The notes below the pieces were generated by a model. It saw only the letters and a list, made by a program, of their open reading frames with translations, did not search any database and was not told where the DNA came from. This document shows, one piece after another, positions 1 through 64,000 of a DNA stretch of 64,000 nucleotides. Position numbers and translations under genes: made by a program. Within the stretch, counting starts at the first letter, position 1; each line of letters starts with the position of its first letter. This DNA is from a virus (taxonomy: Duplodnaviria; Caudoviricetes): positions 1 through 64,000 of IMG/VR virus record IMGVR_UViG_2894272399_000002; one strand, 5' to 3'.

Positions 1-1275
1 ATGGCTTCGTTCAATGTTGAAATCAATCCAAAGCCCAACAAACATGGCTTTCATACTGTATTCGTAAGGATCACTGTCGCCAGAAAACTTAAACGGTTTA
101 AAACTTCCGTTGCAATTCCGTTAGAGCATTTCAACGCGAAAGGGAAATATGGTCGATGGGTAAGGACTATCAACCCTAGGCAGGCAAAACTAAATCATCA
201 GATTGATGAATTTATTCAACAATTGAAACTTCGAGTCGAAAAAATCGAAGAAAAAGGACTTCCTGTGCTTGTGGAGATGAATAAGCCTTACATCAATGAG
301 GGTGTCACTACTGTGAAAATGCACCTAGACAGTGTTCTGGAAGAAATGAAGGTTGAAAAGGCTTACATATATTATAATGGTGCAAAATCGATGTTTTCCC
401 GGTTTCAGAACTTTGTTGGTGATAACACCCCATTGAATGTGATTGACACCGATCATATCCAACGATTCAAGATTCACTTGATATCAACGAAAATCTCAAA
501 CGTCACGATCAATAACATACTTAAGCGAATCCATGCGGCCTTTATCTCGGCAGTCCGCTCCAATTTAATAGAGAGAGATCCATTCCGGGCCCACGATACA
601 CTCCCAGAACTTCCAAGCAAAAAACAAAGGCTGAACGACGAGCAAATTCAAAAACTCGAAGAGCTTGAATTGAGAACCGACAAAAAAATCAATTGGCCGT
701 ACCACACCCGGAACATGTACCTGTTTTCTTATTACAATGCAGGGATCAGGGTTGCGGACTTGATGCAATTGAGACATGGGAATATTACGTCCGACGGACG
801 CCTTGAATACGAAATGTCGAAAACCGGCCACCAAAAAAGCATTGCGCTCAATAAAAAGGCCAAAGATATTCTCGCCATTTATTCTAACCCAGACGCAAAG
901 CCAACAGACTATCTCTTTCCGGTGTTAGACAACACTGCCGAGTATGCCAAGTATCTGACATACGCAGACAAGAAAAAAATGGGATTTCATCTCCGAGAAC
1001 TTCTTCAGACTGCTATTTCAGGGAAGACCTCACAAATCAACAACAACTTAAAGGTGCTTTCGGCGCAAATCGGCCTGGACAAGTCAATCACATTTCATAC
1101 GGCGAGGCACTCTTTTGCCGATAAAGCCCGGCGATCGATGAAAAAATCAGATAAGATCACCATGTATGATATCAAAAATGCACTGGGCCATAAAAGTATT
1201 CTCACGACTGAGCGGTACATGAATTCGTTTGATAAGGAATCGCTTGATGAGGCAATGAGCGATATATTTGAGTAA
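1..1275 (+). CDS. int: Tyrosine recombinase / phage integrase
   Basis: GIRVADL (catalytic R), HTARH (HxxR), LGH and C-terminal Y (TERY); N-terminal arm-binding region of Bacteroidota type. Confidence 0.95.
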   Translation: MASFNVEINPKPNKHGFHTVFVRITVARKLKRFKTSVAIPLEHFNAKGKYGRWVRTINPRQAKLNHQIDEFIQQLKLRVEKIEEKGLPVLVEMNKPYINEGVTTVKMHLDSVLEEMKVEKAYIYYNGAKSMFSRFQNFVGDNTPLNVIDTDHIQRFKIHLISTKISNVTINNILKRIHAAFISAVRSNLIERDPFRAHDTLPELPSKKQRLNDEQIQKLEELELRTDKKINWPYHTRNMYLFSYYNAGIRVADLMQLRHGNITSDGRLEYEMSKTGHQKSIALNKKAKDILAIYSNPDAKPTDYLFPVLDNTAEYAKYLTYADKKKMGFHLRELLQTAISGKTSQINNNLKVLSAQIGLDKSITFHTARHSFADKARRSMKKSDKITMYDIKNALGHKSILTTERYMNSFDKESLDEAMSDIFE

Positions 1276-1277
1276 TC

Positions 1278-4200
1278 CTACCAGTTATTGTCGTGGTTTG
1301 ACTGCTGATACCAGTTTCCGTTATAATGACGAACAACTACCATCACTCCCCCATTGACCCGGAAACTTGAAGCGCCGCGAATCATTCCCACCAGAAAGAA
1401 ATCGTTGAACGCGTTGTTAGCATTCAGGATACAGACTTCTTTACCGTTCGCTATTGGCCCTGAAGGAGTGAGAAAGCCAAGCCCGACCACACCGGCAGTC
1501 GGGTTGATCGCGATGAAGTCATAAAGACTTGGATCAACACCCCGAGTGATGGAAGTACTGATTGTTTCTTCATAGGTGGCTCTTCCGTTTAATAGACCTT
1601 CTTGGAGCATTGATTTTCCACTCGACGCGTAGATCGCAAAATTCTGAAAACCAAGTGGGGCATTTTTAGCGGAAAAGACCGCGCCGAAATTACTACCGAC
1701 TCCACCGGCTTCTTCGGCTCTGAAAATCGCCGCCCCTTTTCCTCCGAAAGTTGAAGGAAAAACATTTGCACCAATCATGGCCTCAGTCCGGTTTGATGCT
1801 GTCGAAGACCTGGCAATGATATAACCGTTTCCATCCTGGTTTGTCAAACCGTTGGCATCGACTTCCCATCCTCCTATCTTCGCTAACGCGGTAATCAGTT
1901 TCCCGCCGAGTTCAAACCGAGATGGGGCAGTTGCCCTATTTGCATACGATGGCCCGAACCACGCCAAAACATTTCCATCCGAGGGAGAGTTTATCCCACA
2001 GATCCCTCCTACTCCAACATTTGAAGAATTGAATAGCTCCAACTTGTTGCGGATTTCAAGATGTCCTCCGTTGAAAGCGCGCAGAGGTGCGAATGCTTGA
2101 TTGATTTGTGAAGCACCAAGAAATAACCGGATTGCATTATCTCCAGATCCCCCGCCTTGAATTCCTGCTCTTATCGTACCGTCTTCATTTGCGAGGTACA
2201 ATGATCCAGTAACAGCTATGCCGCCATTAATTGCCGTTACCGTATTGTCGTAAATCGTCGCATCATCCCAATCCGCTCCATTATATGAGCCTGTCAGCCT
2301 AGTCACCTTACAAACAAAAAGATCAGTTCCGTTTGTCCAAAGGTCGCCGACATCATACGGAGGGAAAGGAGTTGGCTTCGCCACCGAAGAAATAAACACC
2401 CGGCGCTTACCATCGGCAGTGTCTTTTGCCTGGCTGGCTAGAAGCAAGGCCTGAGTTATCCGGTCGTCGGTTACCTCTTCCCACGAATAGGTGCCATCCA
2501 AAACGCGGAAACGGTAAGACTTCTTTGAAAGGTTATCAAAATAGTTATCCCCGATGTGGGCCTCTTTCAACTCGGCTGTTGTCCAATTGATCGCGGGTTC
2601 ATTGGTCAAAGTCGGCGCTCCTTCCAAAAACCAGTTTTCAACCTGTCCGTCGGTTTGTTCGGCGATCCCGTCAATTAGAGCCAGTACTTCGGTTTCAAGC
2701 TGCGAAACTGATTTATTGATTCCGTTTGCTGCCCGGAATTTCAGATTCCCGTAAAGCTCCCCGGTATCCAGGTTAAAGCCCGTGCTGCCGTCGGAAGATC
2801 TGATTTCTCCGGTCGTTATCCACCGCCCACTAATCAGGGTGAACCCATAAGTGAGGTTCATTTGCCGGGTTTGGCTGACGGGGTCAACGGAATTGAGAAT
2901 TCCAAGAAGGAAATGGTAATAAACCGGATCTTCTTTTGTCTTGATTTTATTATCACCAAACAAGATGGTCGCTGCGTTCCCTTGCCTTGGGCACTTGGCG
3001 TAGATGTATTTGAAGGTGTTATCTCCAAAAGCGACCGACGCCGCATTGAAGTTCCAAGTCCTGATCTCGGGTTCAATTGTAAGGTGAACGAGCTGGCCGG
3101 CCGTATAACGCAGCTGGTTTTTGTCGCCCAGGTAATTGGGCATGAAAACCGAGTTGATGATTTGGAACTGCTGCCCTTCGGTGCCGAACAGCGCGATCGC
3201 GGCCTCCAATGACTCAGCTCGGATTTTCCCATCCTTTAAATATCCATCAGGATCAAAGGCCTCATTTATCGTTTCCCGCGCAGACTTCCAGTTTTGTTTG
3301 GCGACAATTGGATTCCGAAGATCATTGAGAGTTACAATATTGTTCAGTTGCTTGACGTCCGATATCACCCGTGTGATCGTCGAAACCTGATAACTGTCCG
3401 CGATCTCGATCACATATTTAAAAGGCTCCAAAATATTCCTGGTAAACCTGGTAACCCGGCTCGCCTTATCAATATTCAGATCCTTGTCCTTGATTTGGAT
3501 GTAATCGCCCAGATCAAAGAAATTAGGGATTACACCCGGCGAGGTTTTGCCCTTTAAAAACTTCGGATCAATGTCAAGTGAATACTGAACGAGAGGTGCT
3601 TTGTTTGCATCCAGGAACAATTGTGCTTTCGTTCTGAGCGCCGCTTCCGCTTTTGTAACGTAGATCTCCGGCATGATGATATCGACGAGCACATACTTAT
3701 CGTTAAAATCGATTTGATAAGCTGGGTCAGTCGTATTTGGGAAAGGCATACCCTTTTCGTCCTTGAATCCAATGATCGTGAACGTAAATGTCTCGTGATT
3801 ATACCCACCCTCGGCAAGCTCGAATTCATATCCGGCCAGGTTCCCTGTATTGAAATGGATTTTGGGAGATTTCCCATTAACTAGGTACTTATGACCATTT
3901 TCATCTTTTTCTAAAAGATCGAAGGGGAAATCAATATCCTGGAATGAATAGTAATTATTCGTGATCTTGGCGGTTACCGTTCCCTCATAGCTTGGCTTGA
4001 CTTCCTCAAAAATCTTGTCCCCTTCAATGAGTCCAAAGGCAGCAATCGCGGCTTCGTCTTCAATATAATCACTTCCAGCCTCCCCTATTTTTAGCCTGGG
4101 CGAATAATTCCGGTACTCAGCAGGAAGGTTTTCAGAGCTACCGTAGGGATAAAGCCGGGTAACGATAGTAGTTTCCTTTACTGATCTGCGGGTTAATGTG

Positions 4201-4823
4201 TAAAGTCCGCGGCCCCGTCCGTATTCGTAGACGTCATTAAGGATCTGGCCTGCTTTCTGAACGTTCAGCGTTTTCACGTTCCCAACTTGCAGGATTTCAA
4301 ACTCGACTTCGAATTCTTTACAGATAGTTTGTTGAAGGGCAGCAAGGCAATTGGATGAAGAAAACGTCAGAGTTTTAACGTCGGTTGACTGCACGGAGCC
4401 TTTTAGCCAAACACCCGTCCCGAAAGTTCGGTTACAATTATATATAAGAACATCGATGAACAGTTCCAGATTTCCGGTCAAAGAAAAATCACTGCTCCGA
4501 TAAAATCCGGTTGCGTCGGCGTCGAAATACCGGCTTGACATCAGATCGTTTTGGACTCCTTCGAAGGTGCAGATGTAGCGGAAATCCCTTTCACTTACCT
4601 TCTGTTCTTCCGGAAGTACATTCAGTGTATAGTACCGGCCAAATACTAGGATCTTCATTCCGAGCTGCATTTCCAAATGCATTGTGCTCTTGAAGCTGAT
4701 ATTGACTATATCCTGACCGAGAAGATCACAAACCTGCTCAGCCTTTTCTATGGAAGTGAGAGGAACACCGCGTTGAAGGGGATACTGCGACCCGTCTGGC
4801 TTGATTAAAGTAATTTGTTCCAT
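1278..4823 (-). CDS. Tail tip / Tal-like central tail protein
   Basis: 1181 aa after Dit; TRLYPYGS..NLP and YEYGRGRGL motifs of prophage tail endopeptidase-like hub proteins; YDVGDLW motif. Confidence 0.8.
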   Translation of the reverse strand: MEQITLIKPDGSQYPLQRGVPLTSIEKAEQVCDLLGQDIVNISFKSTMHLEMQLGMKILVFGRYYTLNVLPEEQKVSERDFRYICTFEGVQNDLMSSRYFDADATGFYRSSDFSLTGNLELFIDVLIYNCNRTFGTGVWLKGSVQSTDVKTLTFSSSNCLAALQQTICKEFEVEFEILQVGNVKTLNVQKAGQILNDVYEYGRGRGLYTLTRRSVKETTIVTRLYPYGSSENLPAEYRNYSPRLKIGEAGSDYIEDEAAIAAFGLIEGDKIFEEVKPSYEGTVTAKITNNYYSFQDIDFPFDLLEKDENGHKYLVNGKSPKIHFNTGNLAGYEFELAEGGYNHETFTFTIIGFKDEKGMPFPNTTDPAYQIDFNDKYVLVDIIMPEIYVTKAEAALRTKAQLFLDANKAPLVQYSLDIDPKFLKGKTSPGVIPNFFDLGDYIQIKDKDLNIDKASRVTRFTRNILEPFKYVIEIADSYQVSTITRVISDVKQLNNIVTLNDLRNPIVAKQNWKSARETINEAFDPDGYLKDGKIRAESLEAAIALFGTEGQQFQIINSVFMPNYLGDKNQLRYTAGQLVHLTIEPEIRTWNFNAASVAFGDNTFKYIYAKCPRQGNAATILFGDNKIKTKEDPVYYHFLLGILNSVDPVSQTRQMNLTYGFTLISGRWITTGEIRSSDGSTGFNLDTGELYGNLKFRAANGINKSVSQLETEVLALIDGIAEQTDGQVENWFLEGAPTLTNEPAINWTTAELKEAHIGDNYFDNLSKKSYRFRVLDGTYSWEEVTDDRITQALLLASQAKDTADGKRRVFISSVAKPTPFPPYDVGDLWTNGTDLFVCKVTRLTGSYNGADWDDATIYDNTVTAINGGIAVTGSLYLANEDGTIRAGIQGGGSGDNAIRLFLGASQINQAFAPLRAFNGGHLEIRNKLELFNSSNVGVGGICGINSPSDGNVLAWFGPSYANRATAPSRFELGGKLITALAKIGGWEVDANGLTNQDGNGYIIARSSTASNRTEAMIGANVFPSTFGGKGAAIFRAEEAGGVGSNFGAVFSAKNAPLGFQNFAIYASSGKSMLQEGLLNGRATYEETISTSITRGVDPSLYDFIAINPTAGVVGLGFLTPSGPIANGKEVCILNANNAFNDFFLVGMIRGASSFRVNGGVMVVVRHYNGNWYQQSNHDNNW

Positions 4824-6010
4824 ACGATCACGGCATTGGTGGTGAATGCTTCAATTTTCTCAATCACTCCAGCGATGATGATATAATATGTACCTGGTGA
4901 GGTGTATTTTCTGGTGATTAGTAGGTTTGTCCCATAGACGTCCCGTGAGTTGGTGCCGTCACCCCAATAGATGTCGAGCATCTTGTAAGAAGTAAGTGTG
5001 ATTTCCAGATCCGGAGTTGAGTCGTCAACTTTGATGTATCGGAGAACCCGTTTAACGGGTTGTTTTTCTTTCAGGTTTAGTGTGAAGGTGCAAAACGCTT
5101 TTCCTTCTCTCCATTTTTTATCGAATTCAATTTTGCCTTTGTGATGGACTTCAAAAACCAATGGCTTGGTTCCGATATCGACCATGAGCCTTTGGGTACC
5201 GTTCCTTTTGAACTGGTCTTTGATCGCCGTCTGAGTATTGAGCATAGCATCCTTTCCGATGGCAGAGAACCAGCAGCCGAGTTCAATTTCGCGTGGCATA
5301 TAACGGATATCGTCAAGATCTTCGAACGAACCGTGCTCATCGAGCCAATCGTGATCCGAAGATTCTTTTTGCTCCAACCCATCTGTTAAACCTTTTTCGC
5401 TGGAAACAGTAATCCCCAAAGCTTTGAAGTCCATTCCATTGATGGAAAATCTGACTTGGTTGGCGAAGGTTGAAACGACTGGGATCAGATCGTTGGTAGT
5501 TAGCGCCTTCCCCTCTACAACCCGGAAAAGATCGATGCTGCACCATCCTGGTTCATTGTACCCGTTGTCGTTCTCAACACTGAATCCAGTGGGTGTCCCC
5601 CACTCTACCGGTCTGGATTTGACCTCTACGGGCCTTGCATCCACGTAAGCAGCATAAGTCCCCTCTTTATGTGCGAGGGCAATCATTGTCCATGTATCCG
5701 CCTTGGTGTGCAGGTCAATTCTGAATTCGGGGAAGCCCGGGAAGTTGACTAGTATCCAGGTGTTTGTCGGCCCGTAAATAGTCGGTGTGGCGGTAATCCA
5801 GAAGAAAACCGTGTATGTGGAATCAAAATCAATGATTGGTGTCAGAATCTCAACGTAGCCTGCGGCGGGAAAGATCACACAATTTCCTTCCCTTCCTTTT
5901 AAAAACCTCCCATTAATTACGTCGGCATGCACCCCGGACGGCGAGTAGTCGTATGCTACCAGTGAGCCGTCCGCCTCGTCGAAAGGAAGATCTAAAATGA
6001 GGTTGTCCAT
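4805..6010 (-). CDS. Distal tail (Dit)-like protein with N-terminal LamG/ConA-like domain
   Basis: LPFDE..G..AYDYS LamG-type start; HDW.DEHG...D and PREIEL Dit-like motifs; start moved to ATG at 6010, which follows an ACACAC motif. Confidence 0.7.
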   Translation of the reverse strand: MDNLILDLPFDEADGSLVAYDYSPSGVHADVINGRFLKGREGNCVIFPAAGYVEILTPIIDFDSTYTVFFWITATPTIYGPTNTWILVNFPGFPEFRIDLHTKADTWTMIALAHKEGTYAAYVDARPVEVKSRPVEWGTPTGFSVENDNGYNEPGWCSIDLFRVVEGKALTTNDLIPVVSTFANQVRFSINGMDFKALGITVSSEKGLTDGLEQKESSDHDWLDEHGSFEDLDDIRYMPREIELGCWFSAIGKDAMLNTQTAIKDQFKRNGTQRLMVDIGTKPLVFEVHHKGKIEFDKKWREGKAFCTFTLNLKEKQPVKRVLRYIKVDDSTPDLEITLTSYKMLDIYWGDGTNSRDVYGTNLLITRKYTSPGTYYIIIAGVIEKIEAFTTNAVIVWNKLL

Positions 6011-6030
6011 TAAGTGTGTGCTTTGCAAAA

Positions 6031-6169
6031 CAAAGATATATAATCATTTTGTTTTAGAATATATATAACATGATTATTGTTAATCAATGTAGCTATTATG
6101 AATAATTAATAGACGATGAAATATTTTTATATGTTATATATATTCTGTTTTAAAATATCTTTACATTTG
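6031..6169. promoter_or_regulatory. Divergent promoter pair with palindromic operators
   Basis: Bacteroidota -7 elements TATCTTTG (minus, 6031-6038) and TACATTTG (plus, 6162-6169); perfect 16-bp inverted repeat 6056-6071/6131-6146. Confidence 0.65.
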
Positions 6170-6310
6170 TATTCACGATAAGAATAACAGAATATTAGTA
6201 GTGGTATTGACGAGATGAGAGGCTTCAATACCATTCCCAGGAATGGAACTTCCACCGGGCCCGGATCAACTCTCATTGGTTCGGGCCTTCTTCGTTTTAA
6301 GATATATCGG

Positions 6311-6874
6311 ATGGACAATTCACTACTTATAACAATTATCGTAATTCTGATAGCAAGTATGCTGTTCAATTCGAGGGCATCTTCTACGAAAGAAAGGACA
6401 GAAGAAGATGATGAAAAGAATACCTCCCGTTGGAATGTTTTCGGTGGAATACTTGGGGCGATGGTCGTCTTGGGGATGCTATTGCTACTCGCCTCAATGC
6501 TTTTCAGTTTCAGTAATCCCGGTAATGTGATCACAGAAAGTTCTGATCCCATACCATGGCAAAAAGCGCAACGGAGATTCGGAGTCAAAATCTTACCTCA
6601 TTTCACTGGTTCGCCATATTATCAGATCGTGTTTACGAACAATGGTTTTTTGACCACCAGTAATTTGGAAGAGTATATGGATCATGTCAATAAGGTTCAA
6701 CTGTGGCTGGGTTCAAAGGATGAAGCTATCCAAGTCGCTCAAACAATCACATCTTACGACCAATGTTTGATTTTCAACAAGCATGTTCAGGATCAACTTC
6801 AAGTCGCAAACGAAACTATAACCTTTACAGCAAATGAAAAATCTCAAACACAAGATCCTGGAAACGCTGAATAA
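6311..6874 (+). CDS. Membrane protein, unknown function
   Basis: Two hydrophobic segments; likely start ATG 6311 (ORF track starts at 6215). Confidence 0.55.
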   Translation: MDNSLLITIIVILIASMLFNSRASSTKERTEEDDEKNTSRWNVFGGILGAMVVLGMLLLLASMLFSFSNPGNVITESSDPIPWQKAQRRFGVKILPHFTGSPYYQIVFTNNGFLTTSNLEEYMDHVNKVQLWLGSKDEAIQVAQTITSYDQCLIFNKHVQDQLQVANETITFTANEKSQTQDPGNAE

Positions 6875-7151
6875 AACGGTTTCCGAGACAGCCCGCGACA
6901 GAGTATGGCTGACCCATTTCGTCAATAAGGAAACCGACAAAGAAACGGTGAAAGCGGCTTTTGAAGAGCTCGATCAGGCTGGACACGGGGTTTATACCCG
7001 GACACTTGAAGGGATCAGTCTCGCAGCAACGGACGAATCGAAAAAAGCCTTTGAAGACGGGGTTTATTTGGAGAAGGAAGAAGTGAAGGCTGCGCCGGTG
7101 AAGAAGGAGAAGGTCGCGAAGCCCAAAGTATTGAGTCAAAGAAATAATTAA
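6834..7151 (+). CDS. Hypothetical phage protein immediately upstream of the ncRNA array
   Basis: 105-aa ORF with Lys-rich C-terminus; stop lies 3 nt before the tRNA-like RNA. Confidence 0.65.
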   Translation: MKNLKHKILETLNKTVSETARDRVWLTHFVNKETDKETVKAAFEELDQAGHGVYTRTLEGISLAATDESKKAFEDGVYLEKEEVKAAPVKKEKVAKPKVLSQRNN

Positions 7152-7153
7152 TT

Positions 7154-7394
7154 GATCAGGTGGCGGAATTGGTAGACGCTCATCAGGTAAAGGAGACTTC
7201 GTTCGGTGAGACCGCGTAACGATGCGCTAAACGAGATAGCGAGACTGCATCCCTTAATTGGCCGAAAGGCGTTACCCACATATACAAGTGGATACGGTGG
7301 ATGGAATTGCAGCCCATTGATTTAGCAGAAGGGTAAAACGAGGCGTCGGTACACGCCTATCCTTACCATGCAGGTTCGAATCCTGCCCTGATCA
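7154..7394 (+). ncRNA. Giant tRNA-like RNA (Leu-type D-arm, canonical T-arm, about 190-nt structured insert)
   Basis: Acceptor GATCAGG/CCTGATC+A; D-arm TGGCGGAATTGGTAGACGC; T-arm GCAGG-TTCGAAT-CCTGC; no recognisable anticodon arm. Confidence 0.8.
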
Positions 7395-7480
7395 CCTAAC
7401 GAAGCGACGGACACACGAACGGCTGTAGCGCGAAGAACAGTTCAAGTGTCGGACGTCGGGGAAAGACCCGAAGCAAAGGA

Positions 7481-7562
7481 ACCTATGTAGCTCAGTCAGT
7501 TCAGAGTACCGTCGGTTGCAATATACCGACGGAGGTCATGGGGGCGGATCCCATCATAGGAG
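7481..7562 (+). ncRNA. Non-canonical tRNA-like RNA
   Basis: Cloverleaf: CCTATG/CATAGG, D-stem GCTC/GAGT, 8-bp stem CCGTCGGT/ACCGACGG with 8-nt loop, variable loop AGGTC, T-stem ATGGG/CCCAT with loop GGCGGAT. Confidence 0.75.
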
Positions 7563-7664
7563 CAACATCAAAGCCGAACAGTGAGCTGCAGTGGCGTATG
7601 CCAGCGACAGACCGTAGTCGCATGAATCAGGGATGAGGGCCAGCGGTCAGCCCGAACCGACGAT

Positions 7665-7698
7665 AACCCGGGAACACGCACGTTAGTACCGGGTTTTT
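7665..7698 (+). terminator. Probable terminator closing the ncRNA array
   Basis: AACCCGG...CCGGGTT stem followed by a T run; loop is unusually long. Confidence 0.4.
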
Positions 7699-7875
7699 CA
7701 AATCGAACCATTTAACGACAGATAGGCCAAGTACCAAAACACGTGAGGAATGCAGGTTGTACAGTATGGATAACAACCCTTGACAATGCAGTTGCCATAC
7801 CCGTGTTGGCCAATAGATTCGCAGTCGCCCCCGGCAATCCCGTCGGGGGCAAACTTAAAAATTATACTACTTATT

Positions 7876-8334
7876 TTAATCGAATTCCATTTCCAAGAGA
7901 TCATACGAACGATAGCCATTGTTCCAAAAGATCCTATATTGCTTTCCCGGGTGTAAAACATATTCAACCAACTTCTCCCCCGTAACCAGAACAAATTTTA
8001 TTGGAGCCGTCATCTCGTCAGTCGTCAAATCACGCCCCTTTGGTAAATGATATGGAGAGTAATCTAATGCGAATCTCAAATCATGAGCGGTCAAATTACT
8101 GATCAGTATCCGGTTTTTATAGTACAACTCCGGATCTCGAGGCTGAGCTTTGTTTTGACTTGATTGTTGAATGTCAAATGGGGCCTCTCGATGAAATTCT
8201 CGAATTTGTTTTAAGACATACTCCCTCGGCCCAAGTGGAACGGTAAATGAATTTAAAGTTATTTGAGCAATTACTGCTTCCGAACTGAGGGCTATCGACA
8301 GCATTAAGGCGGATAATGTTATAGTTGGTTTCAT
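7876..8334 (-). CDS. Secreted hypothetical protein
   Basis: Signal peptide ending VIA|Q; coupled to the upstream membrane protein gene. Confidence 0.6.
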   Translation of the reverse strand: MKPTITLSALMLSIALSSEAVIAQITLNSFTVPLGPREYVLKQIREFHREAPFDIQQSSQNKAQPRDPELYYKNRILISNLTAHDLRFALDYSPYHLPKGRDLTTDEMTAPIKFVLVTGEKLVEYVLHPGKQYRIFWNNGYRSYDLLEMEFD

Positions 8335-8837
8335 AACGGTTTTTTGGAATTATTTGTTTTTTGACCCAATAAATATCCCACAAGCGTTCCAAGTAGTCCA
8401 AATGCTGGGGCAATCTGTTCAGTGGAATACCCGGCAACGACGAGGATTAGAGAACTAGTACAAGCAATAGAAATAGTAACAGCTTTCAAAAATGAGGGTT
8501 CGTCCAATTTATCCATTCGAACAAGTAAGGCACAGATCCCAATAATGATGAGCCCAAATGATAATATGACCATTGTAAGCAGTAAGTTCCTGTCGCTTAT
8601 CAAGTTTCCCTGCTTACTTTTCATTGGTTCGGCTTGACTATTCATTGTCACTGGTTTATTTTGAGATGCGGTAGGATCTGGATTGGTAATTGACTTAATG
8701 AACTGTGCCGTGTCCAACTGATTAACCGCCGCATCAGATAACAAGGGAGCGGTAATAGTCATGAATACTAAAACGAACTTAATATTGCTTTTTCGAGAAA
8801 AAATGGGTGTTAGGTTAGGGAAGGAATTAGCATTCAT
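8331..8837 (-). CDS. Membrane protein
   Basis: N-terminal hydrophobic segment and about three C-terminal TM helices (LLGTLVGYLLG). Confidence 0.65.
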   Translation of the reverse strand: MNANSFPNLTPIFSRKSNIKFVLVFMTITAPLLSDAAVNQLDTAQFIKSITNPDPTASQNKPVTMNSQAEPMKSKQGNLISDRNLLLTMVILSFGLIIIGICALLVRMDKLDEPSFLKAVTISIACTSSLILVVAGYSTEQIAPAFGLLGTLVGYLLGQKTNNSKKPL

Positions 8838-8970
8838 GATTTTAGAATTTGAGATTTCTTTAATAATGTTTTAATGAAAATATTATTGCAAAAAACATCA
8901 AAAAAATTTTTCTAATCTACTAGTCTTCAGGTAGTTACAATTATCAATCGTTCAATAATACACACACACC

Positions 8971-9435
8971 ATGACCTTCCTAATCGGCATCGACCCCGAC
9001 CTACATAAATCCGGCGTTGCTGTCTGGAATTCTGAGTTAAAATCCTGGTTGATCCACAAATCAATCCCGAACGAGGACATAATTGAAGTGCTGATCGGTA
9101 TCTGCCCGCCGGAATCATCAAAAATCTACCTGGAAGCCGGCTGGCTGAACAAAAAATCAAACTTCCGTGGCGGGAATTATCGAGTCGCCCAGGCAAAGGC
9201 CCGGAATGTTGGCGAGAACCACGCAGCCGGAAAGATGCTGGTCAAGATGCTTGAAAAAGCGGGTTATAAAGTGTTTTTGGTGCAACCGCTGAGCAAGGGC
9301 AAAGGGTTACTTAAGACCAAGGAAGGGCGATGGACGGAGCCCGGTAAGAAGTACATTATTGAGAAGTCGGGGATTGTTGGGGCGATCAATGATGATGTCA
9401 GGGATTCTATTTACTTGGTGGAGTGGTTCAAGTGA
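8971..9435 (+). CDS. RuvC/RNase H-fold nuclease (resolvase-like)
   Basis: LIGIDPD..KSGVA, YLE and C-terminal DD.RD acidic motifs. Confidence 0.7.
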   Translation: MTFLIGIDPDLHKSGVAVWNSELKSWLIHKSIPNEDIIEVLIGICPPESSKIYLEAGWLNKKSNFRGGNYRVAQAKARNVGENHAAGKMLVKMLEKAGYKVFLVQPLSKGKGLLKTKEGRWTEPGKKYIIEKSGIVGAINDDVRDSIYLVEWFK

Positions 9436-9596
9436 TCATATTCCGGACCTCGGCAAAATGATAAATGACAATTTTGGAAGAAATCTATAAGGCATGTGCG
9501 CTCCATTTGTTATGCTGTTGGGATTTCTCACACACGGTTAAAAACCACAACGTTATAAAAGTATCACCCTGGTAACAAGAAAGATATATACTCATG

Positions 9597-10151
9597 CTAC
9601 ACTCCAAACTTAACAGATGCACGAACAATTCCGTAGACGAACGCTAGCAGACCAAACAAAAGATACAAGCCTAGAATAACCCTGAATAATCGACGCCTTG
9701 CTAGATGCCGTTTATGGAACTCCGAACACTTTGAAACGAGGATAGCTAGGCTTAATTCAAGGTCAGAAATGCTCCCGCTCATGACGGATTCTCTAATATC
9801 ATAGATGAGCCGACTGAAAATCTCGTTGACCTTCGCTTTTTCTTTATCGGTACAAAAACCCTCCCAGACAAATCGCAAGGTTGATTGACGGTCATCATAG
9901 TCACCGAGGCCGATTGTCATGGCTCCAAATTCAGTAACCAAATTAAACTGACTCATCAGCCCAAGTAGAAAGTAAAAATTAAAGACTGAAACTGAACGAT
10001 CAACAGCTGACTTATTTTCCATTGCTGTGGCTAAAAGGTCAAGCCCTGCGTCATCACTTTTGACCCACACCATGTCTCGAGACCTGTTTGGCCCGACAAT
10101 TGCAAATTTAACTGGAGAGTTATTAACTACTATACTAAATTCTTTACCCAT
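9597..10151 (-). CDS. Hypothetical protein with C-terminal TM anchor
   Basis: Basic patch followed by a hydrophobic C-terminal helix; directly downstream of the GTPase gene. Confidence 0.65.
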   Translation of the reverse strand: MGKEFSIVVNNSPVKFAIVGPNRSRDMVWVKSDDAGLDLLATAMENKSAVDRSVSVFNFYFLLGLMSQFNLVTEFGAMTIGLGDYDDRQSTLRFVWEGFCTDKEKAKVNEIFSRLIYDIRESVMSGSISDLELSLAILVSKCSEFHKRHLARRRLFRVILGLYLLFGLLAFVYGIVRASVKFGV

Positions 10152-10179
10152 TTTTAGATAATAACGAGTTGAAACATAA

Positions 10180-11004
10180 TCAAGCGCGTGCTTTCAATTT
10201 TTCCATAAATCCATTAAGATCTGGAACAATTTCATTAGAATGAAGAGACAAGGTCACCACATCTGCAAAGTTACCATTTCTCCATTTCGAAAATTCATCT
10301 GTATAAAATTGTTCGAAAATTACTTGATCGTTCGCGGAGGCCTGCTGCCAGAGGTCTCGCTTGTTCACTAGCACCTCAATCCACTTCTTTTTAGATACGT
10401 TCGTCTGTATCAAATGCCTTCTAAGTTGATCATATAATTGTGTAATTTCTTTCAATCTACCATCTGATAACGCTGAATCCACATGTGAAAAATTGTGATC
10501 AAGAATTACACAAATGTAATCCGCAATCTCCGCTATTTTAAATTGCTGGGTATTCCATTCTCCGGCTCCGTCAAGAACTACTATAAACTGCTGTGCTTGC
10601 TCTGGGATTGCTATGATTTGCCCAGTTATGGTCTGTGTTCTTCTTCGGGGAAGGTTTTGAAATTTCAGATACTCTTTTAAGGTGGTTTTCCCAACAGCCT
10701 TCGGACCGATAAACCCTATAGTCTTTAATGGCGGGTAAATGTCATTTAACTCGTTAATATCGAGATGCTTGCCCAGTAAATCCTCAGCCTTTCTCTTTGA
10801 TACGGGAAATGCTTTCACTATGGCATACACAAAAGTGCCCACTGCAAGAAAAACCCCACCTCCGCTTAATGCCGATGCAAGTGCTGTGCCAGAAAAAATA
10901 GTAACTCCCGAAACGCCCATAAGGGTACCGCCAATTCCTGTTACACCGGCAATTCCGTTCAGTTCATTAGCAAAACGGGGCCCCCAAGATTTCCAATTTC
11001 TCAT
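10180..11004 (-). CDS. Membrane-anchored small GTPase
   Basis: G1 GPKAVGKT, G3 DGAG, G4 NKRD; Gly-rich N-terminal hydrophobic helices. Confidence 0.8.
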   Translation of the reverse strand: MRNWKSWGPRFANELNGIAGVTGIGGTLMGVSGVTIFSGTALASALSGGGVFLAVGTFVYAIVKAFPVSKRKAEDLLGKHLDINELNDIYPPLKTIGFIGPKAVGKTTLKEYLKFQNLPRRRTQTITGQIIAIPEQAQQFIVVLDGAGEWNTQQFKIAEIADYICVILDHNFSHVDSALSDGRLKEITQLYDQLRRHLIQTNVSKKKWIEVLVNKRDLWQQASANDQVIFEQFYTDEFSKWRNGNFADVVTLSLHSNEIVPDLNGFMEKLKARA

Positions 11005-11608
11005 TATTGTAAGAAGTTTTATATCGGTTTTCCCACTTTCCCATCACCCCTACCGGATCATAAACCACAAACGCCCCTCCATAATACCAAATCTTTTTTC
11101 CGGCTTCAATATATTCCAAAGCTTTCCATTCCATATTATACTCACGGGCAAGTGATAAAACGTATTTTCGTTGGCTTTCCCGGAGTTTAGAAAAGAAGTC
11201 AATGGAGTGCCGAAGAACGCGCTGCTCGTTCTCAAAATCCTTCTGCTTGCGGTAAATCGAAATCAACAGGTCATACGGCTTGTAATTGGGGTAACGCTGC
11301 TCCAACAACGTTTCATAGGCCCAGATTGCCCGTTCTACATTGCCAGCCTTGTAATCTGCCTGCGCTTGGCTGATCACCGACGAGAACCAACGTTTGATTT
11401 GCCCGTACTCGAAGTAGTACTTAAACGGCACCGGCTTGTTGAGCATCAGAAAATCATTCGTGCTCATTCCTTCCGGCTTGTTGAAGTAAAAGTTGAAAGG
11501 AGGAAACTGCCTTTGGATCTGAATGAGCATGTCGCCAAGCGGGATACCGGGATCCACCTTGAAAACACCATCAGGAATTTGAAGAGCAAACGTTTCTTTC
11601 TCCGTCAT
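10967..11608 (-). CDS. TPR-like helical protein
   Basis: GNVERAIWAYE...PYDLLISIYRK TPR-like pattern. Confidence 0.55.
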   Translation of the reverse strand: MTEKETFALQIPDGVFKVDPGIPLGDMLIQIQRQFPPFNFYFNKPEGMSTNDFLMLNKPVPFKYYFEYGQIKRWFSSVISQAQADYKAGNVERAIWAYETLLEQRYPNYKPYDLLISIYRKQKDFENEQRVLRHSIDFFSKLRESQRKYVLSLAREYNMEWKALEYIEAGKKIWYYGGAFVVYDPVGVMGKWENRYKTSYNNEKLEILGAPFC

Positions 11609-11659
11609 TAAAAACTACTTTTGAACCCGCCGAATGATCATCAAAGTTACAAGAAAGTA

Positions 11660-11890
11660 ATGTCACAAGAATACACCATCGATGAGCTCAAACTATTCTT
11701 TGACAGTGCGAAACTGCCGGAAGGCCCGGTTAGCACGAATTCATACTCGACCATCCACAATCTGGAAAAATTTGTTGAAGCTCAGTTTATCCAGATAGAG
11801 CATGCGCCACGTGGGAGACACCCAATCCCGGCGTATTTGAGGTTGGTGGAGTTGAAGGAGTGGTTGGAGAAGGGAGATCTATCTGTTTAA
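11660..11890 (+). CDS. Small hypothetical protein (resembles 52558-52776)
   Basis: I.EL..FF ... Y.RL.E.K pattern shared with the ORF at 52558. Confidence 0.55.
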   Translation: MSQEYTIDELKLFFDSAKLPEGPVSTNSYSTIHNLEKFVEAQFIQIEHAPRGRHPIPAYLRLVELKEWLEKGDLSV

Positions 11891-12009
11891 CAATCTTCAA
11901 ATTACAGAAAAGGCAACACTTTGTAGTTAAACTGGCTGGTAGTGTCATTCTAAATTTTGGAATTTTAAGGTAGGCTCTTAAAGTTCAGATACAATCACAC
12001 AATTTTTTT

Positions 12010-12085
12010 GAAAAATTATATACAACTTTCCAGAAAAATTATATATTTGCAAAAACAAAAACAGTCCTGCGCCAAACAGGACTGT
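12010..12085 (+). promoter_or_regulatory. Promoter with direct repeats and leader hairpin
   Basis: GAAAAATTATATA twice; TATATTTG at 12042-12049; hairpin ACAGTCCTG/CAGGACTGT at 12061-12085. Confidence 0.5.
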
Positions 12086-12135
12086 AATAATGTAGTTAAG
12101 GGGATTGCTGACCCTCATTACAAAAAAATAACTAT

Positions 12136-12783
12136 ATGATAACTATCAATGATTATCGAAGTCCCGAAATTAATACTATTTCGGGTAAAAGGCAAGGGAA
12201 ACGAAGACTTGCCAGTAAAAATGGTTGTATGCATGACCTTAATAATGAATTGCAACAGCTTTTCGACACATTTTACCAGGCGTTGGAAAATTCACAGAGG
12301 GTGCTGAACGGAATCCCCGTTCGAATACGTTCAAAAACACTCGAACCCTCTCTTATGCAAACGTTTTTCGCAGGGAGCTTGTTCGATCATTTTCAGAACA
12401 AAGCCCTGTATGGTAAATACAAGCGTCTTATTTTATCGGTGAACGGCTATATTGTTCTGTTTAAAAAACTGAACAACAAGGGCGTTCCGATGAACATTAA
12501 GACTAAAAATGTACAGATGATCAATAACCAAAGTCTCTCCCTGGATCTCTTTTCTGATTCTGATGGAGTGGAAAGTCCCATCTTGTACTTCGGGTATCAG
12601 AAGGACCGTTTTGGAGTTTGTAAAAATCCTCAGTTGATTTATATCGATGAAGAACGAGTTAAATTCTCGATAACTGAACAAGAGATTAGTTATCAAGTGC
12701 CAATGTTTACTGATCACGAAGAGTTTTCGGTGAAACCGGAATTGAAAGCCGGATTGAAATCTAAAATTAATAAGGCGATTTAA
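12136..12783 (+). CDS. Hypothetical protein, partner of HTH-ImmA
   Basis: 215-aa ORF co-oriented just upstream of the HTH-metallopeptidase. Confidence 0.7.
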   Translation: MITINDYRSPEINTISGKRQGKRRLASKNGCMHDLNNELQQLFDTFYQALENSQRVLNGIPVRIRSKTLEPSLMQTFFAGSLFDHFQNKALYGKYKRLILSVNGYIVLFKKLNNKGVPMNIKTKNVQMINNQSLSLDLFSDSDGVESPILYFGYQKDRFGVCKNPQLIYIDEERVKFSITEQEISYQVPMFTDHEEFSVKPELKAGLKSKINKAI

Positions 12784-12837
12784 TTTTTTGGTCAGCAATC
12801 CCCAAGACTTCTTAAACCACAAAACATTTATCATCTC

Positions 12838-13890
12838 ATGAATACCCGACAATTGATTTTCGCTAGAGAATACAGAGGGTATACGCAGTCAGAACTGTCC
12901 AATAGTATACCTGGATTATCGCAGTCAAACCTATCGAAATTTGAAAAAGGAATGGGTACCCTTTCCGAAGAAATCCAAACGAAAGTTTTCGAATTCTTGA
13001 ATTTCCCCGAAGGCTTCTTTAAAAAGAAGATTAATAGCACAATTGAAAATGGAAATTATCGCAAGAGATCAGTTATTAGCAAAACTCTCGTAAGGAGATT
13101 TGAGAACAAATGCCGCGTGATCGGTTATATGATCGATGAAATGTCGGAATCTATAAATTGGCCAGCCTTTCGACTAGCATACTTCGACTTAGAAGAAGGA
13201 TATTCCCCAAAATATGTCGCTGGGTATACTAGAAAACTGCTGCGACTTTTTAACAGAGAGCCTGTTAAGAATATTTTCGGCTTGCTAGAGAAGAGTGGCA
13301 TTATCATCCACGAGATAGAAGAATCTGAAAAATTCGATGCGGTGTCATTTTTTACTGATAAAGGTTACCCAATCATCATTCTAAACAGATCGTTTTCGAA
13401 CGATCGGAAACGATTTAATTTATCTCATGAACTTGCCCATTTATTGATGCACAATGAACTGGAATATCCAATTCCTGAGCACAGGGACAAAGAATATGAA
13501 GCCAATGTATTTGCGAGTGAATTCCTTATGCCTGAAATTGATATCAAGGACGATCTTAGAGGACTGAAATTTAGCGAACTTGCCGACTTGAAATCATACT
13601 GGCTAACATCAATGTCTTCTCTCATCCGTCGAGCGAGAGATTTAAATGGTATAGATTCTGATCGGTATCGATACCTAATGATTGAAATCAGTCGAAATGG
13701 TTACAGCAAAAAGGAACCGATTAATGTTTTCATAGACAAGCCTACGTGCTTTAAAAACGGTTATTTGTTATTCAGAGAAGAATTAGATTATAGTGACAAC
13801 GATTTAGCAGAAACTATGGCCCTTCCGATAGATATTATTAAAGATGCGTTTTCATTTGATAATCAAGTTCATTTGAGGAAAGTAGCATAG
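12838..13890 (+). CDS. XRE HTH + ImmA/IrrE (M78) zinc metallopeptidase
   Basis: N-terminal HTH (YTQSELS...SQSNLSKFEKG); RKRFNLSHELAH (HExxH) and EYEANVFASEFLMP. Confidence 0.9.
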   Translation: MNTRQLIFAREYRGYTQSELSNSIPGLSQSNLSKFEKGMGTLSEEIQTKVFEFLNFPEGFFKKKINSTIENGNYRKRSVISKTLVRRFENKCRVIGYMIDEMSESINWPAFRLAYFDLEEGYSPKYVAGYTRKLLRLFNREPVKNIFGLLEKSGIIIHEIEESEKFDAVSFFTDKGYPIIILNRSFSNDRKRFNLSHELAHLLMHNELEYPIPEHRDKEYEANVFASEFLMPEIDIKDDLRGLKFSELADLKSYWLTSMSSLIRRARDLNGIDSDRYRYLMIEISRNGYSKKEPINVFIDKPTCFKNGYLLFREELDYSDNDLAETMALPIDIIKDAFSFDNQVHLRKVA

Positions 13891-13913
13891 TGGACAAATT
13901 GTTTTAAGACTGA

Positions 13914-13939
13914 GAAAAGGGGGCTTCGGCTCCCTTTTC
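13914..13939. terminator. Intrinsic terminator, probably bidirectional
   Basis: GAAAAGGGGGC-TTCG-GCTCCCTTTTC. Confidence 0.8.
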
Positions 13940-14057
13940 ATCTCCTATAAAAACAAAAAATTTGAGGGTCGCAGATAAAAAAATGCCTTTCACCATATAC
14001 TAGCTCCTCCAATTATCCCAAATTTCCACCTTCTTAGTACCAATTACTTGCTCACCT

Positions 14058-14330
14058 ATGTTCCTCCACGGCTTCAAATTCCTGAGGGAAGTACCCGTCT
14101 CCGACATCGACGACTACCAACCTCACATAGGCTGGATATCCGGAAAGCAATTGCCCTTCAAGATTTACAGCCGATACAACGGAGCTTTCTTTTATCTCCA
14201 CGACGAGCACCTGGACAGACTATTCGAGTTCGTCACGGACGCAGACACCAAACTGAACCGGAGCGAACAACTGGATCTGGTTATTGAAGCTTATTATTTC
14301 AAGTATCCGGAGAACAAAAGAAATATGTGA
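14058..14330 (+). CDS. Hypothetical protein
   Basis: 90-aa ATG ORF of plausible composition. Confidence 0.5.
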   Translation: MFLHGFKFLREVPVSDIDDYQPHIGWISGKQLPFKIYSRYNGAFFYLHDEHLDRLFEFVTDADTKLNRSEQLDLVIEAYYFKYPENKRNM

Positions 14331-14346
14331 ATACCAGGCACCGCCA

Positions 14347-15168
14347 TCATCCAGGCAGAAAATATTTTACTATTGCACTAAACGCCGTTAAAAATCCGCT
14401 GACGGCCATAATCGGCCCTTTTGGATTTTCAGCGATCCGAATTGCCGCAATTTGGACGACTCGAAAAATTGCAATGACTATCATTACAATAATTGACCAA
14501 ATTAGAGCAACTGAAAAAAGAAAGGCAAAAACGATTAGTTCTGCTGTGAGATTTACTAAGATTATTGACATAAAAAACAGCCAAATTACATCTTCATTAG
14601 ACTTAGTTTTGGCAATCAGTTCTCGCGCTGTATAGTCAGCTGAGTCCTCCACTCGGATATCACCCGTCAATTTCAGCGAATCAATCCATTCAACAAAGTA
14701 CTGCGTTGACATCCCAAGGACGATGGAAAGGAATAGCGTTACCGTCAAATACCACATCAACGACTCTTTATAACCAATCAGACGAAGAAATTTTGGGTGT
14801 AAGAACTTATACGAAATGAAGGTTGCGCCCAAAATTAATATTACTTCGATACTGGCGTTGCTTATTTTATAAATCCAGTCCTTTGAAAAATCTGAGAAAT
14901 GTTTCGCGCTGTCATTTGTTATGTACAGAAAGAAATCGCCTGTTACAAATACTAAGCTAAAGATAGCGAAGAGTATATATTGGGTCTTTTGATGCAAGAA
15001 AAGCTTTATGAATTTCCCCGTTCGTTGATCGTCCAGCCAGATCCAAAGGATCTCAGCGTTTTTCACAATCCATTTTTTTTGATCAGCACTTAGTATAATA
15101 TCGACAAGAGTTAATGTTGCAGTCGAAAGGCCTAGGCTAAATCCGAGATTAACTAAGAACTCATTCAT
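14347..15168 (-). CDS. Polytopic membrane protein
   Basis: About 6-7 hydrophobic helices. Confidence 0.7.
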   Translation of the reverse strand: MNEFLVNLGFSLGLSTATLTLVDIILSADQKKWIVKNAEILWIWLDDQRTGKFIKLFLHQKTQYILFAIFSLVFVTGDFFLYITNDSAKHFSDFSKDWIYKISNASIEVILILGATFISYKFLHPKFLRLIGYKESLMWYLTVTLFLSIVLGMSTQYFVEWIDSLKLTGDIRVEDSADYTARELIAKTKSNEDVIWLFFMSIILVNLTAELIVFAFLFSVALIWSIIVMIVIAIFRVVQIAAIRIAENPKGPIMAVSGFLTAFSAIVKYFLPG

Positions 15169-15405
15169 CTTCGATGGGTAAATTGTGTCCAGGGGTTTAC
15201 ATAACTACTTGTCTATCAGACTAATTGATGATATAATAATACATTTTTTCTCTGATTGTTTGATCAAGAATTATTATTCGGTTAAGAAATAGAGTACGTT
15301 ATAACAAAAAAAAGCAGCCCCGAACCCGGAACCACCTTTAAGTTATACCCTCCACAATTGGAACCGCAGTTGGGCGGCGCCGTAATCAAGCAAAAAACAT
15401 ACCAC

Positions 15406-15438
15406 AAAAAAAGGAAGCCCCGAAACAGGGCCTCCTTT
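15406..15438 (-). terminator. Intrinsic terminator after the aspartic protease gene
   Basis: Minus strand AAAGGAGGCCC-TGTTTCG-GGGCTTCC followed by a T run. Confidence 0.65.
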
Positions 15439-15462
15439 CAGTATTTTTTTACAATATCAAAC

Positions 15463-15921
15463 TCAATTTTTTGTAAAATCGATTGTCGATATTGAGGGCA
15501 TCCGAAATGTTGCGATACTTATCATTCCTAAATTAGTGATAGCAAAATCGCCTAACATGATTCCCGACATGCCAACAGTGATCTCCACTGCACCCTTATG
15601 ATCAAACCCCTCAAAAACAGGATACGCTGTTATGGGAAGGATATTATCGATCAAGATGTCTACGAGATAAATCGGTGTATTCTCTTGCCGACCAGTTGCC
15701 GTAACAATGGTTACCCTCCGGTCTAATGGTTTTAATCCAAGAGCCGTTACTAACTGTTTACTAATTGTTCCATTACTTGCCCCTGTGTCAAAGAACAACT
15801 TTGCTGGGAAAGACTTCCGAGATTGGGATTTGTCTCGATTATTTAATGCTTTAAATACTTGACAATTGAATGTTATAATACTGCCTTTCTGAGCCGTGGC
15901 CTTAATTGCGATTGGTTTCAT
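15463..15921 (-). CDS. Retropepsin-like aspartic protease
   Basis: FFDTGAS catalytic motif, IVTATG flap, ITVGM. Confidence 0.75.
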   Translation of the reverse strand: MKPIAIKATAQKGSIITFNCQVFKALNNRDKSQSRKSFPAKLFFDTGASNGTISKQLVTALGLKPLDRRVTIVTATGRQENTPIYLVDILIDNILPITAYPVFEGFDHKGAVEITVGMSGIMLGDFAITNLGMISIATFRMPSISTIDFTKN

Positions 15922-16164
15922 AACGATGAGTCAAGGGTTTCAGCAAAAATACCATTCCTTGATTATCAACCATTAAACATGGACCGCAATTTACTATTCG
16001 GCAAATCACATCTAAATTAGACCAAGCAAATATCTTCAAGAAGTCGGAACCAAATACCCGTTCAACTCTGAATGTTCCCCCTTTCTTCGCTGCACTAGCC
16101 ATTTAATCAGAATTCGGGGGAATTATTGGATTAACGGTTAATTTTGTGGAAACAGACCTTCCAG

Positions 16165-16527
16165 ATGAAATATCTTGTTTTTATATTATTGTTCTCGGCA
16201 ACGGCAAGTGCCCAAGTCTTTGTCAATGGCGCCAACATCAACACTGTCAGGGAAATCAAAGTAATCGAGCTTATTGTCTTAGAAGACTTTGTTGCATCAC
16301 CCAACATCACCGCTTCTATCGATTACGGCCAAGAGCGTAAAGAACTTGAAGGCAAGATTACCAACGCAGCTGGTGAAAAAGTGAAATTCGGATCCATTGT
16401 CTGGGCAATAAATTACCTAGAAAATAGAGGATGGGAGTACGTCAATAACTCAATTATACAAAAAGGGCGTGGCGTAATTTACCGTTACTATTTCCGGAGA
16501 AAATCAACCGCCTCCGATGGAGCGTAG
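16165..16527 (+). CDS. Secreted small protein convergent with the tape measure gene
   Basis: Signal peptide MKYLVFILLFSATASA|Q; AINYL...GWEYV and YYFRRK motifs. Confidence 0.7.
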   Translation: MKYLVFILLFSATASAQVFVNGANINTVREIKVIELIVLEDFVASPNITASIDYGQERKELEGKITNAAGEKVKFGSIVWAINYLENRGWEYVNNSIIQKGRGVIYRYYFRRKSTASDGA

Positions 16528-19500
16528 CCAATCATAATTCAATGCTCTGCGGATTTCTGCCAAATCCTGCCTCATCGCGTATAGTTCTTGAGTGTTTTTA
16601 CTAATTGCCGCCAGTTCAAACAATGAGCTTCTGGCTACGATTAAATGATCGGCTTGAATAATTCTCATTGCCGTAATTTGACCCTCCAAAATGTTAACTG
16701 ACTCCTGCGAAGCCCCTGTAATGACCCCTTGCTGAGCTTTTGGCGCACTGCCTGAATTGCCATTTAGATCAACGCCGGTTACTGCCTCTATCTGATCAAA
16801 TTTCTTCTGTCCATCTTCAATGATCTTGTTGTAAAGAGCTTTTAATTCCGCGATCTCGGCATCCGTGAGCGTGTAGTCACTTAGAGAATATTCAGAGAAT
16901 TTATCATAGAACGCCTTCATATCTGCGTCCAGAAGATTTGCTTTCAATGAATTTTGGACCGCCTTCAACATCATTTGCTCGAAATCCTCTGCAAAATCCA
17001 TGGCGGATCGCTTACCATCAATAAAGCCTTGGACAATACTATCAACAATACCCTCTTCGGTCGTTCCAGTATAATAGGCTTTAAGCTCATTCATCAATTC
17101 CTTTTGCTGGGCAACCGCATCATTATATGTGTTGATCAGGTCTTCCAACGCTTTGACGTCCGCCTCAACCACTTCTTTCCCGTACAGCTTCCCTCCCCCC
17201 CTTTTAATCTCTGCAAGAAGGTTAATGTAGTCCTCAATATCTTGAAACCCGGATGTATCAACGCTTTCAAATTGATACTCTATTTTGGTCTTCGCTTTTC
17301 CGCCAGTCATTAGATTTGTCCAGAAGCCGCCAAACCCTTTATTCTCAACTTTCGTATTGAACACTGGATCAACAAATATCTCTTTTTGGGAGGCAATGGT
17401 GTCAACTGTTAGCTGTTGTAGTCGAGTAAGCGCATCTTCCTGCTGTTTGGCATATTGATCATAGAGTGAAAGCACTCCTTCTGCCCTATCCACTCCTTTT
17501 AAATCGTCAAGCAAAACGCGTTGGCGCTCCAATAGATAATTGATACCTTCCAGCTCATTGGCCAAATTCTGGTAATTCTCTACCTGGGCATCCATTGCGG
17601 TAGCCAAATCCGAAGCCTTCAACATGGCATCTCTGGCTGAAGTGATAGCGAAAGTGATTATCCCGACAATGCTACCGACCTGATCAGCAGTTGATGCGCT
17701 ACTATCCATTAAGGTTGAAATGTCGTTGAGCGCAGCGCTGATCTGCTTGAAGGAAATAGAAAATGATTTGGAGATATTGATGCTAGTATCACCCAAAATT
17801 GAATCAAGGATGCCGGCAGCTTCTTTTAGCCCGTCGGACGTATCTTTGTTCAACTCTCGTTTGGTGTTGGCCAATAGCAATTCGAGCTTTTTCCGCTCTT
17901 CGATCGATAATTTTTCCTTTTTAAGGGCCTCGTCAATATCTGCAATCCTGGCTTTAATCTGCTTCCGACCATAGTCAAGATATTGTTGATATATTTTCTT
18001 GTATGAATCCGACTGCTCAAATTCTACATCTTTGATCGCATCTAATTCCTCGTTTTTCTTTAGTTCTATTGCCTTTAATTGTCCCTCCAGTTCGTCTCCA
18101 CTAGAATTTTTCTGAGCCAACACCTTCAATTCCAAGTATCTTTTCTCGATTTGTAAGACCTTGGCTCCATTGGCATTTGCCTCGACCAGAAAATCACTCA
18201 GCATCAACTGCAATTCCCTTTTTATAGATTGTCTCATTTCGGAGACTTGCTTTAGTTTTTCGAAATCGTCCTCTGTTTTCGGAGTTCCAAGGCCCGATTG
18301 AATTGCGGCCAGATTATCTAAGGCCTCAGATAAAGAGCCTGCGCTTTGCTCAGCCTCGATCAACTGTTTGTTGAATAACTCAATCCCCGAATCCTTTCCT
18401 GTGACACGGTTTTTTTCGGTGTTAAGCAAATCGAGTTTGCTGCTATCTGCCTGGTTTAAAGGTGTAAAATCATTCAGAGATTGTAGTTTTCTAATCTCTG
18501 AATTTATATAATCCAGATATGACTCATTCCCAGCAACCAAGTTTTTGAATTGCTCATCTGCGGCTTTCTTCCCGTAAGCATCGACCCAGCGCTGATAAAG
18601 TTCATACTGCTGTTTTTTCAGTGCGATTTCTTCCTCAAATGACTTGACAGCGTAAAGTTTCCGGATGTCCTCGGCCTTCTTCTCGGCTTCGGTTTTGATC
18701 TGCATTTGCTGAGAAAGGACACTGGTATTACTACCAGGCGTTTTGTCGATTACTTCCTGGGCTTTTCTGGCAATTTCCTCCCAATACGAGATCGATCCGA
18801 ACGGGCCAATTTTATCAGCGTCCTTTTTATACTTCTGCTGCTCTTTGGTTAACTCGCCAGTTATTGCCCGACGCTTGGCATCAAGAGCATCGATTTGCTT
18901 TTGAAGTTGTTTGTATTCTGAGTTCGAAGAAGCGGTTTCCTGTTGCTCTTGAAGTGACTTAATGGAATCTGTGTAGAATTTAACCGTTTGGTCGGCATCT
19001 GACTTCTCATCAGAGATTGCTTTTTGTCTCTGTTGCCTGCGCGCCTCAATTCCCTCCCGCGACTTTTGAACAAGTGTCTTTTCGTAGTCTTCTAGTTCTT
19101 TAATTGCTTGCTCCCTGTTTCGTCGGGTAATTACATCTGCCTCTTTTTGCAAGTCGACTTTGCCTCCTGAAAAGCTTTGAGCCAAAGCCAACCCCGTGCC
19201 CTCCAAAACAGAAGGGAGAAATTCTTTATCGGCGCTCCCTGACTTTAGTTCTTTGATCCGCTCCCTGGTCTTCTGTTTCTCGTCGTACAAATTCTGCTGA
19301 ACCATCCGCTCTTTCATTGCTCGAACGGTTGCTTCAATTGCCTTTGTGCTTTCGTCTGTGGCGATGTTCTCCAAAGTAAGCGCACTTAAATGTCTGGGTG
19401 AAAGTGCGATGAGTTCCTGTAACTTTTGTTTCCGCTCTTCCTGTGATTTGGTTTCGTCCTGTATTGATTTCTTTAATTGATCAACCTTGATTTTCCGTTG

Positions 19501-20655
19501 GATATCGACCTTGTCCGACTTCTCGATTTCACCATTGAGACGCTGCTGGGCCTTTTGGGCTTCCGTGGCAGTATCGCGGAACAGTGCAACCGCCGTCACC
19601 AAAGTAACCAGGGCCGTCGCAGCTATGACATAAGGATTGGCTTTGGTAACCAGATTGAAGAAAATCTGAGCATCAGCAGCCGAATGAATTGAAAGAGCGA
19701 GATCGCGGTACATTTTCGCTGCGGCGATAGCAGCTGGCAAGGCTTGAACAGCGGCAGTTGCGATAATAGCTGCGCGGTACGCACCATAGGTAGCGACGAT
19801 CGTCGTCAGAACATCCAACAGTGGTTCATAATTCTGAACTATCAGAGTGGCAAATTTGATTGAATCTCCCAATACTGCTTCTTGCGATTTCCCTATGTCG
19901 TTAAACATTATTTCAATCGCATCCTTTAACTGCGAAGTGAGGCCAGTGAGTGATTTGCTCTGTTTTTCCATTAAATTGAAAAACATCCCCCCTTCACCAG
20001 TCATGTTTTTAAACGCCTTTTCGACTTCCGGAAATCCTACTTTCCCTTGCTCAACAAACTCATTGACCTTATCGACATTCGTTCCAAGAACCTTAGCCAG
20101 CTCTGCATAAATTGGTATTCCTCGTCCAGCAAATTGTCTTATATCAACGGCATACGCTCGACCTTGCGACCTCAATGTTCCGTACAGATAGGTGAGATCA
20201 CCAATGGGAACGGAGATGCCTGCGGACACATCACCAAGCATCCGGAGTTCTTTGACAACATCTTGCGAGGCAGATCCATAGGCTAAAAGCTGTTTTGTTG
20301 CATTTGCCGCGTCTTTTAGTCCAAAAGGAGTTTGAGCCGCGAGTTGGACGACTTCCCCTAAAAGCTTATCGGCTTTAGCCTTGTTCCCCAACATAGTGGT
20401 AAAGGCAATTTCCAATTGCTGGAATTCGCCTCTGACCTGAATAAGCTTTTGGGGAAGTTGTGAAAGCTCAGTGAAAGCAAAATAACCGGCGGCGGCCCTA
20501 CCAAGCTTTGAAAATGTGTCGTCAATCTTTTGAGATTCCTTTACCGCTGTATTACTTAGGCCCTGAACATCCCGAATCATTTCATTGATCCCGGCACGAA
20601 ACTTGGCGTTTGCAAGGATGGCTTCGTAAGAGAGCGCCCCGTCGGTAGTATTCAT
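16504..20655 (-). CDS. Tail tape measure protein
   Basis: 1383 aa, helical; QTPF, KQLLAYG and DIRQFAGRGIPI tape-measure N-terminal motifs. Confidence 0.92.
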   Translation of the reverse strand: MNTTDGALSYEAILANAKFRAGINEMIRDVQGLSNTAVKESQKIDDTFSKLGRAAAGYFAFTELSQLPQKLIQVRGEFQQLEIAFTTMLGNKAKADKLLGEVVQLAAQTPFGLKDAANATKQLLAYGSASQDVVKELRMLGDVSAGISVPIGDLTYLYGTLRSQGRAYAVDIRQFAGRGIPIYAELAKVLGTNVDKVNEFVEQGKVGFPEVEKAFKNMTGEGGMFFNLMEKQSKSLTGLTSQLKDAIEIMFNDIGKSQEAVLGDSIKFATLIVQNYEPLLDVLTTIVATYGAYRAAIIATAAVQALPAAIAAAKMYRDLALSIHSAADAQIFFNLVTKANPYVIAATALVTLVTAVALFRDTATEAQKAQQRLNGEIEKSDKVDIQRKIKVDQLKKSIQDETKSQEERKQKLQELIALSPRHLSALTLENIATDESTKAIEATVRAMKERMVQQNLYDEKQKTRERIKELKSGSADKEFLPSVLEGTGLALAQSFSGGKVDLQKEADVITRRNREQAIKELEDYEKTLVQKSREGIEARRQQRQKAISDEKSDADQTVKFYTDSIKSLQEQQETASSNSEYKQLQKQIDALDAKRRAITGELTKEQQKYKKDADKIGPFGSISYWEEIARKAQEVIDKTPGSNTSVLSQQMQIKTEAEKKAEDIRKLYAVKSFEEEIALKKQQYELYQRWVDAYGKKAADEQFKNLVAGNESYLDYINSEIRKLQSLNDFTPLNQADSSKLDLLNTEKNRVTGKDSGIELFNKQLIEAEQSAGSLSEALDNLAAIQSGLGTPKTEDDFEKLKQVSEMRQSIKRELQLMLSDFLVEANANGAKVLQIEKRYLELKVLAQKNSSGDELEGQLKAIELKKNEELDAIKDVEFEQSDSYKKIYQQYLDYGRKQIKARIADIDEALKKEKLSIEERKKLELLLANTKRELNKDTSDGLKEAAGILDSILGDTSINISKSFSISFKQISAALNDISTLMDSSASTADQVGSIVGIITFAITSARDAMLKASDLATAMDAQVENYQNLANELEGINYLLERQRVLLDDLKGVDRAEGVLSLYDQYAKQQEDALTRLQQLTVDTIASQKEIFVDPVFNTKVENKGFGGFWTNLMTGGKAKTKIEYQFESVDTSGFQDIEDYINLLAEIKRGGGKLYGKEVVEADVKALEDLINTYNDAVAQQKELMNELKAYYTGTTEEGIVDSIVQGFIDGKRSAMDFAEDFEQMMLKAVQNSLKANLLDADMKAFYDKFSEYSLSDYTLTDAEIAELKALYNKIIEDGQKKFDQIEAVTGVDLNGNSGSAPKAQQGVITGASQESVNILEGQITAMRIIQADHLIVARSSLFELAAISKNTQELYAMRQDLAEIRRALNYDWLRSIGGG

Positions 20656-20840
20656 TATCGTTCTAGTGTGCCGTGGTAGTTCATTAATTGTTTCATCAGG
20701 CCCTCATGCGATAGCATCTTGCCCTTTTCCGAATCCGCCTCTTTATTCTTTTTGGATTTGTAGGTAGGAGCATCGATGAGCATTCTCTGGATGACTGCCC
20801 AAGGAATCTCCCACATCAATTCATGGTAAGTGATTTTCAT
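20655..20840 (-). CDS. Tail assembly chaperone, second (gpT-like) frame
   Basis: Between chaperone and tape measure; the -1 frame is open back to GGATTTT at 20975-20981. Confidence 0.65.
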   Translation of the reverse strand: MKITYHELMWEIPWAVIQRMLIDAPTYKSKKNKEADSEKGKMLSHEGLMKQLMNYHGTLER

Positions 20841-20878
20841 GTGGGTAAGGATAGAGCCGCGCGAACCGTAAGGACTGT

Positions 20879-21400
20879 TTAGTCCTCGATGTTCAGATCC
20901 TCCATCAGCTGCGTCTCCGGCATTTGAGGGGTCGTCGTCCTCCTCGCTGCGCTCAGGTATCTGATAGAGTTTATAAAATCCCCATAGTAGCTCATCTGAA
21001 GAATGATCAGCGTAAGTTTAAAGAGCATGCGCGAATTGATTCGCCAATAGAAGTAATCAGCCAGGAAAGGGAAGATAAACCGGAAGAGCGGGCTATTGCC
21101 AAGCACTGCGATTGCCACGATCCGCGCGCACCGTTTTGTATGCTTTTTGGTCAGGTTTTTAGCCTCTTTCAGATAGGGGTCTTTTTCAAGCAACTCCTCA
21201 TCCAGATCAAGCTTGATATATTCGTCCGAAAGCCTGTCCATGACTCCCAGGGGCGGGCTTTTAATGTGGAATTTGCGGAGTTTGGTTTTACTCAGTGAAC
21301 CCGTCCAGCGCTTGGGAACTTCAAAAAACATCCCGCGACTATTGAGAAGGTCAAGTTCTTTCTGTTCTGCTTCCCTGGGATCAAATGGCTGTTCTTCCAT
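20879..21400 (-). CDS. Tail assembly chaperone (gpG-like)
   Basis: Position between major tail and tape measure genes; contains a slippery GGATTTT. Confidence 0.7.
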   Translation of the reverse strand: MEEQPFDPREAEQKELDLLNSRGMFFEVPKRWTGSLSKTKLRKFHIKSPPLGVMDRLSDEYIKLDLDEELLEKDPYLKEAKNLTKKHTKRCARIVAIAVLGNSPLFRFIFPFLADYFYWRINSRMLFKLTLIILQMSYYGDFINSIRYLSAARRTTTPQMPETQLMEDLNIED

Positions 21401-21412
21401 AGTGTGTATTGA

Positions 21413-21440
21413 ATAAAAGCCTCAACTGGGAGGCTTTTAT
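21413..21440 (-). terminator. Terminator after the major tail gene
   Basis: ATAAAAGCCTC-n6-GAGGCTTTTAT. Confidence 0.7.
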
Positions 21441-21465
21441 GTCTGTTATGATGTGAATTACAGTA

Positions 21466-21972
21466 TTACGCGACTTTCGGCCCGAATTTCCATGGCCCTG
21501 TATTCGCTTTATCAGGCTTGAGAACCGAAAGCAAAAGCTGAGCAGTGAACAATCCGTCTTTCTGAAGATTGTAAGCAGCCTTTGCGGAGATCTGAACGCG
21601 AACGAAAGTGAGGTAAAATCCTTTTTTGGGAACAATACGAATTGACTTTTCAATGGTCTGCGCCTGCAAAGGTGCCTCCCAAACTTTGGCGTCTCCGGAA
21701 CCGGTTACGGCCCCACCGAAATAATCAACCATTTTATCAGGTGTCATATCCATGACGGACATGTTCAAAGTAAGCGCTCCCTGAGTCACATCCTTGTCGA
21801 GTGGTTGATCTGACTGGATGGACATAAAATCTTTTGTCGTCGGATCAGCCTGGGTCAATGATGCAGTTTCATCCGCATAAACCGCCCCGACTGTTTCCCA
21901 GACGGTTGCAACACCGCCATCTTCGGCTATATCGCCAAATTCGACATCACTGGTACCCCTGGTTACTGCCAT
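21466..21972 (-). CDS. Major tail protein
   Basis: 168 aa, synteny, beta-rich tube-like sequence, followed by a terminator. Confidence 0.75.
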   Translation of the reverse strand: MAVTRGTSDVEFGDIAEDGGVATVWETVGAVYADETASLTQADPTTKDFMSIQSDQPLDKDVTQGALTLNMSVMDMTPDKMVDYFGGAVTGSGDAKVWEAPLQAQTIEKSIRIVPKKGFYLTFVRVQISAKAAYNLQKDGLFTAQLLLSVLKPDKANTGPWKFGPKVA

Positions 21973-22019
21973 TGTCGTGTGTGTTTATTATTAGTGTGTG
22001 TGATTACCGGTTACCCGGC

Positions 22020-22424
22020 TTATGCATTATAAATCGTATGATCAATTCTGAAATTGATATAGTGTTGTCCTATATCCGGCTCTTGAAACACTCCCTGACC
22101 GGCAACCCAAAAATCATGATCATCAGTACTGAATTCTTTCAAGAGCTCAATAGCCAAATCGGAGAGAACCTTTATCCTTCCCGAGTCCTTGATATTGTGG
22201 TTCGAAGAGCCTGGAACGGAAACGTCCTTTACATAAATGTTGACATTAGCAACCGCTCTCTGAATTCCTCCTACCGTGATGGTCAGCGAATTGATGACAA
22301 TGTCCTCGAGTTCAGACCCTGCGGCCCTTTCTCCCATCCAAACCCCGCCATTACAAGCCAAATCCAGATCACTACCTTTGATATGTTCAAACAGAATGGA
22401 CTCAACATCGGAAGTGGTTCTCAT
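22020..22424 (-). CDS. Tail terminator / completion protein
   Basis: Synteny; EDIVINSL and NVNIYV motifs. Confidence 0.6.
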   Translation of the reverse strand: MRTTSDVESILFEHIKGSDLDLACNGGVWMGERAAGSELEDIVINSLTITVGGIQRAVANVNIYVKDVSVPGSSNHNIKDSGRIKVLSDLAIELLKEFSTDDHDFWVAGQGVFQEPDIGQHYINFRIDHTIYNA

Positions 22425-22927
22425 GTCATTCGGTTAATATTGGCCTTCAACTGCGAAACCATTCGAGGCAAATGTTCTTTGGCGTAAAGCTCTGAGCTCG
22501 TCAGAACGTCCTTGCCTTTCGATTCGACCGCCGCAGCGTAATTCATTCCTGCAACGACGATCAGCACGTAACCTCTGGGATATCCTTTTGCCAGACTTTC
22601 CGCGAAGCTTTTCCCGGTTTGTACCCCGTCGGCAGATCCTTTGGTCGTCTTTGTTTTTCCAGCCTTGGTTGTGCTGGTCACTGATGCCGACCGTTTGAAA
22701 TCCCCTTTTATGATCACCCCGTCTTTCAACAGGACATAACCAATCGAATTTCTAAGGTTTCCCGTTTGGTCTTTGTAAGTATCCAGTGAGCGGGCAACGT
22801 TGACACATTGTTCTCCCAGGTACTGCAGCCGGTTTACAATCGCTTTGTCGATCCTTGCCATCCGGTCCTCCAAGGACTTTCGGATATCGCCGATCTTGAA
22901 AGTTGGTCTTAGGCCCATATCCTGCAA
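22421..22927 (-). CDS. HK97 gp10-like neck protein
   Basis: DQTGNLRNSIGY and AGMNYAAAVE motifs. Confidence 0.75.
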   Translation of the reverse strand: MQDMGLRPTFKIGDIRKSLEDRMARIDKAIVNRLQYLGEQCVNVARSLDTYKDQTGNLRNSIGYVLLKDGVIIKGDFKRSASVTSTTKAGKTKTTKGSADGVQTGKSFAESLAKGYPRGYVLIVVAGMNYAAAVESKGKDVLTSSELYAKEHLPRMVSQLKANINRMT

Positions 22928-23223
22928 TTGAAAAGACCTTCTGAAAACAATTTAACCGTACCTTTCAACCTGACCTCTGCCCCATTTCTGACCTCGATTG
23001 TATCCCCGTTATTGAGCTTTGGACAGTTCTTTGGCGTGTAAATGATCGATGAATAGTCATAGAAACTACCGTCGTTCAGATCATGCTTTGTACCGTTTTC
23101 AGTCTCATCCCGGCAAGCCGAAACGTTGATCCATGAATCAGTGCCTGGTATGATATGCCCATGCGCATTCTGATAGCCGCCTTCGGTCGTCTTTACGAAA
23201 AGCTGATATGGATACTGGGGCAT
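22909..23223 (-). CDS. Head-closure protein (putative)
   Basis: Synteny and size. Confidence 0.55.
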   Translation of the reverse strand: MPQYPYQLFVKTTEGGYQNAHGHIIPGTDSWINVSACRDETENGTKHDLNDGSFYDYSSIIYTPKNCPKLNNGDTIEVRNGAEVRLKGTVKLFSEGLFNCRIWA

Positions 23224-23552
23224 TACCATCGGTTACTGACGTTTTTAAGCGTTGGCTTTGGAAAGTGCTGCTCGATAAGCTGAGCGCAGCCGCTTTGTTT
23301 TACCAAAAGACCGATAGCGCCGGACGAAACCGGATCTGAGTACTCAATACTGTAATTGCCCTCCGAAACCCTTTTTACGCTTTGTGCGGTTTGGATTTCA
23401 GATATCACCAAGCCATAAATCGCGCAGTTGTTTGCTGGATTGTAATCTTGATCAAGATCGATCCCGGCAAGCTCGGCGGCAATGGCTAAACGTTCATCAG
23501 AAACGCTCGCATTGCTGCCGATCAAATGCTTTATGGCTTGGAGGTTGGTCAT
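23223..23552 (-). CDS. Head-tail connector (putative)
   Basis: Synteny; VSEGNYSIEY motif. Confidence 0.6.
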   Translation of the reverse strand: MTNLQAIKHLIGSNASVSDERLAIAAELAGIDLDQDYNPANNCAIYGLVISEIQTAQSVKRVSEGNYSIEYSDPVSSGAIGLLVKQSGCAQLIEQHFPKPTLKNVSNRW

Positions 23553-23881
23553 TACTGTTTCTGATTTTCAGCAGCAGCTTTCGCTTCCTGTTCAGCTTTC
23601 AGTTTTGCAGCGGCATCGGCCTCTTGCGCGGCCTTCTCAGCAGCAGCTTTCGCAGCATCGTCAGTAGGCTCTGATTTTGGTTTAACGGTCTTCTTTGGCG
23701 CCTCAATCAAGCCACGGCTCACAAGGCTTTCGAGCAATGCTTCGTCAAAATGACTCACATCATCACCTTCTTCATAAGCCTTCTCAAAGTTGTCCCTGTC
23801 GCGAAACGGAGACAAAACCAGGTACCCGGATGAGACTTCCTGAGCCTCATCCGGGGTTTTGGTGGTGTTTTTCTTAGCCAT
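23552..23881 (-). CDS. Small head-associated protein with Ala/Lys/Glu-rich tail
   Basis: Follows the capsid gene; VLSPFRD...Y..GD...L..RGLI pattern. Confidence 0.55.
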   Translation of the reverse strand: MAKKNTTKTPDEAQEVSSGYLVLSPFRDRDNFEKAYEEGDDVSHFDEALLESLVSRGLIEAPKKTVKPKSEPTDDAAKAAAEKAAQEADAAAKLKAEQEAKAAAENQKQ

Positions 23882-24969
23882 TATGCTTGAACTGTTTTAG
23901 AATCCAAAAGGTAGATCTGGTCTACGTTGGTCAGAACCGGCAGGGCCATCGCTTGTGAAGTGGTAAATTCCGCGAGTGAAGGCTGGTTGGTGCGATATTT
24001 CGATACCAAAACAAACTCATCGGCAACCTGATATTCTACACCAGCTACCGGAGCGTCAATTTCGGCTAGAGTCGTCCATGTAAGTGTTCCTACAGTTTCA
24101 CCGGGCAAGAAGGCTACTTGTCCATCAACCCATGGTTTATAGTTGCTTCGAACCCCATTTCTTTCGATCCGGATAGTCCTATCAACAACCTCTACCGTGA
24201 ATTGGTATTTCTTGCGAAGCACTGTATTTAATTGATCAATGTCAGGTGCAAAAAGTGTAGTTCCTGATGGTTGGTTTATTGAATTCGCGTATGCTTCTTT
24301 AACCTGAGTGGTAGCAACAAGGTTGTCAAATGCCGTGTTGTCGAGCATCACTTTTCCAATTGCATTCCCATCCCCGCTCACTTTCTTCCGTAGCCTTTGA
24401 ATGTCGTCTAACGGAGTCGCCGAAGCGGCGTTTGACCATACTACAGCTACACCAAATTTATTCGCTGATGGAATACCATAATCAACCCGAATTCCAGCAC
24501 CGACATTCTCCATATCTTCGATAACGGTCATTCCTGAGGAGATTGCCTCAAGTAAGTTGCCTTCAAGCCTCTCAGATACCCCGGCAATGCATCGTGGTGT
24601 GTCAGCAAATAGCTTCTTAAGCAATTGCGGAATTGTGCTGTTTTGCAATCTCAATATTTGCAACTGCTTTAATTGACTTTCATTCAAAGCAAGCCTCATA
24701 CCGATTTTTGGAATATCTCCACTAGCTTTACTTACGACGTCGCGCATTTTTAATGGCAATGGCGAATCCATTGCAACAATATCAGCGGCCACGATTGAGC
24801 TTGCGGCGGAAATGGACTCCCATTTGCCCGTAGCAGAAAAATCACGCGTCAGCATCGTACGATAGCGATACGTCAAAGGATTTTTCGTGTTATTTAGCGT
24901 TTCTACATAAGCCGCAACTAATGGGCCAAAATTGCGCTTGATATACTCGATGAACTGTGACTGTTCCAT
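23881..24969 (-). CDS. Major capsid protein (gpE-like family)
   Basis: 362 aa; ADIVAMDSPLPLK, GDIPKIG and C-terminal QAMALPVL. Confidence 0.85.
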   Translation of the reverse strand: MEQSQFIEYIKRNFGPLVAAYVETLNNTKNPLTYRYRTMLTRDFSATGKWESISAASSIVAADIVAMDSPLPLKMRDVVSKASGDIPKIGMRLALNESQLKQLQILRLQNSTIPQLLKKLFADTPRCIAGVSERLEGNLLEAISSGMTVIEDMENVGAGIRVDYGIPSANKFGVAVVWSNAASATPLDDIQRLRKKVSGDGNAIGKVMLDNTAFDNLVATTQVKEAYANSINQPSGTTLFAPDIDQLNTVLRKKYQFTVEVVDRTIRIERNGVRSNYKPWVDGQVAFLPGETVGTLTWTTLAEIDAPVAGVEYQVADEFVLVSKYRTNQPSLAEFTTSQAMALPVLTNVDQIYLLDSKTVQA

Positions 24970-25006
24970 TTTCTAGTGTGTGTTTCAAATGTTATTTAAT
25001 GGAAGC

Positions 25007-25405
25007 TTAGTCTGCCCTCCAAGTGATCGTCGGAACTGCCGTCTTGAATGCCGACAAAATAGACGTCATCGAAAATGGAGTTGCTTCGGGGTTGACCGTA
25101 CCATTAGTAAGGATGCCTGCCATGGGGAGAGACTTCAAGACCGATGCCCTTAATACACCAACATAGACGTGGTTTGCCGGCAAAGAGCCATAGACAGTGT
25201 CATTGGTAGTAAGAGGCATAGGTTTAAAATCTTTCGAAACCGTGTCTTGAATTATGACATGTCCAGCATAGATTACTGCCGGGCCAAAGCCAGTTACATC
25301 CAGAGATCGGCCTCCCTCGATGCCATCAAGAGCAAGCTTGATAACCACCGATTCTTTACCAGTATTAATTTGAACACTGGCGCCATTCAGAGTTGTTGTA
25401 GCCAT
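25007..25405 (-). CDS. Head decoration protein (putative)
   Basis: 132 aa between scaffold and capsid; beta-rich. Confidence 0.6.
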   Translation of the reverse strand: MATTTLNGASVQINTGKESVVIKLALDGIEGGRSLDVTGFGPAVIYAGHVIIQDTVSKDFKPMPLTTNDTVYGSLPANHVYVGVLRASVLKSLPMAGILTNGTVNPEATPFSMTSILSAFKTAVPTITWRAD

Positions 25406-25412
25406 TTTTTTA

Positions 25413-26105
25413 TTATGGAAGTATGCTTTTTAACAATGCAGATGCTTCCTCCTTGGAAGCCTCCTTTCCGGCCGCGCCACCTGTCGGAGTGTATGGCCTT
25501 TGAGATTGACCCAAACCCTGATCATTAATGGACTGGGAAATTTCAGCTAAATCAGCCTCGGTTTCAGTGATGTAAGTGTCAAAGTCTTCATCCTTTTCGA
25601 ATGAGATCCGTCCAAAGTCTTTCAGGATCTTCGCTTTGATCTTTTCAGGAGCGTCCTTAATTTTTGATTCAAGAATTTGTTTCCTTGACTCGGAAGTTTT
25701 GCCGGATTCGATGGCTGTTAGCTTGTCAGAGAGTTTTTTATTTTCCTCAGCTTGCGCTTTCTGGCTCTCAATCAAAGCTTTTGCCCACTCTGGCACCTCG
25801 TCTGAATCTTTTTTTGTAGTCTTTTTGGCGGTTTCGGATTCGACCCCGTCAGATTTCGCTTTTTCAGCGGCTGTTTTGTCTTCTTCCTCTTTATCCTTTT
25901 TAGCTTTTTCAGCAGCGGCGATGCGAGCATCGATTTCGGATTGGAAAACTTTCAATATCGGACCGACCCCGTCAACAGCTTCTTCGATTTCGGTTTCTTC
26001 TTTTACGCTTTTCTCTAAATAGTCGAGAACCGCATTGATGGCTTTTTGGCTGTACCCAAGCGATTTATACTTGTTTACGAGAACCACTTTGATTTTTTCT
26101 TTCAT
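25413..26105 (-). CDS. Capsid scaffolding protein
   Basis: Charged coiled coil, FQSEID and VPEWAK motifs; start ATG 26105. Confidence 0.7.
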   Translation of the reverse strand: MKEKIKVVLVNKYKSLGYSQKAINAVLDYLEKSVKEETEIEEAVDGVGPILKVFQSEIDARIAAAEKAKKDKEEEDKTAAEKAKSDGVESETAKKTTKKDSDEVPEWAKALIESQKAQAEENKKLSDKLTAIESGKTSESRKQILESKIKDAPEKIKAKILKDFGRISFEKDEDFDTYITETEADLAEISQSINDQGLGQSQRPYTPTGGAAGKEASKEEASALLKSILP

Positions 26106-26143
26106 GAAAACCTCATGTGTGTATAGCGTGTGTGTTGAATGCA

Positions 26144-26286
26144 CAAATATAAAAATAAATATATTCTAAAAACAAATGTATTTAAATCATTAAAGAAAAT
26201 ATTTTATTGTCATTTGATGACATTAAAGAATAATATTAAAATGAATATCAATTTATATATGTTTTATTTCAGAATGTATATATTTG
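26144..26286. promoter_or_regulatory. Divergent late promoters with operators
   Basis: TATATTTG on minus (26144-26151) and plus (26279-26286); palindromic boxes at 26161-26179 and 26259-26277. Confidence 0.7.
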
Positions 26287-26313
26287 CATAATAACACACA
26301 CTAAGAGAAGGTA

Positions 26314-26763
26314 ATGCGATTGATCAGCACAGTGCTCACACTACTGTTAATGTTGTCAACCCTGGGATCACTTCAGGCGCAGACTACATTCACCATTACC
26401 ATCCCTCAGGACGTAGCCACTAAAGAGTGGGTTCAGGATTACGTCAAAAAGAAGATTGATAGCCTGAACGCTATTCAGCATGCCCCATTCCCGCCCTGCA
26501 CTCAAGGCCCCGAGATACGCGAGATAATAACTGCATCGAAAGACTACCTAACCGTAAAATTCCACGGTGTGAATGTCACCTCGCTGGACTACATCATTTT
26601 CAATAACGCCCAAATCAGAACGGGGCGATTAAAGCCTGAGTCAAGCACAATCAAATTCAGCTTTAAAGAACTTCCAACCGGGACGTATTCACTGACCCTG
26701 AGCGGCGGAATGTGCACAGGTTCAGACACAAAGACATTTAAGATTAAGAACAACACACTATAA
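26314..26763 (+). CDS. Secreted protein with one Cys-bounded Ig-like domain
   Basis: Signal peptide LQA|Q; ATKEWVQDY motif; C..GP.I...GTY.L.L.G..C domain. Confidence 0.75.
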   Translation: MRLISTVLTLLLMLSTLGSLQAQTTFTITIPQDVATKEWVQDYVKKKIDSLNAIQHAPFPPCTQGPEIREIITASKDYLTVKFHGVNVTSLDYIIFNNAQIRTGRLKPESSTIKFSFKELPTGTYSLTLSGGMCTGSDTKTFKIKNNTL

Positions 26764-26764
26764 A

Positions 26765-29341
26765 ATGAAGGGCATATTTCGTTTACTTCTCTTACTGATA
26801 TCGCTGCCTGCGCTGAGCCAGTCGACAATCACAGTGCCTTCTTCGGGTACGGTCGCGACCGAGGCATGGGTAAAAGAATACTTCTTCGAGCAGCTTGAAA
26901 AGTATGCAATCTCTGATTGTGACCTCAAAGCTGTCGACGTTACTCATGACGGTACGTCGCTTGAATTTGGACTGTCGGGCACACCTCCGGATCTGAACAA
27001 TTATTCCGTCCGAATCACCAAAGGCTCGCAGATCTGGTATTGGAATGATATCCCATATGTTGCAGGTGAACGACTAAGGATCGAAAACGTACCAAGCATT
27101 GATTCAGCTAGGGTAACGATCCGCCCGGTCATTCGACCTACCTGTTACTATTCTTTTGGTTATAATCTTGGAGGGGGTGAAAATCCGGATCCCGGGGAAG
27201 ATACGACTGTCGTCACTCCTGTTTGTCAGGCTGGCCCGACGATCCTGTCTGTATATAATGTAACAGCATCAGGTCTTACTACCCAGTTTCACGGTAACGG
27301 CGTAACCCTTTTACAATATAAGGTAAAAGATGGTACCGGTGCGACCATACGCACAGGTCAGATAGCGCCATCTTCTTCCATTCTGAATATTGGTTTCTCT
27401 TCTGACATTACGGCCGGAAGCTACACGCTCAGGCTTGAAGGTGTTTCCTGTATTGGATTTAGTGAAAAACAGTTTACCCTTGAAGTTGGCGGTGGTGGGC
27501 CGCCCCCTTCCGGTAATGTCGTAGCCAAACAGGTAACCAAAGGTCTGCCCGAACACATGAACCTGGTGATTACCGGGACAGGTGCAGACAAGAAGATCAC
27601 AGACCTTGCCACAATCACTCCTCCCGACGGATACGAATTCCGTTATTTTATCAACGACCAAGTTGTTAAGCAGTCGACAAGGCTTATCAACTACCCCTGG
27701 CCTTCCGAAGTCCCTCTTGCAGTCTACAAGTTCCAGATCCGGCCAGATGTAAACAGCATTTATACATGGGGTTACGATGAAGGCTGGAAAGACCCGAACG
27801 CGGGACGGACATTCAGCTACAATACAACTTGCGCTTTTGCCACGTTCGTTTTCGACGACGAAGCATCAGGATATAATTCTTCCAAGCGGGTTCCGCAATG
27901 GATGGATTACCTGCCCGATATGCCCGCAACAGACGGGAAGATCTGGGTTATGCCAAAAGGCCCGATCAACACGATCGATCAGCTCACCTCAAAGGGAGTA
28001 ACCAACTTTTCAAACTACGAGATTGCCAGTCTTTCAAGTGCGGAGATTAACGCGCTTGCGAATGCAGGGAGGACGTACGACGAAGTACCTCAAACTCAAA
28101 GCCAATTAAGCCTACCTGATCGCGGTGCTGGTCAATGGAAACCTGACGGTGTTGGTTGGCCTGGCAACTGGAATACAAGGTTCTTCGATTACACGCCAGG
28201 TCAAAGCGAACCTCTTACCAATGAACAAGGGGCAGCCAAAGGCAATCAATACTCCGTCACCCATAGGCTTGTTGTATTTGAAAACAGCGAGCAGGATCAC
28301 GCGATTGGTACTCAGTGGAGCTTCTGGAAACCTTACTACCAAAACTATACTGCCCGGCATAACTCAAGATTTCCGGGAACGGCACGGGTTGCACATAATT
28401 ACTTCACCGGCCCCATCAATCAATATCCTGACGGTTCATCCTGGGATAGCAAGAAAGCGGCTTACGGCTCAAATCCTTCTGTATTAGGATATGCGAACAG
28501 GTTACAGACAAAGAACTTACTGATTGCTCCGGTTTCAGATTGGCCTCCTTCCAATATGCTTCCGGGCAACAATATGGAGGATGTCAATTCTGCATGCTAC
28601 GGGTTGTACTTTAATGATATCGGCGATACGCCCAACAATCCTTACCGGATGATCTATAAGGCGCATTTAACCCACAAGGTCAATAAATACCTGTTGGGAT
28701 TCATGCAGACCTTTTACGAGTGGAACCCTAACAACCTGCAAGAAACCGTCTTTCCGGAAGGCAAATTCTATAAGTATGTGAAGATGCCGCATAGCCCGGC
28801 GCAGGTCATTACATACGCCTTTATCAGCCGCGTATTCCTGGATGGATTTATCCCCTTTACCGCCGCCTCGAAAACAGACGGAAATTTCCGCTACGACAAA
28901 CAATGGTGGGGAAATAGCCTCTGGTATCCCAACGGAGCCACAAGCCCACAGAATAACGATTCATTCCCATACTGGAAACAGCCGGGACAAAACGAAGCCT
29001 TTGCAACGTCAGGCTTTGAGGATGCGGTGGGGATCGGGATGTATGAATACTACAAAACATTCATGCAGACGGCTGGCGGGACTCGTCAATTCCTCCGGTA
29101 CCGATTAGATGGCGGGGCATGGGTTGAAGCACAAAACAACAATCTATATGATGTTGTCGATGCTTTCTACGACAAAAGGGCAATCGTTTTCAGTGAGGTC
29201 AAAGCCGGAAAACTGGCGGTTATGTACCTGAACCCCTATGCTGACGGAGCAGTCCGGAATCTTGAATACCAATACAATGGAGTCACTTATTCAATGCCTG
29301 TCGCCTCGGTGATGGTGCATGCTAAACTGCATAATTTATGA
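26765..29341 (+). CDS. Large secreted protein (Ig-like domains plus unknown C-terminal domain)
   Basis: Signal peptide ALS|Q; ATEAWVKEY; CQAGPTI...GSYTLRLEGVSC. Confidence 0.8.
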   Translation: MKGIFRLLLLLISLPALSQSTITVPSSGTVATEAWVKEYFFEQLEKYAISDCDLKAVDVTHDGTSLEFGLSGTPPDLNNYSVRITKGSQIWYWNDIPYVAGERLRIENVPSIDSARVTIRPVIRPTCYYSFGYNLGGGENPDPGEDTTVVTPVCQAGPTILSVYNVTASGLTTQFHGNGVTLLQYKVKDGTGATIRTGQIAPSSSILNIGFSSDITAGSYTLRLEGVSCIGFSEKQFTLEVGGGGPPPSGNVVAKQVTKGLPEHMNLVITGTGADKKITDLATITPPDGYEFRYFINDQVVKQSTRLINYPWPSEVPLAVYKFQIRPDVNSIYTWGYDEGWKDPNAGRTFSYNTTCAFATFVFDDEASGYNSSKRVPQWMDYLPDMPATDGKIWVMPKGPINTIDQLTSKGVTNFSNYEIASLSSAEINALANAGRTYDEVPQTQSQLSLPDRGAGQWKPDGVGWPGNWNTRFFDYTPGQSEPLTNEQGAAKGNQYSVTHRLVVFENSEQDHAIGTQWSFWKPYYQNYTARHNSRFPGTARVAHNYFTGPINQYPDGSSWDSKKAAYGSNPSVLGYANRLQTKNLLIAPVSDWPPSNMLPGNNMEDVNSACYGLYFNDIGDTPNNPYRMIYKAHLTHKVNKYLLGFMQTFYEWNPNNLQETVFPEGKFYKYVKMPHSPAQVITYAFISRVFLDGFIPFTAASKTDGNFRYDKQWWGNSLWYPNGATSPQNNDSFPYWKQPGQNEAFATSGFEDAVGIGMYEYYKTFMQTAGGTRQFLRYRLDGGAWVEAQNNNLYDVVDAFYDKRAIVFSEVKAGKLAVMYLNPYADGAVRNLEYQYNGVTYSMPVASVMVHAKLHNL

Positions 29342-29601
29342 AAATTGGATTCAAAATTGAAGCGGCAGATACAAATCGTATGAATCCTTGGAATGGACAT
29401 AAGCACACGGATGGATGTTGGTGTCGATTAACGTACGGTTTTTGGACGGTGGATGCTGGTCGGTACTCACTGATTGATTTTGTTCTACTCTCTGAAATGC
29501 CAAGACGCAAGTTCCACTTTTCCAATACAGTGTTCTTTTCACATCGCTACATAAGGTTGAAAATTGGAAAAATATTCATCGAGATCTCATTACCAGTATG
29601 A
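29338..29601 (+). CDS. Hypothetical protein
   Basis: Start and stop overlap the flanking ORFs. Confidence 0.45.
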   Translation: MKIGFKIEAADTNRMNPWNGHKHTDGCWCRLTYGFWTVDAGRYSLIDFVLLSEMPRRKFHFSNTVFFSHRYIRLKIGKIFIEISLPV

Positions 29602-29726
29602 CTAAAATCGAAAAAGCAATCCTCCTTGGACTTGTAGCGATCACAGCAGCCGGTATGCTGACACTTTGCTACGGAGCTTATCAAAACCAAAAAAACAGAG
29701 AAACGCATGAAGAACCCTGGGGTTAA
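29598..29726 (+). CDS. Small single-TM protein (42 aa, not in ORF track)
   Basis: MTKIEKAILLGLVAITAAGMLTLCYG...; ATGA overlap with the previous stop. Confidence 0.45.
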   Translation: MTKIEKAILLGLVAITAAGMLTLCYGAYQNQKNRETHEEPWG

Positions 29727-29935
29727 GAAAGCAACCAGTAAGCCCTGCCAGAGTTGCAAGATAAAATGTGCAAGGCCAAGGGATCCGAGGCGACCAAAGA
29801 AAGAAGATAACGAATTACCATAGTTCTTATTGTGCGGTTAATGGTGAGCAAAAGGTGTCGGAAGGTTTTCTGACATCTTTTTAAAAGACCAAAACCCCGA
29901 TCAAGAAGTAAGAATACCAAAGTACACACACGATA

Positions 29936-32002
29936 ATGAGATTCAAACACACACTATTATCCTTATTGCTTTCATTCTCCTGCTTTGCTCAGGTAGATCT
30001 GCATATCCCAAACGCTGGCAACGCAGCTACAAGGGAGTGGGTAAAGGTGTATTTGGATGAGTGGCTTACCCGCGTGCCCCCACCGGTTATCAATCCTCCC
30101 GCCGACACTGCGAGCGGGCTTCCTGCATGCACATCCGGGCCGATTATCAATTCAGTAAGCAATGTCACGAAGACGAGCCTCAAAGCTTCTCTTTCCTTCA
30201 CGGGCGTCACGAGCCTTAACTGGGCAATCTATAAATCTTCGGCGCCTGGTTTGATTTTAAAATCCGGCAACATCTCGCCACTGAACGGTACAAACAATAT
30301 TAATTGGGTGGGTGACCTCGTTCCGGGCGAACATGTATTGAAAGTTTACGGTGTCAATTGCACAGGTGGTTCGACTTCCAATTTCATTTTAAGCTCAACT
30401 CCTACCCCTCTGCCTTGTACTGCTGGGCCGGTTATTCTGAACCTATTCAATGCAACTAGAACTGGATTAATCTTTGAATGGTCGGGGCTCAATGTCCCTG
30501 AAATTGTTTGGACAATCAAGCAGGGGGCGACCACAATCCGGTCAGGTTCGTTTGTGACTTCCGGAGCGCAGACTATCAATATCAGCTACACGCAGCTTGG
30601 GTTTGGAACGTACGACCTGCAGTTGAACGGGCTTACCTGCCCTACCCAGACAGCAGCAAGGTCATTTACGCTGATTGACAACACTCCTACCCCAACAACG
30701 GCAAGAGCATTTTATCTGAACCTGACAGGTTACGGATGGGATCAGGAAGACCCTACTGGCATTCGAGTTGACAATCGAAACATGATTGACGCCTTTGTCA
30801 ACATGAATTACCAGGGAACCAACTTTAAAGGGATTCAGGGCCTTCGCATAAACATCAAATGGTACGAGTACGAGCCATCAGAAGGAAACTTTCAGGACTC
30901 CCGGTTGCTGGCAATATTGAACTGGTGCAAATCCCGTGGAATTAAACTTTCGGTAGCTCTCATTCCATGGAGACGCGAGGGAGATAACATGATCCCAAAT
31001 GGACACAAATCAACGCTGATCAATGACCGTATCTGGTATGCAGAAGGTTCGTTGCAAGATTTGACCACCTACAAAACCTATCAACCAAGCACCCAGAGCC
31101 CTATTGGACGGGAGAAGTTCAGACGCGTCGCACGGCACATGGCCCAAACGCTAAATCAGTTCCCTAATGATGTCGACTACATCTCCACGGCAACCGCGCT
31201 TACGGAAGAGTATCAGTTGATCCGCGATGAAAGCCCTATGCTGATGACTGGATACAGCCAGATCGATAAGGAAGCTTGGAACACGTTCGCGGGAGGACTG
31301 CCTGTCCCATATCCTGCTAGTTACTCGGATGTTTCAAGCATCGAATCAATGATGTCGACTAGTAACGGTCGAAAATGGTACGAATTCCAGACAAAAGGGC
31401 TCAAAGATTTTCATGCTGAATTCGTCGCAGGCGTCAAAGAAGGTGGACTCAGGGCTTGCGGAATGTATGCTGGTGCAGGGGCCCCTTCCGCTGTTTATGA
31501 TTTCACTTACAAGCTCAACGAGATATACAGCGCCGGGCAACCCAATCAGCCGAACATCATCTATTCATCCGAAGGTGATGCCGGTAGCCAAGGAAGCAAG
31601 CTCATGGCAACTGACCTGAACATGGGCACATTCCCAGCGTCGAACTATGCAATTGAATTTGACCCAGAAGACATCGCTGCGAATCAGGTGCACAATCCGC
31701 CCTACGGAATCGATTTGAACGGGAACCTCCTTTATCAATATGCATCATCATTTTTCCGGAGAGGTGGCAACATCGTTCATTTCGCAATGTCTTTCGCCCC
31801 GAACAAGCTTCATCAGATTTATGAGGCAATGTTCAATCTGCGAAACCAATTCATCGACACTAACTCGGGAATGACCGGAATTGATCAAGGAACACCATTC
31901 AACTTCCCGATCACAAATTATACAGGAATGCAAGGATATCGCGGACAATGGTCGGCAAACGGAGGCGGGTTGAACAAACAAGTCAAATTCACATTGCAAT
32001 GA
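29936..32002 (+). CDS. Secreted protein with two Ig-like repeats and a TIM-barrel glycoside hydrolase-like domain
   Basis: Signal peptide CFA|Q; ATREWVKVY; KWYEYEPSEGNF resembles the W..EP.EG.F motif of GH42/GH35-like enzymes. Confidence 0.75.
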   Translation: MRFKHTLLSLLLSFSCFAQVDLHIPNAGNAATREWVKVYLDEWLTRVPPPVINPPADTASGLPACTSGPIINSVSNVTKTSLKASLSFTGVTSLNWAIYKSSAPGLILKSGNISPLNGTNNINWVGDLVPGEHVLKVYGVNCTGGSTSNFILSSTPTPLPCTAGPVILNLFNATRTGLIFEWSGLNVPEIVWTIKQGATTIRSGSFVTSGAQTINISYTQLGFGTYDLQLNGLTCPTQTAARSFTLIDNTPTPTTARAFYLNLTGYGWDQEDPTGIRVDNRNMIDAFVNMNYQGTNFKGIQGLRINIKWYEYEPSEGNFQDSRLLAILNWCKSRGIKLSVALIPWRREGDNMIPNGHKSTLINDRIWYAEGSLQDLTTYKTYQPSTQSPIGREKFRRVARHMAQTLNQFPNDVDYISTATALTEEYQLIRDESPMLMTGYSQIDKEAWNTFAGGLPVPYPASYSDVSSIESMMSTSNGRKWYEFQTKGLKDFHAEFVAGVKEGGLRACGMYAGAGAPSAVYDFTYKLNEIYSAGQPNQPNIIYSSEGDAGSQGSKLMATDLNMGTFPASNYAIEFDPEDIAANQVHNPPYGIDLNGNLLYQYASSFFRRGGNIVHFAMSFAPNKLHQIYEAMFNLRNQFIDTNSGMTGIDQGTPFNFPITNYTGMQGYRGQWSANGGGLNKQVKFTLQ

Positions 32003-32039
32003 CTTCCCTTCCACACATGAACATTTTAAAAGAAGACCA

Positions 32040-32366
32040 ATGGAAGAATTATTAAGGAACCTGGGGGTTAAGGCCGAAAATATGCTCATGTCATTTTTTG
32101 CCGCCACCATATTTGTGATTATCAGGATCTACGAGCCCGAAGTGCCCCTATCCCGAAGAAAGGTGATATACGTGATCACTTCCGGAGCGGCTACGGCTTT
32201 GTTAGTCCCTGGCTTAGTGGTGTATTGGTTTAAAGTCGATAATGCATTCATGGCCGGGTTTGCTACCGCCGTGGTAGTGCTCTCATTCGAGTTTATCGTG
32301 CAGATAATTAGGGAAAAAGTAATCAGAAAGCTAAAAGACAAAGATGATGGAACTACAATTCATTGA
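32040..32366 (+). CDS. Holin-like membrane protein
   Basis: 108 aa, three TM segments, charged C-terminus, upstream of the endolysin. Confidence 0.65.
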   Translation: MEELLRNLGVKAENMLMSFFAATIFVIIRIYEPEVPLSRRKVIYVITSGAATALLVPGLVVYWFKVDNAFMAGFATAVVVLSFEFIVQIIREKVIRKLKDKDDGTTIH

Positions 32367-32685
32367 ATGGATCGTAAAGGGAGTAACTGTGTTGCTTTGC
32401 GGCGGAGTCCTTGCTATTACGCTCATATCGCACAACACATTAAAGACGAAGAACCGGGATGCAGTGAAAGAGCAAATCCGTCGGTCTAACGGAGATACCC
32501 TGGGAGGTAAGATATTTTTTTACTGCATCATCCTGTTTTGCCTGAATGGGTTCTATTGGGGGTTGACGGTGTTTACGCAAGGCTTTTTAACTGCTGCGAT
32601 TGTAGCCGAAAGACTTATCACTTACAGGATTTGCAGAGCAAACAAGGACGGGTTAGGGCGGTTTTTGGCTCGTATTGATTGGTAA
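32344..32685 (+). CDS. Second lysis-associated membrane protein
   Basis: Two or three TM segments between holin and endolysin. Confidence 0.55.
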   Translation: MMELQFIEWIVKGVTVLLCGGVLAITLISHNTLKTKNRDAVKEQIRRSNGDTLGGKIFFYCIILFCLNGFYWGLTVFTQGFLTAAIVAERLITYRICRANKDGLGRFLARIDW

Positions 32686-33128
32686 TGAAGACACAAAAGC
32701 AGTTAATCGAGAAGTTCGGCAACCCGGCGGTAGATAACATCACATTTGAAAGAAAATGGATGACATTATGGCATGTTCCGGAAGCTATCGGTGATCATAT
32801 TCCGGCTATTCCTGGTAAGATATACCTCAATAATCTGATCAAAGAACGCCTTGAAACGACTTTGTTCGCATTGATAGAAGCTGACCTTCATTCGGAGATT
32901 AAAACATTTGACGGCTGCTTCAACATACGCAAGAAACGGGGACTAGAAACACTTTCCTTACACGCCTTTGGGATAGCAGTAGATCTTAACGCGGCCTGGA
33001 ACCAATTAGGCAAGCCAAGTACCTGGAGTAATGATTTTATTGAAGTATGGCGGCGCAATGGATGGGAATGTGGCGCAGACTGGAAGGGACGGATTGATGC
33101 AATGCACTTCCAATGGGATAATTTTTAA
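32679..33128 (+). CDS. Endolysin, M15 metallopeptidase
   Basis: R...LSLHAFGIAVDLN (SxHxxGxAxD) and DAMHFQ. Confidence 0.88.
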   Translation: MVMKTQKQLIEKFGNPAVDNITFERKWMTLWHVPEAIGDHIPAIPGKIYLNNLIKERLETTLFALIEADLHSEIKTFDGCFNIRKKRGLETLSLHAFGIAVDLNAAWNQLGKPSTWSNDFIEVWRRNGWECGADWKGRIDAMHFQWDNF

Positions 33129-33134
33129 CACACT

Positions 33135-34196
33135 ATGAATAAGGTTAAACACGCTTTTTGCTTCCCTGGTGGTGGTTTTAAAGGGGCCACGCAAGTAGGC
33201 TTTCTGAAAGCTGCCATAGAGCACAATATCCATGCAGACATTATCAGCGGCACTTCCGTCGGAACGCTGGTAGGAGCTTTTGCGGCTATGCGCAAGTACA
33301 ATTTACTTTTCGACCTATGGGATCATGTAGGTAAAACGAATGGTTCTATCATCACAAAAACCTATCTGGCTGAGCTTCGTGACGGAGGTGTTTATCCAAA
33401 CATCGACCAGATTAAAGACATTCTTACAAATGGGATTGGCTTCAAAGACAAGATCGGGTTAATCACCAAAAAAGGCCAGCAGAAGTTTATCCAGAAAGTA
33501 ATCGAGAACGGTAAATCCATCGATAAAATCATGGACAACAGCCCGCTCTTCGACTTACTGACACAACACGTATTCAAAAAAGACTTTCAGGCTGACTTCC
33601 ATTTCACGCTGGTGAGCCTTTATGACGGGAAGTTGTACAAGGTCAATCAAAACAGCTTTGCCGATGATCATAACCTTCGTCTTGGCATGCTGGCAAGTAC
33701 CGCAATGCCCGGAGTATGGGCTCCGATTCCATGGATCAGGTTAGCCGACGGAACATTTATCCGGGACGCGGTGGACGGTGGACTCAGAATGTCCAGCCCG
33801 CTTCCGCTGATTATGTCAAAGCTCACAAAAGGAAATCCATGGAAGGTTTACACTCCGAACGCAAATAGTATCTATCAGTCAATCAATGATCAGAAAAAGA
33901 ATCTGGTCACCCAGGCGGCTTCTGCTATTGATATACTTCTCAATGAGGGGCTTCAACGGGATATCAAAATGACCGAGAAGATCAACGAATGGGCTTTGAA
34001 GTATCCGGAATGGGCAGAGAAGGAAGGGATTGTATATGCCGAGCTCTTCAACATCGAAGTGCCGCTCAACGAGAGAGGCGAAAGTTTGCTCGGTCGAACA
34101 CTTGACCCGCGGGCAGAATGGATTGAAAAGCGGATCCAGATCGGGTACGAAAGCGCGACTAAGATTTTCCAAAACCTTTCAACTCAGGCGGCATAA
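33135..34196 (+). CDS. Patatin-like phospholipase
   Basis: GGGFKG, GTSVG (GxSxG) and DGG motifs. Confidence 0.9.
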   Translation: MNKVKHAFCFPGGGFKGATQVGFLKAAIEHNIHADIISGTSVGTLVGAFAAMRKYNLLFDLWDHVGKTNGSIITKTYLAELRDGGVYPNIDQIKDILTNGIGFKDKIGLITKKGQQKFIQKVIENGKSIDKIMDNSPLFDLLTQHVFKKDFQADFHFTLVSLYDGKLYKVNQNSFADDHNLRLGMLASTAMPGVWAPIPWIRLADGTFIRDAVDGGLRMSSPLPLIMSKLTKGNPWKVYTPNANSIYQSINDQKKNLVTQAASAIDILLNEGLQRDIKMTEKINEWALKYPEWAEKEGIVYAELFNIEVPLNERGESLLGRTLDPRAEWIEKRIQIGYESATKIFQNLSTQAA

Positions 34197-34486
34197 TGGG
34201 CATTTTAATAGGCATGGGCAACATCAACACAGGGTCATTTAAAGCGATGATCAATTCTATGCTTGGCATCCCATCAGGGATTACGAAGGCCCAGCTTCGC
34301 TCGACCGATATGGATACATCGAGTATTGTCTCTGTGACTGACATCGGTGATAATTCGGTTGCGATCTTTCTGCCTGACGACACGGAAAGCGAAGACGACG
34401 GAGAAACAATATTGGTCGACTCGGTAGGCAAACGATTTGAAATTAAGCCCTTAAAAGACGTAGTACTTAATTCCCCGTATCAATAA
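34196..34486 (+). CDS. Small protein resembling a tailspike N-terminal domain
   Basis: DDTESEDDGETILV...GKRF, similar to DTTSPDDSAMVI...RRYKR in the next gene. Confidence 0.55.
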   Translation: MGILIGMGNINTGSFKAMINSMLGIPSGITKAQLRSTDMDTSSIVSVTDIGDNSVAIFLPDDTESEDDGETILVDSVGKRFEIKPLKDVVLNSPYQ

Positions 34487-34494
34487 ACACACTA

Positions 34495-36675
34495 ATGAAA
34501 AAGACACTCACACTATTTTGTTTTTTACTGAATAGCCTTTCCGCTTTCTCTCAAACAACACCCGAGGCGAAAGCAAAAGCTTCGATTGCCAAGATATCAG
34601 ACAACACAATCAAGGCTATAAAGCCATCTGACTTCAGGAATGCATACACCGACATCCTGAACTTGGCTATTTCCCGGGCACCCTTTCTTTCAATGAAAGA
34701 TCTCCGCCTGGGCAAAGCTGATACCGCCCGGGTAGTATTGATCAATGAAGGCGGAAGATCAGGACAGTTCATTTATGACCCAACGGACACCACAAGCCCT
34801 GACGATTCAGCAATGGTGATCAGGTATGGCGCAAGAAGGTATAAACGCCCATTACAGGAGTATGTGACACCTCTGTCATTCGGCGCTGTTGGGGATAGCG
34901 CCACTGATGACGCATCGGCAGTCCGCAAAGCCGCGGCATTTGCCACTGCCAAGAAACGCACATTGCTCATTGAAGCAGGATATGTGTTTACCCTTAATTC
35001 GACTGTGCTTTTTGGTTGCAATGTCGATGGTTACGGCACAATAAAAACTCGTAACAGCGCGTCATTTACAGCGAATGCAAGTAATATGACAATTAAAAAT
35101 ATTACGATAACGGGTAAACACGCTAACGTAATCGCGGGCCGTGGCTTGTACATCAGTTACGCTTCAAATGTGGTCGTTGACAATGTCAAGGCAGTCAGCA
35201 CCATCAGTCAGGGCATATATTTTCTTGGGGGCGTAAATATTAAAGCTGTCAATTGCCGAACAGCAGAGCAGAGAGGGGAGTATGGTGATGGGATTTATTT
35301 TGGCGCTGCCACGAACCCGTCCGCTGCAAACTGTTTCGTTCGTGATTTTCAACGCGTAGGGATTGTTTTTGAACAAGGCTGCACCAGTGCTATTGCGATA
35401 GGCAACACTGTCAAAGATAGCTATCCCGCATGGTCTTCACAGTTCAATGGGGGGATATGGGGTGAGAAAATCAAGGGAGCGATATTCGCAAACAACTACA
35501 TTGAAAATGTAAGGGATAAATCGCTTACCCTCTCACCGAACTCAACCACTACTGCCGGCAAAACTTATAGTTATATCGTTTCCGGAAATACAATGGTCAA
35601 GAGCGCCGAAGGATTTGGGTTTGCCTTTTCAGAGGACCAGATTTTAAATTACAGTGACAACACAACGATCGATGTTCGACGGGGAACAGAAATTGGCCCT
35701 TGCCTTGAAGCCACGCTTTCCAACTCCACATTTGCTCTGAGAGATTCATCAGCGAGCTGGTTTTCTGAGCTAGTCCGGTTTGTCCCGATCACTACAACCG
35801 GCAAAAAGACGAAGCTGACCATAGACAACTGTAAGAATTATATTAATGGAGGTGCCGCAGTTTTAATTACAAACGTTGCAGCCCACAAAGGCGATTTGAC
35901 AGTTCAGAATTGCCGAACCGGAAACTGGGCTTTCCTGCAACAGCCGGTAACACTTGAAGGAGACGTCAATTTCTTCAATTCGAATGCAGACTTTACAGTA
36001 CTCGGCAGTACTCAGCGATATTTGACGAACAGTATAAATGCCACCTTCCGGGAAAGCAATTTAAAAATAGACAAAACCAACACTCTCTTGTTGCAGGGGG
36101 CAAAAGTTGAGTTCATCAACTGCAATATTACAGCTGATTCGACCAGTCAAATACAATTTGGAGTGTTTGGAGCGGAAAACGTTCGGTTCGAAAGTTGCAA
36201 AATTGATAAAGTGAAGCTTTACAATATACGCAAGAACGTTACAAAGCTGTACTTGATCAATAACGAGTTCACAGACTACCAGTCCGAAGGGATTTTTAAT
36301 ACAGTCGTCGTATCACTCAACACCCTGGACGTGCGAGGCAACAAGTTCAGCAGCACACTAACGACCAACGCCCCGATCCAGCTTTTCAACGGCGCAGTAA
36401 ACACAGCCTTTGGAATCAATTCATTCACGAGCTCCACCTTGGTGACTCAGTTTTCTCCGAAATATGATTTCGCGGCCAGGTTGACGAATACATCCACTAG
36501 TGTCCCGAACAAAACATCGTTGAATACATCTTATGGGGGATATAAAGGCGGAACAAAGGTTGTTTATCGATTCATTTCGACCGGCGCAAGAAGCTATGAA
36601 AAAAACGACGATTCGGCGACGTCAGATTGGGAGGAAACCATCTATTCAACAGGCATAAAAAGCTTTTTGCCTTAG
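34495..36675 (+). CDS. Tailspike-like parallel beta-helix protein with signal peptide
   Basis: Signal AFS|Q; VTPLSFGAVGD..TDD pectate-lyase-3-type start; GDGIYF beta-helix repeats. Confidence 0.85.
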   Translation: MKKTLTLFCFLLNSLSAFSQTTPEAKAKASIAKISDNTIKAIKPSDFRNAYTDILNLAISRAPFLSMKDLRLGKADTARVVLINEGGRSGQFIYDPTDTTSPDDSAMVIRYGARRYKRPLQEYVTPLSFGAVGDSATDDASAVRKAAAFATAKKRTLLIEAGYVFTLNSTVLFGCNVDGYGTIKTRNSASFTANASNMTIKNITITGKHANVIAGRGLYISYASNVVVDNVKAVSTISQGIYFLGGVNIKAVNCRTAEQRGEYGDGIYFGAATNPSAANCFVRDFQRVGIVFEQGCTSAIAIGNTVKDSYPAWSSQFNGGIWGEKIKGAIFANNYIENVRDKSLTLSPNSTTTAGKTYSYIVSGNTMVKSAEGFGFAFSEDQILNYSDNTTIDVRRGTEIGPCLEATLSNSTFALRDSSASWFSELVRFVPITTTGKKTKLTIDNCKNYINGGAAVLITNVAAHKGDLTVQNCRTGNWAFLQQPVTLEGDVNFFNSNADFTVLGSTQRYLTNSINATFRESNLKIDKTNTLLLQGAKVEFINCNITADSTSQIQFGVFGAENVRFESCKIDKVKLYNIRKNVTKLYLINNEFTDYQSEGIFNTVVVSLNTLDVRGNKFSSTLTTNAPIQLFNGAVNTAFGINSFTSSTLVTQFSPKYDFAARLTNTSTSVPNKTSLNTSYGGYKGGTKVVYRFISTGARSYEKNDDSATSDWEETIYSTGIKSFLP

Positions 36676-36721
36676 GAATCGCAGTCGCTTAAAAAAGTAA
36701 CAAACACACACGCTATATAAA

Positions 36722-38758
36722 ATGAAAAAAATGCTTTTGTGGCTTGTCCTGATCCTTTCAGGCCTTGCCGGTGAAGTTCAAGGTCAAAACCCGGAGGGAT
36801 ACATCCGGAAGATCCTCAAAGACGGACGTATAATTACTGCCGTACGGGTTGATTCTTACGCTGAAATGCAGGGTCAATGTTTTGTTGGAAGCCCGAAGCA
36901 ATTTGTTGTGGAGACAGATGAGCATTCTGAGGGAAATAATGTATTGTATTACTGGGACGGATATTTGCTTCATACTGGGGGCCCAGGTACGGGTGGCGGT
37001 GGAAGCCAAGGCCCACCGGGGATTCAGGGTATTCAAGGCCCACAAGGGATTCAAGGGTTAAAAGGCGACAAGGGTGATCCAGGGGAACGCGGCCCGCAAG
37101 GGATTCAGGGCCCCACGGGTCTGACAGGAGCGACGGGGCCTGCTGGAATCGCTGGGGCTGCCGGAACAGCTGGGGTGAAAGGGGATAAGGGGGATACGGG
37201 AGCCACGGGGGCTACCGGTCCTACTGGCGCAACCGGACCTGCCAACACGAATGCTTCCGCACTCGAATCCGGAACGGTACCGCTGGCAAGATTGCACTCA
37301 AGTGTACTCACTGAAACCAACGCCTTAGCTCTATCCAATAAAACGATCGATGGGAACAACAATGCTTTGAATGTACTTCAAAGCCAAATTCAAGGCTGGG
37401 CAGCAGCGATGGCTGCAAAAGTCAGCACGACCGGGGACGAGTCAGTAGCAGGCATAAAAACATGGTCGAAAACACAAAGGTTTACCGATACTTGGGCAAA
37501 TAAGCCGCTGATCGTCGGTGTAACAGGCCAGTCTGGCGTAATTGCTTTCGCAAGGGGTTCGGATGGTTCTACACAGGCGCGGTTTGGATATAAGTCTCAG
37601 GGCGAGAATAATATCATTGAAGCGTTTGCACCTGGTGGATCTGGCGCATTTGAAATAAACACGAACGGCGGAACAGGCCTAAAAGTATTTTCGGACGGAA
37701 GGACAGTCGTAGGCCGGGGTATAACCTTAACCAATGATGCTCATTACGATTTTCAATCAAAGGGGCCAACCTACGTGGGCTCTGCATTGAAAGTAGCAGG
37801 TAGTTTTGAAACCAACTCAGACAGTATAAAGGTATTCGCCAATAATGACGCAGCTATTGCTGGAGGGGTGAAGGTTAACCAGTGGTATTATCAGGTACTT
37901 CCTGACGGGGAGTGGGCGCCAAGGATCGCACACGCCGTTAACACTGAACCTATCTTTGGAGAGAAGGCAAGTAGTGGCACAACTCGGATATTTTGGGAGG
38001 GCTCTACGATGGAGCAGTCCTACAAGGCTCAATCTCCTAATTTAGACCACAATATAAGAAGGGCTACCAATAAAACTTCCCCGGTATATAGGTTTGAAAT
38101 AAGGAGATTTGAAAACTGGGCCACAGACTCTGTAAACAATAATACTCAGAATGGGCAGTACAAGGAGCGTACAGAAATGTATCAAGAGGGGGTATCTATC
38201 CCCTTCAATCAGGATGTCTGGGTGTCTTATTCTGTTTACATAGAGCCAGGTGGAGATATATCCTATGGAGGAAACCAGGATTTCTACTGCATGTTGGGGC
38301 AGTGGCATCCTGGCGATGGAGTCCCGAGCGGGGGTCCTTCCTGGGGTATTGAATTACTGGGGCAGGGAAGTCTTAATCTTTTCACAAGAGGTCAGGATAC
38401 ATTGGTCCCCCCATTCTCTGGTGGAAGACCTTGGGCGGTGGACAGAGCCAATATTACCGTATCAAGAGGTGCGTGGCATAATATCGTAGTCCGGGCGAGA
38501 CACAATAAAAGTGTGGGTCAGATTGACTGGTGGGTTGATAACAACCCTACCCCAGTTTATTCGGGAACAAACATTCCGATAGGAAATAATCACACTACAA
38601 TTGGATACTGGAAGTTCGGGATTTATCGGACAACCAATGTGAATGCGTTGGCAGTGAGGTACGCCAACGTGGAAGTAAAAGTCGACGCTACCAACAGTAA
38701 CGCCGTCAATGGCAACACCCTCAAAGGAAGAGTTGCTTCGCCATTACCAATCAATTAA
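36722..38758 (+). CDS. Collagen-like fibre with C-terminal polysaccharide-lyase-like jelly-roll; signal peptide
   Basis: Signal VQG|Q; Gly-X-Y repeats; RFE..ERTE, QWH, RGAWH and YWKFGIYR motifs. Confidence 0.8.
37001..37243 (+). repeat. 27 Gly-X-Y collagen triplets
   Basis: GSQ GPP GIQ ... GAT GPA in frame. Confidence 0.9.
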
Positions 38759-38770
38759 CCATACACACAC

Positions 38771-39154
38771 ATGAAAAATCTCATTATAGTATTCTCACTA
38801 TTGTTAATGGCGACCGTTTCACAGGCCCAGACAATCCGAAAAGGCTTGGTTACTTCCATTATGGCGGCCGGCCGCATTACAGATGGACAAGAGGTAGTCG
38901 CGGCAGACCTTCCATACTTCAAAAGCCAGGGAGCATTCTTTTCGATTATGATTGTTCCCAAGGACGTGGAAAATGTTAAAGAAATTGAGATTATCAAAGC
39001 GCGGTATTACCAGGGGGAAGCTATTCGTAACATTCCATTGATGGTCAACTCTTGGAATACGGTGATGCTCGTGGAGATCGACGACGACAACGAGGCCTTG
39101 TTCGAAGACTATAATGTTTACGTTGGCTTCGGCGATGATGTGCCAGGCTTGTAA
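38771..39154 (+). CDS. Secreted small protein
   Basis: Signal peptide SQA|Q. Confidence 0.7.
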   Translation: MKNLIIVFSLLLMATVSQAQTIRKGLVTSIMAAGRITDGQEVVAADLPYFKSQGAFFSIMIVPKDVENVKEIEIIKARYYQGEAIRNIPLMVNSWNTVMLVEIDDDNEALFEDYNVYVGFGDDVPGL

Positions 39155-39169
39155 AATACACACTAAAAT

Positions 39170-40981
39170 ATGAAAAAGATACTTCTATTGCTGCTTCTGG
39201 CAGCCAATGTCACACATGGTCAGTTTATTGGGGCACCAAGGAGGGGTTTGTCAACTTCCGGCAGTGGTGGCGGATCTGAAACTGATCCTGTTTTTTCCGC
39301 GTCTCCCGCTGCTGGGATAACGTCGCCAAACATTACAAATTGGCTTTCCGCTTATAGCTGGGGAAATCATGCATCCGCTGGTTATCAAATTACATCAAAC
39401 CTAAGTACTGACTTAACACCCAATGCGAGCAAGTATCCCAATGTTAATGCTGTAAATACCGGCCTTGGGCTAAAGGCGAACCTTGCTGGAGGTGCTACAT
39501 TTTCAGGTACTATTATAATGCCGTCTACTTTCTCCGTTGGGACGGTGTCGGCAACAGAGATATCTTATCTTGATGGCGTTACTACATCGATCCAGGCGAA
39601 TATTGATTCCAGGGCCCCAAACAACCTAAATGGGTATGTGTCTGGCGCTGGAACGGTCACTTCCACCGACACCCCGCTTCAAGGTATACAGAAGCTTAAT
39701 GGTAACGACGCGTTAAAAGCGAATTTAGCCGGTGGCAATACATTTACTGGTACACAGTCTTTTCCCTCGACGACATCGATCGGAAATGTATCTTCTACCG
39801 AAATTGGCTACGTTGATGGAGTAACGTCATCAATTCAAACCCAACTTGATTCAAAGGCATCGGCGAACAATGGAACCTTGACAGGCACGACGACAACAGC
39901 GAACCTTGTGCCTGCATCTAACGGGACCTCCGACTTAGGAACGATATCAACCAGGTATTTAAACGGCTATTTCAACCGTATCAATGCAGGGGGAACACTC
40001 ACGCTTATATCTGCTGGCACGAGCGCTATGCAGTTCAGTAATACTTCAACGACGTCGGGATTATTTGCTCAATTCGCGCCGATTACTAACGAATTGATGT
40101 TGCAATCCCCTGGGACTTCTTTTGGAACCAACTCTGGTCATAGATTTCAAAACTTTGGAACATCCCGGTTTGCGGGTAATGCACTGTTTGAGTCGAATAT
40201 TCAAATGTCGGCGTTGCCTGCCATGGGTACAAAACCCGCAGGTGTTCTGGTTGCAGACGGATCGGGTAACATCAGCAGCCGGACAAATGCCCAGCATTTC
40301 GCTGACATCAATGAAATCCAAAACTTCAAAAGGGTAGCGGGATGGGAAGCCCAGGGTAATGGATCGACCGTAAACTCTGCTGGTCTGGCCGTAACAGCAG
40401 AAGGAACAGCCACGGCTCGAAGTGTGGCAACTACCAACTTTTATACAGGCATGCGTCGCCTGAATTACGTAGGAGCGACGACCGCAAACGCACCAGCAGG
40501 GATACGAGGCAACAACGCACAGTTCCAGGTCGCTCGGGGATTCTCGTTCCGTGCAGTTTTTGGTATTCGAGCGTACAACGCCGGACATAGGTATTATGTA
40601 GGCATGGGCGAGGACGCGGATAATACAGTCGATCCTTCTGCTCTCGTGAACAGGCTCAACATGTACGCAGATCCAGGCGATGTCACATGGAAAATACGTG
40701 GAGCGAATGCGTCACAAGGAACCGCCATCGATCTGGGCGCAAACTTCCCAGTTAACACGTCCGAAACAGATTTTTATGATGTGACCTTCAATTGTGAGCC
40801 AGGCGCGACTACGGCCACCTATTTGGTAAGAAGACTAAACACCGGAGATACCGCATCCGGAACTATCAGCACAGTTCCATCCGCTGTCTTAATCCGTCCG
40901 CAGGTGATCGCTGGTAACGCGGCAACGGGAACAGCCGCAAGTATTGACATTGCGAGGGTGGTGGTTATAACAGAGAATTGA
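39170..40981 (+). CDS. Tail-fibre-like protein with signal peptide
   Basis: Signal THG|Q; ETDPVF..SPA, AYSWGNHA and two KANLAGG.TF.GT...TEI.Y.DGVT.SIQ repeats typical of phage fibres. Confidence 0.8.
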   Translation: MKKILLLLLLAANVTHGQFIGAPRRGLSTSGSGGGSETDPVFSASPAAGITSPNITNWLSAYSWGNHASAGYQITSNLSTDLTPNASKYPNVNAVNTGLGLKANLAGGATFSGTIIMPSTFSVGTVSATEISYLDGVTTSIQANIDSRAPNNLNGYVSGAGTVTSTDTPLQGIQKLNGNDALKANLAGGNTFTGTQSFPSTTSIGNVSSTEIGYVDGVTSSIQTQLDSKASANNGTLTGTTTTANLVPASNGTSDLGTISTRYLNGYFNRINAGGTLTLISAGTSAMQFSNTSTTSGLFAQFAPITNELMLQSPGTSFGTNSGHRFQNFGTSRFAGNALFESNIQMSALPAMGTKPAGVLVADGSGNISSRTNAQHFADINEIQNFKRVAGWEAQGNGSTVNSAGLAVTAEGTATARSVATTNFYTGMRRLNYVGATTANAPAGIRGNNAQFQVARGFSFRAVFGIRAYNAGHRYYVGMGEDADNTVDPSALVNRLNMYADPGDVTWKIRGANASQGTAIDLGANFPVNTSETDFYDVTFNCEPGATTATYLVRRLNTGDTASGTISTVPSAVLIRPQVIAGNAATGTAASIDIARVVVITEN

Positions 40982-40985
40982 TTTC

Positions 40986-41519
40986 ATGAAACAGACGATC
41001 AAAATACACCTCCTCGAATACAACACGGGACAAATTGAAGGACTTCCGGCGAATCCTCGGTTTATCAAGGACGATAAATACGAAAAGCTTAAAATGAGCC
41101 TTCAGGAAGATCCCGAGATGCTTGAATTACGGGAATTGCTGGTTGTGCCTCTGGACAAAATCTTCGTGGTGATCGCAGGAAACATGAGGCTCCGTGCTGC
41201 CAGTGAGCTCGGAATAAAAGAACTACCCTGTAAGGTGATCGCTGCAGGAACTGATCCTGCAACACTTCGTGCGATATCGATCAAAGACAACATCAGCTAT
41301 GGAAACCACGATTGGGATATGCTCGCCAACGAATGGGAGGTTGAAGAACTCGAACATTGGGGGCTGGACATCCCGGATCTTGGAGCCGACGAAGAAGAAG
41401 CACCCAACACTGAAAAGATCCTGTCAAAAAAGCTGATCATCGAGTGTGGCGATCTGAACGAACTTGAAAAACTATACGGCGAATTGCAGGATAGAGGTTT
41501 TGTCTGCTCGCTTAAATAA
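40986..41519 (+). CDS. ParB/Srx N-terminal-like protein
   Basis: NPR.I, VIAGNMRLRA and IKDN motifs; upstream of the terminase genes. Confidence 0.8.
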   Translation: MKQTIKIHLLEYNTGQIEGLPANPRFIKDDKYEKLKMSLQEDPEMLELRELLVVPLDKIFVVIAGNMRLRAASELGIKELPCKVIAAGTDPATLRAISIKDNISYGNHDWDMLANEWEVEELEHWGLDIPDLGADEEEAPNTEKILSKKLIIECGDLNELEKLYGELQDRGFVCSLK

Positions 41520-42161
41520 TTGACCATGACCGACCCACGAAGAAAAGATAAACAGATCGCAGAAGCCAGACGCGTGATCGTCGCCGAGTGCTATAAAAGG
41601 GGCATGACGATCCGGCAAACCTGCGAGGCTGTCATGAAACAAATGAGTTTGGATGGGCCGCCCAGCACCAAAACGATTTTCAACGATCGGGACTTCCTTC
41701 TCAAAGAATGGAAGAAGGAAAGGATTCAAGATGTGGATGACATGCTCCAACTTGAACTAACCCGGATTGACGATATCATCATTGAGCTTTGGGAGGCCTG
41801 GAAAAAGTCAAAAACCGATTACAAATCAAAATTCTCCAAACAAAAAGGCGAACTGCCCGCGGGTGTTTCTCACGATAGGGATATCGATAAGGAGGAAAGG
41901 AAGCGCATTAAAGCAACGTATGCAGAGCGCGGAGAAAGGGAAGAAATTATGTTCGGAGATCCGAGGTATTTATCAGAGATACGCTTCCAGCTCATAGAAA
42001 GAAGAAAGCTTTTGGGGCTATACGCTCCGGAGAAAAAAGAAGTAACAGGAGCGGGAGGAAAAGACCTTCTACCAGAGAGGACACAGGATATCAGCATGCT
42101 TACAGCCGAAGAGAAAGCCATCCTTTTAGACATTGCACGGAAAGTTGATAGAACAAAGTAG
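41520..42161 (+). CDS. Terminase small subunit
   Basis: N-terminal HTH, GDPRYL, ERRKLLGLYAPEK; position. Confidence 0.75.
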   Translation: MTMTDPRRKDKQIAEARRVIVAECYKRGMTIRQTCEAVMKQMSLDGPPSTKTIFNDRDFLLKEWKKERIQDVDDMLQLELTRIDDIIIELWEAWKKSKTDYKSKFSKQKGELPAGVSHDRDIDKEERKRIKATYAERGEREEIMFGDPRYLSEIRFQLIERRKLLGLYAPEKKEVTGAGGKDLLPERTQDISMLTAEEKAILLDIARKVDRTK

Positions 42162-43614
42162 CATATCGTATTACCAACTCCTCGATGATATTGAACGTGA
42201 AGCATGTAGGGATTCTTTTTACGAGTTTTTGCAGTCTTTTTGGGACGTGATCATCAAAGAAACCCCTGTATTCAATTGGCACATTAAATTTCTATGCGAC
42301 GAGCTGCAAGAACTATCTAAAAGCATTGTGAGAAGAGAGGCAAAACCATACGATCTGATTGTAAACATCCCGCCTGGAACGACAAAATCCACGGTGACAA
42401 CGATCATGTGGCCTGCATGGTTATGGACTCAGGATCCGACGATCCGGATTATCACAAATTCCTACTCCATGGACTTGTCGATAGAGCATGCGGTTAAATC
42501 GCGCGATATTCTCACTTCCGAAAAGTTTAAACGCCTTTTTCCTGAAGTAAAGATCCGGAAAGACAAAGGGGCCAAGTCCTCCTATGAGAACACAAACACC
42601 GGCGCCCGTTACACTACATCTACCGGCGGTACGATTACAGGTAAGCATGCGCACATCCTGATCAGTGATGACCCGTTAAATCCAAGCCAGGCCGCATCCG
42701 ACGCAGACAGGAAGGCCGCTAACGAGCACACTAAAACTTTGTCGTCGCGTAAGGTCGATAAAGCCAATACGCCAGTGATTACCATCATGCAGCGACTTCA
42801 TGAGGAAGACGTGACGGGATATCTTCTCAAAAAGAAGGGCGAAAAGATCCGGCATTTGAACCTGCCCGCCGAAGACAGTGAAAAAGTTCTTCCCGCGGAA
42901 GTACGGGCAAAGTATATTTCTGGCTTGCTGGATCCTGTTCGCTTAAACAGGTCGGTTCTGGATGAAGCGCTGACCGATCTTGGATCTATGGGCTATGCCG
43001 GTCAGTACGATCAATCGCCGACTGCGAAAGGCGGGAACATCGTAAAAGCAACCTGGTTCAAATACATGTCCTCCGCCAGCTTTCAGTCGATACGGACACC
43101 ACAGAACCCGGTAGTTTTCTTCATGGACACGGCCTACACGGACAAAGACCAGGACAATGACCCAACTGGCATAATTGCCACATGCAAAATCGGAGCAGAC
43201 TTATACATCACCAAAGCGGCTAAGGTTTACAAAGAATTTCCAGAGCTCATCAAATTCGTCCCGGATTGGGTTCGGGCCAATGGCTACTCCAACCAAAGTA
43301 CATTGCGAATTGAACCGAAAGCGTCGGGGTTGTCGGTTGTTCAGCAACTGAAAAGAACGACCGATATCAACATCACGACAACGCCGACACCGAAGGACGA
43401 TAAGAAAACCAGGCTAACCGCGTCGTCTCCAAAGATCGAATGCGGCCGTGTGATCCTGATAACCGACACATGGAACGAAGACTTCGTTGACGAAATATGC
43501 GGTTTCCCAAACAAAACACACGATGAATACGTGGATTTGATCGCCTACGCGGTTGATTACCATTTGAACACACCCAAGACTCAGTCACACGCTATACACA
43601 ACGCTTTTAGATGA
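42133..43614 (+). CDS. terL: Terminase large subunit
   Basis: NIPPGTTKS, ITGKHAHILISDDP, MQRLHEED, nuclease DTAY and FPN..HDEYVD. Confidence 0.95.
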   Translation: MHGKLIEQSSISYYQLLDDIEREACRDSFYEFLQSFWDVIIKETPVFNWHIKFLCDELQELSKSIVRREAKPYDLIVNIPPGTTKSTVTTIMWPAWLWTQDPTIRIITNSYSMDLSIEHAVKSRDILTSEKFKRLFPEVKIRKDKGAKSSYENTNTGARYTTSTGGTITGKHAHILISDDPLNPSQAASDADRKAANEHTKTLSSRKVDKANTPVITIMQRLHEEDVTGYLLKKKGEKIRHLNLPAEDSEKVLPAEVRAKYISGLLDPVRLNRSVLDEALTDLGSMGYAGQYDQSPTAKGGNIVKATWFKYMSSASFQSIRTPQNPVVFFMDTAYTDKDQDNDPTGIIATCKIGADLYITKAAKVYKEFPELIKFVPDWVRANGYSNQSTLRIEPKASGLSVVQQLKRTTDINITTTPTPKDDKKTRLTASSPKIECGRVILITDTWNEDFVDEICGFPNKTHDEYVDLIAYAVDYHLNTPKTQSHAIHNAFR

Positions 43615-45029
43615 AAAACATCAATGAAATTCTTGCTCAAGGGTCGACTACGGACATCATTGACGAATTAAAAAAGAAAAATATTGTCGTTCCTAAATGG
43701 GAGGAATTGGTCAAGGAATACGAGCCAAAGTTGCATGCTATTATTGCTGACAAGGCAAAGTATCCGGACAAACCGATTTACGACAATAACGACAACATCA
43801 TTAAGACTGAACCAATCACTCGGGTGGCGATTGGCTTACAGAAACTTGCGGTGAAAAGGATGTCTGAGTTTATGTTCACTATCCCGGCAAACCCTATTTG
43901 TGAGGACGCGGACACTGACAAGCAGATTGAAGAGCAGTTCACAGCTTTGAAAAAAGTTTTGAAAAAGAACAAGTGGAAGACGCTCAATAAAAAACGGTGC
44001 AAAATAATCTCTTCGCAGTGCGAGCAGGCCACTTATTGGTATGTCGTTCAGGGCAAGGAGAAGCACAACCTTTATGGGTTCGAAACTACATTCAAACTCA
44101 AATGTGCAGTCTTCTGCCCAGAAAATGGCGACACCTTATTTCCTCTTTTTGATGAAATGGGTGATATGATCGCATTCAGCCGGGAGTTTGCAATTCAGGA
44201 TGGCGACAAGAAAACACAATACTTCGAAACCTGGACAAGTGACAAGTACATTCGATGGAGACAGGAGTCTGGCAGCGAATGGACAGTTGACACACCACCT
44301 ACCGTGATACAAATAGGCAAAATCCCCCTTGTGTACGGGTATCGAAAAAACCCAATCTGGGACGATGCCGACAATGGCAAAGTCTCAGAGATTGAACTGC
44401 TGCTTTCCCGTAATGGTGACATCATTGCCTACCACGCGGCCCCAGTACTTATCATCAAAGGCGAACTTGCCGGTGCGCCGAGCAAGAGCGAAGCGAACAA
44501 AGTGTTCACTACTGATACCGGCGGTGGCGCTGAATACGTATCATGGCAACAGTCGCCCGAATCGGTGAAATTCCAATTCGAAACGCTTCTTCGCATGTAC
44601 TTTACTGAATTGCAGCTACCCGACCTTTCGTTCGAAAACATTAAGGGCCTGGGCGCAGCTTCCGGAGAAGCCCGCAAATGGCTCCTTGCTGATGCTCACT
44701 TAAAGGTTGGTGACGAGTCTGAAATTTACGAGGATATTATTGACCGCGAATACAGCATCATTAAGGCCTACCTCGGTGCAATGAATACGAGGTGGAAGGA
44801 CTCGATCAACGATTTGGAAATCGAGACCGAGATCACACCTTTTATTATTTCCGATGAGAAAACGAAGGTCGAAGTGCTTGTGGCGGCCAACGGAGGCAAG
44901 CCTCTGGTTTCTCAGGAGCGTAGCGTAGAACTGGCTGGCTTCTCTGAAAAACCAGGTGATGATTTCATCAAGATCAAAGCCGAATACGCCGAAGAGAACG
45001 TGAAAGACATCCTCGAACCAACTTTTTAA
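43611..45029 (+). CDS. Portal protein (SPP1-like)
   Basis: IGKIP, PDLSFE and SGEARK motifs; follows terL. Confidence 0.9.
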   Translation: MKNINEILAQGSTTDIIDELKKKNIVVPKWEELVKEYEPKLHAIIADKAKYPDKPIYDNNDNIIKTEPITRVAIGLQKLAVKRMSEFMFTIPANPICEDADTDKQIEEQFTALKKVLKKNKWKTLNKKRCKIISSQCEQATYWYVVQGKEKHNLYGFETTFKLKCAVFCPENGDTLFPLFDEMGDMIAFSREFAIQDGDKKTQYFETWTSDKYIRWRQESGSEWTVDTPPTVIQIGKIPLVYGYRKNPIWDDADNGKVSEIELLLSRNGDIIAYHAAPVLIIKGELAGAPSKSEANKVFTTDTGGGAEYVSWQQSPESVKFQFETLLRMYFTELQLPDLSFENIKGLGAASGEARKWLLADAHLKVGDESEIYEDIIDREYSIIKAYLGAMNTRWKDSINDLEIETEITPFIISDEKTKVEVLVAANGGKPLVSQERSVELAGFSEKPGDDFIKIKAEYAEENVKDILEPTF

Positions 45030-45032
45030 GCC

Positions 45033-45221
45033 ATGGACGATCTCGTATTACAGATAATCAACGCCTGCATCCAGCAAAGAAAAGATTCCGGTCTTACACC
45101 GCATCATGTGACTTTGATCAACCTTGACAGAAGCATAAAAGACTCGCTGAACCGGCTTTATTCTGCCGGTAAAATCAAGGTTGGGGATACAATTAACGAT
45201 AAATACATTGATGTTTTATGA
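45033..45221 (+). CDS. Small hypothetical protein
   Basis: 62 aa, translationally coupled to the kinase gene. Confidence 0.55.
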   Translation: MDDLVLQIINACIQQRKDSGLTPHHVTLINLDRSIKDSLNRLYSAGKIKVGDTINDKYIDVL

Positions 45222-45742
45222 GTGATAAAAAAATAGTGGCAGCTCCTGAATTAAAGAAATTAGAGAATAATCTAAATAGCATCACCGAGTTATGTACAAT
45301 TTCTGGACTTGCGTCGGTCTCCGCTGATCTCATCACGTGCCTTGTTGCCGAAAAGATCGGAAGCGGTTGCTATCGATCCGTTTACGAGTACAACCTAGAT
45401 CCAAAATATGTTATTAAGATCGAGCCATTAAACACTAACTGTAATATCACAGAGTACTTATTGTGGAATGAAATACGCGGATTAACAGGGGATCTTGCAT
45501 GGGTTAAGGACTGGTTCGCCCCAGTGAAATGGATGTCCCCAAACGGACGCGTTCTTGTCATGGAACGTACAAAGCAAAACTACAAAAAGAAGAAGCCAAC
45601 TGAGATTCCTAAGTTCATGTGGGATGTAAAGGAGGATAACTTCGGATGGATTGGCAAAAAATATGTTTGCCACGACTATGGTCAGTTTTACAACTTCATT
45701 CATTACTCGAAGGCAATGCAAAAGGTCGGCAATCGGTGGTAG
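45218..45742 (+). CDS. Minimal protein-kinase-like protein
   Basis: IGSGCYRSVY (Gly loop), VIK, LVMER, DVKEDN (catalytic loop), HDYG. Confidence 0.75.
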   Translation: MSDKKIVAAPELKKLENNLNSITELCTISGLASVSADLITCLVAEKIGSGCYRSVYEYNLDPKYVIKIEPLNTNCNITEYLLWNEIRGLTGDLAWVKDWFAPVKWMSPNGRVLVMERTKQNYKKKKPTEIPKFMWDVKEDNFGWIGKKYVCHDYGQFYNFIHYSKAMQKVGNRW

Positions 45743-45815
45743 CCGTCCGTCTAAGAATAAATGACGTTTATCTAAGCAATGACTTAGATCTCTGTCTAAA
45801 CACACAACACACACT

Positions 45816-47501
45816 ATGCCAAAGTTTTCAGTCGAAGGCTGGGACGGCGAACATTTCAAAAGGACGGAGGTTTTCGCCAAACAGGTTCGGAATATTTACC
45901 TTGCTGCAATCCGGGAAGCAATCCGTATGGGGTTGTCTGTTAATTACGACCCGAGCAAACCGTTCTCGTTCTCCAAATTCCCAGTCTTAAATCAGCGGGT
46001 CAAAAAGCTCTTTGGTGACCTATCCGATAAGATCGAAGCTGTCATAACCGATGGCATCAACTCCGAATGGGAGTTTGCCAACGACAAAAACGACTCGTTT
46101 CTTAATAGTGTCCTGAAAACCGACAAGATGCCTGAGCGGGCGCTGGCCAGGTTAACGGGACGAAACAATGAAGCACTCGTTCAGTTCCAGCAGCGACGGA
46201 CAAACGGACTCGGCTTATCCGACCGGGTATGGAACACGAACCAGCAATTCCGGTCCGAGTTAGAAATGGCCTTGGAGCTTGGCATTGCCGACGGACGATC
46301 AGCTGATCAACTCAGCCGTGATATCCGTTCTTACCTGGAAGACCCAGACAAGCTTTTTCGAAGAATAAGGGAGCGAGAGAACGGGCCGCTGCGATTGTCC
46401 CAACATGCCAAGAATTACAAGCCCGGACGCGGTGTTTACCGAAGCTCGTATAAAAACGCTCTTCGCCTGACTCGTACGGAGATCAATATGGCTTACAGGG
46501 AGTCCGATTTTGCCCGCTGGAAGAACTTTGACTTCGTTGTTGGGATAGAGGTTAGGCGTAGTAATAACCCCTACCCTTGCATTGTTTGCGAGAGTTTAAA
46601 AGGCCGCTACCCAAAAACATTCAAGTTCAGATCCTGGCATCCGCAATGCCGCTGTCATGCCATTTCAATTCTGGCCACGGAGAAGGAGATCAATGAGATG
46701 GAGTTGAAAATGCTCAATGGGGAAGATACTTCGGAATTTGTCAGTAAAAATGAGGTTAGGGAAATGCCCGCCGGACTTACCAGCTGGATTAACGACAATA
46801 AGCAACGACTTCTTTCCTCAGCAAGTCAGCCGTATTTTATACAGGACAACTTTAAAGGCGGGCATCTTTCCGGAGGATTAAAATTAACGTTGCCCGGCGA
46901 TCCAATTGATCCATACATCAAAGCAACCAGATCGAAAGAAAACGTTTTTGCGAGACGATCCACCGATATTGCGAAAGCACTGAGAGTGAAAGTTACTGAC
47001 GTGAACAAGAAATCGATCAGTCGAATTGTGGAGAAAGCGAATGCGGACTACGGCGGCGATATAACCCAAGTTCACGACATCATTAGAAATACCTTTATCT
47101 CATCAACTCTGGTTTCTCCTGAGGATATCCTCGACAAAGTCAATGAAGAATTCCAGGTAATCAAAGTGAAAGAACAATCAGCAAGTAAAGATCCTATGGG
47201 ATATAGCGGGATTCTTGTTCAAGTCCTTTTAGAAAAGAACATTTTTGCAGAAATCCAGATCAATACACCGCAGATGATTTACGCAAAAGAAGCAAATGCA
47301 AAAGAAATTCTCGGGGATGACTTATTCGAGGAAATTCAAGCCGCTTCAGGACTGGAACACGGCCTTGGACATGCTTATTATGAAGAATACCGAACCATTG
47401 ACCAGTCCACAAGTAAAGGGAAAGAATTGGCTCTTAAAGTGATGGACAAATCGAAAAAATACTATGAGAAGCTTCGATCCGCGGCATTAAAATCAAAATG
47501 A
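45816..47501 (+). CDS. MuF/gp7 head protein fused to a RelA/SpoT-type synthetase domain
   Basis: LTRTE..MAY, C..C and WHPQCRC (MuF); KS..R..EK, D..R, GY and EIQINT (RelA/SpoT SYNTH). Confidence 0.85.
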   Translation: MPKFSVEGWDGEHFKRTEVFAKQVRNIYLAAIREAIRMGLSVNYDPSKPFSFSKFPVLNQRVKKLFGDLSDKIEAVITDGINSEWEFANDKNDSFLNSVLKTDKMPERALARLTGRNNEALVQFQQRRTNGLGLSDRVWNTNQQFRSELEMALELGIADGRSADQLSRDIRSYLEDPDKLFRRIRERENGPLRLSQHAKNYKPGRGVYRSSYKNALRLTRTEINMAYRESDFARWKNFDFVVGIEVRRSNNPYPCIVCESLKGRYPKTFKFRSWHPQCRCHAISILATEKEINEMELKMLNGEDTSEFVSKNEVREMPAGLTSWINDNKQRLLSSASQPYFIQDNFKGGHLSGGLKLTLPGDPIDPYIKATRSKENVFARRSTDIAKALRVKVTDVNKKSISRIVEKANADYGGDITQVHDIIRNTFISSTLVSPEDILDKVNEEFQVIKVKEQSASKDPMGYSGILVQVLLEKNIFAEIQINTPQMIYAKEANAKEILGDDLFEEIQAASGLEHGLGHAYYEEYRTIDQSTSKGKELALKVMDKSKKYYEKLRSAALKSK

Positions 47502-47729
47502 ATCGTACGCAGACTTTTCAATTTCGTCCATTCCGAGAATAGCATCAAACACAATCCTGTTGCTGCGCTCTGTGGGGAATTCTTTCTTGCCTTTAAATTT
47601 TCGAAAGTATTGTCGCGTACCATTCTCGGTAATCCACCGGATCGCCGCGTCTTCGTAATCGTTTAAGAGGTAAGCTTCTGGCTTGTCTTCTAACTCCAAA
47701 ACCGCCTCACTCGGGTCTTTTATCTTCAT
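47493..47729 (-). CDS. Small protein convergent with the MuF toxin (candidate immunity)
   Basis: 78 aa; stop overlaps the MuF stop. Confidence 0.5.
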   Translation of the reverse strand: MKIKDPSEAVLELEDKPEAYLLNDYEDAAIRWITENGTRQYFRKFKGKKEFPTERSNRIVFDAILGMDEIEKSAYDSF

Positions 47730-47749
47730 GACTTAAAGTTAATGAATTT

Positions 47750-50190
47750 TCATTTTTTTTTCGAAAATAGATGCGCCCACTGTTTCCGGTATTCATCCAT
47801 TTTCTCAAAGGTAATACCATAATCGTTGAGCCTGTCATCGGTTATCGGCAGCCCGTCTCGCTCCATTTCCAACAGGGATAGTGCGCGCAGGCTTCTGTCA
47901 GTTTCTTCTGAAACTTTGAATTCAGCATGCATGGCGGTGGTTAGTTCTTCTTTCATTTATTAAGATTGTGGACATAAGTCCTTTTTTATTCGTTGATTAT
48001 TTCCAGAATCCTCTCCAGTTGCGAATCGTTAAGCTTTTCAAAATTACAAATCCGGATATCCCGCAAGTTTATCGTCCGAAGGTGTTTCTGTTTCAACTCG
48101 TCAGTAGGCAGAAAAAAAGATCCATCAAAAGGTGATCCACCGATCTGAGACAAATATTTCCCGTTGTGCTCTCTTTTGAATTTAAAATGATTCGCAAATG
48201 CCGATTTATCCGTGACCCTATCAATAGTAATCACTCTGACAACCTCTCTGGAACCGACTTGGTAAATATCGTCCCCTACGTTGAGTAAAAGCTTTTCTGC
48301 TACCATGATGAAAATGTGTAAATGATATTATCCGAATCTCATTTTTAAATAAACTGCTCCTCCCGGATAACCGGCCGAAACTCTCCAAAGAAATCCCCGA
48401 ACGTGGCATATTTCGAACCTCCTGCTTCCTTTTCCTCCTTTGCCGCTTCAAAGCAAAACAGCGCGTCGTCGTCCCCGTAATAGTACTGCTTCACTCCGGG
48501 AGTTTCGACTATCTCGGGCACCCAGACTTCCGAAACTGCTTCTTCCAGCGTCGAACCCGGGTACAATTGGGCGTAATTGAAAATCCTTTCAAGTGTTTCG
48601 AGTGGGAATAGTGTGGTGTTCATATGATTATTTAGGTTGAAAGTGTTTTAGAATACGATGTCAAAATCTCCTTCAATAATCTTATAATCGTTATGAAGAA
48701 TTTTTTCCGTTATTAATCTCCTGATACGATCTACAGCGGCCTCATAAGAAAGATTTTGATTTTTTGGTGGTAACGGAAGCGACACCAAATAGACGGATTG
48801 TTCGATACTCGCCGCAAGAAGTCCGCGGTTGACGACTTTAAATACGACGTCCACATGTGAATCTTTAAATAACACCTGTAAAACCAACAATTTAACCTCT
48901 TCTCGCGTGATTCGATTAAAAAACTTCAATGGTATTGTTATAGAGTTCATAATTTAGTCGATCGTTTTTAAACTGTAATATGCCTGGAACCGAAACCATC
49001 ATCAAGATTGAACGAACTGTCTTCAAGACTATGAAATTCAGCGCGACTGAATATATTGGATACTTGATTCAGACTTCCGACCAACTGATCAAAATTGGAA
49101 TCCTGAATGACCCGGAAGACCTGTATCGTTCCGGATGTCAAGCCTCATCTGATGATCTCGCCGAGTTTATCGGTTCTCCCCTGCTCTCAATTTCCGTTTC
49201 AGAACAAGAAGTAATGCCAATCGCACTACCAGAGATAGAAGATTTCGAATTGGCAAATTTTAAACACGTTAACATTGAAACGTCCCTCGGATTACTTCAA
49301 ATCACCTTTTACAACGTATCTAATAAATATTTAGACCGGGAGTTTGTCATACTGAGTAAACAAGTCAATATCCAGGATACGATTTAATGAAGTTAATTTA
49401 TGTCTTCACCGGCACCCCAATCAATACCTCTCTTGTGCAATCTCCATTCAAATAATCCACCGCAAGAACCGCAATCGCCCGGCCTTGAACAGTTCGCAAA
49501 GTCGGTGAAATGTCTGTGTAATTCCTTTTATCATCAACCAGGATGTCGATTGCCTCCTCGTAACCTTCCTTGATCGCCGCGTTTTTCAACAACTTCATTT
49601 CTGGTTTGTTAAGCTTGTCATAGATCAAAGTGATGGTTTCCTCGATCTGGTCCTCCGTCGGCACCGTGTTCGCCCATTTTTCGAGATTTTCGGCTGTCCA
49701 TTGCTCTAACTTGTCGTGGTACTGATTTTCTGGTGCCTTCATATTATGTGTGTTCATGCCCTCACTTTATGGAAAGATATAGTTGATACAATTGATCGTC
49801 ATCCAGCTCTTCCAATTTCCATTTTTTCCACTGGAAGTTGGGTATGCTGTGTCCACCACCTCCATTCTCCATGTAACCCAACTCCGAAAGCCTATTGCTG
49901 TGGTTCATTGATGGCACTGTGCCCGCGACCATGTTTACCAGGTCAGATTTATTAACCCCTAACGTTAGAATTTCTGCAAAATCATCAAAAACTCTCGTCT
50001 TAGCGACTTCGATCAAAACCCATTTTTCGATCTCTGACAATTCAATTCGCCCGTTGCAATCATCTGAGAAATAAACTTGTCCGCTTTCCCACTGGAAATA
50101 CCCGGTGCACACTGTGCCATCTTTAAACAAGGCAAAGATCTCTTTATCGATTGGCAATCCGGTTTGTAAAACTTCACCTTGTGTGCTCAT
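47750..50190 (-). other. Cluster of small hypothetical phage genes
   Basis: Minus ORFs 47750-47956, 47986-48306, 48345-48623, 48648-48950, 49398-49757, 49762-50190; one plus ORF 48980-49387. Confidence 0.65.
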
Positions 50191-50215
50191 AGTGGTATAT
50201 CAAATATTTGAATTG

Positions 50216-50659
50216 TCACGATATCGGCAAATCATTAAAATCATCCGGAATTTCCAGCTGACCCTTCAAACTACCAAGCGATACCCCGCCCTCGTTTTTC
50301 ACTTTCTCAATCTCCTCCTTCAAATACGCAATGTAATTGTTCCGAGACGCCAACACTTCCCTGCCTTGCTCCTCTGTCAATTCAAAACGGCCGCGCTTGT
50401 CCGGATCATCAAGCAAAAAGAACTCAACTTTGTAACTTGAATCCGAATGTTCGAACCGGTGAGGGTGGATTCCTAGATCGTGGAACAACGGCATCAGAAA
50501 AGGTGATGTTACTGGGCCAGATGCATCCCCACCGAATCTCTTGTAAAATTCAGCAAGAGCGAGCTTGTATTCCGTCTCGAAAACATTCTCCACCTGAAAG
50601 ACATCGGACTTGAAAAACTCAAGAAGTTCCTTAGGAGGTATCGCATCTGTAAATCTCAT
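50216..50659 (-). CDS. Hypothetical protein with antitoxin-like C-terminal tail
   Basis: Ends GSLKGQLEIPDDFNDLP. Confidence 0.5.
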   Translation of the reverse strand: MRFTDAIPPKELLEFFKSDVFQVENVFETEYKLALAEFYKRFGGDASGPVTSPFLMPLFHDLGIHPHRFEHSDSSYKVEFFLLDDPDKRGRFELTEEQGREVLASRNNYIAYLKEEIEKVKNEGGVSLGSLKGQLEIPDDFNDLPIS

Positions 50660-50694
50660 TTTTAGCTAAGGCGGTTTAATTCAAAGATAAGGAA

Positions 50695-52281
50695 TTAACA
50701 AACTGGTTCTTTGCTCGACTTTCTTTTTGCGAAACCTTTCCAGGTCTCAGCAGGTAATGGATTACCCTTTGCTTTGCTGTATGCCTGGTTTAGCCTTGCC
50801 CAATCCTCAATATTCAAGAATTCAAAGTGACCTGTCCCTTTCTTGAAAACTTTAAACCGAAAGAAGCCCCACTCGTACCAAGTGTTGGGCTTAAAATACC
50901 CGTAACCTGATGGTTTTGGGTATGGAAGGGTTTGTCGATTATACTTCCCCGTCCGTCGCTCTTCAGCAGCCCGCATTTCCAGAATTTCCGTCTGGGTATC
51001 TTGGGGCAATGAAGAATCCCCGATTGGGGGCATTCTGTTGTAATCCTTACCAGTTAGGAAGCACAGTGCTTTAACAAGATCAATTATCTGAGAAAATTTG
51101 CCCTGGTGAGTATTTATTTTCACTCCATTATTCCCTTCCCAAGCATATTGGTATTCACAAATATAGGGCGTGATAAATTTCTGGTTCAATAGGTTACCTG
51201 CGTTCGTTTTCCACCCTGGCAAGTTGAATCTGTTCTCATCAGTATACATTGTAAAGTTGTCTACGGCCTCGACAATAGCTTTTTCCATATTCTCCCCGGA
51301 AGTTCCCACGATCGTCTCTACCATCCGAAAAATATTTTTCATGGTGAATGGGTAATTCAATCGACTTTCAACGTATTCGTTCACCTTTGACATCACTCCT
51401 CTTGTCAGGTATTTTTCAAGATCAAACTTTGCGAAAACAATCTTCCAGCACTTCTTCTGCAGGGTTCTGGCAAATGTGGCTTTGTCGACTATCTCGCCCT
51501 TATCATGCCCCCTGTCATCGATATCAGTGCTTGACACCTTGTAATTAAAACCTCCGTGGGTACCAAACCCCACCGCCTTACATATTCCATTTAGTTCGTT
51601 TCCCACGTCGGCGAATTTATCAAAACACCGCACTGCGCCTGTATAATTATTGACTAGCGCTTGAATTTCGTTGTAACGGATCACACCGGAGACATCGTTC
51701 AGTTCCGGCATATCGTAGTAGAATCCTTCAAAGGCTTCATTGCTCGCAGATACCGGCTTGAATAACCTGATAATCGCAATCGACACATCCGTTACTCGCT
51801 CAGCTCGTTTGTAAGCCCCGTCGTAATGCTCCACACCCCCATAGCTTGCAATCAACGATTTAAGCTCTTTGCGCTTTTGACTGTACGGGTTGTTGATGGT
51901 TTCTGCGTTGCATTGGGAAACGATTTCGCACCCTTCCGGCGCAATATTCCACGCATGTAAGATGTGTTGATCTGCATTTGAATAGGGTGGGTTCATAAGT
52001 ATCATCTGCACATGGCTAATGCTTTCTGATGTTGCCTGGAACCAATCAGAACCGATTACAGGATATTTTGTGGATAACAGGGCACGGAGCTCGTCGTTTT
52101 TTTCAATGCCTTCAACAGAATAAGCCCCTGAAGCGAAAGCATATCTTAAAATATTCCCTTTCCCTGCCGACGGATCAAGAACCCTTTTTCCGTAACAATC
52201 AACATTCATCGCCTCCCAGGCTTCTTTACTACAAGGATAAAATTCAGGATCAAACATAACACTCTTCATTTGCGACATCAT
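50695..52281 (-). CDS. SAM-dependent DNA amino-methyltransferase (DUF4942-associated type)
   Basis: EFYP, VLDPSAGKGN, MNPPY; C-terminal GWKTN and FKVFKKGTGHFEF. Confidence 0.85.
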   Translation of the reverse strand: MMSQMKSVMFDPEFYPCSKEAWEAMNVDCYGKRVLDPSAGKGNILRYAFASGAYSVEGIEKNDELRALLSTKYPVIGSDWFQATSESISHVQMILMNPPYSNADQHILHAWNIAPEGCEIVSQCNAETINNPYSQKRKELKSLIASYGGVEHYDGAYKRAERVTDVSIAIIRLFKPVSASNEAFEGFYYDMPELNDVSGVIRYNEIQALVNNYTGAVRCFDKFADVGNELNGICKAVGFGTHGGFNYKVSSTDIDDRGHDKGEIVDKATFARTLQKKCWKIVFAKFDLEKYLTRGVMSKVNEYVESRLNYPFTMKNIFRMVETIVGTSGENMEKAIVEAVDNFTMYTDENRFNLPGWKTNAGNLLNQKFITPYICEYQYAWEGNNGVKINTHQGKFSQIIDLVKALCFLTGKDYNRMPPIGDSSLPQDTQTEILEMRAAEERRTGKYNRQTLPYPKPSGYGYFKPNTWYEWGFFRFKVFKKGTGHFEFLNIEDWARLNQAYSKAKGNPLPAETWKGFAKRKSSKEPVC

Positions 52282-52340
52282 AAAAGTACAACAATAGTTT
52301 TACTTATACAACTTTTGTTTTACTTTCTTATCTTTGGAGC

Positions 52341-52556
52341 ATGAAAATGGAGGAATATCTGAAAAGTGGGTTATCTATCAACCTCAATGAAGTTGCAAAA
52401 CGCATGTGGCCTAACAACCCGAGCGCAAAAACTTATATGAGTGCTAAATTGAATGGTAAAGAGAAAAAGTGGACACCAAAGGATACCGAAAAGGCTAAAC
52501 AAGTTTTACGGGAGCTTTATCAAAGTGGACTTAATCAAATCGACAACTTAAAGTAA
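52341..52556 (+). CDS. Small HTH regulator
   Basis: INL.EVAKRMW...YMSAKL; TATCTTTG 4 nt before the ATG suggests a leaderless mRNA. Confidence 0.65.
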   Translation: MKMEEYLKSGLSINLNEVAKRMWPNNPSAKTYMSAKLNGKEKKWTPKDTEKAKQVLRELYQSGLNQIDNLK

Positions 52557-52557
52557 C

Positions 52558-52776
52558 CTACCTCTCCCCTTCCAAGATCCGCTTCACCTCCATCAAATGC
52601 GGATAGTAATTCGTCCCCTTCCCGCCATCCGGATTAATTTTCATCAACCGTATCCGATCGTTGACCCATTGCTTGGATATTTCGGTGGTGTAACCCATCA
52701 TTTGTACCCACTGGGTTGTAATCTCCAATTTCTCAAAATACCGCTCCAACTCCAAAATATCTTTCAACGTAGCCAT
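52558..52776 (-). CDS. Small hypothetical protein (resembles 11660-11890)
   Basis: Shared pattern with the ORF at 11660. Confidence 0.55.
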   Translation of the reverse strand: MATLKDILELERYFEKLEITTQWVQMMGYTTEISKQWVNDRIRLMKINPDGGKGTNYYPHLMEVKRILEGER

Positions 52777-52822
52777 CTCACATTTCCTTTTTCATTTCAA
52801 CACGCAAAATTTAACATCATTT

Positions 52823-52852
52823 GGATCATTTCCAAATTTTAGGAATTATTCC
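52823..52852. promoter_or_regulatory. Two GGA-N5-TCC palindromes (putative Bacteroidota SOS boxes)
   Basis: GGATCATTTCC 52823-52833 and GGAATTATTCC 52842-52852 upstream of umuD. Confidence 0.65.
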
Positions 52853-52911
52853 ATTTTTTTCTTGACAAGTTGGCTCAAGCTTGTTCACCTTTGCATAAAA
52901 TCAGCGAGGAC

Positions 52912-53376
52912 ATGGGAGCGTTAGCCATTATTGAAACCGAGAACTTAGATGTGTTTGCCTGCCCACAGCAGCGACCTATTATTTTACCACTAATTCCGGG
53001 CATCAGTGCCGGATTCCCCTCCCCCGCGGCTGATTTCATTGATTTAAACATCGATCTCTCAAAAGAAATCGTCAAAAACCCTTCATCAACATTCTTTGGT
53101 CGTGTTAAAGGCGACAGCATGCACGGGGCTGGCATCGACGACGGTGATATCATGGTCGTCGATAAAAGCCTTTCGTGTAAAGAAGGCGACATTGCTGTTT
53201 GCTTTGTGGACGGCGAATTCACGGTTAAACGGATCCGTTTCGAAAAAGACGCATGCTGGCTGATTGCCGAAAACGACAAATACCCTCCTATCCGAGTAAC
53301 CGATGATAACGAAATGGTAATCTGGGGAATAGTAATCAGCGTAATTAAATTCTTCGGACATGTTCGCCCTCGTTGA
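52912..53376 (+). CDS. umuD: Pol V subunit UmuD (S24 peptidase)
   Basis: SAGFPSPA, RVKGDSM, FTVKR. Confidence 0.92.
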   Translation: MGALAIIETENLDVFACPQQRPIILPLIPGISAGFPSPAADFIDLNIDLSKEIVKNPSSTFFGRVKGDSMHGAGIDDGDIMVVDKSLSCKEGDIAVCFVDGEFTVKRIRFEKDACWLIAENDKYPPIRVTDDNEMVIWGIVISVIKFFGHVRPR

Positions 53377-54622
53377 CTGCAATAATTTTTACGCTAGTTG
53401 TGAGCGGTTGTTTCGGCCTGAACTGAACGGTAAGCCGGTGGTGGTGCTTTCCAACAATGACGGGTGCGTGATTGCGCGGAGCAACGAAGCGAAAGCCCTG
53501 GGCATTGAAATGGGTGCGCCCGCGTTTCTGTTTGAAAAAAAGTTCAAAGAGCAGCACATCAACGTGTTCAGCAGCAACTATGCACTTTACGGTGATATGA
53601 GCAGCCGGGTAATGACTATTCTTTCCAAATACTCACCAGATGTCGAAGTCTATTCGATTGACGAAGCGTTTTTGAAGTTCGACGGCTTTAAGCTCTTCGA
53701 TCTTAAAAAGATCGGCGAGCAAATGAGAAAGGAAGTCACAAAAAGCACAGGGATACCTATCAGTGTCGGCATTGCCCCGACAAAAGCGCTGGCCAAGCTT
53801 GCAAACAAGATCGCCAAGAAGTTCCCTAAGCAGACCGGTGGGGTTCACGCGATCGATACGCAGGATAAACTGATCAGAGCAATCGCCTTTTTCAAAATCG
53901 GGGACGTTTGGGGCATTGGCCGACAGCACGAGAAGCGGTTAAAAGCAGTGGGGGTTGAATCGATTTTAGATTTCACGCTCTTGCCGGAAGATTGGGTTAA
54001 AAAACAGATGTCGGTTGTAGGGCTCAGGCTTCAAAAGGAACTTGCCGGGATCCGCACACTTGACCTAGAAGACACAAAGGACAAAAAGAACATCGCTGTT
54101 ACCAGGTCTTTCGATGAGAACTATACAGAATACGGGAAAGTAAAGGAGCGGGTAATCACATTTGCCACGATTTGCGGGGAAAGGCTCAGAAAACAGGATA
54201 GTTGTTGTAATGTGATACAGGTCTTTGTGCACACAAATACGTTCAGGCCGGAACAGCCTCAATATAGTCGCTCCGTCACAATTGACCTTCCATACCCCAC
54301 AAATAGCAGCATGGAGCTTGCCCATTTTGCCGTGGATGCTTTGCAACGAATCTACAAAGATGGTTACGGCTACAAAAAGGCTGGAGTGATCGTGATGGAA
54401 TTTACCCCGGCAGATAGCAAACAGCAAATGCTGTTTGAAAACTCCGACCCGAAACAGGGCAATTTGATGGCCGTGCTCGATAAATTAAACAAAGCACTCG
54501 GGCAGCAGAAGGTGAAGCTTGCCTCCCAGGATCTTGACAAAGTATGGAAGATGAAACGGGCGAAACTTTCTCCCAGGTATACCACTCGACTTGATGAAAT
54601 CATAACGGTGCACTGCCGGTAG
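53360..54622 (+). CDS. umuC: Y-family DNA polymerase UmuC
   Basis: ALVDCNNFYASCE, LSNNDGC, YSIDEAF, LSPRYTT. Confidence 0.95.
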   Translation: MFALVDCNNFYASCERLFRPELNGKPVVVLSNNDGCVIARSNEAKALGIEMGAPAFLFEKKFKEQHINVFSSNYALYGDMSSRVMTILSKYSPDVEVYSIDEAFLKFDGFKLFDLKKIGEQMRKEVTKSTGIPISVGIAPTKALAKLANKIAKKFPKQTGGVHAIDTQDKLIRAIAFFKIGDVWGIGRQHEKRLKAVGVESILDFTLLPEDWVKKQMSVVGLRLQKELAGIRTLDLEDTKDKKNIAVTRSFDENYTEYGKVKERVITFATICGERLRKQDSCCNVIQVFVHTNTFRPEQPQYSRSVTIDLPYPTNSSMELAHFAVDALQRIYKDGYGYKKAGVIVMEFTPADSKQQMLFENSDPKQGNLMAVLDKLNKALGQQKVKLASQDLDKVWKMKRAKLSPRYTTRLDEIITVHCR

Positions 54623-54711
54623 TTTCTCTCTGGCATAATTCTGTTCAATAATTTCTATCAAATAGATTTTTTTGATAAGTTTATCCAGGGACATTACTCA
54701 GACAGATCACT

Positions 54712-55434
54712 ATGTGCTATCACGTTTCAAATGAGAGCAGTGCGGAAGAAATCCAACGGGAATTCAAACTGCCAATGGACAAAGTTGAGAAGTTTAAGGA
54801 GAGGTATGATTTTGTCGGTTTTGAAAAGCCTTACCTGCCGGTTATATCGAAAGAAAACCCGAAAATGATCGATATGTACCGCTGGCGGCTGGTTCCTGAA
54901 TGGGTAAAGGATGAGAAAGACTGGAAGGCGAACACACTGAATGCCAGAAATGACGAGCTTTTTGAAAAGCCGTCGTACAGAAACTATTGGCAAAACAGGT
55001 GCCTGATTATCTGTACAGGATTTTTCGAACCACACTATCCGGATTTGAGCGGGAAAGAACATGAGTCTTGGTACATCAAACCAAAAAACAAAAAGTTCTT
55101 TGTGCTGGGCGGGATATATTCAAATTGGAAAAACGAAAAGACATTCAGCATTGTGACAACGGATGCCAGCCCGAAAATGGAGGAAGTCCATAATGATGGG
55201 AAGCGGCAACCACTGGTATTGACCGGTGATGCTGCGCTGGCTTGGCTGGTGCCGGATCTAACAAAAGACGAAATGAAAAACTTAATGTTGTTCCAGTACC
55301 CTGATGATGATTTGATTGCTTACAGAACGGTCGATGGTATCTACAATTCAAGGCTGGATACAAATGTTCCGGCAGCTATTAAACCTTATGAAAGGCCACC
55401 ATTCAACGTGTTGGATATGTTTGGAGTTAACTAA
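54712..55434 (+). CDS. SOS response-associated peptidase (SRAP/YedK)
   Basis: N-terminal MC, NAR, KPSY, RCLI...GFFE, H..RQP. Confidence 0.9.
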   Translation: MCYHVSNESSAEEIQREFKLPMDKVEKFKERYDFVGFEKPYLPVISKENPKMIDMYRWRLVPEWVKDEKDWKANTLNARNDELFEKPSYRNYWQNRCLIICTGFFEPHYPDLSGKEHESWYIKPKNKKFFVLGGIYSNWKNEKTFSIVTTDASPKMEEVHNDGKRQPLVLTGDAALAWLVPDLTKDEMKNLMLFQYPDDDLIAYRTVDGIYNSRLDTNVPAAIKPYERPPFNVLDMFGVN

Positions 55435-55438
55435 TCGG

Positions 55439-55798
55439 TTACTCGTTTGCAGCATTTGTCCCTTTTTCGATTAACACGAAATCTTGACCTGGGTAAAACC
55501 AATAGTCGTTATGAGCCGCACAGATCCCGGAAATATAACTCTCATTCAAGCGGACTTTGATTAGCTTTTCCACCATTTCGCTAGCCTTGTCAACACCGGT
55601 AACTTGTAAGCAACGAAGCAGGAATTGTCCGAAGAAATTGACTTCGCCGGTGGCCGGAGAAGCGAAGAGGTCCCGACCACCGAATAAAAACACGTCGCCG
55701 TTAATTTCGATTTTTAACGCAGCTGATAAGTATTCGTTCTCGATAAGGTAAATATCAACGCCAATGATTTCACCGGTAGTAACAATTGAGTCTTCCAT
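55439..55798 (-). CDS. Hypothetical protein
   Basis: 119-aa ATG ORF. Confidence 0.55.
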   Translation of the reverse strand: MEDSIVTTGEIIGVDIYLIENEYLSAALKIEINGDVFLFGGRDLFASPATGEVNFFGQFLLRCLQVTGVDKASEMVEKLIKVRLNESYISGICAAHNDYWFYPGQDFVLIEKGTNAANE

Positions 55799-55843
55799 GT
55801 AGTTGAGTTATAATGCAAAACAATTATATAAATAAAGTATGCC

Positions 55844-56626
55844 ATGCCCGAAATTCCAGAACTAAATGTTTTAAAAAACAATCTGTTGAAGAGATTCAAG
55901 GGGAAGAAGGTTGAAGAATTCCGGATCCTTTGGAAGAAAAACATCAAAACACCGGAAGAAGAATTTGCAAAAACATTTCAGGGCGCCAAATTGATGGATA
56001 TAACCAGGGAAGGAAAGATACTGTTACTCCGCTTTGACAATGATCAGATCTTGGGGATACATCTACGATTGACTGGCAGGGCTTTTTTGATACCAGAAGA
56101 AGAAGACACGAAGTTCCCGATCATGATGATGCTATTCAAAAAGGATGGCTTCGGCATAAATGATTTTATGGGCCAGGCTCAACCCGAGATCAATCCTACG
56201 ATTCCAGATGTCCCTGACGTGTTATCGAAAGATTTTACCCTTGACTATTTGAAGGCGATTATTGCAAAACGGAGCAACAAAGCCATAAAGACAGTATTGA
56301 CGGAGCAAAAACTTCTTCGGGGAATGGGGAATGCCTATACTGATGAATCACTTTGGGCGGCAAAAATAGATCCTCGATCTATTGCTTCGAAAATTCCGGA
56401 TGCAAAGTTGAAGGAGTTTTTAGACTGCCTCCATGAAGTGTACTCGGATGCCGAGAATGAAATCGATATAGCCACAGGCAAAGATTCACTGATGATAGAA
56501 AAGCGCGAGTTCATGAAAGTGCACAATAGCAAGCGCAAGCAGGATCCGGAAGGGAATGACATTGAGAAGGGAGAGGTCGCGAAAGCTAAAACGTATTGGA
56601 GCAAAGCACAGCAGCTTTATGAGTAG
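55844..56626 (+). CDS. Fpg/Nei DNA glycosylase (no zinc finger)
   Basis: N-terminal MPEIPE, REGK, HLRLTG, H2TH GMGNAYTDESLW. Confidence 0.9.
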   Translation: MPEIPELNVLKNNLLKRFKGKKVEEFRILWKKNIKTPEEEFAKTFQGAKLMDITREGKILLLRFDNDQILGIHLRLTGRAFLIPEEEDTKFPIMMMLFKKDGFGINDFMGQAQPEINPTIPDVPDVLSKDFTLDYLKAIIAKRSNKAIKTVLTEQKLLRGMGNAYTDESLWAAKIDPRSIASKIPDAKLKEFLDCLHEVYSDAENEIDIATGKDSLMIEKREFMKVHNSKRKQDPEGNDIEKGEVAKAKTYWSKAQQLYE

Positions 56627-56679
56627 AAGACACGGCGTATATATTTTTTATTAAAGACTTAATGCAAACCTGATATGTT

Positions 56680-57324
56680 GTGAGACTGACAAAAGCTCTA
56701 TCTGAAATCGAGGCAGAATATGGGGCTAAATTTCAGGATCCAAAGTCCTACGTCGCTTTCGAGTGGTTTACTGGAACGGATTACCCACCCCTACCGATTA
56801 TCGCAAATGATCAAATGAAAATCATTATGATAGCGTATTGGGGATTAAGCAGTGAAACAAAATCAGAATGGGCAAATGAATGGATCTGGAGAATCCAGCT
56901 TAATCAAGTTCATTCAAATGTAGCAGTTCGCTCAAATATTGCAAATAGGTGCCTAATTTTAGTCGATGGTTTCTTTCAGAACCGGTTAGTTGATAAAAAG
57001 ATTCGGAGATGCCTAGTTACAAAGGCTAACAAGACGGTTTTCGCTTGCGCAGGAATCTACGAAGACCAGACTGACCACCAAACCGGTGAAAAGATCCGGA
57101 AATTTACTATTTTGACGACCGGAGCCAACGGCTTGATGGCCATCGTCGACAATCGACAAAAACGAATGCCTATTGTATTAGATAAGGACGAAGAATCGAA
57201 ATGGCTGGATCCTAAAAGCGACATAATGGACTTTTCAGACAGAAGGAAAATAGAGCTTGTTGCTGACTATGCCCCATCAGAGAAGATAGTAAAGCCTGGC
57301 TACTCGTACAATTTATTCGATTAA
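56680..57324 (+). CDS. Second, divergent SRAP-family protein
   Basis: YWGL, RCLILVDGF, FACAGIY, ILTT.AN, RMPIVL; start uncertain. Confidence 0.75.
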   Translation: MRLTKALSEIEAEYGAKFQDPKSYVAFEWFTGTDYPPLPIIANDQMKIIMIAYWGLSSETKSEWANEWIWRIQLNQVHSNVAVRSNIANRCLILVDGFFQNRLVDKKIRRCLVTKANKTVFACAGIYEDQTDHQTGEKIRKFTILTTGANGLMAIVDNRQKRMPIVLDKDEESKWLDPKSDIMDFSDRRKIELVADYAPSEKIVKPGYSYNLFD

Positions 57325-57378
57325 ACACCTTTCAACAGAGATCAACTCAACACCCGAGCATTCGATAAAAAAATACCT

Positions 57379-57840
57379 ATGATTGATTATCCACAATTTT
57401 CGATCGTCAATGCTGACAATTTAAGTTTTGACATCGATCATTCAGTATTAGATAGAGTTAAAAGAAAAGAGTTTGGCCGTTACGTTGGAATTTCAGTATT
57501 ATCCAGGTTTGAAGGATTCGATAAAGGACTGTTACCCATTGTTACCAATATCAAATTGGTTGGCCTTATCGGCGAAAACCAGTTCGAGGCGGTTGATTCC
57601 TTTTACGTATCAATTTTTCAGTTTTCCGACCAGCGGAGTATCCTTTTAGGAGTTAACGAAGATTCCGTGCGTATTCTACAGAAATGCCACCAGTTAGCCC
57701 AAGCACACGCTTATTCAATATTTTCATTGCTTTGTAAAGAAAATGGCGTACCACAATCCGGTATGGAACTAACACCGGAAGAAAACTCAGTTGAAGGCAT
57801 TGAGGAATTTTTAGAACAAATAGCCCTTCCGGCAGAATAA
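57379..57840 (+). CDS. Hypothetical protein, paralogue of the next gene
   Basis: F.KG.L, VS.F.F and IL..C..LAQA..Y..FS shared with 57850. Confidence 0.65.
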   Translation: MIDYPQFSIVNADNLSFDIDHSVLDRVKRKEFGRYVGISVLSRFEGFDKGLLPIVTNIKLVGLIGENQFEAVDSFYVSIFQFSDQRSILLGVNEDSVRILQKCHQLAQAHAYSIFSLLCKENGVPQSGMELTPEENSVEGIEEFLEQIALPAE

Positions 57841-57849
57841 AGATATTTT

Positions 57850-58302
57850 ATGGATTATTTCATTTCAGGCACTGTGCCGGCTCCCATCGAATTCAATCAG
57901 AACTCTTATGGTCTGTATTTACTCGGAGAGTACGGGGAATCGAGTGCGATAGGATTTAAGTCAGGCATCAATGATTTCAAAAAAGGGACATTGTCAATTA
58001 GCGTTCAAATCGAATTCTACGCGGATCGTGACGGTGACGGAATTTGGGTAGCTCGCGGCAGACAAGTGTCATTCTTCGAATTCGAGAATCCTGGTCTATT
58101 GAAGAGAGGCCCAACAAAGAAAGCTATTTCGATTTTGAAAGAGTGTACCGACTTAGCGCAGGCGTACTGTTATGCAAACTTTTCTTTTGAAGGGTCAAGG
58201 AACAAACTACCGATGATGCCCTCAATAGTACAGCCGTTTATCGAGACCGAAAAGGCAATAATGGACTTTCTAGCAAAGCACAACGAATTGAAGAAAAAGT
58301 AG
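57850..58302 (+). CDS. Hypothetical protein, paralogue of the previous gene
   Basis: Same shared motifs as 57379. Confidence 0.65.
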   Translation: MDYFISGTVPAPIEFNQNSYGLYLLGEYGESSAIGFKSGINDFKKGTLSISVQIEFYADRDGDGIWVARGRQVSFFEFENPGLLKRGPTKKAISILKECTDLAQAYCYANFSFEGSRNKLPMMPSIVQPFIETEKAIMDFLAKHNELKKK

Positions 58303-58370
58303 GCAATAGGAACATCAGGTAGTTAAATTCTAATAGTTTTTCTCGGGTGATGTTAATGGGGTTAGTTGGT

Positions 58371-61300
58371 TCAGCCAAGTGCAAACTTTTCCTCTTTCGT
58401 TAATTTACTAAGAGCCTTTTTTCGGAGCTCATCACCATTGTAGGGCATGCATTCTTCGAAAGTGTCGAAGATAATAAATTCTAATCTTTCAGCCGGAATA
58501 GAACCACCATACCCGCCGGTTATATCAGCCAGCTTTGAATGGCTAAAAATTACTCTCTCGCGGCTCACCTTATACACTCTGGACTTCAAATGATCTGGAA
58601 GAGATTAAACATCCAAAGAAACAGATCTGCTGAGCGGGTGTATAGTGACAATCAGGTGATCTTTAAAAAGGTAGCGGCTTCTCTTATCCGGCAGTACGGT
58701 ATCGAAGTCACCTTTGAAGATTACACAGCAGCAGCTGAAATGCTTATTTTTTCCCTGGCAGAAGATCCTGTTGTTTACTACCAAGTGATGCTGAGTACAG
58801 GACACACCCCAAGACCAGTTTCTTCCCCTGATGGTGGCGTAACAATCGTAGATGCTGATCCCTCTGAGAGAATGACCCACACCCAGGCCGAAGAGCTCAT
58901 GCATAACATCTGGAAGCATAGAGGTATGGCTTTAATGCATATCAGGGAGAGGTTTGCAAGGGATTTACCTCAGGCGGAGTAGCCGAGTGAACGGATGAAA
59001 TCGACCAATTTGAATGGGTTCTCAATACTTAACATTTTGTGATCGTAGCTTACCAAAATATTTCCATTGTACTCAATTGTCATGACCATTGGGATTCCAG
59101 AACTTCCTATTTTAATCTCATATTGAAGCTTTATAAATCCAAGATTTGACGTTATCCGAGGTGAATTCCGGCCTTGAAACTGGTAATTAAATATCTTCTC
59201 GCAGCTTTCCAGATCCCCTGCTAGTTCGCTAAGGGGTTTGTAGGTGGGTTTCTCGAATACAACTTCAATTGTTGGTGATTTCATTCTTTTTATAAAATAA
59301 GTGACTTGATCTCAATGAAATCATTGAACTCGATTGTAATTGGTTGCTCGGAGACATCTTTCAATATGCTTGTAAGAGTTCGAAGACTGCTGCCGTAATA
59401 GGTGTTTTGGAAATAAGGCTCCTTGCTTTCAACTGATAGCCTTTCACCGAAACCTCCAATGGTTAAATATCCATTCTCAATCTTCGCAGAGTAAGCCCCT
59501 GTAACAGGTCGGAGGGCTTTAAGGAAATTGTACAGCATATCGCTGCTACAAATGATCTGGGTTTTATTATTCATTTTCTTCCAATTTTCTGTTTATACCA
59601 TGTGATAGCAGACTCCCAAGATTCCTGAGTATTATTTCCTCCGTTTTCTTTGTACCAATCACTCCATGCATGGCTGATTTCTTCTTCGCTGGGATCGATA
59701 CAGGAGAGGGCGTAGGCTTTCGCAACAGACTCAACGAGTTCTAATTGTTCGTTCGTGAGTGGTGCAACATGAGCTTTCCGCTTCTCGTCGGCAAAGATCT
59801 CTATGAATTTTTTCATGGTAGTTCGATTGGTAGGTTTTCAAATATTTTTTCAAAAAATGCACTACCCTCTGCTATTCTCTCCCTATCCGCTTTCACAGCT
59901 TCCCGGGCGTAGTGGTCGGCGAAAAGTTCGGCGGCTTCTTTATAAAACCGATATATTGCATTTGGGTATCTTTGTTCCAAGTACCAGAAAGAATCAAATC
60001 CGTGCGACTTTGCCACGTCCTATTTGAAGTCGTCAAATGTTTTCTTTTTCATGTTCCGTTTGGTGAAGGGTTAAAGCCTAACTTTCTTAAAAAATTTCAC
60101 CATTTCAATACAACGATCGCAAGTTATCTTCCCAATTTTATCCTCAAACTCAGCCGCTCCTTCCCCGAATCCAAATACCTCACCGCCGCATAATGTTCTG
60201 TGTGCATCTCCGAATGAATTTACTAAATGCCATTCACTCCCCCATATAGGATCTCCTTGTTCATTTGTTTCAACGGCCTCGCCATCGTCTGTTGTTAAAA
60301 ATCTTACTACGTGACTCATAGGGGACGGGTTAAAATTTTGGATCTTCATGATATGTGACAACAGCACGTTTTTCTTTTTTTATTGGCTGATATTTCTCTG
60401 GCAGAAACTCTCCAAATTCCTCAATAAATCTGTATTTCAATATTGAATGATACGATTTGTTGACATTAAACTCTCCACACTTAAACATATTCCAAAACTT
60501 TCCACGACTAAAAATCGGATTGGCTTTTGCTGGCTTCTCCCAATCTTTAACCTCTGTTTTTGCTTTTAAAAGCATATCTGAAATAGCCTCGTTGCTGATC
60601 GTTTCAGATAGTTCTCTTGCTCTTGTTTTGTTCATCTGTATTATCTATTTAGTGTTTAACCCTGCATCATTGAGGCGGGGAGGATTGAACTGTTACTTCG
60701 CGTACGAAGTTTGGATTGTTGTGTGAATTGACGAACTGCAAAACCACTTTCCACACTGCTTCGATTTTAGTATCGCCTACTGACCTGAATATCAAAACTC
60801 CACCGGGATGACCAGATAGTTTTTTAATCTGAGCAACATTTGCGTAACTATGAACTACAAACGAATCCTCGCCTATTGCTTCGATCTTTTCAACTACTGA
60901 CATGAGCCAGTTCCAGTCCGAATGATATTTCAATCCATTGTTTTGATACGCATGTTCCATAGCGTATAAATACGGGTCTTTCGATTCCCTGGCTTTTTCT
61001 AGGTACCGATTAAAATCGGCAAGTAGCTTATTTCCTTCAATTGTGTCCATACCTTTCTTTTGTTTAACCCTGTGATACAGGGAGGGGGTTAGTAATAAAT
61101 TTGGTAGCTATATCGGTAGCAAAAACTACAATGTCAGTTAGTTCATATTCATACTTGATCCCTTCGATTATTAAAGAATATCTTTCCATAATAGTTTTTG
61201 TGGTTTGGTTTAATATCCGGAGGTGATTAAAGGTCTTGCCAGTGAGTGGGAGTGTAGTATACGTACATATTGCATGTCAGATCAGTAAACCACAAACGGC

Positions 61301-62655
61301 CTTGCCGTACTAATCTTTGCTCATTTCTATCGCCACGTTCATCGCTGATTTTGGTTTTAATCAAGCGACCTTCGGGTGCTGTTTGGATTGGTTGCCACTC
61401 GCATCTCTTTGCTTCTTGTGCTATTGTCTCCATAACTCAGGATTGGGGTTGATTGGTTGTCATATTTCAGTAACACGGGTATAACCATCGCTAATCAGGC
61501 ATCCCATGGCTAATATTTCAATTTCATTATAGGTGAAAACAAGAGCCTTTTCGCTCTTTTTGGAAACAATCCATTCTTGATCTAGGAGGCCCAATAACTC
61601 TACCACATCTGAAACCTGGCTTACCATATCCATAAGAAATGAAACGCCATGTATTAAGTAGTACACATCGCTATTGTAAACCTTGATTGGCTTTGGCAGT
61701 TTCTTGCCGGGCACTTCTCCCATTCCATTACAGACATCACATGGGTGCTCATGCTTACACTCCCCACATTCAACATAACCTTCTCCTGAACAGGAAGAAC
61801 AATCAACGGATTCGCGTTCAATTACTTCTTGGACATATTCATCCGTCATGAATTCACGCAAGAATTGAAAGTTGACTGAAACCGGACTGCATGGAATCAA
61901 TTTCTCTAAAACTGGAATGAACTTGTCAGATTCTAGTCCGGTGTAATAATCAGCACAGTCCACTCGATCATGTGGCGCGCTTACGATCATGTGATAGTCT
62001 GTAACTAGATATCTTCCATGAAGAACACAAGGCTTACTTGCCCATTCGTGGGGGTTCTGGTCTACTTTAAGGAGATTCCTTAATGCTAAATCATCAATCA
62101 ATGTCTCCATAACTCTTATGTTTAAACGTTTACTCTTTTTGTCTCCTCTAAAATTTAATCACGGTTCTGAGTGATTCTCGTGAGTGCAACTTTCAGATCA
62201 AGGGCGGCTCTCTTAACTGCGCCCGATTTATAAGTGCCTTCGACGTACTGATATTTCTGATCTTTTTGATTGATCACTTCGGCCTTCAAATCGAGTAAGC
62301 GGGACATAAACCTTTGCACTTCACTTTCGATTGATTCTATTTTTTCTATTTTCATTGTCTGATATGTTTAATGGTTATAGTCTTTTTGTCTCCTGGATCA
62401 CTGTTCCACAATTGCGGATGAAGTCTAGTGGTACAGCTCCAACTTCGACCGATTGTACGCCTTCTTCCTTCTCACCTCGTCATTGTAAGCCGCCACGATG
62501 TCCTCAACGATCTTACACTTCACACCCGGATCATACGAACGGCGTAGTTTAGTTTCCCACCCATTTGTTTCTTTGCGCTGATACTGAGCCTGGTTCTGCC
62601 CTTCCTGACGGGTGATTATTACCCGCTCGTTATTGGAAATTGATACGTTTGTCAT
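58371..62655 (-). other. Array of small early-type phage genes
   Basis: More than ten closely packed 66-127 aa minus-strand ORFs; one plus ORF ending at 58982. Confidence 0.7.
61460..62110 (-). CDS. Protein with DnaJ-type zinc finger
   Basis: CSSCSGEG..ECGEC....PCDVCNGMG. Confidence 0.7.
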   Translation of the reverse strand: METLIDDLALRNLLKVDQNPHEWASKPCVLHGRYLVTDYHMIVSAPHDRVDCADYYTGLESDKFIPVLEKLIPCSPVSVNFQFLREFMTDEYVQEVIERESVDCSSCSGEGYVECGECKHEHPCDVCNGMGEVPGKKLPKPIKVYNSDVYYLIHGVSFLMDMVSQVSDVVELLGLLDQEWIVSKKSEKALVFTYNEIEILAMGCLISDGYTRVTEI

Positions 62656-62716
62656 GATGTAACTTTTGGTTAATTAGGTAAATCGATCTGTGGATAAGCG
62701 CTTGTTCACCATCCAT

Positions 62717-63007
62717 TTAAAACTGCTTTCGATTGATCCTTTCTTTTAATCTCGAAAGTTTTTGGTCAATAAAAACCTGAACATCTTCCTCGCCGACGAT
62801 GAAGTTTGCTTGCTGGATCATGATATTCACATCAGCGACTTCCGATCTTAGATTGTTCAAGTTTTCCGGATTGTAAGGGTCGTTTCTCTCTAAATATTTG
62901 CCGATAGCCATGGCCAACTCTAAACATTCCTCTCGAACCATTTGAAGCTGTTTTTTCTCACCCCAGGTAATAATTGCCAAGTCTGTTATCTCTTTGTCGA
63001 TAGTCAT
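62717..63007 (-). CDS. MazG-like NTP pyrophosphohydrolase
   Basis: EECLEL and SEVADV acidic motifs. Confidence 0.7.
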   Translation of the reverse strand: MTIDKEITDLAIITWGEKKQLQMVREECLELAMAIGKYLERNDPYNPENLNNLRSEVADVNIMIQQANFIVGEEDVQVFIDQKLSRLKERINRKQF

Positions 63008-63029
63008 TGTTCTTCTTTTGATTGTGTAA

Positions 63030-63464
63030 CTAATTCAAATCCGCATACTTCAAACTCAGCACCCTCGACCAGATCAATCCGAGCTGCTTCGCCCTCTTCG
63101 GCTGCATCTTGCACATATCATGGTGCTCTCGGCAAAGCGGGATCATGAATTTCTTCTGGTTTATCAAAATCCCCCGACCACCTGAATGATGACAATCAAC
63201 TGCTTCGCTTTCACATCCTGGATACACACAAATTGAATTTTCTGCTTTCCATCCCGGAAGCTCTTTGCTGTACTTCCGATTCGCCGCGGCTACCTTTTTA
63301 CTTTCTTTCCTGATCGGCTGACGTGGCTGCTTTGCTTTCTCCTTCCGTTTTGCCTGGGCCTTCAAATACTTCTCATCCGTTCTCAGCGCCTGATGCCAAG
63401 CAAGTTTACAATACCCACCACCGAACACGGGAAGAGTACAGTCAGGATGTTTGCAGGTTTTCAT
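63030..63464 (-). CDS. HNH / zinc-finger nuclease-like protein
   Basis: C...C...C N-terminus; CVYPGC...DCHH...LCREHH. Confidence 0.7.
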   Translation of the reverse strand: MKTCKHPDCTLPVFGGGYCKLAWHQALRTDEKYLKAQAKRKEKAKQPRQPIRKESKKVAAANRKYSKELPGWKAENSICVYPGCESEAVDCHHSGGRGILINQKKFMIPLCREHHDMCKMQPKRAKQLGLIWSRVLSLKYADLN

Positions 63465-63916
63465 TGTGCAGGAACAGTCCTTTCCACAAACTGCAAATCC
63501 CCATCATGCGAGATCCTGAGCGGTATGTCGAACCGTTTGAAGTTCTTTGCGATTTCCAGCCAGAACAACTCCCTTTGACCGGCCGGAATCTCACCGCAAG
63601 CCATAGCCAGAACCAGTAGGTTGTGAAACAAATCTGTGATGCCCTCCATTTGTTCAGCTGCGGCACCGATATCTGAACCTTCTACCGATACATCCCAAAC
63701 CGTCTGTTTTGCATGCTTTTCAAGCTCAGCCAGGAAACTATTGCCGGTTTGTTTAAGCTTCCTGCGGAACATGTTGGTGTGCTGCAATTGGTCGAGCATT
63801 CTGATCAGATAATGGACGGCGGCCGAAGTCGTTAGCGCTATACCCTTTTCGGTTTCAGTGAAGGGGCGGAGTTGTTGGGTTTGTTGCATGATGGATGTGT
63901 TAGTCTTCGGTTTCAC
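63461..63916 (-). CDS. Hypothetical phage protein
   Basis: 151-aa ORF coupled to the HNH gene. Confidence 0.55.
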   Translation of the reverse strand: MKPKTNTSIMQQTQQLRPFTETEKGIALTTSAAVHYLIRMLDQLQHTNMFRRKLKQTGNSFLAELEKHAKQTVWDVSVEGSDIGAAAEQMEGITDLFHNLLVLAMACGEIPAGQRELFWLEIAKNFKRFDIPLRISHDGDLQFVERTVPAQ

Positions 63917-64000
63917 TTTTCAAAACCTCCAAGAAGTCAGAGACTTTCGCGGTAATATTATCCATGAAATCATTGGCGTCTTCAAGTGTCTGACAGATAT

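Follow-up and report, generated by a model that had tools for sequence, protein, structure and literature searches.

In enterobacterial mRNAs, ACA and CA motifs enhance translation independently of their position, and it is these motifs that the G/U-rich R1 seed of the small RNA GcvB targets; S1 has been proposed as their reader (Yang, Figueroa-Bossi and Bossi 2014, PMC3879156; Sharma et al. 2007 as described therein). CA repeats also stimulate the translation of leadered and leaderless mRNAs in E. coli (reference 32 of PMC3879156). The Bacteroidota have an A-rich, Kozak-like start context (Baez et al. 2019, PMC6847099), and sequestration of the anti-Shine–Dalgarno sequence has been described (PMC7797042). 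Base-pairing RNAs are known to link the expression of phage and host (bioRxiv 10.1101/2024.10.31.621285; PMC12197685).

How does a prophage whose late genes are preceded by short A/C repeats compare with these systems? The window analysed here, a stretch of 64,000 nucleotides, is a siphovirus-type prophage inside the genome of a soil-type Bacteroidota host, probably of the genus Dyadobacter. The host genome comprises 8.4 Mb, and what lies outside the window served as the comparison set.

AC tracts at the starts of late genes

The initial annotation had named 15 start codons as preceded by alternating A/C tracts. At all 15 such a tract is present, 6–10 nt long and with its 3′ end 0–12 nt from the ATG, and upstream of 21972, 26105 and 45816 there are two. 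Partial copies had been reported at two more starts; the one at 43611 is indeed partial (two 5-nt copies), whereas 49742 has a full 7-nt tract, 4 nt from its ATG. The hexamer ACACAC occurs 41 times in the window as against 18.64 ± 4.27 times in 100 dinucleotide shuffles, none of which reaches 41. We call a tract start-linked when an ATG follows within 12 nt on its 3′ side and opens an ORF of at least 80 codons. By this definition 17 of the 37 window tracts of at least 6 nt are start-linked, compared with 160 of 2552 elsewhere in the genome (Fisher p = 3.5e-11). Control hexamers of the same composition are start-linked in 3.5–6.0% of cases genome-wide.

Which genes carry the tract? On the minus strand, CACACAC (6014..6020) stands 3 nt from the ATG of a tail protein gene at 6010; (AC)3 (21402..21407), preceded by a hairpin with a T-run, lies 1 nt from the ATG at 21400 of a gene resembling a tail assembly chaperone; and two tracts (21977..22002) lie 4 and 21 nt from the major tail ATG at 21972. 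The major head gene, starting at 24969, has (AC)4 followed by TAGAAA (24976..24983) 6 nt from its ATG, inside a 37-nt spacer that is missing in most relatives, and a scaffold-like gene with its ATG at 26105 is preceded by ACACACACGCTATACACACA (26116..26135). The tape-measure gene has a partial CACAC followed by TAGAAC (20666..20670), 10 nt from its ATG at 20655; the relatives L047 and L078 have the full tract at this start. The minus-strand copy at 49742, ACACACA (49747..49753), belongs to a 114-aa gene of the early-side block that is conserved in relatives with and without tracts.

On the plus strand, (AC)5 (8960..8969) lies 1 nt from the ATG at 8971 of a Holliday-junction-resolvase-like gene (phrog_1770). 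Two genes for secreted-looking proteins, of 149 and 688 aa, have (AC)4: at 26294..26301, followed by TA and 12 nt from the ATG at 26314, and at 29924..29931, 4 nt from the ATG at 29936. Between them, (AC)3 followed by TATAAA (26753..26758), 6 nt from the ATG at 26765, sits within the 3′ end of the preceding ORF (gap 1 nt). CACACA at 32012..32017, 22 nt from the ATG at 32040, is the weakest copy counted. A patatin-like gene (ATG at 33135) and a beta-helix, tail spike-like gene (ATG at 34495) have (AC)3 at 33128..33133 and 34487..34492, 1 and 2 nt away respectively, the latter followed by TA. Before the collagen-like tail fibre gene at 36722, (AC)4 merges into CACACGCTATA (36704..36717); at 38771, (AC)4 (38763..38770) adjoins the ATG directly; and a tail fibre gene at 39170 has (AC)3 followed by TAAAAT (39158..39163), 6 nt from its ATG. 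The terminase gene has CACACGCTATACACA (43586..43600) within its 3′ end, 10 nt from the portal ATG at 43611. Two tracts, ACACACA and ACACACAC (45800..45814), precede the head morphogenesis or minor head protein gene at 45816, the second of them 1 nt from the ATG. The longer sequence said to recur before the scaffold, 36722 and portal genes does so: CACACGCTATA occurs exactly three times in the window (at 26105, 36722 and 43611), and these are three of the four copies in the whole genome.

The placement of the tracts follows a rule. Counting full tracts no more than 30 nt from the ATG, we find one at 14 of the 16 late genes separated by at least 5 nt from their 5′ neighbour, and at 1 of the 18 with a smaller gap or an overlap (Fisher p = 1.6e-6); among spaced early or cargo genes the figure is 2 of 39 (Fisher p = 3e-9). 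Cargo genes, described at the outset as lacking the tract, do lack it in the umuDC/SRAP/Fpg block (0 of 11), and in the 6.2–16.1 kb block the only one of 14 genes to have it is 8971, which was already on the list. Pfam and PHROGs gave no GTPase annotation in the window. Together, the start-linkage and placement counts agree with the initial view of a signal that is phage-specific within this host genome and specific to late genes.

The spacing is loose. In the window the 3′ ends of the tracts lie 0–22 nt from the ATG, and over 37 sites in four prophages the distance varies continuously from -1 to 13 nt. At these 37 sites T stands directly 3′ of the tract in 28, and A comes next in 28; no partner element was found upstream, positions -45 to -2 all having at most 0.2 bit. 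In G201, flagged ORFs make up 14 of 43 in the prophage part and 0 of 28 in the host flank.

Translation context

Do the tracts occupy the place of a Shine–Dalgarno site? The anti-Shine–Dalgarno sequence, in the 3′ tail of 16S rRNA, is the complement of purine-rich sites of the GGAGG type. This host ignores such sequences, as had been stated of the Bacteroidota: GGAGG lies upstream of 10 of 3506 host starts. The tract itself was rejected as a Shine–Dalgarno site, for it has no G, and the 25 nt upstream of the tract genes are 10% G. Host starts are A-rich at -14 to -11. The Kozak-like context of Bacteroidota has A at -3, -6, -12 and -13; of 16 tract genes, 11 have A at -3, 5 have it at -6, 10 at -12 and 7 at -13.

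Structure prediction leaves the tracts unpaired with probabilities of 0.46–0.99. An unstructured leader does not suffice as the sole explanation, however: predicted accessibility around the start shows no difference from that of non-motif genes (p = 0.07) or of composition-matched shuffles (p = 0.46). The proposal of a phage-specific translation signal is supported in part, as to position, which is where such a signal would be expected, and as to restriction to phage and late genes; lack of structure, on the other hand, does not account for it by itself. Genome-wide, 54 plausible host starts have a tract, and a scan of 16 of these genes met with no typical highly expressed one. Such sparse use in the host is odd for a strong general enhancer.

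A candidate host RNA complementary to the tract

What might read the tract? A phage RNA-binding protein had been suggested; none was found, and the only genes exclusive to tract-bearing phages encode three secreted-looking proteins. An RNA gating late translation had been the other suggestion. A search for the complement of the phage motif located a candidate sRNA-like gene of about 70 nt in the host (G000:C35:444907-444976, plus strand), flanked by a TerC gene and a gene for a 321-aa protein, each on the opposite strand. Its covariance model finds one copy in the host genome, at 83.7 bits, and 0 copies in the prophage; a phage-encoded RNA was not found. What is left of the suggestion is a candidate RNA that is complementary to the motif and would be encoded by the host, not by the phage.

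Of 41 genomes of the genus, 40 contain the gene, at 88–100% identity. The 22 copies compared, from 9 genera, share an invariant 17-nt core while the flanks vary; a T-run follows in 22 of 22, and 7 pairs of the 11-pair terminator stem have changed on both sides. Since G·U pairs in this stem would be A·C mismatches on the other strand, only the plus strand fits. Judged by its sequence, the element is a conserved, stand-alone intergenic gene with an intrinsic terminator supported by covariation and an invariant seed predicted to be single-stranded. No Rfam match was found in the window, and for the host RNA the best (E = 0.16) was to a microRNA model; no clear promoter box was seen by eye upstream of the gene.

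Are the tract and the RNA found together? The tract occurs at orthologous starts in six of six related prophages of the same host genus, where it is kept despite diverged flanks (scaffold, major head, major tail, chaperone, tape measure and the divergent genes), and in none of 16 relatives that belong to five other host genera. The host genome is known for seven of the prophages with tracts, and each of these seven resides in a genome with the RNA element, assigned by the model in G000 and G301, by BLAST in G201, G048, G315 and G309, and by a 12-mer with its context in G327. In 8 of 9 tested hosts of tract-less relatives the model did not find it. MCP data do not reject a single clade of tract-bearing phages (AU p = 0.51), and the co-occurrence of tract and RNA may be a single evolutionary event.

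The unpaired GU-rich part of the host RNA is the complement of the extended phage motif over up to 16 contiguous pairs. The scaffold-like leader (26105) offers 16 such pairs, with a predicted energy of -28.0 kcal/mol, and the leaders of the portal gene (43611; -24.1 kcal/mol) and of 36722 (-19.6 kcal/mol) offer 13 each; -25.2 kcal/mol is predicted at 45816 and -21.6 kcal/mol at 26314. Over eight late leaders the predicted duplex energies range from -18.8 to -28.0 kcal/mol. Shuffling the flanks around the fixed discovery 10-mer never gave energies as strong as those observed (0 of 1000 shuffles); the control on contiguous length is weaker, 23 of 1000 reaching the observed value. Pairing at -16 kcal/mol or better is predicted for 12 of 63 window genes as against 115 of 5805 host genes, an energy ranking of the phage genes that is partly circular because the RNA was found through the complement of the motif. 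Host genes give no regulon signal, with 115 predicted targets at start regions, 115 in internal coding windows and 118 with a reversed seed, and a site before a host gene in G000 (C33:679376) is absent from the homologues of that gene. A host site of comparable type does recur: a Wza-like export gene, part of an EPS-type operon, has the exact 12-mer ACACACACTATA 20–24 nt 5′ of its ATG in six of the genus's genomes, with varied flanks. In general, any alternating GU stretch would pair with any CA tract.

Interpretation and alternatives

We propose that W-(AC)3-5-T-A is an element acting in cis on late mRNAs. It would mark those late cistrons that start translation alone, not overlapping the stop of the preceding gene, and would serve as a C/A-rich, ribosome-recruiting leader in a host without Shine–Dalgarno pairing. 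The invariant GU-rich stretch of the host RNA, predicted to be single-stranded, is the complement of this element in its extended forms, ACACACACUA(UA) and CACACGCUAUACACA; if expressed, the RNA would pair across the 25 nt upstream of the AUG and thereby block initiation or tune it in some other way. One host RNA could then act at most late genes at once, by a logic like that of GcvB and the C/A-rich enhancers. That the tract acts in translation initiation on the mRNA is, on the sequence evidence, probable. That its pairing with the host RNA is functional as well we suggest tentatively, and with similar reserve we favour the two together, an enhancer leader doubling as the pairing site of a host sRNA. 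The analysis establishes the placement of the tracts, their late specificity, their conservation and their complementarity to the host element, and also that this element is conserved and has a covarying terminator. That the tract enhances translation, that the RNA is expressed and pairs with it in vivo, and in which direction the pairing would act are matters of inference.

Could the tract be an enhancer only, a C/A-rich leader of the S1 type or one favoured by the ribosome, with the complementarity to the host RNA being of no consequence or the RNA not expressed when the late genes are? We regard this as unlikely, if still worth serious attention. The same placement and geometry speak for it, as do the documented ACA/CA enhancers (PMC3879156) and the absence of a regulon signal at host starts. 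G230 (g43) has CACACA 5′ of ORF starts at 5 of 15 tracts in a genome without the RNA element; in G015 (genus g16) the RNA gene is present in four copies, yet the related 8-kb prophage fragment there lacks the tract at every start. These two are counterexamples, in opposite directions, to the co-occurrence of tract and RNA. But an enhancer alone leaves unexplained why the tract is missing in the relatives from five other genera that share SD-less translation, why TA(TA) follows it and why the CACACGCTATACACA form recurs; moreover, the real leaders are no less structured than composition-matched shuffles, and host genes barely use the tract. A phage-specific late promoter or initiating region, with leaders very short or absent, is an improbable reading. 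By eye, a box resembling TAnnTTTG, which we take to be the consensus of the host-type promoter, lies 7–10 nt 5′ of the tract at three operon starts: TATCTTTG (6031-6038, minus strand), 10 nt from the tract of 6010; TATATTTG (26144-26151, minus strand), upstream of the scaffold-like gene 26105; and TATATTTG (26279..26286, plus strand), 7 nt from the tract of 26314. Transcripts there probably begin at or just before the tract. As part of the promoter itself, however, the tract fits poorly, for its distance to the ATG is continuous rather than bimodal, no second element stands at a fixed distance, and a -10-like box 0–3 nt from the ATG would place the transcription start inside the ORF. Most copies lie in intra-operon gaps of 6–46 nt, and a C/A repeat is unlike the known melting boxes. 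Neither a phage sigma nor an RNA polymerase turned up in Pfam and PHROGs searches of the window; the large genes peculiar to phages with tracts encode secreted-looking proteins, not polymerases. Judged by fixed geometry, partner element and dedicated sigma or polymerase, the tract was rejected as a phage late promoter.

ACA is also the recognition sequence of MazF, and by a MazF-like logic an endoribonuclease might cut within the tract and leave each late cistron on an mRNA of its own with almost no leader. PMC3879156 mentions cleavage close to start codons, and the tracts are predicted to be unpaired and lie between cistrons. We nevertheless think this very unlikely: no nuclease was connected with the motif, leaders would vary in length as the distance to the AUG does, and the restriction to one host genus is left unexplained. 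A phrog_645 ‘RNase E’ match at 41520-42161 occupies the position expected of the small terminase. Might the CA leaders instead act as a sponge, titrating the host sRNA in lytic growth and derepressing host targets to the benefit of the phage, with polysaccharide export as an example and any effect on phage translation secondary? There are at least 14 strong predicted sites on abundant late mRNAs, and the Wza-like export gene is a candidate target. Yet the proposal is inferential throughout, G000 has no close homologue of that gene, and the exact siting at non-overlapping starts is not explained; we consider it highly improbable. Least credible of all, to our minds, is that the tracts have no function in expression, being slippage-prone microsatellites or short stretches of linker homology that promote the exchange of modules where genes meet. 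They do flank mosaic genes (tail fibres, cargo-like genes), but every start-linked copy reads AC on the coding strand, never GT, orthologous starts keep the tract at 32–71% protein identity, and early and cargo junctions lack it. Non-start tracts occur only at the background density of the genome (20 in 128 kb, both strands, vs 2552 in 16.7 Mb).

Returning to the enhancer leader that doubles as a pairing site, we note that the tract is the complement of the core of the host RNA, so that translation may be the level at which the host can switch the production of phage particles. More speculative, and in our judgement somewhat doubtful, is that a core sRNA of Dyadobacter-type Spirosomataceae gates the whole late gene set of its resident siphoviruses through a repeated CA site, set before each late cistron that initiates independently. 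If so, this sRNA would be a functional counterpart of GcvB in a phylum without Shine–Dalgarno pairing and, to our knowledge, without Hfq. The phages would keep the sites because the sRNA pool is a threshold or physiological gate for particle production, and phage lineages in genera without the RNA would also be without the sites.

Comparison with known systems

Late promoters of the T4 type, TATAAATA, precede many late genes. The tract resembles them as a short word before many late genes, on both strands and sometimes abutting the ATG; unlike them, it is not AT-rich and its geometry is not fixed, and the search for a phage sigma to match it found none. Where base-pairing RNAs connect phage and host, the cases cited above involve phage-encoded sRNAs, whereas here a core host sRNA-like gene would act on a whole set of late cistrons by way of a single repeated site. 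With the start context of Bacteroidota the tract shares the SD-less setting; A stands at -3 in 11 of 16 tract genes, and the tract fills the -5 to -16 zone thought to be close to bS1; the host context, however, is a positional enrichment of A, and the phage signal is a discrete word with only 54 plausible host starts. The CA repeats of E. coli, reportedly the work of Martin-Farmer and Janssen in 1999, were artificial and lay 3′ of the start, whereas those of the prophage are natural, lie 5′ and are conserved in a phage lineage.

Another close likeness is to the C/A enhancers targeted by GcvB. There are differences: no Shine–Dalgarno sequence adjoins the element here; the element alternates strictly and UA follows it; its targets are phage late cistrons, not amino-acid transporters; the host RNA is unlike GcvB in sequence, with no match in Rfam; and both enhancer activity and sRNA are predicted. 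In both systems, on the other hand, CA or ACA repeats stand just 5′ of the start, flexible in position and unpaired (here by prediction), and a GU-rich, unpaired region of a chromosomal RNA is complementary to them, so that one RNA can address many mRNAs.

Layout of the prophage

The window occupies positions 117940–181939 of contig C37 in the host genome (G000; 8.4 Mb, 39 contigs). Behind an integrase gene (1–1275) its structural genes fall into two arms. The minus-strand arm starts with a scaffold-like gene (25413–26105), continues with the major head (23881–24969), major tail (21466–21972) and tape measure (16504–20655) genes, and resumes with tail genes at 6010–1278. The plus-strand arm (26314–47501) encodes three secreted-looking proteins, an M15 endolysin, tail fibres, a spike, the terminase, the portal and a head-morphogenesis protein. 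Cargo lies in two blocks, at 6.2–16.1 kb and at 52.3–59.0 kb, the second with umuDC, Fpg and a pair of SRAP genes; everything else consists of small genes of early type. Gene calls rest on our own ORF heuristics and profile matches; signal peptides and promoter boxes were judged by eye. Since the nearest relative of the major head protein (71% identity, locus L047) lies in a contig of Dyadobacter sp., the host, which belongs to genus g1, is probably a Dyadobacter.

Several features of the prophage deserve separate mention. At the position of the small terminase, the gene 41520–42161 (+) matches phrog_645, whose label, ‘RNase E’, is probably misleading. Between the major tail and chaperone-like genes a hairpin with a T-run (about 21415–21437, minus strand), kept in the prophages G201, L036, G315 and others, probably acts as an attenuating terminator of the sort that many siphoviruses have. 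The three proteins at 26314–26763, 26765–29341 and 29936–32002 (+) have signal-peptide-like N-termini and a common N-terminal motif, and belong to no Pfam or PHROG family. They occur exclusively in prophages with the tract (G201, L036, G048 and partly L047), are absent from G296, G219 and G032, and may represent enzymes that are secreted or sit on the surface, or genes of lysogenic conversion. A 550-nt ORF-free stretch of the cargo block contains tRNA-like ends at 7155–7400 (+), about 200 nt apart, the 5′ part resembling an acceptor and D-arm and the 3′ part a T-arm and acceptor; a second tRNA-like stretch follows at about 7485–7570 (+). ARAGORN found no tRNA in this stretch, and Rfam gave no match at E up to 1.

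The tract marks late cistrons that do not overlap their neighbour

How is the tract distributed within the window? ACACAC occurs there 41 times, versus 18.6 ± 4.3 in shuffled sequence. The initial annotation placed a tract before 15 starts on the two strands, and all 15 have it; a tract is also present at both of the starts for which it had entered only partial copies. Of the 37 window tracts of at least 6 nt, 17 stand no more than 12 nt ahead of an ATG that opens a reading frame of 80 codons or more, as against 160 of 2552 in the rest of the genome (p = 3.5e-11), where the background rate is that of control hexamers of the same composition (3.5–6.0%). Counted in 20-kb bins, such start-linked tracts number 10, 4 and 3 in the three bins of the window and at most 3 in every other bin. 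The longer word said to recur before late genes, CACACGCTATA, does so at three of them; these are its only copies in the window and three of the four in the whole genome.

For 83 curated genes we measured how far the preceding gene on the 5′ side lies and counted full tracts within 30 nt of the ATG. Late genes separated by at least 5 nt bear the tract in 14 of 16 cases. Those that overlap or lie closer than 5 nt bear it in 1 of 18, with partial copies at two more, the tape measure and the portal. Spaced early and cargo genes bear it in 2 of 39 (Fisher p = 1.6e-6 for spaced versus overlapping late genes, and 3e-9 for spaced late versus early and cargo genes). Because spaced and overlapping late genes differ in this way, we conclude that a late cistron either overlaps the preceding one or bears the tract. 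The spaced late genes without it are 25007–25405 and the doubtful 20655–20840; the sole overlapping late gene with a full tract starts at 26765. The two early or cargo genes with a full tract start at 8971 and 49742; the former, a resolvase-like gene, may well serve a late function.

The leader of the scaffold-like gene also contains a four-codon mini-ORF (ATG AGG TTT TCA TGA; 26105–26119, minus strand), the stop of which overlaps the ATG of the gene. The scaffold-like ORF is open further upstream to a GTG at 26144, so that the ATG at 26105 is not certain to be its true start.

The tract is not a host signal. Among 3506 high-confidence host starts, which are A/T-rich and G-poor (A at 0.43–0.46 from −14 to −11), ACACA precedes 71 and GGAGG only 10. 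The premise that this Bacteroidota host ignores Shine–Dalgarno sequences is thereby upheld, and these features agree with what PMC6847099 describes for Bacteroidota. Genome-wide, 54 genuine-looking host starts have a tract. A scan of sixteen of these genes, chosen because their tracts are long or extended by TA, gave a heterogeneous collection. It includes DprA, RuvA, a ComM-like ATPase, two RHS proteins, two IS200-type transposases and one of PD-(D/E)XK type, a coiled-coil protein and an oxidoreductase; one gene has only a sub-threshold match and five have no family. Ribosomal or similar genes were not among the 16.

Promoter, open leader or protein-binding site?

Anchored on the tract, 37 sites from four prophages share little else. 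Upstream, positions −45 to −2 carry at most 0.2 bit each, and −1 is A or T; behind the tract the first base is T and the second A, each in 28 of the 37. Given this predominance, the core is W-(AC)3–5-T-A. The distance from tract to ATG is spread without a break over −1 to 13 nt and is most often 1, 4 or 6 nt. An element of this kind is unlikely to be a promoter or initiator: it has neither a partner element nor a fixed geometry, many copies stand 0–3 nt from the ATG or within intra-operon gaps of 6–46 nt, and PHROGs and Pfam revealed no phage sigma factor or polymerase. Genes of 858 and 688 aa, exclusive to tract-bearing phages, were considered as a phage RNA polymerase and rejected; they start with signal-peptide-like segments and match nothing in Pfam or PHROGs. 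At three operon starts a box resembling TAnnTTTG, the host-type promoter consensus, was seen by eye 7–10 nt before the tract, and there the tract is probably nearly the whole leader. A look-up of sequencing runs for 20500–30400 of the window listed no RNA run and one DNA run, with a 0.07 share of the words.

Could an open leader suffice? An unstructured enhancer was one of the options in the initial annotation. The predicted probability that the tract is unpaired runs from 0.46 to 0.99. By structure prediction, however, openness around the starts of tract genes exceeds neither that of 38 genes without a tract (p = 0.07) nor that of mononucleotide shuffles of −20 to −1 (p = 0.46). Openness as the whole explanation is thus not supported, and the folding model indicates that the order of letters in the tract matters beyond composition. 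The alternative of a phage RNA-binding protein as reader gained no support either: PHROGs and Pfam detect no RNA-binding domain in 32 early and cargo proteins and 60 further ones. Homologues of the window's early genes are almost wanting in the other tract-bearing prophages, a comparison from which the early region of G201 may be missing, as its contig begins inside the prophage.

Distribution among related phages

The major head gene links 46 viral and 9 genomic loci to the window. Just two of them are tract-rich: L047, where 6 of 14 tracts precede ORF starts, and L036, where 7 of 15 do; the others have 0–2. Relatives are held by 18 of 301 genomes of the family, G000 included. In 16 of their regions the tract-rich ones are G201 (9/16) and G048 (4/9), both of genus g1; a third, distant tract-rich one, G230 (genus g43), has 5 of 15 tracts, of a CACACA variant, before ORF starts, and the rest have 0–2. 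Longer stretches give 16/39 for G201 and 6/18 for G048 versus 1/12, 1/9 and 1/8 for G296, G219 and G032; in G201 the flagged ORFs number 14 of 43 in the prophage part and none of 28 in the host flank. The same orthologous starts bear the tract while their flanks differ. An IMG/VR scan with a 15-mer matched at least 116 stretches; of the 80 loci scored (L167–L246), only L220, the contig of L036 (6/13), and L182 (5/11) are tract-rich, the others having 0–3.

In a sample taken by the major tail gene, a full tract precedes that gene in 5 of 6 prophages of g1, and the next gene in 6 of 6, whereas prophages of g7 (seven), g43 (six), g33, g24 and g14 give 0 of 16 at either place. At 32% identity, some g1 phages stand no nearer to the window than g7 phages do (32–36%). 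Related genomes in these counts are not independent. The major-head data do not reject a one-clade origin of the five tract-bearing phages (AU p = 0.51), so the link between tract and host genus may reflect a single event. In many Bacteroidales-type relatives (L015, L029 and other gut-type loci) GAGGAGG lies 7–13 nt before the major-head ATG. We draw no inference from it on a Shine–Dalgarno sequence in place of the tract, because the motif belongs to the coding sequence at the 3′ end of the preceding gene and does not recur at other genes of these phages.

A putative host RNA gene complementary to the tract

Does any RNA match the tract? The initial annotation had considered an RNA of the phage as the gate. 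A search of the genome's non-coding DNA with the complement of ACACACACTA, one mismatch being permitted, gave 26 places, three of them exact. Two of the three represent sites of the prophage itself, read from the opposite strand; behind the third, C35:444920 (+), come a hairpin and a T-run. It belongs to an sRNA-like gene next to a TerC gene (G000:C35:444907–444976, plus strand). About 80 nt at this place recur at 88–100% identity across the genus, in 40 of 41 genomes; the genome without a match is 88% complete. In the family sample it is present in g1 (26/26), g26 (3/3), g28 (8/8), g6 (2/2) and five single-genome genera, and was not found in g7 (0/27), g22 (0/26), g14 (0/12) or g27 (0/13).

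A 17-nt alternating G/U stretch with AUA is invariant in 22 copies from 9 genera. The 11-pair stem behind it has changed on both sides at 7 pairs, and a T-run ends every copy on this strand; on the other strand the G·U pairs would be A·C mismatches. Rfam contains nothing like it. Searched with a covariance model, G000 yields one copy (83.7 bits), the prophage none, the L047 genome one (82.1 bits) and G015 four. In G296, G219, G111, G233, G032, G145, G154 and G230 the model finds only plain terminators or nothing; weak matches in G032, G145, G230 and G000:C39 were set aside as plain terminators without the GU stretch. Judged by these features, the element resembles a free-standing sRNA gene whose seed is GU-rich; it is a candidate for a new family of sRNAs in Spirosomataceae.

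The complement of the seed, CACACUAUACACACACUAUA, contains both the longer word of the initial annotation and the common phage form ACACACACUAUA, which stands directly before the AUG in G201, G315 and L036. The longest unbroken run of predicted pairs between host RNA and leader measures 16 nt at 26105; at 36722 and at 43611 it measures 13 nt. Predicted duplex energies of the strongest late leaders, a ranking of phage leaders that is partly circular, are −28.0 kcal/mol at 26105, −25.2 at 45816, −24.1 at 43611, −21.6 at 26314, −19.8 at 24969, −19.6 at 36722, −19.2 at 6010 and −18.8 at 21972. With the discovery 10-mer fixed and the flanks shuffled, none of 1000 trials attains the observed best, top-three or total energy, and 23 of 1000 attain the observed contiguous length. 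At −16 kcal/mol or better we count 12 of 63 genes in the window versus 115 of 5805 in the host. Host starts themselves show no excess of seed matches (115, versus 115 in internal coding windows and 118 for the reversed seed), which counts against the link, as do two cases: G015 bears the RNA, yet its related phage fragment has no tract, and the G230 genome lacks the RNA and has CA tracts. The latter lie in L083 (G230:C8:146100–166099), a distant siphovirus in another host genus with a 32% identical major head and CACACA directly before ORF starts; its sister prophages have 0–2 tracts there.

What might the RNA serve in the host? Of the 62 genomes of the genus, 60 contain the 12-mer ACACACACTATA, for the most part within the RNA gene. 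Six have a second copy 4.7–20 kb off, mostly at about 16.6 kb, for example L356:2572–2583 (−) in G315:C7 and its counterparts in five further genus genomes. It stands 20–24 nt upstream of the ATG that opens a Wza-like polysaccharide export gene, behind a UDP-galactopyranose mutase gene and ahead of a CpsB/CapC-type gene, and the flanks vary about the invariant 12-mer. The export gene is thus a candidate host target of the sRNA; no close homologue of it was found in G000. The host site C33:679376 of G000 also counts against the link between RNA and tract: 12 homologues, about 50% identical and perhaps paralogous, do not conserve it.

Mechanism and comparison with known systems

We consider it quite probable, by analogy, that the tract acts on the mRNA as an initiation element of those late cistrons that have no coupling to rely on. 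PMC3879156 describes C/A-rich leaders that were shown to enhance translation in enterobacteria, and proposes S1 as their reader. In a second layer, the host sRNA would pair with the same sequence. A duplex over −26 to +3 would block initiation and so set a threshold, or a physiological gate, on particle production; we infer both the sign of this effect and the benefit to the phage. That the two layers hold together we put slightly below an even chance. Its rivals are an enhancer only, the promoter or initiator weighed earlier, a processing site, a sponge and a neutral repeat.

In Bacteroidota, where ribosomes choose start sites without Shine–Dalgarno pairing, that choice is least understood for the internal cistrons of operons. 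The tract is a short, portable and directly testable candidate for an initiation element there. If the host RNA is expressed, one chromosomal sRNA would address the whole late regulon of a prophage, and Cytophagales would gain a new sRNA family with a candidate host target in polysaccharide export. A limited literature search found no published description of the tract motif or of the host RNA. Among known systems, GcvB and its C/A-rich enhancer targets come nearest. On paper the tract and the host RNA would work in the same way, but they are not a member of that system, because the host RNA is unrelated in sequence, the host does without Shine–Dalgarno pairing and the targets are the late genes of a phage.

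Follow-up and report, generated by a model that had tools for sequence, protein, structure and literature searches.

Predicted export signals on enzyme- and fibre-like proteins encoded around the lysis cassette of a Dyadobacter prophage

Organization of the prophage and its late gene unit

The window analysed in this study, a DNA stretch of 64,000 nucleotides, belongs to a prophage whose host is the soil bacterium Dyadobacter. A tyrosine integrase gene (1..1275, + strand; Pfam Phage_integrase, Phage_int_SAM_5 and Arm-DNA-bind_5) forms the left prophage end, with infB/nusA-like host ORFs upstream of it. A 14-nt repeat of a tRNA 3'-end occurs 159 nt ahead of the window, with a second copy at a distance of about 81.5 kb. 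The - strand encodes a Tal-like tail tip protein of 1181 aa (1278..4823; phrog_19846, E 3e-206 over residues 4-852, and a weak Prophage_tail match), a Dit-like distal tail protein of 407 aa (4805..6028; phrog_14220, E 1e-97), the tape measure protein (16504..20655; phrog_9959, E 2e-166) and the major capsid protein (23881..24969; phrog_29, E 5e-36). No matches were obtained for the 6-16.5 kb island with PADLOC and Pfam, or for the window in an Rfam scan.

Seven ORFs, named by their start positions as 26314, 26765, 29936, 34495, 36722, 38771 and 39170, were all found where the preliminary description had placed them. They sit between a scaffold-like gene and the ParB/TerS genes, about 21 kb from the Tal gene and on the opposite strand, and they flank a lysis cassette. 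This cassette begins with two overlapping genes for small membrane proteins of 108 and 113 aa (32040..32685, + strand), which have three and two hydrophobic segments, respectively, in a Kyte-Doolittle window analysis and belong to no Pfam family; their position suggests a holin role. The next genes encode an endolysin (32679..33128, + strand; Pfam Peptidase_M15_4, E 7e-13) and a patatin-like phospholipase (PF01734; 33135..34196, + strand; Pfam Patatin, E 2.5e-18), both without a signal peptide, and a signal-less 96-aa ORF (34196..34486, + strand), for which family searches returned nothing and which is weakly similar to a 203-aa ORF of a D. flavalbus prophage. The interleaving of the seven genes with holin-like, endolysin and patatin genes, as described earlier, is thereby borne out.

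Directly after 39170 and on the same strand follow ParB-like, TerS-like, TerL and portal genes (40986..45029, + strand). The ParB-like gene has a weak ParB_N match, TerL is 59% identical to that of the isolated relative PJN03, and the portal was called from its position and from 39% identity to the ORF after TerL in the D. flavalbus prophage. Together with the seven ORFs and the lysis cassette, these genes make up one tightly packed + strand unit. A Bacteroidota-type -7 box, TATATTTG (26279..26286, + strand), lies 28 nt upstream of 26314 in a 170-nt divergent intergenic region. From 26144 to 45662, the intergenic + strand sequence contains no second TANNTTTG; the TANNTTTG motif is not enriched in the window overall, so that the box is weak evidence. 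A motif scan for intergenic terminator-like sites on the + strand of the unit, likewise weak evidence, found none. The tight spacing, with the single -7 box as weak promoter support, agrees with the earlier assignment of the seven genes to one late unit with terminase and portal.

Domain content of the seven proteins

The first three proteins share a module order. The exported-type protein 26314 (26314..26763, + strand; 149 aa) consists of a signal peptide, Gln, a 'TITIP..ATKEWV' motif and a single Ig-like domain that contains a pair of Cys residues; its syntenic homologue in D. flavalbus is 50% identical and also has a signal peptide followed by Gln. Protein 26765 (26765..29341, + strand; 858 aa) carries a signal, the same motif, an Ig-like domain and, at residues 365-858, a TIM barrel with a beta-sandwich. 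Its AF2 model (pLDDT 91.4) gave VIA-align Z scores of 10.5-12 against numerous GH27/36/30/5 barrels, no single one of which stood apart, and Foldseek TM scores of only 0.2-0.39. Residues E506, E509 and E652 do not vary among 18 relatives; a protein-atlas search gave scores of only about 0.8, leads at most. As modelled, the C-terminal part appears to resemble glycoside hydrolases, with no single CAZy family fitting. Protein 29936 (29936..32002, + strand; 688 aa), encoded directly upstream of the holin-like genes, has a signal, the motif shared with 26314 and 26765, and two Ig-like domains followed by an enzyme-like domain at the C-terminus, and one of its homologues is named 'cellulase family glycosylhydrolase' by its source.

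The remaining proteins are of other types. Protein 34495 (34495..36675, + strand; 726 aa) is an exported-type right-handed beta-helix protein (Pfam Beta_helix, E 3.9e-11) with weak matches to tailspike and colanic-acid-degradation PHROGs, and its conserved 65-residue C-terminal module is 53% identical to that of G125_752, a protein of another prophage. Protein 36722 (36722..38758, + strand; 678 aa) contains a signal, a small N-domain, collagen repeats (Pfam Collagen), a fibre-like linker and a polysaccharide-lyase domain (Polysacc_lyase PF14099, E 5e-13). Residues 86-258 match tail-fibre PHROGs, and residues 457-639 score 49.8 bits against PF14099 (curated cut-off 29.9), which by profile assigns the protein to this polysaccharide lyase family. 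Protein 38771 (38771..39154, + strand; 127 aa) is a small exported-type protein with a signal peptide and Gln, of which a 50% identical, likewise signal- and Gln-bearing homologue adjoins a collagen-type gene in D. flavalbus. Finally, the fibre-like protein 39170 (39170..40981, + strand; 603 aa), which matches tail-fibre phrog_9729 (E 4e-12), has a signal peptide, fibre repeats common to many viral contigs and a tip domain. The tailspike beta-helix, collagen-plus-lyase and fibre-repeat signatures noticed at first reading were thus recovered in 34495, 36722 and 39170, respectively. Searching the PDB with the sequences of 26765, 29936 and 39170 brought no meaningful hit. Once the signal is removed, the N-termini of 34495, 36722, 38771 and 39170 are unlike one another and unlike the motif common to 26314, 26765 and 29936.

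The enzyme domains of the set have chromosomal paralogues in the host (four for the 36722 lyase domain), three of which adjoin glycosyltransferase-like ORFs as judged by eye, and 6/6 same-genus genomes encode large signal-bearing host proteins with the Ig-like domain. That the Ig-like and enzyme domains appear to be host-type extracytoplasmic domains supports the reading of these proteins as exported enzymes.

Signal peptides, alternative N-termini and distribution

All seven ORFs were reported to start with a signal peptide followed by Gln, and both sequence reading and a rule-based scan bear this out. In 7/7, an n-h-c layout with K/R in the n-region and an uncharged h-region is present and the -3/-1 rule is obeyed. 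Cleavage is predicted after MRLISTVLTLLLMLSTLGSLQA in 26314 and after sequences ending in SLPALS (26765), SFSCFA (29936), SLSAFS (34495), AGEVQG (36722), ATVSQA (38771) and ANVTHG (39170), with Gln at +1 at every site; this residue conforms to the Bacteroidota Q-rule (PMC5837995, PMC10653852). Neither a twin arginine (Tat motif) in the n-region (0/7) nor Cys at the predicted +1 (lipobox, SPase II; 0/7) was found. The seven N-termini therefore look like real Sec/SPase I-type signals obeying the Q-rule, as called by a crude rule-based predictor rather than SignalP. Among the ORFs of at least 100 aa in the window, this predictor flagged 11, namely the seven, two small ORFs of the 6-16.5 kb island and two likely false positives. 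In the isolated relatives PJN03, 11b and phi12:1 it flagged 1/34 ORFs of at least 300 aa, a terminase and presumably a false positive, and in the host genome 777/5186 ORFs of at least 200 aa were signal-like with Q after the site. Neither the Bacteroidota O-glycosylation motif D[ST][AILVMT] nor total Cys content is enriched in the seven compared with the structural proteins, and arguments for export from either were accordingly dropped. A T9SS sorting domain of the Por_Secre_tail/TIGR04183 type was undetected with Pfam (E up to 0.1) and NCBIfam (E up to 0.05).

The hydrophobic N-termini might be non-functional, as start-codon artefacts, uncleaved anchors or relics on ordinary cytoplasmic phage proteins. 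In line with this, the source's gene call for 39170 (P0001, 487 aa) starts 116 codons downstream and hence without the signal, and the crude predictor made at least two false calls in the window. However, the stored forms of 26765, 29936 and 34495 are full-length, the gene starts abut the preceding stops, and P0003 and P0005, two relatives of 39170, keep a signal at the same place. Moreover, the presence of the signal and the +1 Gln is retained among divergent homologues while the signal sequence itself drifts. Signals were flagged in 22/25 homologues of 29936 (21/25 with Q; 2/25 have an alternative signal-less N-terminus) and in 3/3 homologues of 34495, and in 26765, Gln19 and the Ig-domain pair Cys154/Cys229 are invariant across 18 signal-bearing relatives. 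Such conservation, which the preliminary description had named as a check, holds in these three families and in the syntenic genes of D. flavalbus, and non-functional signals are considered very improbable.

In 39170, the signal occupies the place of a different N-terminus. P0002 and P0004 have an N-domain of about 90 residues and no signal, while 39170, P0003 and P0005 have a signal in its place, and P0002 and 39170 are 93.4% identical over 226 aligned tip positions. The N-domain of P0002 is a putative virion anchor. Nothing related to the P0002/P0004 N-domain was found in viral and metagenome contigs; a scan with whole P0004 matched only the common 'NW..AYGW' fibre motif, and a family-level genome search with P0004 returned only this window and two weak repeat matches. 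The tip domain of 39170 shares 38.5% identity with the C-terminal end of gp22 of Rhodobacter phage RcKemmy, a conventional siphophage side fibre encoded between a gpJ-like protein and the holin. RcKemmy gp22 starts with a non-hydrophobic N-terminal domain and no signal, whereas mature 39170 begins about 20 residues before its shaft repeats.

The arrangement around the lysis cassette recurs in other prophages. A D. flavalbus prophage carries six syntenic genes with signal and Gln (27-72% identity), which likewise straddle the lysis cassette, and a large signal- and Gln-bearing enzyme lies directly upstream of small membrane ORFs in 5/5 prophages examined (this one, D. flavalbus, G152, G084 and G125). 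The cassette contains a patatin in 3/5 of them, at the same position as here in D. flavalbus and G152. The D. flavalbus prophage fills the slot of 34495 with a signal-less beta-helix-like protein of 839 aa, which shows that this position does not require export. The same protein families are carried by prophages with unrelated tail modules, and the seven-gene set is absent from PJN03. Searches by tblastn against 50,697 deposited phage genomes gave no match for 26765, 29936 or 36722 (residues 181-678) and one weak match for 34495, of which a scan of viral contigs also found no relative.

The preliminary description proposed that the seven are virion receptor-binding appendages staged in the periplasm and attached at lysis. 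Spelled out, they would be side fibres or tailspikes that, after export, fold and become oxidised in the periplasm and dock onto tails once holin, endolysin and patatin break the envelope. It had also stated that no fibre gene follows Tal, which is correct: Tal abuts the integrase and host genes lie beyond. The whole element of about 81.5 kb contains no other fibre gene, and no ORF above 672 aa outside the known modules, which favours a virion role, as do the location with late genes, the collagen and fibre repeats, and the tip domain that occupies a fibre slot in RcKemmy. Bodies related to virion fibres are indeed present in 39170 (phrog_9729, gp22 tip) and in the collagen/linker part of 36722, G152 has two signal- and Gln-bearing proteins in the canonical slot between tail-tip and lysis genes, and tailspikes can be added to particles in vitro. 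PJN03, however, likewise lacks a fibre gene after Tal, which is normal for this lineage, and Tal itself continues distally for about 320 residues past its conserved core and is likely the receptor-binding part of the virion, perhaps through this extension. The seven genes do not lie in the tail module after the tail-tip genes, and 39170 and the other six seem to lack a tail-anchoring N-terminal domain. With the signal of 39170 replacing the N-domain of its signal-less twins and the differing mature N-termini offering no common docking element, the appendage proposal loses ground; it is weakened further by the absence or near absence of four of the five large bodies from deposited phages, the host paralogues of the enzyme domains, the carriage of the same families alongside unrelated tail modules and their lack in PJN03 and in the TerL relatives described below. 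No description of signal-bearing phage fibres or tailspikes, and hence no precedent, was found in the literature searched. A virion role is accordingly regarded as improbable. The same low likelihood applies to a broader version, in which Dyadobacter phage fibre and depolymerase bodies take two interchangeable heads, an anchoring N-domain or a Sec signal; here the whole arsenal would be exported, folded, oxidised and pyroglutamate-capped in the periplasm and would dock onto released particles at lysis, as an extracytoplasmic maturation step.

A further explanation is that the seven are morons, exported proteins expressed in lysogeny that, acting from the periplasm, remodel, trim or mask polysaccharide on the host surface, or that serve to feed the host, with the outcome that superinfecting phages, including carriers of the signal-less twin fibre, are excluded or that biofilm or nutrition is altered. 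The small signal-bearing envelope proteins Lom and Bor of phage lambda are expressed in lysogens from own promoters beside tail-tip and lysis genes; the proteins here are large and enzyme- or fibre-like, with no separate promoter motif. Morons would fit the host paralogues and the (near) absence of the 26765, 29936, 34495 and 36722 bodies from deposited phages. The large genes are missing from the three relatives that TerL (62-72% identical) identified in the same family, as would be expected of accessory cargo, and an exported copy of a competitor's fibre tip, such as that shared with P0002, could mask the receptor. In addition, Q-rule signal genes of P. gingivalis phages are proposed, in the text available of PMC10367356, to modify the host surface. 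On the other hand, the weak motif scans placed no separate -7 box or terminator-like site beside the genes, which are promoter-proximal in a unit continuing into TerS, TerL and portal and straddle the lysis cassette both here and in D. flavalbus. Unlike typical sporadic morons, this layout is kept in two prophages whose proteins are 27-72% identical, and the outer face of the outer membrane is beyond the reach of periplasmic proteins. A moron role is thus rather unlikely, albeit worth weighing.

Proposed role and relation to known systems

The explanation that we tentatively favour is that the seven are Sec-exported, non-virion proteins that degrade or bind polysaccharides, are made with the late genes and are released at lysis. 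Free capsule- or biofilm-degrading enzymes, the alternative offered in the preliminary description, fit the data best, with function and location deduced. The direct observations concern the signals and how far they are conserved, which domains are present, how the operon is arranged, and the signal/N-domain exchange; that the proteins are exported, are made late and are absent from virions, and what they act on, is what we infer. In the proposed course of events, transcription from the divergent late promoter region would yield the proteins along with the lysis and packaging functions, and the infected or induced Dyadobacter cell would export all seven by Sec. SPase I would cleave before Gln, which is probably cyclised as in host proteins. 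Five large modular proteins, namely the Ig-like enzymes 26765 (glycoside-hydrolase-like) and 29936 (with its cellulase-like homologue), the beta-helix protein, the collagen-plus-lyase protein and the fibre with its tip, may act on or bind glycans. They would accumulate in the periplasm without becoming part of the particle. In that compartment, and again once the envelope has ruptured, they would cleave or bind exopolysaccharide or capsule of the host itself, thereby freeing progeny from matrix and debris.

Several points speak against this exported-enzyme reading. With no T9SS sorting domain detected, the proteins would be confined to the periplasm up to lysis and so kept apart from polymers at the surface. 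A cytoplasmic enzyme is also released at lysis, so the advantage of export can only be argued, from disulfides, pyroglutamate capping and early periplasmic action. Proteins 39170 and 36722 keep true fibre parts not obviously needed by a free enzyme, the D. flavalbus counterpart of 34495 has no signal, and the promoter case consists of one unenriched 8-nt motif.

The exported-enzyme reading has partial parallels in known systems. Plaque halos reflect depolymerase activity diffusing as virions and/or free enzymes, according to the section concerned in PMC6116005. Like soluble phage depolymerases, the proteins here would be phage-encoded, glycan-degrading free enzymes made with late genes. The soluble phage depolymerases known to us remain cytoplasmic until lysis and are without a signal peptide, while five large proteins here have Sec signals and the Bacteroidota +1 Gln. 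Export ahead of lysis is described, in the corresponding passage of PMC6116005, for Lys44 of Oenococcus phage fOg44, a lysis-cassette endolysin with a typical signal peptide that is exported by Sec before lysis. Lys44 and SAR endolysins are peptidoglycan hydrolases, whereas here the M15 endolysin is signal-less and the signal-bearing proteins are glycosidase-, lyase-, beta-helix- and fibre-like. Another parallel is WceF of Pantoea stewartii, a trimeric tailspike-like beta-helix EPS hydrolase in which, as excerpted from PMC7949094, an export signal replaces the virion-binding domain and whose substrate is exopolysaccharide made by the producer itself, with the periplasm as a possible site of action. 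WceF is encoded chromosomally in an EPS gene cluster and has a Tat signal for folded export, in contrast to the prophage late operon and the Sec-type signals without twin arginine found here. In P. gingivalis phages (Matrishin et al. 2023; PMC10367356), five Q-rule signal genes of unknown function suggested adaptation to host secretion; the main text of that paper, as far as available, describes for them no fibre/depolymerase architecture, lysis-cassette link or signal/anchor swap. Phage DGR targets lack signal peptides in the portion available of PMC6199706, and the portions of PMC5723332 and PMC9658697 mention signal peptides only in methods or counts. A literature search on Dyadobacter prophages gave nothing relevant among the entries listed.

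The usual assumption for depolymerases and fibres of phages is that they are cytoplasmic proteins that either become part of the particle or spill out at lysis. In this prophage, by comparison, host-adapted export signals are predicted on a whole set of such proteins. Two prophages share the conserved set, it turns up again in unrelated prophages within the genus, and for one fibre a near-identical body exists with either a signal peptide or an N-terminal domain in front. If export is true, these proteins would constitute a class of glycan-active phage proteins that are exported by Sec and linked to the lysis cassette. Caution would then be needed before every fibre-like prophage protein is called receptor-binding or signal-bearing ones are discarded as host genes, and the set would be a source of extracellularly stable enzymes active on Cytophagales polysaccharides.

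Signal features of the seven proteins and their conservation

The seven signal-bearing ORFs of the preliminary description (26314, 26765, 29936, 34495, 36722, 38771 and 39170, named by their start coordinates) are all present in the window, each with signal features followed by Gln. On sequence reading, all seven N-termini carry Met plus K/R, a hydrophobic core without charge, permitted residues at -3/-1 and Gln at +1, with predicted cleavage sites, in gene order, at LQA/Q, ALS/Q, CFA/Q, AFS/Q, VQG/Q, SQA/Q and THG/Q. Neither a twin arginine nor a +1 Cys was found in any of the seven on inspection. Signals in the window, relatives, homologues and host were predicted throughout with a rule-based scan rather than SignalP. 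In the window the scan flagged 11 ORFs of at least 100 aa: besides the seven, these are a pair of small ORFs from the island at 6-16.5 kb and two probable false positives. Under the same rule, 1/34 ORFs of at least 300 aa was flagged in three isolated relatives, and it encodes a terminase. Among host ORFs of at least 200 aa, 1727/5186 were signal-like and 777/5186 had a site followed by Q, indicating that the host obeys the Q-rule described for Bacteroidota (PMC5837995, PMC10653852).

The signals are kept across the homologue sets of 29936, 34495 and 26765 while the signal sequences themselves drift, which makes it very improbable that they are not functional. By the same scan, 22 of 25 homologues of 29936 were flagged, 21 of the 25 with Q; the other three were one truncated gene call and two proteins with a different N-terminus lacking a signal. 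A signal was found in 3/3 homologues of 34495. For cluster representatives related to 26765, 70/150 were flagged (50/150 with Q), and many unflagged ones are stand-alone catalytic domains of ~490 aa without a signal. Among 18 full-length relatives of 26765 that carry a signal, neither Q19 nor C154/C229 varies; this invariant Cys pair suggests a disulfide, which would imply an oxidising compartment. The public gene call of 39170 (39170-40981, plus strand), P0001 of 487 aa, begins 116 codons downstream, leaving out the signal together with the initial fibre repeats. Unlike P0001, the relatives P0003 and P0005 retain the signal at the position matching that of 39170.

Layout of the prophage and of the late genes

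The window corresponds to C37:117940-181939 of an 8.4 Mb genome, and the source names borne by its close homologues point to Dyadobacter. Its first gene encodes an integrase (family match), and host-like nusA-like and infB-like ORFs lie upstream. A 14-nt direct repeat that exactly matches a tRNA gene's 3' terminus occurs at C37:117781 (159 nt before the window begins) and at C37:199243. At ~81.5 kb, the bracketed element is nearly twice the 44.5 kb of PJN03, its nearest isolated relative, and may reflect nested insertions or the need for a larger capsid. The minus strand carries genes for Tal (the tail tip protein, 1181 aa), the distal tail protein Dit, the tape measure, tail, capsid and a scaffold-like protein. 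The tail module is interrupted, with Dit on one side and the tape measure gene on the other, by a 10.5 kb island of low GC (6029-16503, GC 0.37-0.42) with ~12 ORFs on both strands, including an HTH/metalloprotease-type regulator (12838-13890, phrog_2439) and small ORFs with a signal peptide and Gln at 7876-8334 (minus) and 16165-16527 (plus); ten island ORFs tested gave no Pfam or PADLOC match.

From a 170-nt divergent region, the plus strand runs with no notable gap except 595 nt after 26765. The order is 26314, 26765, 29936, two small membrane ORFs, an M15 endolysin, a patatin, a 96-aa ORF, 34495, 36722, 38771 and 39170, followed by ParB-like, TerS-like, TerL, portal and MuF-like genes, so the seven genes flank the holin-like, endolysin and patatin genes, matching the interleaving first described. 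In a motif scan, the sole intergenic plus-strand copy of the TANNTTTG box between 26144 and 45662 sits at 26279, and terminator-like sites along the unit occur at background level and within genes; co-transcription of the seven genes with the packaging genes is therefore likely on sequence grounds.

In the lysis cassettes of three prophages the endolysin is followed by a patatin-like phospholipase that lacks a signal peptide, namely in the window (33135-34196, plus), in Dyadobacter flavalbus (16474-17454 of locus L143) and in genome G152 (7944-8969 of locus L137). The lipoprotein-type spanin-like ORF that follows the endolysin in the isolated phages PJN03, 11b and phi12:1 has no counterpart after the endolysin of the window, and the patatin might be an outer-membrane-disrupting component of lysis. 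Downstream, a 561-aa MuF-like head protein (45816-47501, plus) is 48% identical to its D. flavalbus homologue over the first ~350 residues, and its C-terminal extension has a weak RelA_SpoT match (E 1.8e-4) that falls below the cut-off; polymorphic toxin domains fused to MuF offer a parallel. In the right arm, N-terminal sequences at 52912-54622 (plus) resemble UmuD/UmuC (Y-family polymerase) as judged by eye.

Protein architecture and relation to the virion

The fibre-like and enzyme-like signatures reported initially were all recovered: a right-handed beta-helix in 34495, collagen repeats together with a fibre-like linker and a PF14099 lyase domain in 36722, and, in 39170, fibre repeats common to many viral contigs. 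After the signal, 26314, 26765 and 29936 share a short strand, the motif AT.EWV..Y and Ig-like domains with a Cys pair; the Ig-like domain is also found in large signal-bearing host proteins in 6/6 same-genus genomes searched. Residues 365-858 of 26765 are modelled as a (beta/alpha)8 barrel plus beta-sandwich (pLDDT 91.4), which in structure comparison resembles many glycoside hydrolases (Z 10.5-12) with no single family outstanding, and three Glu are invariant among its relatives. One homologue of 29936 is named a cellulase-family hydrolase by its source. In its tip domain, 39170 shares 38.5% identity with the C-terminal end of gp22, the protein in the fibre slot of phage RcKemmy; the tip also resembles viral proteins of ~200-240 aa (protein atlas, score 0.98).

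It had been proposed that these proteins are virion appendages, exported and then docked onto particles after lysis. Several results make this improbable. P0002 (623 aa) and P0004, relatives of 39170, lack a signal and start instead with an N-terminal domain of ~90 residues. Since P0002 shares nearly identical repeats and 93.4% identity over 226 aligned tip positions with 39170, the signal peptide occupies the place of another N-terminal domain on the same body. Only 4/119 other proteins with these fibre repeats were flagged for a signal, two of them convincingly, and RcKemmy gp22 has none. The mature N-termini of 34495, 36722, 38771 and 39170 are unlike each other and unlike the motif of 26314, 26765 and 29936. 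By tblastn against 50,697 deposited phage genomes, 26765, 29936 and residues 181-678 of 36722 had no match and 34495 had one weak match, whereas for the enzyme domains of 26765, 29936 and 36722 the host chromosome does carry paralogues. TerL relatives, found in 3/200 same-family genomes, share the divergent layout, with no more than a handful of small genes at the position of the seven. The missing fibre gene after Tal was confirmed, but PJN03 lacks one too, and Tal reaches 320 residues past its conserved core.

We favour, tentatively, the interpretation that the seven are exported, non-virion, glycan-active proteins. They would be produced together with the late genes and held in the periplasm before lysis; envelope breakage would then free them, and they would have no part in the virion.

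Recurrence in other prophages and relation to known systems

The D. flavalbus prophage resembles the window in its tape measure protein (57% identity), capsid protein (52%) and portal (39%), but has a different terminase; the arrangement around the seven genes is preserved throughout. Six homologues with a signal and Gln (of 26314, 26765, 29936, 38771, 36722 and 39170) surround its membrane-ORF, GH19-like and patatin cassette upstream of TerS, and a related 839-aa protein without a signal stands at the 34495 position. Prophages with unrelated structural modules in other genomes (G152, G084, G125 and G106) also encode large proteins of this type, including relatives of 29936 (48%), 26765 (27%) and 34495 (N and C modules), a beta-helix of a tailspike PHROG and a GDSL-type protein. 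A large enzyme with a signal and Gln lies immediately upstream of small membrane ORFs in 5/5 prophages examined for it, a biased sample found by homology to these proteins. For other genomes the gene calls are ORF lists made here, and in other prophages position and hydrophobicity were the grounds for naming holins and several of the endolysins. The D. flavalbus layout and the recurrence in unrelated prophages speak for a function in the phage rather than for casual cargo. Functions in lysogenic conversion or exclusion are a rather unlikely alternative, though one of appreciable weight.

In a related prophage, an ORF of 198-199 aa with a signal and Gln is present in three tandem copies after the tail-tube-like gene, at a contig end (L091/L092, G145:C61, 26840-29179). 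A phage-like region of a Dyadobacter sp. MAG (L144, 6161-12333) holds a signal-less 499-aa 26765 catalytic domain between a 1400-aa protein and a small lipoprotein-like ORF, indicating that this enzyme family is also used without export.

The component features are each known from separate systems. Depolymerase activity of phages in free form has been described, as has an endolysin exported by Sec, Lys44 (PMC6116005); further cases are the tailspike-like, Tat-exported WceF (PMC7949094) and Q-rule signal-peptide genes of Porphyromonas gingivalis phages, with function given as unknown (PMC10367356). No conserved set of fibre- or depolymerase-like proteins that bear Sec signals, surround a lysis cassette and show a swap of signal and N-domain on one body emerged from our literature search.
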